Positions 1 to 64,000 of a stretch of DNA of 64,000 nucleotides are shown in pieces. Below the pieces are notes generated by a model. The model saw nothing but the letters and a program-made list of their open reading frames with translations. It was not told where the DNA came from and ran no database searches. The stretch spans positions 83,496,503 through 83,560,502 of the forward strand of contig NC_057718.1 in the NCBI RefSeq assembly GCF_004010195.1, written 5' to 3'. A program made the translations under genes and the position numbers. Within the stretch, counting starts at the first letter, position 1; each line of letters opens with the position of its first letter. The stretch is from Chiloscyllium plagiosum (Eukaryota).

Positions 1-573
1 CAAACTGTGACCAGCTGAAGAATAGTTCATGCATGGTTCAATGGCTGGCAGAACATGGATTTAAGTAACCTACACAAGTACAAACACATGAATCTAACTC
101 AATATGTATATCTGCCTCTTCTGATATTATTTCACGATGCAAAATCAAAAGTTAAAAGAAAATGTAGACAAATGTTTAAATTGTAAGATAAAGTCAATGA
201 GTCATTTTCAAGTAAACAAGAATAAAACTCATGATCGTTCTGACTCGGTCTTTGTTAACAATGATTTGCTCATGATTCAGCATTTAAATTAGTCTGCCAG
301 TTAAAAAGGATTTATGACATCTTGGTGACAGAATTTCTAATACAATAGCTGGATAATAAATGCTACTGGCAATTAAAATTAATTTTAACTTGCAAAAGCA
401 TAAAAACAGTTGAGGCACCCACTGTCAAAACTAAAATCATTCAAGTGAATTACAGAACTGCCGATACCAAGTCCTCCCATCTATTCAATAATATCTTAAG
501 TCACCAATAGCAGGCAGCTTCCATCACACTTTTTAATTTGCATACCAATTGTTTCCATTCATTCGCTCAGTGA

Positions 574-706
574 GTTCTGAGAAAGGGTCACTGGACCCAG
601 AATGTTAACTTTGATTTCTCTCCAAGGATGCTGCCCAACCTGTTGAGATTTTCCAGCAATTCCCGTTTTTGTTTGATTTCCAGCATCTGCAGTTCTTTCG
701 TTTTTT
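574..706 (+). mobile_element. Short PLE-derived repeat, family B, with degenerate hammerhead at 5' end
   Basis: gttCTGAGAAagggtc-actg-gaccc-AGAA-tg-TT-aac followed by the GATGCTG..CAGCATC body; same family at ~4190, ~10835, ~20800, ~23790, ~25425, ~44470, ~53660. Confidence 0.75.
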
Positions 707-923
707 TATTCTCTCAGTGAGAATGCCGATTAGTACTGAATTGGGTACAGTTTTGTCCATGTTCAATAAGGACATCAAGATTGCTGAAGCTCAGTTTGAA
801 TACTACACTTAGCAAAAAAAAACTTTTAACTCAGCAATTTATGCTTGATCTTCATATCCAGAAGGTGAGAAAAATCTAGCTCAATGTACTGAACTACCCA
901 GTTCACTAAAGCAATAGTTATAA

Positions 924-1094
924 GGTGTGGTGCTGAAAAAGCACAGCCGGTGAGGTAGCATCTGAGGAGCAGGAGAATCGACGTTTCGAGCATGAGTTCT
1001 GATGAAGAGCTCATACTCAAAATGTCAACTCTCCTACTCCTCAGATGCTGCCTGACCGGCTATGCTTTTCCAGTACCACATTTTTTGACTCTGA
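924..1094. mobile_element. Palindromic (head-to-head) PLE-derived repeat, family A
   Basis: Left arm gtgtggtgctgaaaaagcacagccggtgaggtagcatctgaggagcaggag is the approximate reverse complement of right arm ctcctactcctcagatgctgcctgaccggctatgcttttccagtaccaca; centre has CTGATGA. Confidence 0.85.
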
Positions 1095-1869
1095 TAAAAT
1101 AGCAAACATGATATTTTACAATGTGTTAGCAAAGCTTACACCAGTGAGATGTGGGATTGAGAATTCCCATTAACGTCAGAGTTTTCTATTCGTAAGCCGT
1201 TGGATTACAGAAGTAGAATTTATTGGCACAGATCTGAACTGTTTAGTCATCATATTACCACAGAAATAAACTACTTACGTATTTAAACTGAATAATCTTG
1301 CAAAAAACAAAATAATTCAGTTTAGCAAGATTTTAAAATAAAATTCTTCCAACAAGCTAATAACCAGATACACAGGGCTACAAAATATTCTTTAATCAAA
1401 AGTTATAGAGATATAATTGGATCCCATCCTAACTCAACCGAGCATACTAGAGGCTGTCAGACAAGATCATAAACACACAGTGACTGCTTGTCACATGTCC
1501 TTCAACACTCCTATTGGTTTCCCATTCATTCCCTAATACTTGAAGACATTTTTGTCAAATGTAATCTTTTTCTTTAACATTTAGAATAATTTAAAATCAG
1601 ATTCTGAGTTGATGTTTTGATGGAAAAGCAGAACTCTTGTTACCGAAGGCCAACACAAAGTCAATTCAGACCTCTAATGTGATGCAAATCTGAGCAGAGC
1701 AAAGGCATGGTGACTTTAAGTCCAGCTAATTACTGTACCAGTACTGTCTTCTCTCACTGTTTGGCAGGCATGGCAATATAGAATTATTGGCATTTCAAAG
1801 CATGCTCAGGACTCAAACTCATTGGTAATGTCTGCTACTATTGAATGCATCAGAATTATAAAGCACTGA

Positions 1870-2235
1870 AGGAAGCCATTTCATCAATGTATAAAGTCTT
1901 AAATGGTTAGATGTGGAAAGGATGTTTTCTCTTGTGATGGGTCCAGAAGTACAGGTTACTGTTTTAACATTAGTGATCACTATTTTGAGACTGAAATTAG
2001 GAGAATTCTCTTTGTGTAGAATTACTGTATCTTCCTCAGAAGGCAATGGTAGTCAGGTCAGCGAATATTTTTAAAGTAAAGGTAAATAGATTCATGGAAG
2101 GCCTGGTAATCAAAGGTTATCATGAGTAGATGGAAATTTAGAATTTGAAACAATTGTTTACTGGTGATCCTACTGAATAGCACAGCAAGCTTGAAAAGGT
2201 CAAAATGGTCTACTTCTGCTCCTGTTTCATATTTC
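1870..2235 (+). mobile_element. Old CR1 LINE 3' end fragment
   Basis: Similar to the 3' UTR of the CR1 at 39080-39431 (…aaatggtctacttctgctcct…). Confidence 0.6.
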
Positions 2236-2789
2236 ACATGGTCCATCATGCTTGTGTGCCAGCTCTTTGGCAAGTTCTGATTTCACCCTAATCCCTCTGC
2301 TTTGGCACTCCTCTTTGCCAAAATCTCTATCACCCATGTAAAATATTTGCCTTCAGAAATGCATCATTAAACAGCCACATGTGCCCTTCATAAACAGACA
2401 GATCTCCAAATCTTGAGAATTGTAAATAACTACAACACAATTTTTAAAAAAATTATTTGACACACTGTACCAATTAGAACTTAGATAATTTTGAAGTGAA
2501 ACTGATCTGAATTATTTATAACCAGGTCATTGGACAGGATCTCATCTGTAAGGTCAATAAATCATTTTGTGGGGAAAAACAGGAATCTAGCAACATTAGA
2601 CACATAACTAGGGGGTGTTGGTAATGAAGTAGATATATAATCAAAAAACTCATCTCAAGATCGAATAAGGCACCATGGATGTAAATGATCTAATTTGTTC
2701 ACAGTGGCCAGAAGGTTAAGAGAACAGGGATTTTGTCGGGTACTGAAGGAACAAAGTACAAAAATCCAGAGTGACACTCTCATGAAGTG

Positions 2790-3112
2790 CTAAGGAAGTT
2801 CTATACTGCTAGGATTTCCAGTCTTTCAGATTAGGTATCAAACCAAAGCTTGGTCTGCTCGCTCAGGTGGATCTAAATGGTCCCATGCCATTATTTAAAA
2901 CAACTGCAGGGGAATTATCACTGAATTCCGAGTCAATGTTTATCCCTGATCCACCTCAACAACAAAAAAACTATCCAGTTATATCACTTGGCTATTTGTG
3001 GAAATTTGTATATGGCTGCTAGATTTTCTACAATAAAGTAGTGATCAGAGTTTAAAAGATACTTCATTAATTAAGGAGTGCTGCAAGATCTTCCACAGGC
3101 ATGCAAACTTTT
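2790..3112 (+). mobile_element. Deu-domain SINE (SacSINE1/AmnSINE-like), degraded
   Basis: gtctttcagattag..aaacc..ctgctcgctcaggtggatctaaatggtcccatgccattattt..gtcaatgtttatccct resembles the Deu core as I recall it; weaker copy at ~25075-25235. Confidence 0.65.
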
Positions 3113-4607
3113 TCTCCCCTCAATTTTCCCCAGTACATAAACTAAAAACCTTTTGCTCATAGAGTACTGAGACGAGAGAACCAGTGAGCATAAAAGAGAA
3201 ACTGCAGGGGATTGAGGTAGCCAGTTGTTAAATAAACCAAAGTCAGCAATAATTAGAAGTTATCTACAATTCATGGAGTGTGGTGTTATCCCTGATTAGC
3301 ATTTTATTTATAAAACAGTGCAATTAATTTCTCAAAATAATGCAGCCCAATAATTACTCAGTTTATCTTTGTCTAACTTTCTTTTATCCACCTTCTCCTT
3401 GCATATTCATGTATCGTGAACAAAAAATGATCACAAGTTTACCTTATATAGCTCACACAATTTTCTATTAAATATAGTACATCATTCTTTATTTTTTCAT
3501 GTGAAAAGAGGCTTTATTCAGATTTACTACAACAAATTTTAAACTTAGTGCTTATGGTTTCTTCTTGAGCACCTCCTCAAATAAATGTAGCAACATGGTG
3601 AAAAGCTGACAGCAAACATAGAAACCATTTGTAAATTTGCTTCACCATGTATCATAATGCATGAGCTTAATGATTTTTTTATACTAAGAATTGTCAATTA
3701 ACTACCAAAATTTCATATAATTACTTAAGTCCATCAGCAGTAATCAAATCAAGTTCAATTGAAAGTTTAGTTGTTTAAAGCTGCATCAGCACAATTTGGA
3801 ATCAGTCTGTACCCTGCTTGATAATATCCAACATCAAGATAAAACTTTCAACACTAACATTCTCATACCAAATCTGAAGGTCTAAGCCTCAACTCTGGAC
3901 TCGAAAGGAATCAAAGAATGAAAGGCTGGTAATTGCAATTCATGTTCTAAATCTTTTTTTACTATAATTTATCACTTGTAACTGAATTAAAGGCATAACT
4001 TTAAAGCAACTACAACTGAAAACAGCCTTATCTGAAGTAAAGTTTTCTTAACAGGAAAACTATATACATTCCAAACACAGGATCCTGTATTAAAAACAAA
4101 GCGCCTGAATGACTCAGCAGATCTGGCAGTATTTATAGAGAGAAAAATACAGTTAACTCCATTTTGAATAGAAGTCATACTGGATTTGAAACAGTAGCTG
4201 TTTCTCTCTCCACAGGTGCTGTTAGTCCTCCTGAGTTTTTCCGGTGCTTTGTTTTTATTTGAGATCTCCAGCATCAGCAATACTTTGCTTTTGTTAGTGT
4301 TCTGGATGTCTTGCTTCAATTAACAAGTACGAACCGGACTGATTACAATTGCTTATGTTCTTTGCAATCTATGACAAACACTAAACCACATTTTTGCTTC
4401 GTAGTTTCCAACTTCAATGAAAAACTGTATTAATACTGAAGCAAATTGGAAAGGAGAGCCAGATAAGTGAAGAGGGAGAAAGGAATAGAAAAATATGAAG
4501 GCAAGGTCAGATGACACAGAATGGAAGGAGACAGCTATGAAATTGTGCTAAATGACCAGTTATTTTGTTGCTATTAATGTTATGTAAAGAACTACATTAA
4601 AAAAGGG

Positions 4608-4925
4608 TTAGAATAGAGTCAAAGAATTTACAGCACAGGAAAAGGCCCTGTGACCCATTCTGTCCAGTCATCAAGCACCTATCTGCTCGAGTCCTATTTT
4701 TCAGCATTTGGCTCATCGCCTTGTATATGCTACGCAACATCAAGTGGTCATGTAAATTCTGTTTAAATATTTTGATGGTTCCCATGTTTATCACCTTTTC
4801 ATGCAGGCAGTTCCAGATATCTTATATCCTCTCTGCCTCTTTCTTTAAATCTATGCCCCTGGTTATTGATGACTCTACTCAGGGGAAAATATTTTTATCT
4901 ACCTAACCATGCCCCTCAAAATTTG
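4608..4925 (-). mobile_element. CR1 3' end fragment
   Basis: tagagtcaaagaatttacagcacaggaaaaggcc… resembles the reverse-complemented CR1 tails elsewhere in the window. Confidence 0.55.
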
Positions 4926-6190
4926 AATAATGCAATACTCAAATAAAAGGGCTAAGAAATGAGACAACCTCATTTGTATGTATAGTAACAGATTTACTTC
5001 CTTTTAATTATTTCATCCCTGCCATAAATAGGAATATATACTAATGCTAGCCAAATTATTTAGTTCTACTCTAACTGGTTCTCGATGCATATGCAAACAT
5101 ACATTAAAAATTAAAGAATAAAACTAAAATGAAAAATAATCTTTAAAGTTTAAATGCTACATACAGGTTTTACCTGTTCAGATTATTCAATTTTTCAATG
5201 AGAATCTCAACCACGTTATCTTGATGGTTGGCCAATGAATTTGCCACTTACTAGAGGTTTAGGCCCATGGAATAAATATTTTACTTAAATTGGGAACAGA
5301 ATGTTATTTAAACACTAAATATCTGATATCACTAGATAGCAGAAATCGCCGATACCCTTTAGCATTGGGTTTAGTCTGACCTTCAGATAAAAGGCAGTTT
5401 GCGCAATCACAAGCAAGCTTGGAAGTAGACATCTGTCCCCTTGGGCATACTATTTATGTGCCACCTCAAAAAAAGATAGAAAAATGGCACATCTAGGTGA
5501 ATACCAATAGCACAAACTACTCAAGTCAGATCTATTCTTCGATTGAGAACACAGAAGCAAGACAAACAAGTAAATGATAAAGTAGCTTCGAAGTAATCAG
5601 AGAATATATCAGAGAACATTTCTTAGATTTTGATAAGTAACAAGAGGCTTTTCAAAGAAATTGGCCTGTCTTGATGATTTTTCAAGAAGCTCTGAAGTAT
5701 TTGACCAAGGAGTTCTGAAGTCCTGCTACAAATAACGTTAAGCAACAATGTTTATAATAATGCCAAAGGATATATTTTTCACTTCACAATAATTTCTTTG
5801 CATTAAAATAAGTATCAAAAGTTGACCCATTATAATACAGCTAACACAAATAGGTCTGATAGTATGTAGCCAATTATACCATGTTTTACCTCATTATAAT
5901 GGAATCCTCCAGGTATAGTTGGTTGGAGCTATTTAATTTATCCAGCAACTTGAATGTGCAAACTATGTAAAAGTTTGTCTATTTATAATAATTTTTTTTG
6001 TTCCTCCGAGAATCCCCCACTCCCCACTGATGACTCAGCTGAGATTAGCCAAATGTTCTGGATTTCTATACAGTCATGGGACAGCCTGAGAAGTTTCAGC
6101 ATTTCTGATGAAAATAATTGAAAAGAGGACCCATTTGTCCAAAACACAAGAGAGAGGCTCAGCTTTCCTTATCAGTATCCCTGTCCACAT

Positions 6191-6490
6191 GGACCCTGCC
6201 TCACAGCACCAAGGACCCAGGGTTCGATTCCAGCCTCAGGCGGAAGTCTGTGTGGACTTTGCATATTCTCCCCGCGTCTGCATGGGTTTCCTCCCACTGT
6301 CTAAAGATGTGCAGGTTAGGTGAATTGGCCATGCTAAATTGCCCATAGTATTCAGGGATGTGTAGGTTAAGTGCATTAGTCAGGGGTAAATACAGGATAG
6401 GGGAATGGGTCAGGGTGAGTTGCTCTTTGGAGGATCAATGTGGACTTGTTGGGCCAAATGGCCTGTTTCCACACTGAAGAGATTCTATGA
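6191..6490 (+). mobile_element. HE1-type V-SINE (tRNA-derived)
   Basis: B box ggttcgattcc, V-domain (gcatattctccccgcgtctgcatgggtttcctcc..aaagatgtgcaggttagg), CR1-derived tail gggccaaatggcctgtttccacactg..attctatga. Confidence 0.9.
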
Positions 6491-6770
6491 AGCAAATACT
6501 CAATGTTATTACATGGGACACTAAGTATGTAAGCAGACTTGAGTAAATTACAAAACTTGGAAATAATCATAACAGAGATTAGGTTGTACTGACTGAATAT
6601 AATGACTAAAGAATCTGAATAAGACAAATCATTTGAAATCAGGTCATACACGCATCGATCAACAACTAGTCTTCAAAGGCAATATTTTGTAAATTTCCAG
6701 AAAACAGATTTCATTCAGATGTAGACCAGCTTTACAAGCTTCTGTTAGTACATGATTTCAAACAAGTATG

Positions 6771-6870
6771 GGGATTCTTATAATGCAGTGGAAGTGTTCC
6801 TACCTCAAGGCCAGGAGACCTAGGCTCAAGCCCCACCTACTCCAGAGTGATTTAATAATAAATTTCAAAC
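6771..6870 (+). mobile_element. Short tRNA-head SINE
   Basis: Degenerate A box (taatgcagtgg) and B box (ggctcaagccc); related copy at 36525-36636. Confidence 0.5.
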
Positions 6871-8149
6871 AACTGAACTCACTAAACAGATTTCAATGAT
6901 CTGATTTACTGACTTCAATTAAACATTATTAGCCAACATATTCCAGCAGTTATAGTGAAGTAGGTTTAGGTCAGATGGTTAAGAGAACTATAGATGGCAG
7001 GAATGATTTTAACTGGGAATCGCTTTCAATTCATCATAATTGCTTTCATCTAGAAGGAAAACATAGTTTCTGACTTGTACTTGACAAAGTTAATGTAGTT
7101 TAATATTGGTTCATCACGAAAGGGAGGAAACAAAGTGCTAAGTCAACAACATAACAATTCCAAGCTCTCTGAAGCAGAATTACTCATATTCCTCTTTCAA
7201 CACATACTGCATCATACTTGCACATGCTTTGAGCACCATGTGCCAGTGCTCTTCCCACTTACTCCTTTTGCAAGTCCTTTACTAGATCAGTCTTTTCCAC
7301 CCAGCCCTGTATTTAGTACAACAATCTTAATCAAACTATACGGGAATTCTTGTTCAAAAACAATTTTTCAAATGAATTAGAAAAAGACAACATCCCAGTC
7401 ATTGTCCATCAGGTAATCTACTAGCAAGTTCCAAAAATAAACTTTAACCTTTAGTTAAACATCTATCATATGTCATAATCAAAAGTACAAAAAGTACTTC
7501 AAATTTGTGAATATGAAGTCTTTTCTAATTAGATTAGTCAAGCAGCAAAGATCACACCATTACAGCCACATCTATGGCTAATCAATGATGTCTACTGTAT
7601 ATTGCTACATTAGCCCCCAATCATATAGAATTTTGAAGTAAAAAATGAAATACAAAATATAAAGAAATTTTAACACATTTTATTCAACATTCCTTCTAAA
7701 CTATGCAAGGGAACATTAGCAAACCATCTCAAAAGTAAATACAAACATCAACATCTTTTAAAGCAGGCAACTATAGATTGGGAAATTTCCTATGATGCAC
7801 TTCTTCAGCTTTCAAAACATTGCTGGAGAGAACATGTACTAATTAAGTCAAAAGCCATAAGAATTTAGAATACAACATGGTTATTTGACCAAGACCGGGG
7901 TTCAAACCCAGCCAGTATTAGAATTAAAGTCCGTGCATGCTGACTAAGCACTTGTATGAGTGAATTTATGCAGTCCCAATCCAATTCTGAGGGGACATGG
8001 ATCCGAAATGCAAAAATTGCCCAGTATTTGGACATTGAATTACAAGGTCACCAAGGAATAGACCTGCCATACAAGTGCATTACAAGAAGAAATGAGGAAC
8101 TTTTTTTTTTTAGAAACAATGCTTGCAATTTAATTCACTCAAGGGTTAA

Positions 8150-8622
8150 TGACATGGTGCAATGAGAGCAACCTCTCTCAACGTCAGCAAAACTAAAGAA
8201 CCGATCATTGACTTTAGTATGAAAGGATGAGAATACAACCCCATCTACATCAACAAAACTGAGGTTGAGTGGGTGGAAAACATCAGTTCCTTAGACTGAC
8301 AATAACAGAGGACTTGTCCCGGTCTTCCCACGTAGTTGCAACGATCAAGGAGGCACAACAATGCCTCCTCTTCCTCAGGCAGCTCAGAAAATTTGACATG
8401 TCCATAAGGATCCTCACCAACTTCTACAGATGCAGAATTGAAACCATACTGTCTGGGTGTATAATGGCCCGATATGGCAACTGCTCTGCCCAGAATTGTA
8501 GGAAACTGCAGAGGGTGGTGTGCATGCCCGGGCCATCACGAGCCAATGTTCCATACATGGACTCCATTTACATGGCTTGCTGCTGTAGAAAGCAGCATCA
8601 CAGACCCTTCACACCCTGGTAA
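8150..8622 (+). mobile_element. Rex1/Babar-like LINE RT C-terminal fragment
   Basis: Broken frames give NVSKTKE.IIDF and KEAQQCLLFLRQLRKFDMSIRILTNFYRCRIETILSGCIMARYGNCSAQNCRKLQRVV. Confidence 0.75.
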
Positions 8623-8669
8623 TGTAAGTGGTGTGTTCAAGCAACTGCTCGCCTCATCCTTCTAGCTAG

Positions 8670-9260
8670 TAAAGCCATAGGTTGGGAAGGTGCAGTCAAA
8701 AGGAGCTTTCAGTTGCTGCAATGTATTTGCATATGGTATACTTTGCTACCACTGTGTAGTGTTGGTGAGAGTTAATTGTTAAGGTGTTTGGTGGTCTGTT
8801 TTATCCTGGATATTCGAACTTCAAGTGTTCTTGGGAACCACTCAGAGACAAGTGAAGAATGCTTCTGCACATTCCTGACTTGTGCCTTGTAGATCATGAA
8901 GAGACTTTGTGGCGTGAGCAATGATTACTATTCACAGATTTCCCAGCTTTTAGGCAAGCTCTTGTAGCCACAATATTTATGTAACTGATCCATTTCAGTT
9001 TCTGGTCAATGGTAACACCCAAGTTAGTGATAACAAAAATTCAGCTATGGTAATGCCAATGAACTTTAATGGGAGATTGTTTGGTTTTCTCCTTTTGGAA
9101 ACTGTTATTGCCTGGCATTTGTGTGGCGTGAATATTCCAAGTCACTTATAAGCCTAAGCCTGGATGCTGTCCAAACTTGCTGCACAAAGACACAGGCTGC
9201 TCCAGTGTCCAAGTCACTGAAAATGATACTGAACATTTTGCAGTCAGCGAATATGCCCAG
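8670..9260 (-). mobile_element. Degraded APE-RT LINE fragment (family of 25830-29505)
   Basis: Reverse complement resembles 28600-29250. Confidence 0.55.
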
Positions 9261-10834
9261 ATGGTTACAAGTCTTATCCCCACTCAAATGTGAATTCTAG
9301 CACAAAGGCAGCGGATGCTCAATCGCTGAGTTTATTCAAAGCAGAGATGAACACATTGTGGATACAAAAAAAAATCAAGGAACAAGATGATAATGTCAGA
9401 GGCAGACTTGAGACAACCTTCATGAATCGTGGAGGATCAAGTGGCCTACTCCTGCTCAGATTTCTTCAGGAAGGATACAGTTGAGAACAAGACTGATCCC
9501 AATTGCCAACGAAATTAAGCTTTGCAAAGATTTAAGAAGCTCGAGTTCCACTGTCCAATAGTATAGTGATTGAAAGGAAGACCTTACTGGGGTACTATAC
9601 ATTAAGTTAAATCTAGAATACTGAAGAGTAAACCAAAAAAATAAGCACCAATGGCAGAAAATAGTTTAAAATAGCAAGTCAATGGTTTAAAACGCGAGAC
9701 AACTTCTTTGCTGAAATAGTAACAAAATATTTATAATTATGTACTCAAGAGCAGAATAAACACAAAATTATTACCGTTGTTCAAATTGCAACTGGATCCA
9801 GAGATGCACAAAACCATACTGCCACAGAGATAACCCAAGATTAGCTAAATAGCTGTTATTATGTATAACTTTAACATTTCAGACAGGCAAGAGGAAATTA
9901 CAGTTGACATTTTTCCCCAGTAAATTATGTTTCAAGCTCAAATCCTTATACCCTGCTGTCTAGGTACATAAACACAAGACTTGTTAAACCCACCATTACC
10001 CTATAATTGTCCTGGATCAAACTAGTGGCATAAAAAGTCAAAAGCAATCATATATGAAAAAATACAAATTTTTTTCAAGTCTAACATATTGGCTAAACTG
10101 TGGTGTATAAATAATGTTTATTTAACAGTATTTCTGATTTCATATTAAAATTAATCAGAGATTAATTTGTCATACAAAATGAAAAATACAAATAGTCTTC
10201 TCTAGACTTAATTACTTTATTAAATCACATACTTTAGGAGTCTCTGGGACTTTATTAAAAAAAAGTCGAAGATGTTAATTCTCAAGCCCCTTCCCCCATT
10301 CCTTTCTTACAGCTCACAGCTTCATTGCAAAAGAGACTCAAGATTCACCCAGACACAAGGCAGGATCATTGAGTGTTTACTGCACAGAAGACATTCCCCA
10401 GCTATTGCCCCACATCTGTAACTTTCTCCTACACAATGCCTTTTTCAAAGTTACAATTAACTCTACCTGGACCACCCTTTCAGGTAGTGCATTCCAGATC
10501 ATAACCACCCTGCAGCATAAAACATCTTCCTCAGATCGTTTTTGGTTCTTTTGCCAATCACATTAAATCTGTGTCATCTGGCTCTCAATCCTTCCGCTGG
10601 TGAATAATTTCTTTCTAATCTGTTGTTGCCAATGCTGTCCAATGGAAGTTCGGTGCTTGCCAAATTTGTAAAATCAAGTCACATGTTCATCATGATAAAA
10701 GATATGAAATATTAAATGAGCTTACATGTATTTTGATAAAAAAGGATAGAGGTTTTAAATTATCAAGACGAATATAATTACTGTCACAATCATGCAAACA
10801 ACTTGTAAAGGGTCTTTCAATCCAATTATTTCAC

Positions 10835-10957
10835 AAATGAGGAAGGGTCACTCGATCCAAAACGTTAACTCTGATTTCCCTTCACAGATGCTACCAGAGC
10901 AGCTGAGTTCTGTTTTTGCCTCTGATTGACAACATCCACAACTCTTTCGGTTTTTAT
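10835..10957 (+). mobile_element. PLE-derived repeat family B
   Basis: atgaggaagggtcactcgatccaaaacgttaac then cacagatgct body. Confidence 0.7.
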
Positions 10958-11454
10958 GTAGTATTTCACAAAGGAAGCCTGCTGTAAACCTTCAAAGGGT
11001 AATGACAAATGCTAATTAAAGTGATCTCTAGCTGACAGTGTGCTCCAGTTTGTTTTTAAAAATATCTCAGAGTAATCTGCCTCTTATCATCTCTGATGAA
11101 ATATATTAGAAAACCAAAGACTAGAAGGGAATCAACTAATCTCTACTTCATGGTTTCTGTAAGCCACCTCTCACTTGCTCATGCTCCACTCCATGTCACT
11201 TTCAATCACAGCATCATGATTAATGGACCTTGAACTCTCAGCAAATCTCCTGTGATCTCTTCATTTACAGTAATAATACCCTCTCACCCCATGTTTCAAT
11301 AGGCCCATCAAGATAAAGGCTGACCACATCACATCAGCTGGCCAACAACATACATTTCAACTCTTGGCAGCAGTCATAGTGCTATCCACTCACACCTCAG
11401 TGGTTTTCCAAAAACAAACTACCAACTACTACCCAAACCAAGTAATCAAATTGT

Positions 11455-11708
11455 GAATTCAGAATGAAAAAACTTCTTTATCCAAACAATGGTGATAATG
11501 TGGAACTTGCTATCACAAATGAATGACTGAAGTGAATAGTATAGGTATGTTTCAAAGGATGCCAGACAAGCATGAGGAAAAAAGGATCAGACGGTTATGG
11601 TGGTGGATTTAGGAAACAAAAGATCAGAGATGGGTCAAATGAACTACAAAGTCCATCGGACACTGGTCACAGCCAAATGGCCCATTTCTGTGCCCTACAT
11701 CCTATGTA
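11455..11708 (+). mobile_element. Old CR1 3' end fragment
   Basis: …aatgtggaacttgctatcacaa…gccaaatggcccatttctgtgc..tatgtaa tail. Confidence 0.5.
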
Positions 11709-12069
11709 AACAAAACCAAATTCTTCTGTAAGCACCCTTCCTTCACTAGATTTCGAACAAAATTGTGAATAACCGGACCACAATCCTCCCACATGGTTAA
11801 CCTTGTTTACACGGTACTTCTTAAAACACTTCCTGCAGAACAGGTTTCAAAACATATCAGGGCAGCAGACAAATTCACCCAGAAAATTCAATCGTAAGGA
11901 CAACAAATGGAGGAAAAAAAACTCACCCTCCTAAATAGAAACAACTATTCACTCTCTTATCCAGTACCAAGGTCATGAGAACACCAGATTGTAGGAGCAG
12001 CAAGCAGTTAAGAAAATAAGGGGTACAGTGAGGGAGTCACCAGAGCAGTCTTTACCCCATCAATAGTCT

Positions 12070-12595
12070 CATCAAGAGTGCTGTATGCAGGGGGAGACTC
12101 TTGCCAAGAATGCTTGCCAAGGAGCTTCAATACGAATACCTATTTCTTTAAAAATCGCACCACAAGATAACAAGTCAGGCCAATCTCCTCTGATACCCTT
12201 ACATAGTACCTTCAGTTCTGGAGCATTTACTATTTCCTCCTGAAGTTGGTTGCATTTATGCCAACCAAAATGCATTAGATTGATCATTTATCTCAATGTC
12301 TACCCAGTCTATCCAGTATTCATAGTATTTTGCTTTAATCAACATAGTCTACTAGTACATCTGGTGAAACCTCCGATCTTTTTCAACTTTGGTAACCTGC
12401 TCAGTCCAAATGATGCCAAGTCTGTAGTAGACAAAGTCATACCCCCATACCTCTACCAGAGGTCATATAGTGTACTCGTCCTGTGGCTTGCAGCAAATCA
12501 TTTTCAATGGATTGTGATCAGTTTCCACAATGAACCGCTTACCAATAGATACATGTAGATTCTTATGATAACAAATTCCAGTGGAAGTGTTTCAC
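12070..12595 (-). pseudogene. Gypsy-type LTR retrotransposon pol relic (RNase H C-terminus and linker)
   Basis: Minus-strand translation gives IGKRFIVETDHNPLKMICCKP…WGYDFVYY…GLSRLP, matching the TDH.PL…LSR motif of Ty3/Gypsy RNase H. Confidence 0.7.
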
Positions 12596-12614
12596 ACTCT
12601 ATCTTCAAATAAAA

Positions 12615-13218
12615 AGGACAGGTCCTTGAGGGTAGCAATACCTGGATTGTTCCCGGTGCTGCAAGCTAGTGAGGGTAGGAATAGGAGGATAGAGCAGATG
12701 AATGCATGGCTGAGAAGTTGGTGCAGGGGAGAAGAGTTCACATTTTTGGATAATTCAAATCTCTTCTGGGGTAGAAGTGCCCTATAAAAGAAGGATGGAT
12801 TGCATCTGAATTGGAAGGGGGCTAATATACTGGCAGGGAGATTTACTAGAGCTGCTTGGAAGGATTAAATAGTAAGGTGGAGTGAGTGGGACCCATGGAG
12901 ATAGTGAGGAAACAGATCAGTCTGAGACTGTTACAATTGAGAAAAGGAACAAGTCAGTCAGGGCAGACAGGAACAAAGCAGAGAATGAGATAGGACTGAC
13001 AAATTAAATGCATTTATTTCAATGCAATAGGGAAGGCAAATGAATTCAGGGCATGGACTAGGTTATCATATCAATTATTCAGATGAGGGTCAAGGATAGA
13101 CAGGACTTGTAGCTTAATGTCCCAAGATAGAAATGCAATTAAAAAGGGGGGGGGGGGGGCGCAAAAGAGGAGAGGGAAGAGCATTTTTGGTAAGGGATAA
13201 TATTACAGCTGTACTTAG
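12615..13218 (+). mobile_element. CR1 fragment (end of ORF1 esterase and start of ORF2)
   Basis: RVAIPGLFPVLQASEGRNRRIEQMNAWLRSWC; closely similar to 31045-31670. Confidence 0.85.
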
Positions 13219-13562
13219 TGTTATGAAGATGTGGGTGTACTGTACCGTTAAGAGAGTTAAAAGCTAGCAGTACTACCTTACAGCACCAAGTCTTCTGAAT
13301 ACAATACAATGTAACATGTGGTCCAGCAGCTAGGGTAGCTGGCTGCCTGGAGACAAAAACAAATTTGAATTTGGCCAACCAGTTTAAATTGTACTCCAAA
13401 AGAAATACCAAACTCCAATCAAGATTGAATTTGGTATATTGACAATATTAAAAGCCAATGACACAATCCAATGCTTTGGGGGTATAAGACTGGGAAAGAT
13501 TTAGCAGTTGGGAGAGAACTGCCAAAAGACCAACAGGTGTAGGCTACTAGTCAGAACTCAGA
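13219..13562 (+). mobile_element. Truncated LTR-like sequence
   Basis: Starts tgttatg exactly where the CR1 breaks off; TATA-like gggtataag at ~13482; 3' end lost. Confidence 0.5.
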
Positions 13563-13563
13563 G

Positions 13564-13695
13564 GTAGGAGAAAGCGAGGACTACAGGTGCTGGAGATCAG
13601 AGATGACAGTGTGGTTCTGGAAAAGCACAGCAGTTCAGGTAGCATCTGAGGAGCAGGAGAATCGAAGTCTCGGGTATAAGCCCTCCATCAGGAAT
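13564..13695 (-). mobile_element. PLE-derived repeat family A, degenerate hammerhead
   Basis: gagaaagcgaggactacaggtgctggagatcagag…ataagccctccatcaggaat. Confidence 0.8.
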
Positions 13696-13971
13696 GGCTA
13701 GAATTGCTCGGAAGGATTTAAACTAGTAAAGTGGAGAGGATGGGACCCATGGAGATAGTGAGGAAAGAGATCAGTCTGAAACTGCTAAAGTTGAGAAAAG
13801 GAGCGGGTAGACTTGTTACAAAAGGTCAACAATTATTGTTACAGGAAAGCACTCCCTCATGGTACACGTCATTAGCTCTAAAAACAAAATTTGCCACGTC
13901 AGTAGCCAATCTGCCATAATGCAGAAAGCGTATTGATCTGGGCACTTCATGACTTGAACATCTCAAGCAAA

Positions 13972-15391
13972 TAGAGTCATGGAGATGTACAGCATGAAAG
14001 CAGACCCTTCAGTCCAACTTATCTATGCTAACTAGATATCCCAACCCAATCTAGTCCTCCCTGCCAGCACCTGACCCATATCCCTCCAAACCCCTCCTGC
14101 TCATATACCCATCCAGATGCCTTTTAAAAAGTTGCAATTGTACTAGCCTCCATTACATCCTCTGGTAGCTCATTCCATACACTTACCACCCTCTGTGTGA
14201 AAACGTTGCCCCTTAGGTCCCTTTTATATCTTTCCCCTCTCACCCTAAACCCATGCCCACTAGTTCTGGACTTCCCCACTCCAGGGAAAAGACTTTGTCT
14301 ATTTATCCTATCTATGCCCCTGTTTTAAAAAATTCTCAAGGTCAGGTTCGTAGGAGAGTAGTCTGACACAGAACAAACGACCAAGAGGCGAGTCTGCTAG
14401 AATATGAGCATTTTATTCCCCGCAGCGTCACCACAACCAGGTCTCATACTTACAACGGGTCTGGCTTATACTCACTCTACATGTTACCGGAACTGGGAGC
14501 CGTCAGTTCTCGTAGAGCGGTTGCCAACAACCCACGCTCGGCGGTTAAACGTAACCCCGGAGCAGACTCACCGAACTAGACACTTTTCCAGCTGATATAC
14601 TCTTTTCCAGATATAAACATTCATGTGAACAGCAGAGCAAGGCTAAAAAACACATTCCATTCTGGTTACATACAGATAAGAAGATTCACACGGGGAGGTG
14701 TGTAATAAGATTCACACGGGACTAAGCAACACCATCATTCCGGTTAGATTCACACATGTATTGGGACATAATTTTTAACCGTTTACACCACAGTGGTAAA
14801 TAAGCACTGGTAGGGAGACTGGAGCCAAGTTGCTTGCTCAAGAATTCCTAGTAGGTGCACAACATCTTTCCGATAGGAAGGAGACCAGAATTGCACGCAA
14901 TATTCCAAAAGTGGCCTAACCAATGTCCTGTACAGCCGCAACATGACCTCCCAACTCCTATACTCAGTACTCTGACCAATAAAGGAAAGCATACCAATTT
15001 TCTTCTTCACTATCCTATCTACCTGCGACTCCACTTTCAAGGAGCTATGAACCTGCACTCCAAGGTCTCTTTCTTCAGCAACACTCCCTAGGACCTTACC
15101 ATTAAGTGTATACGTCCTGCTAAGATTTGCTTTCCCAAAATGCAGTACCTCGCATTTATCTAAATTAAACTCCATTTGCCAATTCTCAGGCCAATGGCCT
15201 ATCTGATCAAAATCCTGTTGTAATCGGAGGTAACCTTCTTTGCTGTCCATTACACCTCCAATTTTAGTATCATTTGCAACTTTCTAACTATACCTCTTAC
15301 AATCATGTCCAAACCATTCATATAAATGACGAAAAGTAGAGGACCCAGCACCGATCCTTGTGGCATACCACTGGTCACAGGCCTCCAGTCT
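13972..15391 (-). mobile_element. CR1 (HER1-like) 3' part, interrupted by an LTR
   Basis: ORF 14783-15250: WQMEFNLDKCEVLHFG…RDLGV…[27 protein letters not shown] near 15350; tail tagagtcatggagatgtacagc. Confidence 0.9.
14321..14792 (-). mobile_element. Young LTR, copy 1
   Basis: TG…CA termini; near-identical reverse complement of 17885-18363; CpG-rich; no TSD. Confidence 0.8.
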
Positions 15392-15815
15392 AAAATCTCT
15401 CCTCAACCTTCCTCTTCTCTCAGGGGAGAAACCTTCTCAATTATATACATCTGGTGGCATTCTTATAAATCTTTTTAACACCCACCAAAGGCCACACATA
15501 CTTCCTAAATAGAACACGAAAGCACTTCTAAAACAATATTAAAATCTTCTCATTTTTATTTGAGCTTTATTTATAAGTCCAAGAAACAGATGCATTTTTA
15601 TCCATTTTCTCAATGTATTGTGTACACTCAATGACTTATGCACTGGTCTCCCTGCTCCCTATACCCTGTTTAGAGAATTGTACCCTTCATTCTATATTGT
15701 CTCTTGTCATTCGGACTCCCAGAATGTAACACTTTGAACTTGTTAAAATTAATGTAAAGCCCATTTCATCTTGGATTTTCTCAATGTTAATCATTATCCT
15801 TCTTAGTTCGCAATA

Positions 15816-16044
15816 CAGGAAGTCCCCTGGTTACGAACAAGTTCCGTTTTTTTCCGCTGTTCCTAAGCCAAATTTGTGCTTAAGTTGGAACAGATACGGG
15901 CAAATTAGTCTGCCCATTCATTAGGATGAAACATTATAGGCAACTCAGATTTTTTAAAATAATTCTTAAAAATGAGAAGCCAGAGGTTGATTCCCAAGTA
16001 CGGGACATTCGTAAGTTGGGCGTTCATAACCTGGGGACTTCCTG
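15816..16044. mobile_element. Tigger/pogo-type MITE
   Basis: TIRs caggaagtcccctggttacgaac / gttcataacctggggacttcctg, flanked by TA (15814-15 and 16045-46). Confidence 0.9.
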
Positions 16045-16351
16045 TACTTCCAAATCTTGTGTCATCTGCAAGTTTTGAAGTTATCCTCTGTTATTCTCAT
16101 TCCAGATTTATGCATAAATCAAGACAAGCAGTGATCTTAGTACCAACCCTTTACGTACATAGTGCAAATATCTAGTTAAATGTTCATACATTTTAGAATA
16201 TATGTTTTAGTTTTAGGAATTAAAGTTTTATATGTTAATAAATAGAGAATCTATGTGAGAAACTGATAACCAACCCTGAAGCAGGTGCAATTCAAAACAG
16301 GCTTGGGGTTAATTATATTTAACTTGTAAGGTCAGAGTTGATCCTGAAAAG

Positions 16352-18960
16352 ATCATAAGACAAAGGATCAGAAATGAGGCCATTCAGCCCATTGAGGCTG
16401 CTCTGCCATTCAATCATGGCTGATAAGTTTCTCAGCGCCATTCTCCAGCTTTCTCCCCTTAACCCTTGATCCCCTTGACAATCAGGAACCTATTTATCTC
16501 AGTCTTAAATACATTCAATGACCTGGCCTCCACGGCCTTCTGTGGCAATGAATTCCATAGATTCACCACTCTCCAGCTGAAGAAGTTTCTCCCCCTCTCT
16601 GTTCTATAGGGTATTCGCTTTACTCTCAAGGGTGCCTTCAAGTACTAGTCTCTCCTACCAATGGAAACATCTTCCCAACATCCACTCTGTCCAGGCCTGT
16701 ATTCTGTAAATTTCAATTAGATCCACCCCCGCCCCCCAAACCTTCTAAACTCCAACGGACCCAGAGTCCTCGTATGTTCAGCTTTTCATTCCTCAGACCA
16801 GTCTCGTGAACCTCCTCTGAACATGCTTCAGGACCAGGACAACATTCCTGAGAGTTCAGGCCCAAAACTGCACACAATACTCCGAATGTGGTCTGACCAG
16901 AGCCTTATAGAGCCTCAGAAGTACATCCCTGCTTTTATATTCAAGTCCTCTCAAAATAAATACCAACATTGCATTTGCCTTCCTAACTATTGACTCAACC
17001 TGCAGGTTTACCTTGAGAGAACCCTAGACTAGAACTTCCAAGTTTCTTTGCACTTCAGACTTCTGAATTTTCTTCCCATTTACAAAATAGTCCATGCTTC
17101 TATTTTCCTTATCAAAGTGTACGACCTCACATTTTCCCATGTTGTATTCCATCTGCCACTTCTTTGCCCAGTCTCACATCCTGTTCAAATCCTTCTGCAG
17201 CCTCCCCACCTCATTAATACTATCTGTCCCTCTATCCATCTTTGCATTGTCTGCAAACTTAGCCAGAATGCCCTCAGTTCCTTCATCGAGATCATTAATG
17301 TATAAAGTGAAAAGTTGTGGTCCCAAAACTGAGCCTTGTGGAACACCACTTGTCACCAGCTGAAGTACTCTTTTATCCCTACTCTGTTTTCTGCCAGACA
17401 GCCCTTATCATGCTCAGCAGCCTCCCGTGTAGCACCTTGTCAAAAGCCTTCATGAAGTACAGGTAGGTAACATCCATTGGCTCTTCTTGGTCTAACCTGC
17501 TCATTATTTTCTCAAAGAATTCTAGCAGATTTGTCAGGCATGACCTCCCTTTGAAGAAACCATGCTGACTTTCCCTTATTTTACCATACACTTCCAAGTA
17601 TTCAGAAATGTCATCCTTCAAAATCAACTCCAAAACCTTAGCCACAATTGAGGTTAGCCTGTAATTTTCTGTCTTTTGCCTTACTCCCTTTTTTAAACAG
17701 GGGTGTCACATTAGCGATCTTCCAGTCCTCTGGAACCCTCCCTGATTTTAGTGATTTTTAAAGATCACCACTAACGCCTTCACTATCTCTTCAGCTACCT
17801 CTTTTAAAACTATGGTGTGTCATCCATCTGGTCCAGGTAACTAATCCACATTCAGTTTTTCTAGCACATTCTCCTAGGGGATGGTGTGGTGTAAAATTCC
17901 AAGCAGTGGAATGTGGTGAAACGGTTAAAAATTATGTCCCAATACATGTGTGAATCTAACCGGAATGGAGGTGTTGCTTAGTCCCGTGTGAATCTTATTA
18001 CACACCTCCCCGTGTGAATCTTCTTATCTGTATGTAACCAGAATGGAATGTGTTTTTTAGCCTTGCTCTGCTGTTCACATGAATGTTTATATCTGGAAAA
18101 GAGTATATCAGCTGGAAAAGTCTCCAGTTCGGTGAGTCTGCTCCGGGGTTACGTTTAACCGCCGAGCGTGGGTTGTTGGCAACCGCTCTACGAGAACTGA
18201 CGGCTCCCAGTTCCGGTAACATGTAGAGTGAGTATAAGCCAGACCCGTTGTGGCGACGCTGCGGGGAATAAAATGCCCATATTCTAGCAGACTCGCCTCT
18301 TGGTCGTTTGTTCTGTGTCAGACTACTCTCCTACGAACCTGACCTTGAGAATTTTTTAAAACAGATGGCCACCATATTCAGCTCTGCCCCTCACTCTCTT
18401 GAATTTTTGGGATATTACTCATGTCTTCCATCATGAAAACTGACACAAAGTAATTATTCAGTTCCTCAGCCATTTCCTTGTTCCCCACTACTATCTCTCC
18501 AACGTCAGTTTCCAGCAGCCCAAAGTCCACTTTTGCCCTTTATATAGCTAAAGAAACCCTTACAGTCTTTCTTTATATTACAGGCTAGCTTACACTCATA
18601 TTTAATCTTCTCCCTCATTTATGCTATCCCAGACTGCCTCATCCTCCCTGTACCATACTACTTTTTCCTAGGGATGAATTTTTGTTGTGTCTCCTGAATT
18701 ACTTCCAGAAACTCCTGCCATTGCCGTTCTACTGTCTTTCCTGCTAGACCCCATTCCCAGTCAATTCTGCCCAGCTGCTCCCTTATGCCTCTACAGTTGT
18801 CTTTATTCAGCTGTAATACTGTTACCTCTGATTCTCCCTTCTCTCTCTCAAATTGCAGAATAAATTTGATCATACTATGATTACTACCTCCTAAGGGTGC
18901 CTTCACCTTATACTCCCTTATTGAGTATGCCTCATTGCACAACACTAAATTCAGAATTGT
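16352..18960 (-). mobile_element. CR1 LINE (second subfamily), ORF2 relic
   Basis: Broken ORFs [54 protein letters not shown]. Confidence 0.9.
17885..18363 (+). mobile_element. Young solo LTR, copy 2, 5-bp TSD
   Basis: gatgg|TGTGGTG…TTAAAACA|gatgg; TATA-like agtataag at ~18231 and AATAAA at ~18267. Confidence 0.88.
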
Positions 18961-18961
18961 C

Positions 18962-19692
18962 TAGAAATTATGAAAGAAATGACATGGAAGGAGAATCCAG
19001 AGGTTATTGAAGTCTCCTACACAGACACAAACAGGACAGAGTGTTTGGAAAGGGTTAGCAATCAAACTTCAAGCACAGTAGACAAACGACTGACAATGAG
19101 AAGAGGGATGGTTAGTACAGGACTGACGGTGTTATATCTGAATGCACATAGTAGAAGGAGTAAGGTAAATCAGCTTGTGGCAAAGATCGAAGTTGGCAGG
19201 TATGATACGGTGGGCATTACGGACGACATGGGAATCAGAGCTAGGAGCTGAATATACAGGGATATGCATCCTATTGAAAAGACAGGTGGGCAGAGGGGAT
19301 GGGGTGCCTAATTAGTAAGAAATGAAATTAAATCAATAGTAAAAAATGAATAAGGGTCAGAGGGTGTAGAATCTGTGTGGGTAGAAAAACCATAGTTGGA
19401 GTTATGTACAGGCCTCCAAACAATAGTCAGGAGCTGGGACACAAGATACACCAGGAGATAGAAAAGGGATATAAAAAAGGCAAAGCTACAGTGATCATGC
19501 AGGTGGACTGGGAAAATCAGCTTGGTAGTGGATTGCAAGAAAAGGAATTTGTGGAATGTCTACAAGATAGCTTTGGAGCAGCTTGTGGTGAAGCCCACTA
19601 GGGAACAGAAATACTGGATTTAGTGTTGTGCAATGAGGCTGACTTAATAAGGGAGCTTAAGGTTAAGGAACCCTTAGGAGGCAGTGATCAAG
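18962..19692 (+). mobile_element. CR1 endonuclease region, inverted relative to 16352-18960
   Basis: LTVLYLNAHSRRSKVNQL…DTVGIT; VGVMYRPPN; ILDLVLCNE…EPLGGSD. Confidence 0.85.
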
Positions 19693-19772
19693 ACTTAGAG
19701 ATGTACAGTACGGAACCAGTCCCTTCAGTCCGACCTGTCTATGCAGACCTGATATCCTAAACTAACTTAGTA

Positions 19773-20282
19773 CTGGATGTAGGTTTGCTCGCTGAGCTGG
19801 AAGGTTCGGTTTCAGACGTTTTGTCATCATTCTAGGTAACATCTTCAGTGAGCCTCCAGACAAAGGACTGCTGATGTTTCCTGCTTTCTATTTTGGGGTT
19901 TCTTTGGATTGGTGGTGTCATTTCCTGTGGTGATGTCATTTCCTGTTCTTTTTCTCAGGGGGTGGTAAATGGGGTCCAAGTCAATTTGTTTGTTAATAGA
20001 GTTCTGGTTGGAATGCCATGCTTCTAGGAATTCTCATGCATATCTCTGTTTGGCTTGTCCTAGGATGGATGAGTTGTCCCAGTCGATGTCACCATAGGAA
20101 ATGACATCACCAATCCAAACATATAAATAGAAACATGAAACATCAGCAGTTCTTCGTCCGGAGGCTCACTGAAGATGTCACCTAGTATGGTGACGAAGCG
20201 TCTGAAAATGAACCTTCCAGCTCAATGAGCAAACCTACATCCAGAACCTCAACCTGAGCTACAAATCTTCTCAAAACTCACT
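19773..20282. mobile_element. Penelope-like element family C (Poseidon-like), inverted pLTR pair with endonuclease tail
   Basis: Arms 19773-19935 and 20087-20245 are reverse complements; minus frame DWDNSSILGQAKQRYA*EFLEAWHSNQNSINKQIDLDPIYH; hammerheads in both arms. Confidence 0.85.
20166..20205 (+). ncRNA. Minimal type I hammerhead ribozyme motif (A15.1 mutated to G)
   Basis: tca-CTGAAGA-t-gtcacc-tagtat-ggtgac-GAAG-cg-TC-tga; 6-bp stem II, 3-bp stem I. Confidence 0.7.
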
Positions 20283-20919
20283 AAAACCTAGCCCCATTTG
20301 CCAGCACTTGGCCCATATCTCTCTAAACCCTTCCTATTCATATTCAACCACAGCTAACCCATTTCCAGAACTTGCAGTAGAGCCAGGGAATCTATCTTTA
20401 CTTTCATCAAAAGAAGTTGAAGTAATCGAGAAAGGAGAGTTGTAAACTTAATTAGAAATACATATTATTCATAAATTCCTCAGAATCAAGGAAAACCAGA
20501 ATTATAAAAAGGTAAGGAATGCGCATGCCCTAGTGAAAACAAGTCGTGTGTCACATGCTACTGAAAGCCACTCGAAGTGGAGCCTGGATGACAGAGTTCT
20601 TTTATTTATATCTGTCTGTGCATTTGCTGGCAGAAACCTAACTTTTAGCCCATTTACTGTCATAACCACCAAACTTATTACTGACATTTCCAGCATCTTG
20701 ATCTTTGGATAGGACAGATGCAAAGCACTCATTATTACCTCAGCTATAATCTCTGCCTCCATGTGGGACACAGAGAAGGAAAGAGAAAGACTAATGACAT
20801 TACATCAATCTGATCAATTAACTCTCTCTCCACAGATGCTACCCTGCCTGATTATTTGCAGCCTTTTTTCTCCCATTTCATTTCACTAGAATATTGGAAA
20901 GGAACTGGCTCCCTCCAAG

Positions 20920-21963
20920 CTTATGGTGAGTTTAGACTGCAAAGAACAGATGCACCACTCCTGAGCAGGGAATAACTGAACAAGTCTCTCTAACTTGTCA
21001 CTAGCTGCAAGCTACTCAGTTACTCAAAAGCCAATCACACAGTTGTGGGCAGGCAAAAAAAGTCTCTGTCATCCATCAATGGACTAATGACCAATTATCA
21101 AATCAACTACTTGTTACCAGCAAAATCTGCATCAGTATATTCCCTCAGCTCCAAAATATTTGCAACTATACAGTTACTGCTTGTTCAAATAGTCATTTAC
21201 ATGATGCATGGCATGGGGGTCATATTACTTTTCAAGACTGCAGCCGCTCTCTCAAACACTAGATTTTAACAGTTCACTCATTCTACATTCGAGGTTTTGA
21301 AAACAGAAAACAAAAAAGACACAGTCCTTACATAACAATCAGATGATTGGTTCTCAGGTAAATGAATAACCTGTGACTGGGAACAAGATACGCAGAAGTG
21401 ACCAGATTTCCACCAGCTCAGGAATTGTCTCTCTGCTCTCTCTCTAGTCAAAACTTTAAACCTGAAGAAAGCCAGTTTATCTTTCCTTCAGCAGTTCCTG
21501 TAAGCTGTGACCCTTAACTGATAAGTCAGAGACCATTTACAAGTGAACCAGTCAGTTATGTCACTTGCAAACAAGAGAAAGCATTCAGAAAAGGAAGGTC
21601 AAGAAGAAATCTTTGATCAGCAAGAACAAACTCAATAGATCTTGTGAACAAAGACACTCAACTGCTTTCTCAATTTTCCCTCCCCATCTGCATCTAAATG
21701 AGTGTAAGAGGAAGTTTATAAAGGGGATTGGTTTTAATTAGTCGCGTTATTTTCCAACAGTTTAAAACTCTTTACCTGTAGAGTCTAATTACTTGTATTA
21801 AACAGCAATTCTTGTTAAGAACAGAAACCTGGTCCATACCTGTTAATCAACCTGAGTCTCAAAATGAGGTAAATTGGTGAACCTTTGTGTGCTTGAGAAG
21901 ATTCTGGGAAAAGCTGAGTTTTATTTCCAGCAGTAGAGTCAAGACACTTTCCAACCCATAACA
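20920..21963 (+). mobile_element. Possible old LTR
   Basis: Ends ..cccataaca like 43836-44863; start and TSD not resolved. Confidence 0.35.
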
Positions 21964-23623
21964 TATGTAATTCCAAACTCAAAATAGCATTCACTATTAA
22001 CTACAAATGAAATCTCAAACCTGCAAAAGCTTCAACAAAACATTTTAAATACAACACAAAGAATTCACCTTAGGAAAGGGAATTGCTAAAATTTCTTCAA
22101 ACACCATTGATCACTGCTCACCGAAAGTCTGACAACTCATAACACAGAAGGAACAGACAAAACTGTAGTGAATTTCTACTGTAGATAGCATATCCAAACG
22201 ACAGACTTTGTGAAGGAACTGACACATACTTGTGAGCAAATGTCACTACATATCTCTATTACATACTGTCACAAATTTTAATAGCTTTCCAATTGTACTT
22301 TATGCTGCTAAATGGACGATTAGACTAACTGGAATCAAGTTCAAGAGAAACTTGAGCTGCTTTTACACCCTTTGTTAAATGCAACTGACAATTCAAAGAC
22401 TGGACAGCCTTTTTCCCCCCGCTCAGGCAGAAACTTAAACTCCAACTTCATAAGTAATCACATCACCCCCAAACAAGAATACAATTTGGCAATGCTAAAA
22501 GCATATATCTCAAATAATCAGGACTATTTAACAAAATACTGAGCAAGAGAAGTTACGAATTTCAATATCAATGTTCAGCAGCATACAAGATGCATGCAAG
22601 TCAACCTTTCATTAGCCACAACAGGCATTTGCATTAAGCCTCAATCTTTCCACCCCATAAATACATGCTTTACTTACCAGTACCTTATAATTGAGTACAA
22701 GGAATAAGCCAGGTGAAATGGGTTGCATTGCCAAGATGCATAGGAGTTTAAGTCAGTCACTCTTCGTATAAAATGCCAATGACATTTCAAATATTCAAAC
22801 ACCCATGTCACTGGTACATGCATATAATGGAAATAAGAGTCAACTCTCCTATTGGAAGGGAAATTTTGGCTTCAAAAGACAACTTGCGTGCCATGATCCA
22901 AGTTACATAGCCATTTGTTTCCATTAAAGAAGATGACAACACAAAACAGATGCAACTTATGTTTGAAATTACCCCTTAAGTGCCTGCTGACTTCTCATTC
23001 AAGATCACATGAATTCTCAAGCAGCAAGTCCTGAATCTTGGCCATCCTGTCACAGAGAATGCCAAATAAGGTCTGGCACCATCATGGACACAAGTGGAAA
23101 AATAAAGTTTCTCTCAAGTCTCCAAACAGATGAAAAGAATGGTTACATGACAAAAATGAAATTGGGACATGGCAAATAAACTTGAAGACTGTCATTGTTC
23201 CATTGCCCAATCTCTTCTTTTCCTATTACCATCTTCATCCTTGCTGTCAGTTAAAATGATTTCTGTCTTCCATCCTAGAAATCAAATCCCAAGCTCAGTC
23301 CTCACTTAAATGATTACCAGATCTTCACCTTTTGTCAATCTCAACAAAAAGCCATCGACCTGAAACATTAAACATTGCTCACCACTGATGGTGTCTGAAT
23401 TTTAAGCATTTTTCAGGGTTTTTTTGTTTTTAATCCAACAATTTTATGCACATAGCTTGTTTTTATTCCCCCTTGAAAAGTGATTTTGTAAAAAATCAAC
23501 TATAACACTCAAACAAATATACAACCACTCAAATTTCATTTGACTGGATTACTTTTTCATATCTTTAGCACAACAAAAAGTTCATCTTTTAGTTTTAAGG
23601 TTGTTAGTGCATTACTGGAAAAA

Positions 23624-23767
23624 TCTTCGAGGAGAAAGTGAGGACTGCAGATGCTGGAGATCAGAGCTGAAAATGTGTTGCTGGAAAAGCGCAGCAGGTC
23701 AGGCAGCATCCAAGGAACAGGAGAATCGACGTTTCGGGCATAAGCCCTTCTTCAGGAAGCCCTTCCT
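23624..23767 (-). mobile_element. PLE-derived repeat family A with intact hammerhead, 14-bp TSD
   Basis: TSD cattactggaaaaa at 23610-23623 and 23768-23781. Confidence 0.9.
23724..23758 (-). ncRNA. Minimal type I hammerhead ribozyme, intact core
   Basis: Minus strand ttc-CTGAAGA-a-gggc-ttat-gccc-GAAA-cg-TC-gatt. Confidence 0.8.
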
Positions 23768-25424
23768 CATTACTGGAAAAAGGTTAGCCCCAGCTCTGAA
23801 AAGGAGTCATAATGGACATTAGCTATGTTTTTCTCTCCACAGACGCTGCCAGATTAGTTACATTTCCCCAGGATTCTTGGTATTTGTTCCAGATTTCCAA
23901 CATCCGCAGGTTAGCTGGTTAACTCAAATGACTAGAGAGCTGACACGTGGTTCAAAATAAAACTAACAGTGTAGATCTGATACCCATTCCAGCTAAGATA
24001 GACATGTAACCTGCCTCCTTGCTCTGACCCCTGAGATAGGTAAGCAATGGAACTAACCACAGATTGCCAAATACTCAGCTCAGGATGAAATATCAAGACA
24101 ACAAGCTAAGGGCCTGCCTTCAGACAGAGGACAACATGAAGAAATTTATTGTCATGGCATCCGGTGTACAATTATCCTTTGCCAAAATAAAATACAAGTA
24201 GAGAAAATTAATGTGATTTAGCAGGAAAATTTCACATACTGAAACTTTTCTTTGGTATGAAATCTGAAAAGCAGGGATAATAACAACTACCTTTCAGGTG
24301 AAAGGATCTTTCCTGTGACAGCCAATTGCTAAAGAAAACAAAGACTCTTTCTTTAAAATTAATGGTCTTAATCAAGGGACGGAATCTCAATAGTGTATCA
24401 GTACATAATTCAACTGTGCAGGATATTAGAACTGAACCGAATCTGATGACTTTCCAAGCTCATGCGATTTACATCTGATGACATTTTGTGGCATCTCCAC
24501 AAGATTGGTTGCGATCATGGATCAACCAGGAAATTTCATGACTTGTCTACTTAAAATAGGAAGATTTTAACCTCCAAATGAAGACAGAAGAAAGTAATCA
24601 CATTTAAAATGACATTGACTAACTTATTAGCAAGCATGAAGCCTCCAGCCAATAATACTTCTTTGCAACACAGCTATATGTTACAATTCGACATCTGGAT
24701 ATTCATTGCAAAGTTTGTCCCTGAGGTACAGCATTTGGATGACTCACATAAAACTAGCCCTTCACAAATAAGTTGGATCAAGATCTTATATTCTCTTTAG
24801 CAAAATAACATGGAATGATAGATACGGCTCAAAACTTGCATCATGGAATAATCTCTGACCCTCAATTAATAGTTAGTCTACATCCCTCTTTTAGAAGGAC
24901 AGGGAAGGTGGTAAAGAAGAAATAACATTAAATGGATCACAGTTTTTCAAACACTGTGAAGTTACCCAGTTACACTCATTCTCCCAGGAATATCAAGAAC
25001 TGCATTTCAATGAGGCGATGTAAAATGGTGCCATCTTTAGATATTGGTCCTTGATTTTGACAAGGAAGTTGAATTATGTTTTAGATGACACATGAAACCC
25101 AAATTCTATTGTTTAGCTATGCAAGTGGACAAAACAAAACAGGTTCTATGGCACTCTTTGCAGATAATCGAGGAATTCTTTCAGCGGCCTGACCAACATT
25201 CAACCCCTACCAATCACCACAGACATAATTTGGCTTTTACCGGTGTCACTGGAAGGTAATTTTTCACTCTTGTTTATTAGTCTATTAATCTCTTTGTAAA
25301 TAATATTCCTCAAAAATGAATAAAGTAATTTCAACAAAATTGGGTACACACATATGGGAAAATGAATTAGTTTTGGAAAAAGCTATAGATCTTGATCCAG
25401 GAAAATTAATTTAAGTATCCATTA

Positions 25425-25655
25425 ACATTGGGAGAAATTGCTAGAAAAGCTCAAAATCTGTGGAGAGAAATCAGAGTTAATGTTTGGGTTGAGTGGCCCT
25501 TCCTCAGAACGTAAGCAACACCAGTTCTGAAGAGGGGTCTCTCGGCCAGAAACATTAATTCCGATTTCTCTCCATGGATGCTGCCAGACCTGCTAAGGTT
25601 TCCCGCAATTTCTGATTTTGTTTCTGATGTAAAGCATCCCCAGTTCTTTCAGTTC
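25425..25655. mobile_element. Palindromic PLE-derived repeat family B
   Basis: Minus gttCTGAGGAagggccactcaaccc.. and plus gttCTGAAGAggggtctctcggccaGAAAcaTTaat, back to back around a ~12-nt spacer. Confidence 0.8.
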
Positions 25656-25829
25656 TCACTAACACTGGGAAATGAAACAGATTGACTTATTTTCAAAAAG
25701 TATAGAATAAAAAATTCTATGCATTGTTCTCTTTAGAAATGTTGTTGCTTATTAACATCGTGGATTGTCTCAGCTGTTGCACTGGAGTTTGTCATTGTCA
25801 AAATATGAACAAAGTTTTCAGAGCAGGCT

Positions 25830-28800
25830 ATTCAATATGGCACTGTGGGCCATCAACAGCAACATAACTCTACTCCAGCACAATCTCCAACCTCATGGCC
25901 TGGCATATCCCCCACTCAACCATCATCATCATCAACCCTGGCTCAATGGAGAATGCAGGAGGGCATGCCAGGAGCAGCATCAGGCATACCTAAAAATGAG
26001 GTGTCAACCTGGTGAAGCTACCAAATAGGACTGCCTGAGTGACAAACAGCATAAACTGCAAATGATAGACAGAGCTAAGCGATCCCAACAACCAACAGAT
26101 CAGATCCAAGCTCTACAATCCTTCCACATCCAATGTGAATGGTGATGGACAATTAAACAACTCACGTGAGGAGGAGGCTCCACAAACATCCCCATCCTCA
26201 ATGACAGAGGAGCCCAGTACATCAGTACAAAAGATAAGCTGATGCATTCGCAACAATCTTCAGTCAGAAGTGCCTGGCTCCTCCAGTGGTCCCCAGCATT
26301 ACAGGTATCAGTCTTCAGTCAATTTGATTCACTCCACATGATATCAAGAAACAGCTAGAGGCACTGAATACTGCAAAGGTAATTAGCCCCAATAACATTC
26401 CATCAATAGCACTGGACATGTGCTCCAGAACTTGCGGCTCCCCTAGCCAAGTTCTTCCAGTACAGTTACAACACTGGCATCTACCTGACAATTGGGGTCA
26501 AGAGTGTGATGCTGGCAAAGCACAGCAGGTCAGGCAACATCTGAGGAGGAGAATTGACATTTCGGGCAAAAGCCCTTCATCAGGAATGGGGGCTGAGAGA
26601 TAAATGGGAAGGGGGTGGGGGAGGTAACTGGGAATGCGATAGGTGGGGAGGTGATGGTGATAGTTCAGAGAGGAGAGTGAAGCGGATAGATAGGAAAGAT
26701 GATGGACAGGTCAAGAAGGCGATGCCGAGTTGGAGGCTTCAGACGGGGGTAAAGTGGGGGGAGGGGAAATGAGGAATCTGGAGAAATCCACATTGATGCC
26801 ATGTGGTTGCAGAGTCACAAGGCGGAATATGAGGTGTTCCTCCAGGCATCCGGTGGTAAGTGTTTGGCAGTGGAGGCGGCCAGAACCTGCATGTCCTTGG
26901 CAGAGTGGGAGGGGAGTTGAAGTGTTCAGCCCCCAGGTGATGGGGCTGGTTGGTGCGGGTGTTCCAGAAATGTTCTCTGGGACGATCCGTAAGTTTGTGC
27001 CCTGTCTCCCCGACATAGAGACCACATTGGATGCAATAGATACATAGGATGACATTGGAGGTGGTACAGGCAAATTTCTGTCAGATGTGGAAGGATCCTT
27101 TGGTGCCTTGGATGGAGTAGAGGGAGGTGGTGTGGGCACAGGTTTTGCGCTTCCAGCTGTGGCAGGGCAAGATACCAGGAATCAGGTGTGGGTGCCACCT
27201 ACAAACACACCCAATCACCAGAGATCAATTTCCCTCCCCACACTTATCAGCGTTCCGGAGAGACCATTCCCTCTGTGACTCCCTCGTCAGATCCACAACC
27301 CCCCCCACCAGACCACACCCAACTCCCGGCACCTGCCCCTGCCACCACAGCAAGTGCAAAACCTGTGCTTACATGTCTCTCCCTTCACCTCCGTCCAAGG
27401 CCCAAAAGGATCCTTCCACATCCGACAGAAATTTACCTGTACCTCCACTAATGTCATCTACTGAATCTGTTGCACCCAATGTGGTCTCCTCAACATCAGG
27501 GAGTCAGACGTCAACTTGCAGATCATTTCAGAGAACATCTCTGGGACACCCGCACCAACAAGCCCCACCACCCCATGGCTGAACACTTCAACTCCCCCTC
27601 CCACTCTGCCAAGGACATGCAGGTCCTTGGCTCCTCCACTGCCAAACTCTTACCACCCAATGCGTGGAGGACAAATGCTTCATATTCCGCCTTGGGACCA
27701 TGCACCTACAGGGGATCAATGTGGATTTCTCCAGTTTCCTCATTGTCCTTCCCCCCACATTATCCCAGTCCCAAACCTGCAATTCTGTACCGCCCTCTTG
27801 ACCTGTCTATCACCTTTCCCATCTATCCACTCCACCATCCTCTCCGACCTATCACCTTCTCCCTTACCTTCATCTACCTATCACATTCTCAGCTACCATC
27901 CCCCCAACCCCATCCTCTTCCCATTTATCTCTCAGCTCCCCCAGCCCACACGCCTCATTCCTGATGAAGAACTTATGCCCAAAACTTCAATTCTCCTGCT
28001 CCTCTGATGCTGCCTGACCTGCTATGCTTTTCCCGCACCACACTCTCGACTCTGATCACCAGCATCTGCAGTCCTCACTTTCTCCCAACATGGAAAATTG
28101 CCCAGATATGTCCGGTACACAAAAAGCAGGACAAATCCAACACAGCCAATTACCACTCTACTCTCCATCATCAGTAAATTAATGCAAGGGGGCATCAACA
28201 GTGCTATCAAGCAGCACCTACTCAGCAAGAACCTGTTCAGTGACGCCCAGTTTGAGTTTCGCCAGGGTCAGTCAGCTTCTGATCGCATTACAGGTTGATT
28301 CAAACATGGACAAAATAGCTGAATTCCTGAGGTGAGGTAAGAAAGACAGCCCTTGACATCAAGGCTGCATTTGACCGAGTATGGCATGAAGGAGCCCTGG
28401 CAAAACTGAAATCAAAGGGTATCAGGGGGGCAAACACTCCGCTGGTTAGAGTCATACCTGGCACAAAAGAAGATGGTTGTGATTGTGGAGGGTCAGTCAT
28501 CTCCGCTGCAGAACACCTCTGCATGAGTCCTTCAGGGTAGTGCCCTGGGCCAACAATCTTCAGCTGCTTCATCAATGACCTTCCCTCTGTCATAACGTCA
28601 GAAGTGGGGATGTTCATCCATGATTGTACGGTGTTTAGCACCATACGTGATTCCTCAGATACTGAAGCAATCCGTGCTCAAATGCAACAAGATCTGGACA
28701 ATATCCAGGCTTGGGCTGACAGGTGGCAAGTAACATTCGCACTACACAGACAATGACCATCACCAATAAGAGACATTCTACTCACCGCCCCTTGACATTC

Positions 28801-29505
28801 AACGGTATTACCATAATTAATCCCCCACTGTCAACACCCTTGCGGTTACCATTGACCAGAACCTCAACTGATCTCACCACACACACACACAGTGGCTACA
28901 AGAGCAGGTCAGAGACTAGGGATACTACAGCGAGTAACTGACCTCCTGACACCCCAAAGTCTATCCACCATCTACAAGATCCAAGTCAGGAATGTGATGG
29001 AATACTCCCCACTTGCTTGGATGGGGGCAGCTCCAACAACACTCAAGCAGCTTGACACCATCCAGGATAAAGCAACCCACTTGATTGACACATCTACAAA
29101 CATTCAATCCCTCCACCACCGACGCTCGGTAGCAGCAATGTGTACTATCTACAAGATGCACTGCAGAAATTCACCAAAGATTCTTAGACAGCACGTTCCA
29201 AACCCACAACTACTTCCATCGAGAAGGACAAGGGCAGCAGGTATTCGGGAACACCACCATCTGCAAGTTCCCTTCCAGGCCACTGACTACCCTGACTTGG
29301 AAATATACCGCCATTCCTTCACAGTCATTGGGTCAAAATCCTGGAATTCCCTCCCTACCGACATTGTGGGTCAACCCACAGCAAGTGGACTGCATCAATT
29401 CAAGGCAGCAGCTCATCACCACCTTTTCAAGGGCAAATAGGGAATGGGCTATCAAGGTTGGCCAGCCAGCGACACCCAAGTCCCACAAATGAATATTTTA
29501 AAAAA
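25830..29505 (+). mobile_element. APE-RT non-LTR retrotransposon (clade uncertain), 5'-truncated, interrupted by a PLE
   Basis: QPWLNGECRRACQEQHQAYLK; LDIKAAFDRVWH; FSCFINDL; QSLSTIYKIQVRNVMEYSPLAWMGAAPTTLKQLDTIQ; KSWNSLP; A-rich tail at ~29500. Confidence 0.85.
26492..28087. mobile_element. Penelope-like element (Neptune-like, GIY-YIG) as a 1.6-kb inverted repeat
   Basis: Plus arm PC..CKTC..FHIRQKFTCTSTNVIY*ICCTQCG..RRQLADHFREHL..HFNSPSHS; minus arm 26492-~27190 is its reverse complement; family A pLTR at both outer ends. Confidence 0.9.
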
Positions 29506-30092
29506 TTTTGTCTGAAAGCTCCTCAGTGAGGAGGGAACAATTTCGTTATTCAACTCTATGGTCACAGAGCATCAACCAGCAGGGAAAAATGTATTACTGC
29601 ACTAAAACTGAGCGAATACATGGTACGAAAGGTACACATTTCTGAGAGTGTCCTTTTATCTTGTGATAACGTACTGTGAGCAAACTGCATTCCATACTAC
29701 TATTTAAAAGACAACCGTGTCTAAACCTAATTGAATGGTTATGAGCTGCTTTGAAATTTCCTAAGAAAGGAATTAAAACTTCCCATTAAAGAACTGTAAT
29801 TGCATTAACGGTCTTGAAACATGCAAAAAACATTTAGCCTGTTTTTCTTTGCAAGAACCAACTTTAGAATTATTCAATGTAACAGCATTTTAAACTAACT
29901 GAAGAAATAAATAGTTTTAGGTACAGCCTTGCTGTAAATCTACAATAGTGAGTAGAGTGGGTTTTTTCTTGATTATATGTTTTTATTGGAATCTGTCTCT
30001 TGAATAAATTTTAAAAATATAAGCCATAAGTATTAAGTTAGCCTGGTGCAGAAAGGAGCAAAATGGCTTTAAGAAGAGTGATATGCTCTTCT

Positions 30093-30610
30093 TGTCGAAG
30101 CAAAACACTCAGAGACACAGTATAGTTTTACCTCCATTTTCATTCCGGGCCCTGGAGGGAGATAGAACAATCACCCATGCGCACACAGACATGAGTTCAC
30201 AGTCTTCTCTCTCAAACAACACTGTTTCTTAAGGAATTATATAGTCACTTACAGGGATGAGCATCCAGATAAGGCAATATCTATATTGATTGGGTGACCG
30301 TTACAATCAACGAGTGTTAATAGTAAAGATTAAGCCATCTGCTGTTACACAATGAATGTTCTTAACCTTACCTGGCTTTACATAATGAATACTTTTCACC
30401 TTGTTAAATTGACCTTACATACTGAATGCTTCCAATATTGTTAAATGGATCTACATAATGAATGCTTTTCCACCTTGTTAACCTATTACCCTTGCCTCCA
30501 GCACCTCATTGTTAATTTTAAGTTATCTGATCTGAGTCATGCTCGGCTGAACCTCGTTTCACAAAACACAGAACTTAACTCCTTCCCTACCTATTTATAT
30601 CCTATACACA
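30093..30610 (-). mobile_element. Solo LTR, 4-bp TSD, inside CR1 ORF1
   Basis: ttct|TG…CA|ttct; three ~35-bp tandem repeats (tacataatgaat..ttgttaa) in putative U3; TATA on minus at ~30240. Confidence 0.7.
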
Positions 30611-30794
30611 TTCTCATTAGGAGAAATAGGCGGGTAGTACAGGAGTATTCTGTGGCTATCCTCATTTCAAACAAGCATGCCATTTTGGAACATGTAGGGG
30701 GTGACGCACACTCAGGGGAATAAAGTACAAACACCTAAGATTCAGGTATCAAGACTGGCTTTAATGTAACAAGGAATACACTGGGTTCCAAGTT

Positions 30795-31300
30795 ATCGAT
30801 TGTGTTAGGAGACTCTCAAGTCAGGGGCAGATAGATGTTTCTGCAGTCAGCAGCAAAAAATCAGAATGGTGTGTTGCCTCCTTGGTGCTAAGATCAAGGA
30901 TGTGTCAGAAAGGATCCAGAATGTTCTCAAAAGGGAGAGGGACCAGCAGGAAGTCATTGTACACTTTGCTACCAACGACATAAGAAGGGAAAATAAGGAG
31001 ATTCTAAAGAGAGAATATAGGAAGTTACGCAGGAATTTTAAAAGGAGGCCCTCAAGGGTAGCAATATCTGGATTACTCTCGGTGCTACAAGCTAGTGAGG
31101 GTAGGAATACGAGGATAGAGCAGATGAATGAATGGCTGAAGAGCTGGTGTATGGGAGAAGGATTCATATTTTTGGATCACTGGAATTTCTTCTGGGGTAG
31201 AAGTGACCTGTACAAGAAGGATGGATTGCACCTGAATTGGAAGGGGACTAATATACTGGCAGGGAGATTTGCAAGAGCTGCTCAGGAGGATTTAAACTAA
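30795..31300 (+). pseudogene. CR1 ORF1 SGNH/GDSL esterase domain (disrupted)
   Basis: IVLGDSQV, CLLGAKI, VIVHFATND, DGLHLNWKG blocks. Confidence 0.85.
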
Positions 31301-34300
31301 TAAGGGGGTGGGGGATGGAACCCAGGGAGGTACTGAGGAAAGAGATCAAGCTGAAACTGGTACAGTTGAGGAAAGAAGCAAGTCAAACAATCAGGGCAGG
31401 CAGGAACAAAGCAGAGAACAAGGCAGGACTGATAAATTAAACTGCATTTATTTCAATGCAAGAGGCCTAACACGGAAGGCAGATGAACTCAGGGCATGGT
31501 TAGGGAAGTGGGCCTGGGATATCATAGCAATTACAGAAACATGGCTCAGGGAAGGACAGGATTGGCAATTTAATGTTCCAGGAAAGAAGTGCTACGGGAA
31601 GGACAGAAAGGGAGGCAAGGGAGAAGGGGAGTGGCATTTTTGATAAGGGATAGCATTACAGCTGTACTCAGGGAGGATATTACCAGAAATGCATCAAGGG
31701 AAGTTATTTGGATGGAACTGAGAAATAAGAACAGGATGATCACCTTATTGGGATTGTATTATGACTAGAGGGAGTCTAGAGGGGATTGAGAAACAAATTT
31801 GTAAGGAGATCTCAGTTATCTGTCTGAATAATAGGGTGGTTATGGTAGGGGATTTTAACTTTCCAAACATAGACAGGGTCTGCCATACTGATAAGGGTTT
31901 AGATGGAGAGGAATTTGTTAAGTGTGTACAAGACCATTTTCTGATTCAGTACGTGGATGTAACTGCTAGAGAAGGTGCAAAACTTGACCTACTCTCGGGA
32001 AATGAGGCAGGCCAGGTGACTGACGTGTCAGTGGGGGAGCAATTTGGGGCCAGCGACCATAATTCTATTAGTTTAAAATAGGGATGGAAAAGGATAGACC
32101 AGATCTAAAAGTTGAAGTTCTAAATTGGAGGATACTAAAACAGTATTTTGCATCAGTGTTTACTGTAGAGGAGGACATGGAAGACACAGAATGAGGGGAA
32201 ACTGATGGTGACATGTTGAAAAATGTCTATATTGCAGAGGAGGAAGTGCTGTGTGTTTTGAAACACAAAGGTGGATAAACCCCCAGGACCTGATCAGATG
32301 TACCCTAGAACTCTGTGGGAACCTAGAGATTGATTGCTGGGCCCCTTGCTGAGATATCTGTATCATCAATAGTCACAGGTGAGATGCCAGAAGACTGGAA
32401 GTTGGCTAACATTATTTAAGAAAGGTGGTAAGGACAAGCCAGGGAACTATAGAACAGTGAGCCTGACGTTGGTAATGGGCAAGTTGTTGGAGGGAATCCT
32501 GAGGAACAGGATTTACACATATTTGGAAGGCAACAACTGATTTGGGATAGTCAACATAGCTTTGTGCATGGGAAATCATGTCTCATGAACTTGATTGAGT
32601 TTGTTTTGAAAAAGTAACAAAGAGAATTGATGGGGGCAGAGCAGTGGACGTAATCCAAATGGACTTCAGTAAGGCGTTCAACAAGGTTCCCTATGGGAGA
32701 CTGGTTAGCAAGGTTAGAGTCCATGGAATACAGGGAGAACTAGTCATTTGGTTACAGAACTGTCTCAAAGGTAGAAGACAGAAGGTAGTGGTGGAGGGTT
32801 ATTTTTCCCAGACTGGACCAGTGGAGTGCCACAAGGATCGGTGCTGGGTCCTCTTCATCATATCAGAAATGATTTGGATATGAACACAGGAGGTAGAATT
32901 AGTACATTTGCAGATGACACCAAAGTTGGAGGTGTTGTGGACAAGGAAGGACGTTACCCCAGATTACAAGAGGATCTTGATCAGATAGGCCAATGGGCTG
33001 AGAAGTGGCAGATGGTGTTTAATTCAGATAAATGCTGGGTGCTGCATTTTAGGAAAGCAAATCTTAGCAGGACTTATACACTTAATGGTAACGTCCTAGA
33101 GAGTGTTGCTGATTCTCCAAAGAGACCTTGGAGTGCAGGTTCAGAGCTTCTTGAAAGTAGAGTTGCAGGTAAGTAGGATAGTGAAGGCGACGTTTGGTAT
33201 GCTTTCCTTTATTGGTCAGAGTATTGAGTACAGGAGTTGGGAGATCATGTGGCTGTACAGGACGTTGGTTTGGCCACTTTTGGAATATTGCATGCAATTC
33301 TAATCTCCTTCCAATTGGAAGGATGTTGTGAAACTTGAAAAGGTTCAGAAAAGATTTACAAGGATGTTGTCAGGATTGGAGGATTTGAGCTATTGGGAGA
33401 GGCTAAATAGGCTGGGGCTGTTTTCCCCAGAGTGTCAAAGGCTGAGGAGTAACCTCACAGAGGTTTATAAAATCATGAGGGGCATGGATAGCATCAGTCG
33501 ATAAAGTCTTTTCCATCGGGGTGGGAGAGTTCAGAACTAGAGGGCATAGGTTTAGAGTAAGAGGGAAAAGATATAAAAGGGACCTAAGGGGCAATATTTT
33601 CATGCAGAGGGTGGTGTGTGCACGCAATGAGCTGCCAGAGGAGGTGGTGGAGGCTAATACATTTACAACACTTAAAAGGCATCTGGATGGGTATATGAAT
33701 AGGAAGGGTTTAGAGGGATATGGGCCAGGTGCTGGCAAATGGGACGAGATTAGGTTGGGCTATCTGGTGGACATGGACAAGTTGGACCAAAGAGTCTGTT
33801 TCCGTGCTGTGCATCTCTATGACTCTAAACACTGGCGTAATGAAGTAGTGAATCTGCTTCACAAAAGCATTATAACTGCAATTGGTCTAAAACTGAATCA
33901 AACATCCTTCAAAAATTACTGGGGAGATATCACAGGTATCATAGCCATTCTGTAGTTACATGGTTGTATCATATAATGTGGCTAAATCTTCTTTCCATAA
34001 AACATTCAACCGTCAAAGTGATCAGAATTATTTTTCCTCTATTTTATTTAATCAATATTTATTCCCTAGGTGTTTCGTGTCACAAGCTGAAAAGTTGATA
34101 GGTTTCATTTTCAAAATGCTGCAGGTCTTTTGTTAATGGTAAGCCCCCTTGCATTTGATATTCAAATTTTTTGATCCAGCAAGGATTCTAGAATGGCAGC
34201 ATTTAATTGATCTCGGAAATAGTACATGATTTCAGAAGGGCTTGTTGTTCCCAAATTAATACAGCAAGATCCATGGCTCTTGATGGCAAATGAAATACAA

Positions 34301-34338
34301 ACTTGCCTCAAGAACTAGTGAATTGTACGTGCAGCTTT

Positions 34339-34592
34339 TAGAGTCATAGACATGTACAGCATGGAAACAGACTCTTCAATCCAACTCATCCATGCCCACC
34401 GGATACCCCAACCCAATCTAGTCCCACCTGCCAGCACCTGGCCCATATCCCTCCAAACCTTTTGTATTCATATACCCATCCAAATGTTGCAATTGTACTA
34501 GCCTCTGCCACTTCCTCTGGCAGCCCATTCTATACACGCACCACCCTCTGTGTGAAAAAGTTGCCCTTAGGTCTCTTTTATACCTTACCTTT
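34339..34592 (-). mobile_element. CR1 3' end
   Basis: tagagtcatagacatgtacagcatggaaacag…, like 13972-14250. Confidence 0.85.
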
Positions 34593-35158
34593 CCCCTCTC
34601 ACCCTAAACCTATTGGGCTGAAAAGTGGCAAATGGAAGTTCAATGCAGACAAATGTGAGGTGATTAATCCTGGGAAGAATAATAGGAAGGCAGAAATACT
34701 GGGTCAATGGAAACATTCTTGGTAGTGTGGATGTGCAGAGGAATCTTGGTGTCCATGTACATAGATCCCTGAAAGTTGCCATCCAGGTTGATAATGCTGT
34801 TAAGAAGGCATATGGTGTGTTAGGTTTTACTCGTAGAGGGATTGAGTTCCAGAGCCGCGAGGTCATGCTGCGACTGTACAAAACACTAGCGCAGCCTCAC
34901 TTGGAATATTGTATACAGCTCTGCTCGCCCCATTACAGGGAAGATGTGGATTCACCAGGATGCTGCCTGGTCTGGAGCGAAGGTCTTATGAGGAAAGGCT
35001 GAGGGACTTGGGTCTGTTCTCATTGGAGAGAAGGAGGCTAAGAGAGGATTTAACATAGACATACAAGATGATCAGAGGATTAGAAAGGGTGGACAGAGAC
35101 AGTCTTTTTCCTCGGATGATGATGTCGGTTTTTATGGGGGACATAGCTGCAAATCGGG
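34593..35158 (+). mobile_element. CR1 ORF2 C-terminal fragment
   Basis: [33 protein letters not shown]. Confidence 0.85.
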
Positions 35159-35879
35159 GGGCCTAACTGCAGGTCTCAGTAAATTCATTCATTGTTCTTA
35201 TTGAAAATATCATGGCAATGGAAAATTAAGCAGCTCACAAAGTATTTACACAAGAAAGAACACAAAAAAACCCAACAAAATCAGCACTTGCACAGAAAGA
35301 ATATCACTTATGGTTTAGATGTTCACCATGGGACACTAAGTATATACACGGGCAGACTCAGTCACTGCCCATGTGAACAGTTTGTCATACTATGGAATTG
35401 AAATGGGAAAACACCAACCACTACTCACTTGTCACATTCCAGCACTGAAGAAACCCAGAGAAAAGTCTGGAGACATTCATATATGTGAACACATGTAGCA
35501 CATTTAGGAAAAGTGGTGGTGACGGTGCAACCACAAAGAAGGTGTGCTGTAAAGTGCAAGTGAAACGTTAGATCCTTAATATTTATAAGCACTCAACATG
35601 AACACAGGCAATTCTGATCATTTAATATAAAACTCAGCGCAATGTTTGGGGGCAAGGACACAGAAATCCTGTGAAATTCTGTTGTGGGAATGCACACAAA
35701 AGGCTCATTTGTATAAGCTTAGGGGCCTAGTTAGTCCAATTCCTGTGCAGCACGGAGTAGTGTTTGACCTAAATCCCCAGTATGTCAGTTGACAAAGCTA
35801 TCCAGACTCATGTACGTAAAAACTTGGAAAACACTTGTCACTAACTGGGATCCATCATCCATGCCCAACAAGACACAGA

Positions 35880-36310
35880 GTAACCACTTGCCTTTGACAT
35901 ACAACATTAGAATGAATATGGTTCTCTCTTCTCTCCTCGAAGATAATGGCAAGTTATCTTGCTTGACTGGCAGCCCATCCACTGGTTTAAATATTCAATC
36001 CTCCACCAATGTGCATCATCTGCAAGATCCACTGCTACAATGCTCTAGGGTTTGACAGCATATTCCAAATATATGAATGCTACAATCAGTGCAAAGGCAA
36101 CAGGCACATGAGAGCTCCTCAAAGTGATCCAAATCCTTCACTGTTACTAGACTGAAAATCAAAAAAACTCCCCATTCAAAAGCATCCTGAAAAGTTCCTA
36201 CAGCACTGGAATTGCAGCAATTTAAGAAACAGCCCACCATTACATTCTCAAGGGCAACCAGGGATGGGCAATAAATGAAGCTTTTGACAGCAACACCTAT
36301 ATTCTGTGAT
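35880..36310 (+). mobile_element. Old 3' end of the 25830-type LINE
   Basis: …caagggcaaccagggatgggcaataaatg tail similar to 29428-29460. Confidence 0.55.
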
Positions 36311-36908
36311 TACAAAAGTAATTCCTGCTGGCTCCTCCACAAGTGTGTGGATTAGAGCCGTAAAGGTTTTGTTTTTTGCTCTTATCCTTTCAATCAAGAG
36401 GCTATTAGTTAAAACTGACAGTCTCAAGGCACTAATTTAGAGCCAAAAAGCCCAGTTCAAGTCACACCAACTTCAGAGCAATATCATTTACAAACAGGCT
36501 AACAGTCAAAAAATATATCTAAGGACCCATTTGGAACAGTGGTAATGTCCCTAACTCTGGATCAAGAGGCCAGGTTTCAAATTCCACTGCCTCAGAGGTA
36601 TACAATAACATCTCTGATCAGGTTGATGAGAAAATAAAACTAACAGTCCCCTGTTTAATGACGTATGTGCACAGTCTGTTCTCCTCAAAAAAAAAGCCTA
36701 AACCAAAGAAAGACACATGTTAAACGTATTGATGGGGGGATCCAAGATGACGGCGACCCGGCAAGTCTGAGTCTACAGTGCTCCTCCCAAGATTTGAGCA
36801 AAGTGGGTCACCCAACCCCACCACACTCATCAAATCATTTAAAATAGTTTTTACTTAATGTACTTAGTTGTTTAGTATTGAATTTAAACAATTTAATCTC
36901 CAGTAAAA

Positions 36909-37752
36909 ATGACTAAAGGGAAGGGAGCCCGCAGCTCTTAGCAAGCGGGAACCCCTCGCCAACCCTCTCCAGCTGCAGCCGCCCCGGGGGACTTACCTAC
37001 GATGGCGAGCCTCGTGGAAATAATCTTCAAACTCGTTGCGAAGATCAACGTTTTTCATTGAAGAATCCCGAAGCCGATGGGACTCACTCTCGGCCGCGCT
37101 GCAAAAGCACAACTGAGACATCAAGGAAATCGAGCGCCAAGTCAGAGGGGCTGAGCTAAAGGCCGCGACCTCCGAAACTACAGCACAATCGGCCGTGGAT
37201 TGGGTCGGGACTCTCGAGCAGCGAGTCCGGACCTTAGAGAATCACATTGACGACCTCGAGAATCGAGGTTGTCGAGAAAATATTTGTTTGCTGGGCCTTC
37301 CCGAACGGGAAGAGGAAGGCCAGCTTACGGTGTTCCTTGAACAGTGGCTTCCACAGCTTTTAAATCTGGAGGTTGGATCAGCCCAGGTAAGGGTGGAATG
37401 GGCCTACCGGGTTGCAATACGCGAGCCCGGCTCAAACCAGCGTCACCGCCCGGTCCGGTTCCGGCTGCAGAGCTACAAGGAGAGGCAGATACTCTTAGAA
37501 GCCTCCAGAAATCTTTGAAAAGATCCCCAAGCCATGATCTATAAAGGATCCAAGATCATGTTATTCCAGGACTTTTCCCCAGCTCTGGTCCGAAAGAGGA
37601 AGACGTTTGATGAGGCGAAGAAGTGTTTAAGGGACTTAAAAATTCAGTACTCCTTGTGCTACCCAGCAACGCTACGCTTTAACCATGAAGGCTCCGTGTA
37701 TAACTTCGGATCGCCAGAAAAGGCCAAGGAATTTTTGGACTCTCTTAGATAA
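36909..37752 (+). pseudogene. L1 ORF1p (coiled coil-RRM-CTD), with stops and a frameshift
   Basis: MTKGKG…LENHIDDLENRGCRENICLLGLPE…RPV…IMLFQDFS…YPATLRF…F.SPE.A..FL. Confidence 0.9.
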
Positions 37753-38239
37753 ATTGTAAGAGATAATTGATGTTGGTTTGCTTTCCCCCCACTCCGGTTT
37801 ACATCTCCCCTCCCTTTTTTTTAACCTGTTTAATATTATCTTGGGGGGTTGGGAGAGGGATTTATTTATTTGTTCTCTACTGAACGATTTTCTCCCCCCT
37901 CCATTTTTGTTTTATTCTATATAAGGCCGGGGGGGTCTAGTTAATGTTGGTAGGGGGAGGTGGTTACCTTATCTTATTTTACCTCTGTCTCTTGGAGCGG
38001 GGTTGTTTTCCCTTGTTATTTTGTATTATTATATTTAATTATTACTTGTTGAGGTTGTAATTTTATAGTTAGATATGTTTATACATGGTATTAACATTAC
38101 CAAGTAAAACCAGGTATTTCGGGAGGGGGGGGGTTAGGGTGCTCACTGTTAACTCCAGCTCTGTAGTGTATTTGAAATTTTCTTCATCCTGTTGAGGAGC
38201 GCCTGGGTCAAGGGTGGGACACTGGTTGGGAGAGGATGT

Positions 38240-39431
38240 AACTCTGAAGATGGATGAGGGAGATCCAGTGGATGTAGTGTACCTGGACTTTCAGAAAGCT
38301 TTTGATAAACTCCCATATAGGTTAGTGAGCAAAATTAGGGCGCATGGTACTGGGGGCAAAGTACTAACTTGGATTGAAAGTTGGTTGGCTGACAGGAAAC
38401 AAAGTAGTGATAAAGGGCTCCATTTCGGAATGGCAAGTGGGGTACTGCAGGGATCGGTGCTGGGACCACAGCTTTTTACAATATATATTAATGATATAGA
38501 AGATGATATTAGTAATAACACTAGCAAATTTGCTGATGATACTAAGCTAGGTGGCAGGGTGAAATGTAAGGAGGATGTTAGGAGATTACAGGGTGACCTG
38601 GACAGTTTAGGTGAGTGGACAGATGCATGGCAGATGCAGTTTAATGTGGATAAATGTATGGTTATCCACTTTGGTGGCAAGAACAGGAAGGCAGATTACT
38701 ACCTCAATGGAATCAATTTAGGTAAAGGGGCAGTACAGAGAGATCTGGGTATTCTTGTATACCAGTCAATGAAGGTAAGCATGCAGGTACAGCAGGTAGT
38801 AAAGAAGGCTAATAGCATGCTGGCCTTCATAACAAGAGGGATTGAGTATAGAAGCAAAGAGGTTTTTCTGCAGCTGTACAGGACCCTGGTGAGACCACAC
38901 CTGGAGTATTGTGTGTAGTTCTGGTCTCCAAATTTGAGAAAAAACATTCTGGATATTGAGGGAGTGCAGCGTAGGTTCACAAGGTCAATTCCTGGAATTG
39001 CGGGACTACCTTACGCTGAAAGACTGGAGCGACTGGGCTTGTATACCCTGGAGTTTAGAAGACTGAGAGGGGATCTGATTGAGACATAAGATTATTAAAG
39101 GATTGGACACTCTGGAGGCAGGAAACATGTTTCCACTGATGGGTGAGTGCCGAACCAGAGGAGACAGCTTAAAAATACGGGGAAGACCATTTAGGACAGA
39201 GATGAGGAGTGGTGGCGGTGTGGAATGCTCTTCCCCAGAGGGCAGTGGAGGTCCAATCTCTGGATTCATTTAAGAAAGAGTTGGATAGAGCTCTCAAGGA
39301 TAGTGGAATCAAGGGTTATGGAGATAAGGCAGGAACAGTATACTGATTAAGGATGATCAGCCATGATCATATTGAATGGTGGTGCAGGCTCGAAAGGCAG
39401 AATGGCCTACTCCTGCACCTATTGTCTATTG
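38240..39431 (+). mobile_element. 5'-truncated CR1 nested in L1 inter-ORF spacer
   Basis: VDVVYLDFQKAFDK, QGSVLGPQLFTIYIND, FADDTKL; tail cctactcctgcacctattgtctattg. Confidence 0.92.
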
Positions 39432-39646
39432 ATACGATGGACTTTTGGAAAGGAAGTGATACCCCCGGGAACAAGGGGGAAAATCTCCATTTAAATAAGT
39501 TTTTTTTTATTTAGAAATAGTTTTTTATTATAATGTTGTGAGTGTATTAGAGAGCCTTTATTTTTGTGAATTTTATATGCTCTATGCTCGGGATGTTCTG
39601 GATAGGGTTTCCCCTCCCGAGGGGTCTCGGATTCACCCAGACGATC

Positions 39647-42600
39647 ATGGTTGATCAGTCGGTTAAGTGGTGCACCTGGAATGTCAAGGGGAGTAATTCA
39701 CCAGTCAAAAGGAAGAAAATATTATCAAACCTCAAGAAAGAAAGGGTTGATATAGCTCTCCTACCAGAGACACACTTATTGGATAAAGAACACTTGAAAT
39801 TACGACAGGGTGGATTTGATCAGGCCTTTTTTTCTTCTTTTAGCTCAAAAGGCAGGCGAGTTGTTATTCTTATTCCTAAGAATTTCCCTTTCAAAATCCT
39901 AAATCAGATAAAAGACGAATCTGGATGATATATTCTGATTAAAGCCCTTATAAATGGAGAGGAATATGGGATTTTAAATTTGTACCCTCCCCCCCCCCTT
40001 CTATCAAGAATTTAAAACGTTTTTAGAAATCAATTTAGGTACAGCTAGCAACCCATCAATGATGTGGGAGACCATCAAAGCTTACGCGCGAGGTTTGATC
40101 ATCTCATACTCAGCAACCCAGAAAAAATTAAAGGGATAACAACTGGGTCTGCTTGAAGCCCGCTTAAAAGCAGCTGAAACAGCATACGCTGACAGACCTA
40201 TTATCAAATTGCAAAGGATTATGGCCCTTAGGACAGCTCTAAACACCACGCTTACCCAAACGGCTAAGAGGGAAATATTATTTGCAAAACAAAGGTTATA
40301 TGAATTTGGCGATAAACCTGGTAGATACTTAGCATTTCTTGAAAAGAAAAAGAAGGCCCCTCAAACTATCACATCTATCAAGGAAAGTATGGGTATTTTG
40401 ACTCATGATCATAAAAGGATTAACGCAATCTTTAGAAAATTTTATTCTTATTTATATAAATCGCAGGATTGTGAAGACAGGATGAGGAAGATGCAATCAT
40501 TTTTTTAAAAACTTGACCTTTCTGGACCTAACGCCGGAACAGGTATCGGTCTTGAATGTTCCCCTAACAATCCAAGAAATACTTGACGCAATCAGGCAAC
40601 TTTAGAGTGGTAAGACACCTGGCCCAGATGGCTTTCAAGCTGAATTCAAAAAAGAATTTACAGGAATATTGGCTGGTCCACTTATGGACATGTATAACTA
40701 CTCATACAGTCAGGATTGTCTCCCGCCTTCGCTGAAAGAGGCAAATACCTCTCTCATCCTTAAAAAAGGAAAGGACCCAGAAGATTGCGTGTCATACAGA
40801 CCAATATCCTTGCTAAATGTAGATTTTAAAATCCTCTCTAAAACGTTAGCATTGAGGCTAGAAAGGGTATCGCCACATATCTTAAAGGAGGATCAGACGG
40901 GGTTTATTAAGGGCCGTAGATCATCCAATAATGTTAGAAGGGTTATGAATGTGATTCAAGCCTGCCATCAGGGAAAGATACCAGGAGTAGTAATCTCATT
41001 AGACGCGGAAAAGGCATTCGACTGGGTTGAATGATCATATTTGTTTTACACGTTGGAAAGGTGTCTACCAAATGGGTCTCAACATTGTATAGTGACCCCA
41101 AAGCAGTTGTGATTACCAATGGATTAGACTCGGATACCTTCAGTGTGGATAGGGGCTGCCGTCAGGGATGTCCTCTCTCGCCATTGCTATTTACACTAAC
41201 AATTGAGCCACTAGCAGAAGCTATACGGGCTGACCCTAATATAACGGCCCCAAGGATTGGTACAGGTAAACATAAAATTACCCTTTATGCAGATGATGTT
41301 CTTCTATTTCTCAGTAATCCTTTGATGTCCATGCCTTGCTTAATCCAAGTTATTAATACATTTAGTGCATTTTCAGACTACAAAATTAATTTCTCAAGAT
41401 CGGAGGCTATGCCAATGGGTGGCCTTGCTAGTATATCCCACTTACTGATCGAATCCACTTTCCCTTTCGGTGGTCCCTGGAGGGTTTTTTATATTTAGGC
41501 ATTTTTATTACCCCAGTATTTGGTCAGTTATACAAGGCTAACTTTGTGCATTTACTGGAAAGGATAAGGCAGGACCTCCAGCGATGGGGAGACCTTCCAA
41601 TTTCCTGACTGGGTAGAATAGCACTAATTAAAATGAATGTCCTGCCCCGTCTCCTATATCCTATGAGAACGCTTCCGGTGATACTGCTGAGGCTGGCTCT
41701 ACGTAAATTAAATGGCTGGTTGGGTTTCTTTATCTGGAATCATAGATGGCCCCTCATTAAGCTGAAGAAGCTACAGCTTCCACAGGCAAGGGGAGGATTG
41801 GATTTCCAAGATTTTAGGAAATATCAGTTAAGTTCCCTATTAGGTTACATAGCTGATTGGGTCTTGTCTGATCCACAATCAATCTGGCTGGTCATCGAGG
41901 CTTCTCAAGTAAAATGCCCACTTATTAACCTTTTATTTTCAGACAAGAGGAAAATCATTATGGATCACTTTAAAAACCCTATAATACTAAACACAATTAA
42001 AGCTTGGAATATAATGCAGCAAAATGAGGGCAACTCACATAAAACATCCCCCTATGCTCCGATAGTGGGAGCATGGGGAGTTCAACCGGGGTTTACAGAT
42101 GCCACTTTCAAACTCTGGAGATCCAGGGGTATCTCTTGTTTAGGGGATCTATTTAAAGAAGGGGTCCTGATGTCTTTTGAACAGCTGCGTCAGAAATTCG
42201 GATTACCTAATGGAGACCTCTTTCGATACTTCCAAATTCGAGATTACATACAGAAGAAGACTATGTTATTAGACAGTCTTTATATATCAGATAGAGAATG
42301 TAGAGTGCTATGGCCAATGGGGGTATCTTCCGTCAGTACTATTTACCATTTACTACATGATGAAGTATCGGGAGATATGGACAATCTGCTTAAAACATGG
42401 GATCAGGATTTGGAACTAGAAATCTCTATAGAAACATAGAATGACATTTGGGAAAACGCCAGAAGAATCACCATCTGCAACAGAACTCAGGCTATTCAGC
42501 TGAAGATACTTCATAGGGCCCATATAGCACCGGATCGATTGGCAAAATTTAAGGCAGGAGCATCTTCAATGTGTCCCAAATGTAAAATAGAGGTGGGCAC

Positions 42601-42987
42601 TCTTGTACATTGCCTATGGACCTGTCATAAGATCCGTAGATACTGGACTAAAGTAGCAAGACCCTGACAGAAATCTTCGGAACGGAAATTAGAGTGGACC
42701 CTGTATCTCTCCTTTTGGGCTTTTCAAACTTACCCTCCCTGGATATGCATGGAAGAGATTATTTTCTATTCTCTCTTTCTGTGCAAGGAAAAATATTTTG
42801 GTAAACTGGGTGGCTGAGGGCCCCCCTGGACTTTCAGATTGGCACAAATTAATTATGGAATGTATTCCCCTTGACTTCCTTACAAATATGGTGCACCAAA
42901 AGACCGAATTATTCCATAAAATATGGCAGCCCTTCTTGAATTATATAAATAGTTATTTCGGCCATCCTAACAAGGGCTTTTATTTAA
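39647..42987 (+). pseudogene. L1 ORF2p (APE endonuclease-RT-CCHC), disrupted
   Basis: TWNVKG, ETHL, YRPISLLNVDFKIL, LDAEKAFD, GCRQGCPLSPLLF, LYADD, CPKC..GTLVHCLWTC. Confidence 0.93.
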
Positions 42988-43835
42988 TTGAGACAGCAAA
43001 CCTGGCTGGTCCGGGGCCCCTTGGGAAGGAATCCCGCACGAATATGGGTTTTGTTACATTTGATGTTAATACATTCCAAGCATGCATCTCACTACCCAAT
43101 TTCTGTGTTATCTGTCGTTTTTTTGCTCTTATTTGAATAATGTAAGAGACTTAATTATACACTCTGGTCAGTTGTAGGTAAGATTAGTAGTTTGTCGAGT
43201 TTTGTTTTTTTTCTTGGTATTTTTCTTTTGTTAAATTTTGGTTATTATTTATTTAAGATTTAATTGTATATCAATATTTATACTTGGATTTTTTTTATTT
43301 TGTAAACTTGTAAAAATGTTAAATTTTCAATAAAAATATCTATTAAAAAAACGTATTGAAAATATACTAAATAAAGTCCTATCAGTCACAACTCCTCTGT
43401 ACCAGCTCCAACTCTTCAAAAACACATTTCAATCTAATCCAACAAGCTACTGTTTTTCTCATTATCCTGCTAATTAGCTCTGAAGAACACATCCAATTCC
43501 CTTTTTTAATGTATCTACAAAATGAGACTCCAGGTACTGTATCCTTTCAGCTACTGTCCTCCAAGTCTTGTAATTCTCAAATAACCTTTAGTTTTCTACC
43601 AATTTTAAATCTCTGTTGTTTGATTAACAACTCTTCAGGTGGAGATCTGTTAAACCTCTCGAGTCCATCAGGAAGTAGTCAGCACATAATGTCCTCAAGA
43701 CCCAGTAGGAAAAGGAGAGTGTGGATCTTGTCCCTGAGCAGATCAAGTCAAATGAAGTATCCTTACGCTATCATGCCATCTTTGTTTTGAGACCAGAGCC
43801 ACAACATTTCTACATCAAATGATTAAAAATTGGTC

Positions 43836-44863
43836 TGATGTAAACTGTGAGATTTATATCTATAAAATTTAATATTTGTTGCGAGTATGGGTTTCAGGTC
43901 TTGGAATTAGTAACTGGTAGGTTTTCTGCTTGTCTTCTGCCTACTACCTTGTAAGCATTTCTGTAGCCATTATGATTTTTAAAAAGTTTCTGAGGACTAG
44001 TTTTAGAATGAATGGATTTTGTGCACCATTTATTGTATAATGTTCTGCCACACAGCATGATAAGCTAGAATACAATAGCTGTTTAGAAAAGTGCTATCAA
44101 GAAAGGTAGGGTTTGCAGTGAACTAAATTACTTTAGAGTCAAGAGGTAGTGTTAGTCCCAGACCTGATGAGCAGGATGTACCTGAAGGAGATTAAACCTG
44201 AGTCAATTTGAGTGGTGTGTGACAGCTTCTTCCAGGACTATCTGCAATCCAGTCTAAAAGTCTCAAATGACCTAAACCTCAAGGTGTTAAGTTACTGGGA
44301 CATTGGTATGAGTATTAGCATGGGTGGTATTTTGGGTACTGTGTTTTAGGTACCTTACCAATGAAGTTTTAATTCTTTTTAATTTATTAAAGGAGCATTT
44401 TGGAATCATACTTTCAGTGCGTTTAAAAAATGTTATCAATAGGTGGTTTGCTATATACTATCTTATAACAGAAAAGCAAAACATGCTTGTAGAAACTCAG
44501 CATCTGTAGATAGAAAGAGAGCTAGTGTTTTGAATCTGATGAAGAGTCACTGGACACAAAACATTAACTCAATGTTTCTCACCACAGATGCTGGCAGAGC
44601 CAAGTTTCTCCAGTACTTTGTTTTTGTTTGTTTCAGATCTCCAACATTCATTGTTCTTTGAGTTATTTGATTCTATCTTATCTTTATTTATTTTGCAATA
44701 AACTTTTGTTTCATCATCAAAGCAAAACATGCAGCATTGTGTGCTATGCTTCAGTGAGAAAATATTTTGTTAAAACCAAATCATGCAAGAATATGATCCA
44801 TCAGACCAGATTCATGTCAGGGATCTTACTTGTCTAGTAATAACATCAGATAGGATAATAACA
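43836..44863 (+). mobile_element. Solo LTR (~1 kb) with 6-bp TSD, containing a family B PLE repeat (~44470-44660)
   Basis: ttggtc|TGATG…TAACA|ttggtc; AATAAA at 44697. Confidence 0.7.
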
Positions 44864-45489
44864 TTGGTCAATCATGCAAAGAACTGGCGTATTTCTGGTG
44901 GTAGACACAAATATCAGCAAATAACTGCAGAAGATAAGCACATTAGTTACGAGCTATCCATCCTACAGTTCAAGTTATTAGTGAGTCACCTCTTCCTAAA
45001 CAATTACCCAGAGTCTTTTAAATTTAGTATGAAATTTTGAACTCAATATGATGCACTCAAACTAACCTCAAGGGTGGACAAATTCATACTTATCTACTGG
45101 AATTTTAAGAAAATGGCAACCAATCCAACTATAGATTAAACAGGCATTGAGGGAAAAAAAATTATTATACAACATTAAGCTGGAACATAAACAACTGTAA
45201 TGGATAGTGGTGGAAGAAATAATAATTATCTAAAACTTTCTCAAGCAGCACAGAAGCTTATAGAGTTAGTTGCATCTTCTCTATAGTACAATATACTAAA
45301 TAGTGTCTGGAGAACTGCTATATTATACTATTTAAGCAAGAGAAAATGGATGATGTGCTCAACAGGTTAATGATGTCAAGGACCATAAATTTACAGAAAT
45401 TTTACAAGAGATCTTAAAATAGAATATCTTGTTACAATAAATTTTTTTTAAAACTTTGCTCGCAATAGGCACAAGCCTACATATTTGAA

Positions 45490-45672
45490 GGTGGCACGGT
45501 GGCTAATTGGTTAGCACTGCTGCCTCACGGCCCTGGGGAACCGAGTTTGATTCCAGCCTCAAGAGACTGTCTATGTGGAGTTTACACGTTCTCCCCATGT
45601 CTGCGTGGGTTTCCTCCAAGTGCTCTGGTTTCCTCCCACAGTCCACAAGTTAGGTGAATTAGCCATGCTAAT
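45490..45672 (+). mobile_element. HE1-type SINE, 3'-truncated
   Basis: ggtggcacggtggctaattggttagcactgctgcctcac…V domain. Confidence 0.88.
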
Positions 45673-46272
45673 GTGATGTTCTCTAATGCCTTAATCAACA
45701 TTCTTTAAACTGAGCACTGCAATCGATAACTTAGCATACAGATTACAAACACTCCATACAAAAAGCAATCCCTTTAAAATATGATATGCAATGCTGCATC
45801 TGCAATCTCGAAGAGACCATTCAGTGCAAAAGGGCTGCTCATAACAAAAGGGAAATTAGATGGAATATAATTTTAAATTGACAATAAAATGTCTCAGCTT
45901 CCTTGATCTGTGATAAATTATTAGGAACATAGCAAATATAACACTACAGTGGGTCTTAGCAATCTACAAAATTACCTTGGAAGTTGCCACAATTTATTCT
46001 GCAAGTAACACCTCCTCCAGCCGTAATATGGTGGGATGAATGCCCAGAGTTAGAGGCCTTATTAGCAGAAGGTGGCAGTGCACATGTACCGTAAACTAAA
46101 TTGGGTCTTCGGAAGACAAATTTCACCAGCCAGTAAGAATGTGCATTTATGTAAATGATTCACTTTGTTCCCATTCAGGAATACTCACTGTGTAGGTGCA
46201 GAGCAAACATCAAGACCTTTTAAAGAGATTTGGAGAGAAATTAAAGGCAAATCCTGATAGTCAGTACATTTC

Positions 46273-46616
46273 ATCACAGAATCCCTATAGTGTGGAAACA
46301 GGCCCTTCAGCCCAACAAGTCCTCAATGATCCTCTGAAGAGTTACCCACCCAGACCCATTCCCCTAGCCTACATTTACTGCTGACTAATGCACCTAACCT
46401 ACACATCCCTGAACACTATGGGCAATTTAGCATGGCCAATTCACCTAACCTGCACATTTATGGACTGTGGGAGGAAACCAGAGCACTTGGAGGAAACCCA
46501 TGCAGACATGGGGAGAACGTGCAAACTCCACATAGACAGTCACCTGAGGCTGGAATCAAACCCGGTTCCCCAGGGCCATGAGGCAGCAGTGCTAACCAAT
46601 TAGCCACCGTGCCACC
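46273..46616 (-). mobile_element. HE1-type SINE, full length
   Basis: Reverse complement has A/B boxes, V domain and CR1-like tail. Confidence 0.92.
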
Positions 46617-47476
46617 TTCAAATATGTAGGCTTGTGTAGTCTTCAAGTATGTAGGTTTAATGTGGCATGAAAAGTTGCAGCTTGGTGATTTAAAAAAAGA
46701 AAAACTGTTCAAGCTATTTGCAATAGACTAAAAATCAAAGCAGGTTTTGTCAAATATTTATTCACATAGGGAGAAGAGCAGAGACTGCATGTGTGTGGCC
46801 AGTGCAAAAAAGCACTGCCCTGAAAGAGATTCCATGGGGTGCAAAATAATTGAACATATGCCAAATCAGTCAAAGGCAGGTGGTCACTGAAGAGCCCTTT
46901 AGGTCCAAAGGGTTTTGGAGAACGGAATGTGTTTCTATTTCTCCACCCCCATCTATTGATCCATCCTACAGTACGTTTAAGACAACCAGGTGAGGACAAA
47001 ATTTAAATCTATTGCTGGTGACTTCCCCGGGCTGTGCAACTTACTGTGCAGAATTTTAACTAACAGTGAAGCACTGCGACCATCTGTATAAGCATATCCC
47101 AGAAATCACTGCATTTTGAGCTATTAACTGGTCCAAAGACACAAAAAAACATTCACAGTGTTTGTAAAACTTTTGGGACTAAATGACAAATGTAAAATTC
47201 TGGGATTCCAATACTGGAAGACTGAGCTACTGACTCAGCTATTTTCTGGCAAAATTACTGAAGCAGGTTCAAGAGCCTGAATAACCAACTCCTATTCATT
47301 TTGCCCTTTACTATCCTCTAAAATAGAACTCATTCGAGTTGCACTGACTTTGCCACTTAATGATTTGAGTCCTGGCTTTAGAAGCAGAACCAGAGAACCA
47401 TCAAGAACTGGAAGTTTGAACAAATTGGTCAATGTCATTTCTGATTCAGTAGGTTCACCAAAAAGCAAAGGACATA

Positions 47477-48365
47477 CAGAATAGAACAGTACAGTATACA
47501 GGCCCCTAGGTCTGTGCCGACTATGCTGCCATTCTAAACTAATCCCATCAAACTGCACATGGTCAGCCTCTTTAATTCCCAGTCTGCTCATGTCTCTGAG
47601 TGCCTCTTAAACATTGCTATCATTTCTGCCTCTACCGCCTTCCTTAACATACATTCCAAGTACCCCACCTCCCTGTGTGTAAAAACAAACCCTGCCTCAC
47701 AAATCTCCTTTTAACTTTTCCCTTCTCACCTTAAATCCACACCCCACAGTATTTGACATTTCCACCCAACCCATGTCTCTCATAGTTGTATATTCTTCTA
47801 TCAACTTGACCCCTTAGCCTCCGACACTCTCGCAAAAACAAACCAAGTTTGTCCAACCTCTCCTTATAGCTAATACACTCCAATCCAGGTAACTTCCTGG
47901 AAGACCAGCCTTGCACCCTCTCCAAAGCCTCCACATCCACATTATAGTGCGGCGCACAGTTAATCAAATGTGGCAGTCTTATGGAGTTGTAACATAACTT
48001 GCCAAACTTTAGACTCAATGCCTCATCCAACCAATGAAGGCTGTATGTCTTCTTTATCACCATATCCATTTGTGTTGTCACTTTCAGAGATCTTTGGGCT
48101 TAGATCTCAAGGTTGCTCTGTATATCAAAGCTCCTAAGGGTCTGGCTATTTACCATATACTTTCCTCTTGCATCCGAACTCCCAAAATGCATCACTCTCT
48201 GGACTAAATTAATCCCAACCCACCTGCCATTTTTCTGGCCACTTTCCAACTGGTCTATATCCTGTTGCATCCTTTGATATTCTTCCTCACTATCCACAAA
48301 TCCCATCAATTTTCGTATCATCTGAAAACTTATTAGACCACTAACATTTCATCCAAGTCATTTAT
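47477..48365 (-). mobile_element. CR1 3' portion
   Basis: DVEALERVQ, SYKERLDKLGLF, VMHFG. Confidence 0.8.
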
Positions 48366-49380
48366 CCAACTCACCCAAATACCACTCCAACAACTAATGA
48401 AGGATTAGGATGGCCAAATGTACCAGGACCCCAGTATTCTAATTATAACTAACGTACTGAGAGCAAGTAAACAGAAAATTTATTTCTCTGAACTGTCTGA
48501 TGTGAAGAGTCAGGTTAGTTTCTCATTTATTTGAAACGTGCAAACTGTTTTGTCAGCTTACTGTTCTTTTATAAGAACTAAAAATCTCTCCTTTCCTTAC
48601 TTTTGCTTGGTGGTTTTCTCATCCTCCTTTCCTGAAGGAAGTGATTCATTGTCTGATACACATCCAACAATAGCAGTCTCCCTCCACTAACTCGTTCAAC
48701 TTTTCAATGTTGAAATTTCAATGATTGTCATACTTCAACTCAGTTTCTTCTACAGCAATTTTAAAAGAGTTGTTAAATCAGAATTAAAAATCAAAGTTAA
48801 ACATGATGTTTCATTTGGATTTTACAAGCTCACATTGTGCATAGTTTCCATTGCTATTTTGAAGAGTTTGGCTCCCCCTTTCCGGTGTACAGTTTAACTA
48901 GCCTTGATTAAATTATCAATCCCTGGTGTACTTTATACAGAGACAAACCACAAATGTTACACTTTCAGATTAGCACCAAGAATACTAAACACTCCTATAA
49001 TGCATAAATTCAGACTGATTTCAAGGATGGCAGCTTAATTTCCACCATTGTAAAAAGACTGAATGGGTTTATGTAAATGCATCCTGTAGTGTGATACAAA
49101 AGCGTCATATGTCAGAGGGCCAAACCTGACAGTCATGTCAACATTCTCTCCCAGACAAAGCAGAACTGCTGGTCACACTTATATTGACCTCAAATGTTCT
49201 TAGACAATGGTTAGAGAAAAATTAACCAGGTTTATCAATCCTTAGCAACTACCAAAATTACTCAGTTTAATAAATAAGAGGACTTTTTAAAAGTGATACC
49301 AGATCCACTTAAATGTTCCATTTCTAGAATAATACCACAGGAAGTATTCCAATGGTATTATTCTAGATATGGAACATTTC

Positions 49381-50310
49381 TAGTCATAGAGATGTACAGC
49401 ACGGAAACAGATGTTTCAGTTCAACTCATCCATGCCAACTAGATATCCTAAATTAATCCAGTCCCATTTGCCAGCATTTGGCCCACATCCCTCCAAACCT
49501 TTCCTAATCATGTACACCCATCCAAATGCCTTTCAAATGTTCTAATTATACTAACCACCACTACTTGCTCTGGCAGTTCATTCCATAGAAAAAGCACCCT
49601 CTGCAGAGAAAAATTGCCTCTTGGGTCCCTTTTAAATCCTTCCCCTTTCACCTTAAACCCATGACCTCCAACCCCAGGGAAACAACCTTGACTATTTATC
49701 CATGCCCCTCAGGATTTTATAAACTTCTATAAAGGTCACCTCTCAGACTCCAATGCTCCAAGGAAAATAGTGCCAGCCTGTTCAGCCTTGCCCTATTACT
49801 CAGACCCTCCAGCCCTGGCAACATCCTTGTAAATCTTTTCTGAACCTTTTCAAGTTTTGCAACATCCTTCCTATAACAGGGAGACAGAATTCAATGTAAT
49901 ACTCCAGAAGTGGCCTAACCAATGTCCTATACAGTTACAACATGACTTCTCAACTCTTCTACTCAATTAATTGACCAATAAAGGCAAGCATGCTAAACAC
50001 CTTCTTCACTCTCTTGTTTACCTGCAATTCCACTTTCAAGGAACTATGAATCTGCACCTCAAGGTACCTTTGTTCAGCAACATTCCACAGGACCCTACCA
50101 TTAAGTGTATAAATCTTGCCCTACCAAAGTGCAGCATCTCACATTTAACCAGATTAAACTCTATCTATTACTCCTCAGCCCACCAGCCCATTTGATCACG
50201 GTCTCATTATACTTTGCTATCCACTACACCACCTATTTTGGTGTCATCTGCAAATTTACTAACCACACCTCCTACATTCACATCCAAATCATTTACATAA
50301 ATGACAAAAA
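49381..50310 (-). mobile_element. CR1 (HER1-like) 3' portion
   Basis: Parallels 13972-15391; FADD region at ~50240. Confidence 0.85.
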
Positions 50311-50529
50311 ACTAAGTGAAGAATTTTGTGAATGTGTCTACTCTTCACTTTGACAGGCTGAACTCCAGTAGTTTCTCATCAAGACAGTCACTCTAACTAA
50401 TTCATTATTTTTGCAGACCCATTTTTCTTTTTTTTCAGTGTGTCTGTTCTACAGTCCAAGATAGTGTTTATTGGGCACAGTAATAGAATATTCAGCTCAA
50501 CCACAGTTTGCATGCTACAAGATTGGTCT

Positions 50530-51230
50530 TATCCAAAACCATGTGAATAGGGCTGCACATCATTTTCTCACCATGCAAACCCATTGCTAAAAGGGCTCAA
50601 GCCATTCTGCAGAACAATGGCTATCTTGATCAGATCATTTCTCAGTGTACTTTGTGCAAACTTGAGAAATCCCAAGACATTCATTCATTCTTGGGCCTGT
50701 GAAGTGCCTAATCCACCTCATATTTCAAGGGTAAGATAACATATCTCAAAACTTCAACAAACAGGTGAAGCCAGCTGTTTCATCGTGCTACTAAGCAGGA
50801 GCAACATGGGAGGCATTTGTCACTAATAGGACATTGTCATTAAGCCAAATAGACATTCTGCCTATAACACAAATGAGTTATATGATATATGATTCTCAGT
50901 TCTGTTTTACAGTAATATTAGATACATAGTCCCAAAGACTGACATATTCTATTAAATTGCATATCCCTTCTGCTTGCAAGAAAGATGCTGACCATACCCA
51001 ACCAGTCCACACTTAAAGAACTCACAGCACTGTCCAATTAGATGTGATTCTGCAACTGGACAAATTTGCTAAACGTGTGAAGAATAACACTGACAAGTAA
51101 TTTAGGTTTGTCAGTAATGCTCACAGTTTAGTTCACATGTTTGTACAGGAATCTATATATTAATACAACATGGTTTTGTTCTGTGCAAACAAAGAATACA
51201 TGCATGCACTGAATTTGATACAACTCAAAA
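50530..51230 (+). mobile_element. Old Penelope-like ORF C-terminal relic
   Basis: Degraded blocks resembling GY.DQII, DILP.TQ.S..IY, QRL..I..HIP, CDSA.GQ; possible pLTR remnant at 51880-52095. Confidence 0.55.
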
Positions 51231-51336
51231 AAAACTATTGAGAGGTCTGTGGTTCATTTCTCAGACCAACGTCCTACCCATTCAGTACAATTTGGAGGTG
51301 CCAGTGTTGGATTGGGATGGACAAAGTTAAAAATCA

Positions 51337-51660
51337 GGTAGGCGAAAGTGAGGACTGCAGATGCTAGAGATCAGTCAAGATTAGAGTGGTGCTGGAAAAG
51401 CACAACAGGTCAGGCAGCATCCGAGGAACAGGAAAATCGACGTTTCAGGCAAAAGCCCTTCATCAGCGAAAAGGCGGGAAGCCTGCAGGGTGGAGAGATA
51501 AATGAGAGGGGGGTGGGGCTGGGGAGAAGGTAGCTAAGAGTACAACAGGTGGATGGAGGTGGGGGTGAAGGTGATTCTGATGAAGGGCTTTTGCCCAAAA
51601 CGTCAATCTTCCTGCTCCTTGGATACTGCCTGATCTGCTGTGCTTTTCCAGCATCACTCT
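51337..51660. mobile_element. Palindromic family A PLE repeat, 14-bp TSD
   Basis: TSD aaagttaaaaatca at 51323-51336 and 51661-51674; hammerheads on both arms. Confidence 0.9.
51435..51468 (-). ncRNA. Minimal hammerhead motif, intact core
   Basis: cg-CTGATGA-a-gggc-tttt-gcct-GAAA-cg-TC-gatt; stem I poorly paired. Confidence 0.65.
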
Positions 51661-53099
51661 AAAGTTAAAAATCATACATCAGGCTATAGTCCAACAGGTT
51701 TTATTTGGAAGCGCTGCTCCTTCATCAGGTGGTTGTGAAGGTTAAGATCACGCTCACAGAATTTATAGCCAAAGGAGTCCAGTGTCATGGTGATGTGATA
51801 TAGCAAACAACCTTAAATAAACACTTTCATCTTTTATAATGGGATATGCTGGTTTCTGTTCTTTGATATGTAAATCCATTCAGAGTCAATTTGCCTGGTT
51901 TGAAATCTAAAAAAAGCCTAGCAGTGAATGGTCAATCATTAACGGATGTACTCCTCATGACAATGCCTCTACCAGAGACATTCTACCAACCAATCAGTAC
52001 TTTCCTTACATTATAAATGTGGGCTTTCTCCTTTACCGCTGAGAATTGCCCTGTTTAGGGCAAGACAAAAATGTATCTTTTTGCAGCAATACTTTCTGGT
52101 TAACCACAAATGGAGAGTCCTCTCTTGGGAATTTTTCTCTCTTGTGGGGGATGGATCTATTTTACGTAATCATACATTTCCCTTTAAATTTATGACTCTG
52201 CAATTCTATTAATCTATCCCTTAACCTAAATTTGCCAGTCTATTTCAGTTAGCTCTGTTTTCATACTCTCATTATTCCCTTTATTTAAGTTTAAAATACT
52301 AGCTTTGGGTCCACCCTTCTGTCCCTTAGACTGAACGTTAAATTCAATTGTGATCACTGCAACCTAGGAATACGTTCACCATGATGTCACTAATTAATTC
52401 TATTTGTTGCACAATTCCAAGTCTAGTACAGCCTGCTCTCTGGTTGACTCCAGAATGTGCTGTTTTGAGAAACTATGGCAAAAATATTTAGGAAAAGCCT
52501 CTGTGATTTCTCCAATCGTAAGTGGTTTAAAATCTTCCATGGTTACGATCTTTCTGACAAGTTGCCACCATTTCTTCTTTTATATTCCATTCAGGAGGCC
52601 TATGTACCACTCCCACAAGTGACTTCTCGCCTTTATTGCTAAACTCTACCCAAATCACATTTATATTATGGTTTCCTGAACTTAGTTAATCAGTTTACTT
52701 TAACTAATAGAGCCCCCCCCTTCACTTTTCCTAGCTTCTGGTCCTTCATAAGTGCCCCATATTTTTCAATATTCATGCTCTAATCGAGATCATTCTGCAG
52801 CCATAGTAATCAGAAAGCTATCAGATTTCATTTACTGATTTCTACTGTAGAAGCACTTATTAATGGCCTTCTGAAAATCCAGATAAATTGCATCCAGTCT
52901 GCCTGTCAATCTAGATGTTCCCTTTCAAAGTCCATGTTGGCTATTCAATAGCATTTTTTAAAAATTTCTAGATATTCTACTACTTTCGCTTTTCATAGTG
53001 AAAAATTCATAATTTTTCCCATTACCATTGCCAAGCTGGCTAACAAAGAAAGAATGTGCAGATTTCGATGGGGGAGAGGGAGGAGAAGACAAAAGAAGC

Positions 53100-53500
53100 A
53101 TATGTTTTCAGGCAGGAAAAGATCCAAGAATAGGACTGAGGGAGCTGAAGAGGCTGCAGCCAATAATAGGTCAAATGGTGGTGTTGCACTGAAGACCAGA
53201 ATTAGAAGAGTAGCATATTTGGGCGATGATACAATAGTCTTCAGTGCTGGGAGCAAAGCCATGAAGAATGTTTAGAAGACAATCCAGAATGTGTTGAGAG
53301 AAAAGTAGTGTGGAATTGAGCTGACTGGTTTCTGCCAAACAAGATTTGGACAACCATGGATCCAGGAGGTATACACTCCTCAAAAAGGAGTGGAAGGTTG
53401 AAACTGAAGTAACATTTGAAAAAAATGTGAGTAACGGCAAGTTTTTGAGGAGTGGGGTAACTGTTGTGGTTTTGATCAGGAGAGGGATGTGGCCCAAGCT
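53100..53500 (-). mobile_element. L2-like LINE RT relic
   Basis: IPLLIKTTTVTPLLK, LDP, PVSSIP.. motifs in broken frames. Confidence 0.45.
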
Positions 53501-55004
53501 AATAGAAACAAGTCACAAATGGGTATCAAATAGCCAACAGAGAATCAAGGGAGAAGACAGGTCAAAGGTTGGAGAGAGCAGGGAAAGAAGAGATGAGTGA
53601 AAACCAACAAAAACAAAAAAAAGAGACCTTGACTTAGGACTAAGCAGATGATTGTGGAATAAAAATAAAATGCTAGAGAAACTCAGCAGGTTTAGCAGCA
53701 TCTGTGAAGAAACAAACAAAGTTAATATTTCAAATTCAACATGATATCTTCAAAACTGTGTATCAGGTTTGCCACTTCAATATTGCACAGGGAAGTCAAC
53801 ATTGTCTTTAACAGCAGTTCTTGAACAAACAAATGAATTTCACAAATACATACATTTAAAACATCTAAGTTTTCTCACTGTATAATCAATAGCATATCAT
53901 AGAATCGTACAGAAGAGGCCCTTTGGCCCATCAAATTTGCACCAAAAATCAGAAAACTAACTATAATTGGAAAAGAAACATAACCCTTTCTCTCAGTAAT
54001 TTGTCAATTCAAGCAAGTCCAGTCGCAATTCATGTTAATTCTTTATTACACTTAAGTATTGTTGTAACCAACAATAATCACAATAATATGTTAATTAACT
54101 TATACAGATAATGTATTAGAGATTCATTCGTGAAACTAAAAGCCAAGTATCACCAGAATTAAAATGAATTAGGTTTCTCCACTTGCACTGATAAAAATAT
54201 ATAAGGACTTTGAGGAAGCTATTTTTAAAATCAGATATCACAGACCACAATGGTATTATGTTCAATTTATCGAAGACAAAAAGATGTTCCCAAGCATTGC
54301 TCAAAAAATGAGGCAGCCATGAGGAAGTCATGCTTACTACCAGTTAACGAATGCAGAAGCAGATCTATCCAGATGAAAAATGTGTTTTTAATTGGTTCCT
54401 AAATTTTTTTTAAAGCTCTACACACAAATTCCACAGTTACATGAATAAATCTCTACATGTGAAATTTCTGTACAAAAAATGTCACGAAGAAACATAGTGT
54501 GATTTTTAATTTGCAGTTTTCTTTACCAAATTTATCTACAATAACATTGGCGGTATTTAAGAGAACATTTTATAAGACATTTTAAATACAGGATATTTAT
54601 TTAGAATTCCTCTCCAATGGAATTATCAAGCTCAATTTAGACACAAAGATCTGTCATATAAAATGACAAGGAATGCCATTATGCAGTAACTGGTTTCAAA
54701 TGGAATAACAAAGGTTTTTGAAATTATGCACAACATAAAAGGCTCAGAATGAGGAGGATGAGGCAGAGGGAACTGTACTAATTACAAGAAATTTCAGTCC
54801 AGTAATTGCTGTTTTAGTTGCAGACTCATTCAACTGCAGTGTGTTGGACAGTAGATGCATGTCCAAAATGTGAGGAGTATACTGGTTAAAATGTTACTCA
54901 GCCCTTAACGAATCTAGATATGGTTGATGCAATTTGAGAGGTTAGTCAGTTTCAGATTTGGGGTTAGTCAGTGACATTTTATAAATTCCTACTTTGGAAA
55001 TAAA

Positions 55005-55400
55005 ACCAGTCTAACTGCAGGTTGGGATACAAACTGACTCTAACCTCACACCTTCAATGCATTGAACACTTTTTAAAATATACTGATAGAACCTTAAGTT
55101 ATGTTGGAGCAGTGATTGAAAGAAACTCTGGGATTTACATATCAATGAATCAAATCCTGCATCCCTATTCTAAGTGGTTAAAGTTTTAACAGCCATCTAG
55201 GTTTGTCTCACACATCGTATCAGTTGTATGACATTTTGATCTTTTACTTATAAATTTAATGTCCGATGTATACTACCCCACCAGCTATCTGACAATGGAG
55301 CAGTGCTCCAAAAGCTTGAACGTTCAAATAAACCTGTTTGACTATAACCTGATGTCATGTGATTTTCAACTTCTTCAATTCAGTCCAGCTCTCACATCTG
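55005..55400 (+). mobile_element. PLE-derived repeat family D with degenerate hammerhead
   Basis: CTGACAA-tggagc-agt-gctcca-AAA-gc-TT..aaataaacctgtttgactataacc. Confidence 0.65.
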
Positions 55401-55409
55401 TGGCTATAT

Positions 55410-56600
55410 GCATGCATTGACCAGTGGAAATTTTTTCTGCAAGTTCAATCTCAACATTTTCGTCATCACTTGTTTCTTCATTTCTTACTTTTACCCTTCA
55501 ATACCACTTTAACAATCACTTCAGCAGGTGATTCACAGCTGGAGCATCTTTGTCAACATCCTTCCAGTCCTGCAAATCTTTTCAATTTTTTAACTACACT
55601 GTAGGGCTGGATATACTGTTGGTATGCTTCCATCAACTTGAGGATAAACATATATTTGTTTGAGACAGTCTGAATCCAGCAAAGTCAGTCTCTTGAGCTA
55701 CACCAGGACTATCCTCAAACATTAAAACAAGCTACAGAGTGCACCAGCTATTGTTCAGAGTGGACAGAGGTACATTTGACCAGGTACAAGGTACTATCCA
55801 AATCATATCCTGAAGGTTAAGTTCTTTCCAAAATATTACCACAGATCTCCCAGTATTAAATTCACAAAAGCGACTGGTGCATAAATTTGGACCTGTACTT
55901 AAGTTACTTAAGGGATCAGGAGATACCATGATCATAAAGCTAAATCAGAGGCATACAGTTAGAGGATGAATACATTCCTGCCACATTGCTCTTTAAAGAA
56001 CAGTTCAACTTTAGGACAGGCCAAAGAATCATCAAGAATCAAATTTTTCAAAGTCAGATGCAGCCCTACACTTATTTCATGGATTCTAGCCTCCACTACA
56101 AAATATTTCTCGAACCACTTGGAAATAACTGTGGTTATGCAATCTTTCTTGTCACAGTACATAAGCAGGAATATTTTTGCCCTTTTGAATACTTTTGGGT
56201 GACACATTTGCTAATGATGCTCAGGAGCTTGCAGTTCTGCATAACCGTAGCATTACAACAAGCTACAAAATAAAGTCATCCTGTCCTTTGGTCCCTCACT
56301 CCAGTAGGCAATGCGATGGCCTTTTGCTAAAATTTTGCAAGGCATACAAAGCCAACAAGAATCAGTTTCATTGGCACTGTATACCTGCTCTGGGAATACC
56401 TATTCAGTGCCAATTAACTTACAAATTCAACAAAATTGGCAGCTACTTAAGCATCAACACTTTTTTTCCAGCAGACGCACACCTAACATCATGCCCATTC
56501 TTAAACTTCTGCAGCCATCCTTGTAACTATTCACACATGCTGCAGGTTAAGTTCTTGGTAGAATATTTTTGCTTGGGTACTTATCATCTTACTAGAAATC
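55410..56600 (-). pseudogene. Tigger/pogo transposase relic
   Basis: Minus frames QAKIFYQELN..GWLQKFKNGH (HTH), PEQVYSANET (cf. YN.DET), KDRMTL..CCNA, HPKVFK, SKWFEKYFVVEA, ILDD..CP. Confidence 0.8.
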
Positions 56601-56821
56601 TTCATTCCAACAAAGCATAAATTAATGCAAATGTGCACTGTCCAAATCAATATTTCATTCTTTTAATGTCTTACAAACTATAATAACTAATCTAGTTAAA
56701 AAAACTCAAAGCAGCAAAAGAATAAGACCAAGTCATATACTGTGGACAACCCAGTAGTGTGAGCAAGCAAAGCCTACACTAACTTGTTTTTTCTTTCAAC
56801 AATTCAACCTTTTATTCTACG

Positions 56822-57235
56822 AACGTATGAAATAAGAGCAGAAATAAACCAGTCAGCCCTTCGAGGATGCTCTGCCACTCAATAAGATCATAAACTGATC
56901 TATTTGAGTTTCAAATTCCACATTTCATTTACCTTTAATAATCCAAATCCCACTGCTTAACAAAGAACTTATGCACCTCAATATCAATTTCAATGATTCC
57001 AAGCTACTACTTTTCGAAGCAACTTCCAAAGTCACACAACTGTCAGAAAAACAATTTCGTCTTCATCTTGAAAACATGACCTAAAGCTTTAGAACAGTAC
57101 ACCCTACTTTTCAGCTGATGACCAGAGTATACATTGTTTCCGACATCCAATTTGTCAAGGCCATTCAACATATCTTAAGCACTTCAAATCACGCCAATCC
57201 TTGCTCCAAACTCCAGTGGAAACAAGCCCAGTCTG
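56822..57235 (-). mobile_element. Old CR1 3' end
   Basis: gaacgtatgaaataagagcagaaataaaccagtcagccc..ctctgccactcaataagatcat, like 16352-16430. Confidence 0.6.
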
Positions 57236-57591
57236 TGTTTTTGGTAACATGGGTGTTTAAGAAGTTAAAAATACATATAAAACAAGTTGCCCTCACATAA
57301 ATAAAATATATTATTTTGACTATGTTCTATAATCTAGTTTGCATCACTTATAAAATATGTGTAAGTATAGAATGTCTAAAGTAAAAAAATCTCCTTTGCC
57401 TTGATGAAAATCGTCCATGAAGTATGTAATTCATTATGGGAGGGGGAGAAGAGAGTAGGATGAAAGGTGTACAACACAAATTCTCATTTATACAGCATCT
57501 TTAATCAGTATAAATGCCTATTGGTGATCAAAAGGAGAAAGACAGATATTAAGCAATAGGAGAGGCACCCAGAAAAATATTCTAAAAGAGA

Positions 57592-59236
57592 TCACTTGGA
57601 GTGAATAAAATTGGCTGAAGACTGGTATCTGTGATGCTGGGTACTATGGAGGAGGCTGAGGTGGATCAGCCACTTGGCACTCCTGGCTGAAGATAGCTGC
57701 AAATGCTTCAACCTTTTCTTTTGCACTGATGTGCTGGCCTCTTCCATCATCGAGGATGGGGCTATTTGTACAGCCTCCTCCTCCAATGAGTTGTTTAATT
57801 GTTCACCACCATTCATAACTGGATATGACAGGACTGCAGAGCTCAGATCTGATTGGTTGGTTGTGATCAATCAGCTCCATCACTTGTTGCTTATACTGTT
57901 TAGCATGCAAGTAGTTCTGTTTGGTAGCTTCACCAGGTCGACAACTAAATTTCAAGTACATCTGGTGCTACTCCTGGCATGCTCTTCTGCACTCTCCATT
58001 GAACCAAGATTGAACTCTTGACTTAATGGTAATGATTAAGCGGGGAATATGCTGGGCCACGAGGTTGCAGGTTGTGCTGAAGTACAATTCAGCTGCTGTT
58101 GATGGTCCACAACACATCATGGATGCCAAGTCAAGTTGCCAGATCTGTTCAAAGTCTGTACCATGTAGACAATGATAATACCACACAACACAATGGAGGA
58201 TATTTTCATTGTGAAGGCAGGACTTCGTCTCCATAAGGACTGTGCAGTGGTCACTCTTATCAACACTGTAACGGACATTTGTATCTGCAGCCAGCATAGC
58301 GGTAAGGAGAACATCAAGTCTGTTTTTCCCTCTTATTGGTTCTCTCATCGCCTGCTGCAGACCCAGGCTAGAAGCTACGTCCTTTAAAATCCAACCAGCT
58401 TGATCGGTAGTACTGCTGCTAAGCCACTATTGGTGGTGACAATTGAAATCCATCGCCCAGGGTTTGTGTCCTTGCCATCCTCAGTGCTTCCTCCAAGTAT
58501 ACATGGAGGAGTACTAATTCATTAGCCAAGGGAGGACAGTACACGGTAATCAACAGGATTACCTTGTCTGTGTTTAACCTGATGCTATGAGACTTCATTG
58601 TGTCCAGAGTCAATGTTGAGGACTCCCAGGGCGACTCCCTACCAACTGTATACCACTGTGCCTCCACCTCTGCCGTGTCTGTCCTGTCAGTGGGACAAGA
58701 CATATCCAGGAATGGTGATGGCAGTGTCTGGGATATTGTAAGGTACGATTCAATGAGTATGACTATATCAGGCAGTTGCTTGACTAGCTTGTGAGATAGC
58801 TCTCCCAATTAAAGCACGAGCCCCAAGACATTAGTAAGGAAAGTACTGTTTCTGCCGTGGTCTTTTCTGGCACCTCGGTCATTGCCAGGTGATCCATCCG
58901 GTTTTATTTTATTGAGACTTTGTAGCAACTGGTACAACAGAATGGTATGCTCAGCCATTTCAGAGGGCAATTCAGAGTCAAGCACATTGCTGAGAGTGTG
59001 GAGTCAAATGTAGGCCAGATCAAGTGAGGATGGCAGATTTCCTTCCCTGAAGGACACTAGTGAACCAGACAATTGTTTCATTATCATCTGCAGATAGTTA
59101 ATTCAAGATTTTTTTTTAAAATTGAATTAAAATTCCCCAATCTACCACTGCGGGATTTGAACCTGGGTCCCCAGAACATTAGCTGAGTTTCTGGATTAAT
59201 AGTCTAGTCATAATACCACTAGGCCATCACCTCCCC
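57592..59236 (-). mobile_element. 5' part of the 25830-type LINE with a tRNA-like head
   Basis: GELSHKLVKQLPDIVILIESYL, TVYCPP, RGKNRLDVLLT, KSDH, WFNGECRRACQE; head ggggaggtgaTGGCCTAGTGG…GGTTCAAATCC. Confidence 0.85.
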
Positions 59237-59428
59237 TAAATGTTTTTATTTCAGTTAAGTAAAATATAATAGATAATTCTAAACTCATTAGTCTGGTTTT
59301 GTACTAGGTTTGTCAGTGAGATTCATGTGAAAATCACACAAAGAGAGGAATTTTGTGGAAGTTACATTACAATAGTATGAAGTGGCTTCAACAACATGAA
59401 GCTGAAAGCCAGCGTTGCCTACAGAACT

Positions 59429-59557
59429 CTCATTTATCTCTATACCCTTCAGCCTCTCTGCCTGTATTCCTGATGAAGGGCTTTTGCCTGAAACGTCGAT
59501 TTTACTGCTCCTCGGATGCTGCCTGAACTGCTGTGCTTTTCCAGCACCACTCTAATC
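59429..59557 (+). mobile_element. Family A PLE repeat, 14-bp TSD
   Basis: TSD ttgcctacagaact at 59415-59428 and 59558-59571. Confidence 0.9.
59466..59500 (+). ncRNA. Minimal type I hammerhead ribozyme, intact core
   Basis: attc-CTGATGA-a-gggc-tttt-gcct-GAAA-cg-TC-gat. Confidence 0.8.
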
Positions 59558-59869
59558 TTGCCTACAGAACTAGGCACCTCTCCCAAATCAAAATAATGAG
59601 TACAGCAGGTTTCCACCATTTGTGACTTCATGAAAAAGCTCTTGAAATTAAACTCGTCTTTCTGTGCAAAGGCAAGTAACAAGAAAATTACACCATTTAA
59701 TTTATTAAGAATCTAACTGCAACACAATGATTGTAGTAAATGCTGGTGTGTTTTTAAAACAGTCATTTGCAGCAATTTAAACTGAGGGGGTACGTTCAAA
59801 AGTTAGGTTTTTTCTGTATTTTACTTCTCGTTACCAAATATGGAGTGCTACTTGGGAGCCAGACTTTTA

Positions 59870-60072
59870 ACGCACCTTTCGTCAACGCGAATTTGCTGTA
59901 CCACAATTGACAAATTAGGCTTGCTGTTTCGACAATGCAAAGTTTTAAAACATATGTTGTCTGTAACGCAATTACAGGGCCAACACTTTAAGCGTTGTTT
60001 CTGAAGCACAACTTTTCTATAACACCGGTTGCACAAGAACGTAACTATCACATTATGTAAGAACTGACTGTA
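59870..60072 (-). mobile_element. Tigger-type terminal segment or MITE relic
   Basis: Reverse complement resembles 62729-62946; ends gaactgactg-ta. Confidence 0.55.
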
Positions 60073-60804
60073 ATCTTGCTACTATGTTCAAATTCTACAG
60101 CTCTTGTAACTAGTCAAGGTTCATATCCCTGCATGAGAAGATAACTCTTATTCCATCAGCTCACACACACCACCCAGTCACATCTACTACATCAAATAAT
60201 AGTCTCCCAAAGCAGCAACCTCAACTGCTAACCCAGCTAGTTTGCAGGCTCAAATCACTAAACTTTCCTCTCGTTTTACTGTCTCTGCTAACTTTCCACG
60301 TGGCTTTCTAACTACAGAACTGTTATGTGCCTCCCGCCAGCATGCTGGCTCTCGTGATTACAGTCCTGCGCTCAGGCACCCAAGCTTCCCAAGTCTGTCA
60401 AAACAGTAGCCTATCTGAAACCCAACTTGGACACTGGCTCACTTCCTGCAAAGATTTGATAGGTTTATTCATCCCCTTAACCATCCAAATCTTCCCAAAC
60501 TCACTACACATGCCTTAATTTGTTAAATATTTGCTCACATGATAAGAGCATCACAAGCAAAAATCAAGCATTTACCCCCCCTCCAACTTTAATTGCCCTT
60601 AAAGGAGTGGTGAGCCACCTTTTTAAATTGTTGTGGTGTAGATTCATTCACGGTACATTCACAGAGGGAATTTCAGTGAAATGGTAATATATTTGTTAAT
60701 CAAGATGGTGTGTCTGGGACAGGAACTTTTTGATGGTGGCTTCCATCTGGTCTGCTGTCTTATTCCTTATAGGTGCACAGGGTGTGGATTTGGAAAGTCA
60801 GCCC

Positions 60805-62150
60805 CCTGTTCACGAAAGGGCCGAGGATGAAAACAGGAAACTTTAGGCCAGTTACCTTGACATCTATCGTGGGGAAGGAGTCAGACTCGATTAGAGATTA
60901 TAGTTATGTACTTAGGAAAACCCAAGGTACTGAAAAGATCTAAAGTCGAGCAGCACCTGAGGAGCAGGAGAATCGATGTTCCGGGCATAAGCCCTTCATT
61001 AGGAATGAAGCCGGAGGACTGAGATTTAAATGAGAGGGAGTGGGTCTGGGGGGAGGGTAACTGAGAAGGTAATAGGTCAGAGAGGAGGGTAGAGTGGATA
61101 AATGGGAAAGACGAGGGACAGGTCAAGAGGGTGATGCCAACTAGGACACTTGGGACTGGGATAAGGTGGGGGAGGGAAAATGAGGAAACTGGTGAAATTC
61201 ACATTAATTCCATGTGGTTGCAGAGTCCAAAGGCGGAATAGACAGCTTTCTTCCTCCAAGTATTGGGTGGTTAGGGTTTGGCAATGGCCAAGACCTGCAT
61301 GGACTTGGTGCGGGGTGGGGTGTGTGTGGTGGTTGAAATGTTCAGCCACAGAGCAGTGGGGTTGGTTGGTACAGGTATCTTCGTATGGTGACGGAACATC
61401 TGAAAACGAATCTTCCAACTCAGTGAGCAAACTTGCATCCAGAACCTCAACCTGAGCCACAAATCTTCTCCAAACATGCTAAAATTAAGGATGTTATGTT
61501 TCAGTTATACAATGCATTGGTGAAACCACATCACAAACAATGCATGAAGTTTTGGTCACCTTATTTAAAAAGGAAGAATGTAAATGCATTGGAGGTGGTT
61601 TACTAGAGTTTTACCTGGAATAAGTGGATTATTTTAAGGACAGATTGGCCAGGCTGGGCTTGTTTCGACTGGAGTTGAAAAGAGTGAGAAGTGACTTGGT
61701 TAATTAAGATTCTATACGGTCTTGACAAGGTGGAAATGAATAGGATGGTTTTTCTTGTATGACAGTTCAGAGGTTCAGATCACTGCTCTAAAGGCAGCGG
61801 GTCACTCTTTCAGGATGGAAATGTGAAAGTTTGGAACTCGCTGCCTCAAAAGATGGTGGAGACTACTGAATATCTTTTAAGATGTGGTGCCAGTGTTGGA
61901 CTGGGTGCACAAAGAAATCACACGACACCAGATTATAGTCCAACAGGTTTATTTGAAATCACAAGCTTTTGGACTTCGGGCTGAATATTTTGAACACACA
62001 GGTAGGTAAGTTCTTGGTAGGCAGAGGAAAATCAAGGGTTAGTTGGGGTAGATGGGAATGGGGAATATGAAACAAAGGTCAGCCACAATCTTACTAAATG
62101 GTGGAGCAGGCGCAAAGGGCTGCATTTCTGCTCCTATTTCACGTGTGCAT
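60805..62150 (+). mobile_element. Old CR1 fragments interrupted by PLE pieces
   Basis: GNFRPVTLTSIVGK at ~60840; LYNALVKPH at ~61505; CR1 tail at ~62100-62140. Confidence 0.65.
60942..61376 (-). mobile_element. Neptune-like PLE 3' part (family A) abutting a family C pLTR (61380-61480, +)
   Basis: TNQPHCSVAEHFN…LEEESCLFRLWTLQPHGINVNF; degenerate hammerhead at 60971-61005. Confidence 0.8.
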
Positions 62151-62255
62151 ATTTTCATTAGATATTATCAAAGAAAGCTTAGCGCATTTCTTCAAAATAT
62201 CTTGTGTACGGTGCATACTGCTGCCACTGTACACCAGTAACCGGTAGTCTGAATA

Positions 62256-62560
62256 GACGGCACAGTGGCTCAGCGGTTAGCCGTGCTGCCTCACAGCGCC
62301 AGGGACCCGGGTTCGATCCCAGCCTCGGGTGACTGTCTGTGTAGGAGTTTGCACATTCTCCCAGTGTCTGCGTGGGTTGCCTCCGGCTGCTCCGGTTTCC
62401 TCCACAGTCCAAAGACGTGCAGGTCAGGTGGATTGGCCAGGCTAAATTGCCCATTTAGTTAGGGGGAAATGGGCCTGGGTGGGTTACTCTTCGGAGGGTC
62501 GGTGTGGACTAGTTGGGCCGAAGGACCTGTTTCCACACTGTAGGTAATCTAATCTAAAAA
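62256..62560 (+). mobile_element. HE1-type V-SINE, young
   Basis: ggcacagtggctcagcggttagc..ggttcgatccc; CpGs retained; tail taatctaatcta. Confidence 0.93.
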
Positions 62561-62728
62561 TGGTAATCGGGTGCCAAACAAATGACTGCTTTTTGACAGT
62601 ATACAAGCAACTCTGCCATCTAGCATAAAGCAACTTACTTGACTGATGCTCTGACTACAGACCTCAACAGCCACACTTACCCCACCAGCACACAACAGCA
62701 GAATACATAATCAAAGAATACACAACAG

Positions 62729-62946
62729 TATAGGTAGTTCTTCTATAACATGATGGTTGCATTCTCGTGCAACCCTGCATTATAGAAAAATCACGCTTTA
62801 AAAAGTGCTTATAGTGTTGGTGAGAAAACATCCGAAAATCGTGTTACAGCAACAACTTTTAAAAGTTTGCACTTCAGAAACAGTGTCCCTAGTTCATCAA
62901 TTGTGTTACAACAAATGCAACAAGTATTACAGCAGAATGACCTATA
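62729..62946. mobile_element. Tigger-type MITE
   Basis: Imperfect TIRs tataggtagttcttctataa / ttacagcagaatgacctata with TA ends. Confidence 0.7.
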
Positions 62947-63189
62947 GTCCACTAACAGAATCACTGTGACACCTATCACTGACAAAGACAATAGCAGTTA
63001 GGATCATTAAAATCCGACTGCCTCAATGCACTACTCCAATTTGCACACCATCCTGACTTGGACAAGTTCTGCTGTTTCTTCAATGCAGCTGGGTACACAT
63101 ACTTGAAAATCTTTTGCCATCAACACCATGGAAACACCATTAGCATAAGGATTGAAGTATTTCAAGATACTTGAGCAGGCTCAATGAGT

Positions 63190-63271
63190 TTCCTGAAGAA
63201 GGGCTTATGCCCGAAATGTCGATTCTCCTGTTCCCTGGATGCTGCCTGACCTGCTGCGCTTTTCCAGCAAC
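63190..63271 (+). mobile_element. Family A PLE repeat with near-intact hammerhead
   Basis: ttc-CTGAAGA-a-gggc-ttat-gccc-GAAA-tg-TC-gatt. Confidence 0.85.
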
Positions 63272-64000
63272 TTCAAGATACACTTTTGACTTCTCAGAGA
63301 AAATAGGATTGAACTAAAAACATCAATCTACTAAAACTAGAGAACAAAATGTTTAAAAATGGAAGGTCAGGTAAGATAGAGGAGGACTGCAAATTTTGCT
63401 CCAAGTGTGCAAATGTTATTGTCAATGCAGTTACTCCACTAGCTGTTGTTCTTAAGATTTCAAGTGCTATATTGTATTTGACTGAAGTTAAATAAAAAAG
63501 CTGCCTCATTACTCTAAATAATTGTTTTATTTTTAAGAAAATTCAAGACTGTACTTTGGAAGATGCATGGACTGACTTATCAAGGACCAGATCAAAACTT
63601 TTTTCATTTTAAAATGGAGATACTAATATACAGACCTCATCAGGACAGAACTGGTTTTCACTTACGATTCTTTATGTCAGTACAATCTGTCGCCATTCAC
63701 CAATAGGCTCATACTTTATTGACCATTGGGATTTTATCTACAAAGTAATTTTGTCTCCTCCCTCAACTAGTACTCAAAGTATCTTCTTGCCAATGCTATT
63801 TCTCTCTTCCATTATACATCTTGTTCAATGAAAGGTAAGAATGCTTAACTTTATTTCCTTAAATTGAGATACCTGTCCTAGCATTCTTTTTTCCTTTTAG
63901 TCATACGCCAAAAGTGAATAAATTTTATTCTCCTGTATCATTCAGAAATCCACACCCTTCAAAAACAACATGACTGAGCAGGCTCAATGAGTCACTGTCG

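What the first reader, a model, noticed from the sequence alone, without database searches (positions are those of the whole stretch)
574..63271. At least four families of PLE-derived short repeats each carry a minimal hammerhead ribozyme
Seen: the fold CUGANGA / stem II / GAAA-NN-UH recurs in four families with different stem II sequences. Family A has gggc-ttwt-gccc (23724, 26552, 51435, 51574, 59466, 63190). Family B has gggtc-actc-gaccc with stem I gtt/aac (574, 10835, 25476, 25523). Family C has gtcacc-..-ggtgac (19812, 20166). Family D has ggagc-agy-gctcc (~51710, 55288). Helix sequences differ while core nucleotides are kept. Stem III is a loopless palindrome (ACGU or AGCU). Known: PLE pLTRs carry minimal type I hammerheads thought to cleave as dimers. 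Inference: this genome hosts abundant SINE-like or retrozyme-like non-autonomous elements of 80-350 bp built around the ribozyme, with more than 15 motif copies in 64 kb.
Basis: partly seen in the sequence, partly recalled or inferred. Interest (0 to 1): 0.8.

Follow-up and report, generated by a model that had tools for sequence, protein, structure and literature searches.

The report
Shark Penelope stubs carrying minimal hammerheads
The short repeats are real, but they are mostly decayed end pieces of known Penelope-type jumping genes in a likely shark genome, each carrying an already described miniature self-cutting RNA motif that is broken in most copies and was likely copied into DNA uncut.

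Summary
Observation confirmed, interpretation partly. The window holds 28 motif-bearing arms in 21 insertions, about 8% of its bases, far above chance. Only 3 of 19 scorable cores are intact, all family A. Families A and B share a homologous tail, so there are three lineages rather than four. Three A copies run upstream into a decayed GIY-YIG endonuclease with a zinc-finger-like linker (Neptune-like). One C copy runs into the end of another RT-endonuclease protein (Poseidon-like). A and C are therefore 5'-truncated ends of Penelope-like elements (PLEs), not free retrozymes. Head-to-head inverted pairs, 11-14 bp target duplications and variable 3' tails are all described PLE traits. Family B (about 130 bp, no shared upstream sequence) remains a candidate non-autonomous SINE-like derivative; D is unassigned. 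Short copies begin 0-7 nt before the catalytic core or inside it. None begins exactly at the cleavage site, which suggests copying from uncut RNA. Decay is CpG-driven with no detectable selection on the core. Cleavage was not tested. The motif class was published in 2014, and this scan has noted the same thing on other DNA (390 findings, at least 33 genomes). New member of a known kind.

The parts
575..707 (+). Family B unit, core C3 at 577, decayed core; 14-bp TSD (561-574 / 708-721)
924..1097 (.). Family A head-to-head pair: minus arm 924-1000 starts in loop II, plus arm C3 at 999; variant stem II with A-U at the second pair
4093..4290 (.). Old family B head-to-head pair; minus arm starts within a few nt of the cleavage site, too decayed to place
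10838..10961 (+). Family B unit starting inside the core; TSD at 10827 / 10962
13562..13697 (-). Family A short copy with full tail, C3 at 13691, core broken
19772..20301 (.). Family C head-to-head pair (C3 at 19848- and 20169+); minus arm 19857-20093 encodes the decayed C-terminus of a Poseidon-like PLE endonuclease
23355..23433 (+). Old family B remnant
23624..23767 (-). Family A short copy, intact motif (C3 at 23755), full tail, perfect 14-bp TSD (23610 / 23768)
23792..23911 (+). Old family B copy with damaged core
25434..25659 (.). Family B head-to-head pair (C3 at 25507- and 25527+); 11-bp TSD candidate with one mismatch
26497..28085 (.). Family A long head-to-head pair: both arms carry a decayed Cys-rich linker plus GIY-YIG endonuclease, 3' UTR, hammerhead (C3 at 26583- and 27961+) and tail
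44467..44669 (.). Family B head-to-head pair (plus arm C3 at 44536); 12-bp TSD with one mismatch
51337..51660 (.). Family A head-to-head pair (C3 at 51466- with about 110 nt of 3' UTR; C3 at 51577+), perfect 14-bp TSD, inserted inside a family D copy
51662..51790 (-). Family D copy (C3 at 51728) lacking the 3' half of the core; its tail continues at about 51295-51336 beyond the family A insertion
53662..53731 (-). Old family B remnant starting in stem II
55281..55374 (+). Family D copy (C3 at 55289), core broken at G8 and G12
59429..59557 (+). Family A copy, intact motif (C3 at 59470; G-U closing pair in stem II), about 40 nt of 3' UTR, perfect 14-bp TSD (59415 / 59558)
60945..61379 (-). Family A long copy reaching the GIY-YIG end (61185-61370), C3 at 61002, core broken
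61380..61499 (+). Family C stub starting in loop II, head-to-head with the family A long copy
61880..61975 (-). Family D stub starting in the 3' strand of stem II
63171..63269 (+). Family A short copy (C3 at 63193), palindrome broken, short tail, 12-bp TSD with one mismatch

Best explanation
These repeats are decayed, 5'-truncated end pieces of at least two Penelope-like retrotransposon lineages plus related short families, each carrying a minimal type I hammerhead motif, and they were likely inserted by the element's own target-primed reverse transcription from RNA the ribozyme had likely not cut. Shown: motif anatomy, endonuclease remnants upstream of A and C, inverted pairs, TSDs, CpG decay. 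Inferred mechanism: the GIY-YIG endonuclease nicks the target with an 11-14 nt stagger. Reverse transcription starts inside the RNA about 50-90 nt downstream of the cleavage site (variable tail), runs back through the intact hammerhead, and usually stops at or just before its 5' edge, giving 80-140 bp stubs. Sometimes it continues into the 3' UTR and ORF of the upstream unit. A second priming event gives the inverted arm. The ribozyme matters, if at all, in the active parent element, where it would cleave only as a dimer and probably needs protein help. The genomic stubs are passengers that decay neutrally.
For: A: a 57-aa stretch upstream of the motif hits 320 proteins at E<=0.001. Two of the hits are 883-894 aa long with the match at the C-terminus. 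Of 9 hits scanned, 7 carry GIY-YIG and 4 also RVT_1. tblastn maps them to 26774-27185(-), 27199-27738(+) and 61185-61370(-), including a CxxxxCxxC linker. C: the upstream frame is 70-90% identical to 6 proteins, one of them a 391-aa RT-thumb-GIY-YIG protein. TSD score >=10 at 7 of 20 insertions against 1 of 300 random pairs. 5' truncation, an inverted 5' copy and an optional 30-40 bp tail are typical PLE traits (PMC8557442); 8-10 bp TSDs and solo pLTRs likewise (PMC3846280). Uncut template: all 19 scorable arms span both sides of the cleavage site or have lost it by deletion, and 0 of 28 arms start exactly there. RNA-read depth rises 5.4-fold across the ribozyme's 5' edge (152 to 822) but 1.2-fold across the cleavage site (1339 to 1624), with no pile-up of ends. 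In the Anolis element, uncut RNA is the main substrate and cleavage needs protein (PMC11167929). Neutral decay: CpG sites in the motif differ in 15 of 60 cells, non-CpG core in 4 of 100, tail non-CpG in 35 of 425 (core vs tail p=0.20).
Against: No reverse transcriptase of a PLE lies in the window, and no genome was available, so no full element was seen. B and D have no ORF link here. The 5' depth step is partly an artefact: the copy used has a one-base offset just upstream of the motif, the 3' UTR is variable, and in the window 5 of 10 full-core A arms do extend upstream, more than the reads suggest. Some inverted joints have their second arm clipped at 59500-59528, so starts at the cleavage site are not excluded genome-wide. 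One old B arm (4093-4160) starts within a few nt of that site. The neutrality test is small (4% against 8% is not significant but leans toward conservation). The RNA run is a poly(A) single-cell library, poorly suited to seeing cleavage ends.
Confidence: 0.85

Rival explanations
1. The short copies, above all family B, are self-propagating non-autonomous elements (hammerhead-headed SINEs) with their own master copies that begin at the ribozyme's 5' edge and borrow the PLE protein in trans.
For: 0 of 7 core-containing B arms share upstream sequence; B units at 575-707 and 10838-10961 are TSD-flanked and 125-135 bp long. 5 of 10 full-core A arms start within about 7 nt of C3. The top loose-end site on the 5' side is 4 nt before C3 in all four runs (1,292 contigs in X1). 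pLTRs alone can mobilise sequence in trans (PMC3846280).
Against: Run-off copying from a full-length element gives the same stubs without separate masters. A copies form a length continuum into the ORF. B is old and n is small. No short-copy-specific diagnostic bases were tested.
Confidence: 0.3
2. They are non-LTR retrozymes: tandem units cut by dimeric hammerheads, circularised, and spread through circular RNA.
For: A few contigs show the unit going back on itself (28085 to 27957 in 9 and 7 contigs; 84-86 nt returns in up to 7 contigs). Retrozymes were reported in one chondrichthyan genome (bioRxiv 10.64898/2026.07.22.740005). A circle would also give copies spanning the cleavage site.
Against: No tandem array of the unit in the window; neighbouring arms are on opposite strands and cannot pair as a cis dimer. 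Only 2,334 of 12,955,460 RNA records lay on the element, in both orientations, although poly(A) selection would miss circles. The tandem joints have unknown sequence between the units.
Confidence: 0.1
3. Some intact copies are retained by the host as working ribozymes that cut the transcripts they lie in.
For: Two copies (23755-, 59470+) keep the whole motif; non-CpG core positions differ less than the tail (4% against 8%).
Against: The difference is not significant (p=0.20). Intact copies are among the youngest (23677-23758 is 97.6% identical to 63190-63271). Predicted stem I pairing probability is 0.03-0.17 and the lowest-energy dimer is not the active fold. No same-strand partner lies nearby.
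Confidence: 0.04

Closest known systems
Minimal hammerheads (min-HHR) in pLTRs of metazoan PLEs (Cervera and De la Pena 2014, PMC4209133; parts 1-2 of 4 read, 2 of 3 supplementary files searched)
   Same: Type I core, extra base between A9 and stem II, G-C closing pair, palindromic 15.2-16.2, no loop 3, several sequence families per genome, mostly single dispersed copies, opposite-strand pairs 100-700 bp apart.
   Different: Host is likely a carpet shark; six shark names gave no hit in the two searched supplements. Stem II of A is 4 bp and stem I only 2-3 bp. Density (2 intact motifs in 64 kb) would, if representative, exceed the 4,000 and 9,000 motifs reported for coelacanth and Xenopus; descriptors differ.
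Neptune-clade and Penelope/Poseidon-clade EN+ PLEs (Craig et al. 2021, PMC8557442; 12 passages read)
   Same: C-terminal GIY-YIG endonuclease; Cys-rich linker in A (Neptune or Nematis trait) and absent from the 391-aa relative of C; 5' truncation, inverted 5' copy, optional tail.
   Different: Only remnants are present; no RT phylogeny was possible, so clade labels are '-like'.
Poseidon of Anolis carolinensis, PAc (Frangieh et al. 2024, PMC11167929; parts 1-2 of 4 read)
   Same: Hammerhead at the pLTR, variable 3' ends downstream of it, copies made from uncut RNA, no RNA-seq ends at the cleavage site.
   Different: PAc was assayed biochemically; nothing here was. A preferred 5' edge at stem I is not described in the parts read.
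Non-LTR retrozymes (Li et al. 2026, bioRxiv 10.64898/2026.07.22.740005; parts 1-3 of 5 read)
   Same: Type I hammerhead, derived from PLE pLTRs, present in a chondrichthyan, monomer derivatives dispersed.
   Different: Defined by tandem units each with a complete motif; the copies here are single or inverted and mostly broken.

Membership tests
min-HHR of PLE pLTRs | CUGANGA, stem II, GAAA-NN-UH core in type I order | tested here: met
   2 exact, 4 one-deviation hits against 0 and 0 in 12 shuffles; family majority of A is complete
min-HHR of PLE pLTRs | Loopless palindromic helix III, extra base after A9, G10.1-C11.1 pair | tested here: met
   ACGU in A, B, C and AGCU in D; extra base and G-C (or CpG-decayed G-U) in all four families
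min-HHR of PLE pLTRs | Covariation in stems | tested here: inconclusive
   Within A, 2 of 6 pairs and 3 cells change on both sides (9 of 500 shuffles), two of the cells at inversion junctions; across families stem II differs wholly and still pairs
min-HHR of PLE pLTRs | Self-cleavage as a dimer | not testable with these tools
   Folding predicts stable stem II, weak stem I and no active dimer at minimum energy; no end pile-up in one poly(A) run
EN+ Penelope-like elements | C-terminal GIY-YIG endonuclease upstream of the pLTR | tested here: met
   Met for A and C; no ORF lies upstream of B or D in the window
EN+ Penelope-like elements | Telomerase-like RT in the same ORF | tested here: inconclusive
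   Absent from the truncated copies; present (RVT_1, mostly below cutoff) in relatives P0021, P0068, P0152
EN+ Penelope-like elements | 5' truncation, inverted 5' copy, optional tail, short TSD | tested here: met
   7 head-to-head pairs; TSD score >=10 at 7 of 20 insertions against 1 of 300 random pairs; A tails end at several points
Neptune clade (family A) | CX2-5CxxC linker between RT and EN | tested here: met
   Seen in both arms of 26497-28085; Nematis shares it, so the clade is not fixed
Neptune clade (family A) | RT phylogeny | not testable with these tools
   No RT in the window; no genome held
Non-LTR retrozymes | Tandem units, at least two consecutive with a complete hammerhead | tested here: not met
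   No such array in the window; a few go-back joints elsewhere in the genome
Non-LTR retrozymes | Abundant circular RNA | not testable with these tools
   Only poly(A) raw reads were offered
Non-autonomous SINE-like derivative (family B) | Fixed short unit with TSD and no link to coding sequence | tested here: inconclusive
   Met in the window (0 of 7 arms with upstream homology) but not tested genome-wide

The most novel reading that the evidence does not exclude
In sharks the PLE transcript starts at the first base of the hammerhead, and reverse transcription primed a short way downstream runs off that 5' end. This strong-stop-like product seeds hammerhead-headed stubs at a density that may reach hundreds per megabase, and family B has become an independent ribozyme-headed SINE moved by a Neptune-like protein. 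The ribozyme would then mark or guard the RNA's 5' end rather than release the template.
Probability: 0.3. Interest if true: 0.5.

Novelty: new member of a known kind. Interest (0 to 1): 0.25.

Why it matters
The role of hammerheads in PLE transposition is still open (PMC8557442). A genome with this many copies of several PLE lineages and ages offers a large natural record of where copying starts and stops relative to the cleavage site, so the cut, uncut and circular template models can be compared from assemblies alone. It also means shark repeat libraries hold many ribozyme-like motifs that Rfam does not flag. The motif class, its PLE link and the insertion shapes are already published, so the finding adds a host and a count, not a new system.

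Tried and rejected
Rfam at E<=1: no hammerhead family; the MIR844 match is just the 924-1097 inverted pair. Pfam on 16 window frames found no GIY-YIG in the decayed pieces themselves, and a word-based protein search of the 113-aa frame found nothing; the full HMMER scan and the atlas did. Own-genome search was not possible. No RNA holder was listed by the run search; this is no evidence on expression. Run X22 laid 0 reads and is no test. Loose ends at 28041-28044 looked like a second fixed 3' end but their consensus continues the element, so I treat them as subfamily variants. Contig counts (94,439 and 74,882 laid from X1) are not copy numbers. Single-strand folding z-scores were unremarkable for 8 of 9 copies. 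No convincing TSD was found for the 926, 4093, 19770 and 26497 pairs, the 13562 copy or the joined 60945-61499 block. A dominant swapped core base, noted for other sharks by earlier findings, was not seen: no non-CpG core position reached 10% other letters. A cap-derived extra G at 5' junctions could not be judged from so few copies. Lunse et al. on dimer cleavage is not held; I saw only its citation and summary in a review (PMC6765202, passages). Paper searches for a shark-specific description: (1 paper, listing only; 0 papers) showed none; Repbase and Dfam could not be searched, supplement file 1 of PMC4209133 and the bioRxiv supplements were not seen, so prior annotation is not excluded. 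The whale shark preprint reports an expansion of Penelope-like elements in introns (10.1101/443036, passages).
Full report
Observation. The named coordinates all carry the motif or a decayed form. A minimal type I hammerhead descriptor found 2 exact hits (23755-, 59470+), 4 with one deviation and 1 with two, against shuffle means of 0, 0 and 0.33 over 12 shuffles. Self-BLAST, family profiles and inspection give 28 arms (A 11, B 11, C 3, D 3) in 21 insertions, covering 5,211 of 64,000 bases. Rfam has no matching hammerhead model at E<=1. Of 19 arms with a scorable core, 3 keep every core base and stem II pair, all in family A; the 51466 copy among them has no stem I (its 61002 row was mis-anchored and was re-read). 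The other 9 arms start inside the motif or are too decayed to score.

Family structure. The A profile finds B copies at E 1e-12 and 4e-11, and the two share the tail downstream of the ribozyme, so A and B are one lineage, B being older. Stem II is 4, 5, 6 and 5 bp in A, B, C and D, with unrelated sequences that still pair. Within A, covariation is thin: 2 of 6 pairs and 3 cells change on both sides (9 of 500 shuffles), and two of those cells sit at inversion junctions.

What lies upstream. Five of 10 full-core A arms extend upstream, three of them into coding sequence. A 57-aa stretch there matched 320 proteins at E<=0.001 and an atlas cluster in which 15% of members carry GIY-YIG. Of 9 hits scanned, 7 carry GIY-YIG and 4 also RVT_1, mostly below the curated cutoffs. 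tblastn places these proteins on 26774-27185(-), 27199-27738(+) and 61185-61370(-), including a Cys-rich linker, the trait of Neptune and Nematis PLEs (PMC8557442, passages). The minus arm of the C pair encodes a broken frame 70-90% identical to 6 proteins, 5 of them from Stegostoma, Hemiscyllium or Chiloscyllium. One is a 391-aa RT-thumb-GIY-YIG protein without that linker, so C is Poseidon-like and the host is likely a carpet shark (inference). B and D show no coding sequence upstream in this window.

Insertion anatomy. Seven insertions are head-to-head pairs. TSDs scored >=10 at 7 of 20 insertions tested, against 1 of 300 random pairs; three are perfect 14-mers. In the 51337-51660 and 44467-44669 pairs the TSD encloses both arms, so each pair was one event. 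The 3' ends vary between a full tail and versions about 25-45 nt shorter. All of this matches published PLE structure: 5' truncation, inverted 5' copy and optional 30-40 bp tail; 8-10 bp TSDs, solo pLTRs and head-to-head junctions (PMC3846280, passages); dispersed single motifs and opposite-strand pairs (PMC4209133, parts 1-2).

Where copies start. Five of 10 full-core A arms and all 7 core-containing B arms start within about 7 nt of C3 or inside the core. None of 28 arms starts exactly at the cleavage site; one old B arm starts within a few nt of it and cannot be placed. Laying runs on the 59470 copy, raw RNA-read depth rose from 152 to 822 across the motif's 5' edge and from 1339 to 1624 across the cleavage site; the top 5' loose-end site was 4 nt before C3 in all four runs, and most listed inverted and go-back joints began within a few nt of it. 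On the long 27961 copy, depth peaked at 169 over the endonuclease and 1,802 over the pLTR. Caveats: the 59470 copy has a one-base offset just upstream of the motif and the 3' UTR is variable, so the step is overstated (the window itself shows half the A arms extending upstream); and second arms clipped at 59500-59528 leave room for some starts at the cleavage site. My reading of a 5' edge at the ribozyme was noted before I looked at earlier findings; several of them say the same and add a capped-RNA idea that I did not test.

Activity. Not tested. Folding gives stem II closing-pair probabilities of 0.91-0.99, stem I first-pair probabilities of 0.03-0.31, and lowest-energy dimers that are not the active fold, in line with the low activity reported for min-HHR dimers and the protein dependence of the Anolis ribozyme (PMC11167929, parts 1-2). 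In one poly(A) single-cell run, 2,334 of 12,955,460 records lay on the element, in both orientations and with no pile-up of ends, which fits passive transcription of intronic copies but cannot exclude circles or cut ends. Decay is CpG-driven: 15 of 60 CpG cells, 4 of 100 non-CpG core cells and 35 of 425 tail cells differ from the majority (CpG vs core p=0.0002; core vs tail p=0.20). Reads agree: the CpG positions carry 8-28% other letters and no non-CpG core position reaches 10%.

Mechanism. Shown: anatomy, ORF link for A and C, TSDs, decay. Inferred from PAc biochemistry and the start positions: endonuclease nick, internal priming downstream of the ribozyme, copying through the uncut motif, frequent stop at its 5' edge, second priming for the inverted arm (confidence 0.85 for truncated PLE ends made this way in outline). 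Whether the 5' edge is a transcription start, a structural stop or the end of short master copies is open. In Drosophila the start site lies 46 bp before an intron (PMC2377424, passages) whose end maps to helix I, so a start at helix I would differ from that case. Rivals: independent SINE-like masters, best for B (0.3, compatible with the main reading); tandem retrozymes (0.1); host-retained ribozymes (0.04).

Novelty. The motif, its PLE link and the insertion shapes are published; retrozymes from PLEs were reported in a chondrichthyan (bioRxiv 10.64898/2026.07.22.740005, parts 1-3) and a Penelope expansion in the whale shark. Four searches showed no shark-specific description of these families, but Repbase, Dfam and some supplements could not be seen. 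If the window were typical, 28 arms per 64 kb is about 440 per Mb and 2 intact motifs about 30 per Mb; this is an extrapolation from a window picked for the motif. The scan has already noted the same thing in 390 findings from at least 33 genomes. Verdict: real, new member of a known kind, interest 0.25.

Noticed in passing
60945-61499: A long family A copy (minus) abuts head-to-head a family C stub (plus) that starts in loop II: possibly a chimera of two PLE lineages made in one event, or one inserted into the other. No TSD found.
   Followed up: partly
51295-51790: The family A inverted pair sits inside a family D copy with a perfect 14-bp TSD, so this A insertion is younger than that D copy.
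   Followed up: yes
996-1033 and 51573-51611: Both plus arms of short A inverted pairs have U-A instead of C-G at the first stem I pair, as if one C were missing before the core; subfamily trait or junction effect unknown.
   Followed up: partly
23758-23767 and 63171-63189: Extra bases between the TSD and the element start: a partial repeat of the core and stem II start in the first, a small palindrome in the second.
   Followed up: no
P0151, P0153, P0154, P0155, P0156: Predicted isoforms of five host genes, four of them from carpet sharks, carry the family C endonuclease tail, mostly as a C-terminus: exonised PLE ends or annotation artefacts.
   Followed up: no
49311-49379: A 69-bp imperfect palindrome (87% arm identity) directly beside the 3' end of a LINE copy.
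   Followed up: no
37100-43100: A decayed L1/Tx1-like LINE (endonuclease and RT pieces; family label recalled) interrupted by another RT-bearing LINE piece at about 38196-39433.
   Followed up: no
30809-33829: A decayed LINE with a GDSL esterase-like first ORF (Pfam E 5e-10), a CR1-type layout by recall; related pieces at 12612-15376 and 49379-50310.
   Followed up: no
6196-6490, 45470-45671, 46274-46636, 62259-62551: A separate SINE-like family of about 300-360 bp, four copies, without the hammerhead.
   Followed up: no

Follow-up and report, generated by a model that had tools for sequence, protein, structure and literature searches.

Target-site duplications of Neptune-type Penelope-like retroelements are sharply peaked in length and differ between lineages

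Penelope-like elements (PLEs) are the sister group of telomerase, and duplications of about 10–15 bp are quoted for Penelope and Xena. How target-primed retroelements cut the second target strand is poorly understood, and least of all for PLEs. A tail of 30–50 nt at one end is a feature of EN+ PLEs, and the passages covered here on the Neptune-clade members (PMC8557442, PMC3846280, PMC4209133) describe a C-terminal GIY-YIG domain with a CX2-5CxxC linker, a minimal hammerhead in the terminal repeats, 5′ truncation, an inverted arm, a tail at one end, and short duplications. According to the same kind of passages, PLE duplications are variable in length (PMC9977147), could not be discerned (PMC8557442), or measure 8, 9, and 10 bp or are missing in rotifer Penelope copies (PMC3846280), the last of which counts against a near-fixed offset between the two nicks. 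The original prediction had described PLE duplications as usually variable or missing. These sources give single values or none discernible and, in the parts covered, neither a sharp peak at 13–14 bp nor a link to junction type. We found no distribution of PLE duplication lengths in the openly accessible main texts searched.

Two other systems provide the closest mechanistic comparison. For LINEs, element-specific length peaks, trimming, and flank-derived filler are already established in the passages covered of the studies behind the specific-cleavage model (PMC4245944, PMC2912911, PMC6007223); there, overhang processing shortens duplications and inverted inserts retain long ones. The peak, the flank-derived filler, and the long duplications of inverted inserts have counterparts in our data, and shortening at repaired ends may have one. 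LINEs differ in having another endonuclease family and belonging to another retroelement class, and, unlike in LINEs, both outer ends of the two-ended inserts here are element 3′ ends. The second system is PAc, a Poseidon element of the green anole (PMC11167929), which belongs to the Penelope/Poseidon clade and not to Neptune. As the part of that article covered here reports, PAc nicks and extends both strands at AT-rich targets and begins synthesis at either of two sites, the choice of which defines the tail; it is also a predicted dimer, in likeness to what we propose below. A search of its main text for the terms duplication, overhang, and stagger returned nothing.

We analyzed a 64,000-nucleotide stretch of Chiloscyllium plagiosum DNA (the window) and delimited 21 units in it by profiles of four end families (A–D), labels taken in part from the original prediction and in part from our own grouping. 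The longest, the family A unit 26497..28085, carries a C-x4-C-xx-C linker as well as the C..C and H..H residues that are invariant in the endonuclease alignment (the CCHH motif), its coding remnants lying at about 27300–27750 on the forward strand and 26739–27080 on the reverse strand. A 62-residue endonuclease piece from the window gave 323 phmmer hits at E ≤ 0.001; five hits were scanned with Pfam, and three long ones had a C-terminal GIY-YIG domain, two of these also with RVT_1; neither of the two short hits matched any Pfam family. Scanned against Pfam themselves, none of five window fragments matched GIY-YIG; among the protein-atlas neighbors of a window fragment, one cluster had 15% GIY-YIG members. 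No RT part lies within the 64-kb window. A pattern scan recovered a minimal hammerhead core with a 4-pair stem II, a motif reported from the ends of such elements (PMC4209133, in the passage covered), in five family A copies; an Rfam search of the window ends returned no hammerhead and the stability of the folds did not exceed that of shuffles, and we regard the core motif in the terminal repeat as a putative ribozyme. The combination of 5′ truncation, an inverted arm, and a tail at one end was found in both 51337–51660 and 26497–28085. Judged by these sequence features, family A represents the 3′ ends of a Neptune-type PLE. The Neptune assignment rests on the linker, which marks Neptune or Nematis (PMC8557442, in the part covered), and on a report, likewise covered in part, that sampled vertebrates contain only Neptune and Poseidon (bioRxiv 10.64898/2026.07.22.740005), rather than on an RT tree. 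The targets in this genome are not microsatellites, unlike those in the published EN+ PLE passages covered here.

The original prediction was that three family A inserts are flanked by duplications of exactly 14 bp. The repeats are indeed exact and cannot be extended: each pair lies at the predicted position, is identical over 14 bp, and is mismatched at the adjoining base on both sides, and the three inserts vary in length, orientation, and truncation as predicted (Table 1). A match of at least 12 bases occurred in none of 4,000 random pairs of 40-base windows placed at comparable distances. We also scanned the window, blind to elements, for all exact direct repeats 40–1,700 bases apart, and found six 14-mers (0.35 in shuffles) and four 13-mers (1.9 in shuffles) but no exact repeats of 15–17 bases; four of the six 14-mers border Penelope-like ends. 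The hammerhead motif occupies 23729–23755 in the insert at site 1 and 51440–51466 in that at site 2. The 14-mer of site 2 is present as a single copy in the host repeat family (loose-end consensus before 61915; sister copies), so the repeat arose at insertion and the empty state is known from the family's other copies. At this site, the contigs terminate at 51325–51335, and paralogues dominate the aligned reads. At site 3, a contig of a second organism (organism B) begins 24 bases inside the insert, which is thus probably shared with that organism. The repeats are true target-site duplications of Neptune-type PLEs.

Table 1. Features of the window and flanking repeats retained at outside loci
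Feature	Position or locus	Strand	Details
Left 14-bp duplication, site 1	23610..23623	+	
Tailed 3′ end of a family A PLE	23624..23767	-	144 bp
Right 14-bp duplication, site 1	23768..23781	+	
Left 14-bp duplication, site 2	51323..51336	+	within a family B PLE end
Family A insert, two-ended	51337..51660	.	324 bp; antisense left arm carrying a tail, tailless sense right arm
Right 14-bp duplication, site 2	51661..51674	+	
Left 14-bp duplication, site 3	59415..59428	+	
Family A end, 5′-truncated, without tail	59429..59557	+	129 bp; hammerhead motif 59470–59496
Right 14-bp duplication, site 3	59558..59571	+	first 3 bases identical to those that follow in the sister copy at 51337
Family C insert, inverted, 44487–44718	44473..44732	.	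exact 14-bp repeats 44473–44486 and 44719–44732
Family C end 575–707	561..721	+	14-bp repeats with one mismatch, 561–574 and 708–721
Family C insert, inverted, 25434–25656	25420..25670	.	possible decayed 14-bp repeat, 2 mismatches; chance-level score, uncounted
Family C end 10838–10961	10827..10972	+	exact 11-bp repeat
Family A end 63190–63271, young	63161..63281	+	10-bp repeat, 63161–63170 and 63272–63281; filler 63171–63189
Filler donor	63975..63992	+	exact 18-nt copy at 63172–63189, 800 bp away
Family A insert, old, two-ended	26497..28085	.	broken GIY-YIG coding remnants in both arms
Outside repeat, 13 bp, exact	L009, L020, L070, L076, L086, L091		
Outside repeat, 13 bp, one mismatch	L054, L071		
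Outside repeat, 12 bp	L018, L051		L051 doubtful, ends unlike PLE 3′ ends; kept as non-modal
Outside repeat, 10 bp	L080		one-ended, filler repeating its own target

For the census of all 21 units, we counted flanking repeats with a score of at least 10, a threshold that 4 of 420 cross pairs attained, including two with long matches (27 and 63 bases). Significant repeats flank seven units: five are of 14 bp, of which one contains a mismatch, and the other two measure 11 bp and 10 bp, so that none is longer than 14. The share at 14 bp has a 95% interval of 0.35–0.91 (n = 7). The original prediction had missed two of the 14-bp cases, both from family C, and the filler donor at 63975. The remaining 14 units gave no duplication length, several of them being old or cut at one end. 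They include the family A copies at 924, 13564, and 26492, at all three of which the predicted lack of such a repeat was confirmed; for the last, the paralogue compared for the empty site ended short of the junction. Repeats below 10 bp are indistinguishable from chance, and lengths are therefore censored below 10 bp in the window and in the outside set described below alike. Window repeats with a score of 8 (23781, 25423, and 61866), a value reached by about 12% of cross pairs, were excluded.

The two shorter window repeats leave some latitude. That at 10827 is ambiguous, as extending it rightwards gives 14 bp with one mismatch. The copy at 63190, for which a repeat of only 10 bp had rightly been noted, shares 97.6% identity with the copy at site 1. 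An organism B contig aligns from the first base of its right repeat and continues for 257 further letters outside the element; as these avoid the element, organism B probably lacks the insert, which would hence be young. The exact 18-base donor copy at its 5′ junction is the mark of a repaired end; an earlier reading of the filler at 63171 as short antisense element pieces was dropped once the exact donor was found. The 63161 repeat may reflect a true product length of 10 bp or 14 bp with a later 2-base slip. With insert lengths of 101–324 bp, variable truncation, and duplications of 10–14 bp, the inserts lack the fixed termini and one invariant length that are the hallmark of an integrase or transposase.

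To this we added related elements from elsewhere. The endonuclease-alignment profile gave 92 outside loci, the best 80 of 538 confirmed in metagenome contigs and all 12 in genome contigs. We interpret these loci as DNA of animal hosts that entered the assemblies; of the five candidates in viral contigs, none was confirmed. Ten loci were checked for element features: the cysteine-pair motif was found in all of them (partial or broken in two) and the hammerhead core in six. When 109 edge pairs from 60 loci were tested, 17 matches scored at least 10, against about 1.5 expected by chance. Six of these were removed: the L065 match and two L087 matches as self-matches, the L091 22-mer as lying inside a 920-bp internal duplication, the L024 14-mer as part of another repeat, and a second, 10-bp pairing at L054. 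Matches with a score of 9, including that of L056 (12 bp with one mismatch), were at chance level and not counted. The 11 retained repeats span at least four sequence groups; eight are 13 bp long and none is longer. Nine repeat-bearing loci show 38–51% identity to the window fragment. All eight 13-mers and the L018 12-mer border two-ended units in which just one of the ends has a tail (nine units). Both 10-bp cases, at 63161 and L080, are one-ended and carry filler; their number is tiny, and site 1, with 9 extra bases at its 5′ junction, nevertheless keeps the full 14 bp.

The duplication length is thus sharply peaked and lineage dependent, not invariant. The original prediction of a fixed 14-nt staggered cut stands as far as the peak at 14 bp in this genome is concerned; the fixedness does not, as products of 10 and 11 bp occur and related elements elsewhere favor 13 bp. 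A strictly invariant 14 bp across all Neptune elements could appeal to the four exact 14-mers of the window, to the 63161 repeat, alignable to 14 with a 2-base gap, and to the 11-bp repeat, extendable with a mismatch. The gapped fit is one of several post hoc fits, however, and with the L024 14-mer dropped the related elements never show 14, making strict invariance hardly credible.

A sharp length peak is a LINE-like trait, present both here (5 of 7 at 14 bp) and outside (8 of 11 at 13 bp), and the spikes might reflect a broad, L1-like distribution near 13–15 bp seen through small-sample luck and a detection floor. L1 duplications are given as 7–18 bp, most commonly 13–15 (PMC6007223), or as 14–16 (PMC2912911) in the passages covered, and the first cases are weak alone, three of four equal lengths having a probability of 0.02–0.08. 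The probability of five equal lengths among seven is 0.001 for a uniform distribution over 10–20 bp and 0.004, 0.011, and 0.12 for SDs of 3, 2, and 1, respectively, and that of seven among nine in the outside set is 0.0002–0.0007 for SDs of 3 to 2 (0.0007 for SD 2). Longer repeats are also easier to detect, yet none exceeds the mode in either set. We therefore consider a broad distribution improbable; the peak here looks narrower, at a single value, than the 13–15 or 10–20 bp given for L1 in the same literature passages.

Alternatively, the true offset could be shorter and variable, with bases shared between the target and the element RNA lengthening the apparent repeats. Element-like bases do occur in the repeats (three at 59558, two at 51661, and six at L009), and the tails at 23624 and 51337 match over 7 bases in register; PAc differs in priming without homology (PMC11167929, in the part covered), whereas some junctions here share 2–7 bases with the element. 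Nonetheless, the overlap is only 0–2 bases at seven of the nine outside junctions passing the agreement filter, so the length does not stem from it. The left junctions of L076 and L091 show zero overlap at a repeat length of 13 bp, and a variable offset combined with a variable overlap would not settle on one length. We consider this explanation very unlikely.

Bases around the inferred nicks were compared at the 13 modal sites (5 in the window and 8 outside). A pyrimidine occupies position +3 in 23 of 26 cases, 11 of 13 on the top strand and 12 of 13 on the bottom strand (window, 8 of 10; outside loci, 15 of 16; P = 9e-5, uncorrected for the 24 positions), and A makes up 12 of the 104 bases at +1 to +4 against a background of 30%. 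Position +1 is biased by how the repeats are delimited; +3 is unaffected. That the two strands share this bias is consistent with a single enzyme cutting twice. The bias bears on the question of whether the host sets the peak, the element nicking first and chromatin, a host nuclease, or a repair factor placing the second cut 13–14 nt away. Within this genome, 14 bp is common to two families, 13 bp is common to four groups outside, and the two lengths are fully split by source (5/0 vs. 0/8, Fisher P = 0.0008); control by element lineage predicts the same. Besides the identical flank bias at both nicks, the anole protein alone cuts both strands in vitro (PMC11167929) and the LINE peak follows the element across hosts (PMC4245944), as described in the parts covered, and we find control by the host unlikely.

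We regard as probable a near-fixed offset set by the element itself, with trimming at repaired ends. In AT-rich DNA, the RT/GIY-YIG protein would nick the two strands a nearly constant distance apart, leaving 3′ overhangs; the distance would be 14 nt for both families here and 13 nt for their relatives in other animals. This polarity is suggested by the duplication itself, which can arise from priming on target 3′-OH ends only if the cuts leave 3′ overhangs. Each target 3′-OH could then prime reverse transcription. Where both ends are primed, at start sites with and without the tail, the product would be a two-ended insert with a full-length duplication; as both overhangs would serve as primers, the duplication in such inserts would record the offset directly. 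If host repair seals one of the ends instead, adding filler, the overhang could be trimmed to about 10 bp. The original prediction had tentatively assigned the cut to a Neptune-like GIY-YIG endonuclease. The Neptune-type ends, the GIY-YIG remnant, and the putative minimal hammerhead agree with this as to the element; for the second nick, the same enzyme is a candidate, on the strength of the flanks.

Several observations weigh against a near-fixed offset. Lengths come from just 7 of 21 window units and from 11 repeats in 60 outside loci, and non-modal lengths occur (10 and 11 bp in the window; 10, 12, and 12 bp outside). Chance matches should extend about 45% of repeats, and 0 of 13 exceed the mode, of which the flank bias explains only a part. 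The difference between 14 and 13 bp varies with host and element together, and the empty sites are inferred rather than read directly across the joint.

In B-DNA, a stagger of about 3 across the minor groove plus one turn of 10.5 gives about 13.5, so offsets of 13 and 14 both place the two cuts on one helix face. We tentatively suggest that two endonucleases might act as a ruler, with paired nicks one helical turn apart on one DNA face, a symmetric flank preference, and concerted priming at two RNA start sites. The offset would then be a lineage signature (14 here, 13 elsewhere), nearly as sharp as that of an integrase and unlike the spread of L1.

The elements represent a known kind with a probably undescribed, testable insertion signature. 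A single-value duplication tied to two-ended inserts is a number that can be tested in the existing in vitro system, and a dimer structure must match it; a near-fixed length also serves as a simple guide to where inserts begin and end in high-copy genomes. Exact family A patterns had no match in viral, metagenome, or genome contigs. As a separate observation on abundance, one subfamily in this genome was roughly estimated, on the basis of read depth and a presumed genome size, at 100,000–150,000 copies.

The two 7-base flanks of the large two-ended family A unit differ in the pattern of a CpG that has decayed on opposite strands. These flanks may be a decayed duplication of no measurable length. 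The target of the second family A insert (site 2) is itself a Penelope end, of family B, and the insertion lies where the tail region of that end begins; this target is similar to the family A tail junction, with 7 bases in register with 23624. At site 1, the family C end that begins directly after the right repeat has a flanking match of just 8 bp, which is at chance level. In the family A copy at 13562, the 5' end is joined to 105 bases of a LINE-like repeat, a piece that also occurs at 12846 and 31271.

Positions of the features discussed
Locus	Positions	Strand	Feature
Window	12846		LINE-like piece, copy
Window	13690-13802		LINE-like junction
Window	15604-15787		direct repeat
Window	23768-23915		family C end
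Window	26480-26500, 28085-28095		flanks of large unit
Window	31271		LINE-like piece, copy
Window	36738-43136	+	L1-like element
Window	51281-51740		site 2 target
Window	63171-63189		filler
Window	63975-63992		donor of filler
L070	1109-1131		hammerhead core
L080	4971-4990		filler
L091	4066-4988		interrupting segment
L091	6576-7474		second copy of segment

Filler DNA was seen at two PLE junctions: an 18-base filler at a 5' junction in the window exactly copies sequence 800 bases downstream, and that of the outside locus L080 repeats the locus's own target. The hammerhead cores of the L070 element and of the youngest subfamily in the window are almost identical, and despite this the L070 duplication is 13 bp. 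In L091, a 920-base segment present in two copies interrupts a two-ended PLE unit.

Ten contigs with Neptune-type retroelements (L082-L088, L090-L092) all belong to one bacterial MAG of the genome collection, an indication that this bin includes DNA of an animal host; the same situation was found for L081 and L089 in two other MAGs.

None of the four PLE end profiles matched the sequence inside an exact 13-bp direct repeat, with copies 171 bases apart. The window also contains a putative decayed L1-like element, which has motifs of ORF1-like, endonuclease-like and RT-like frames.
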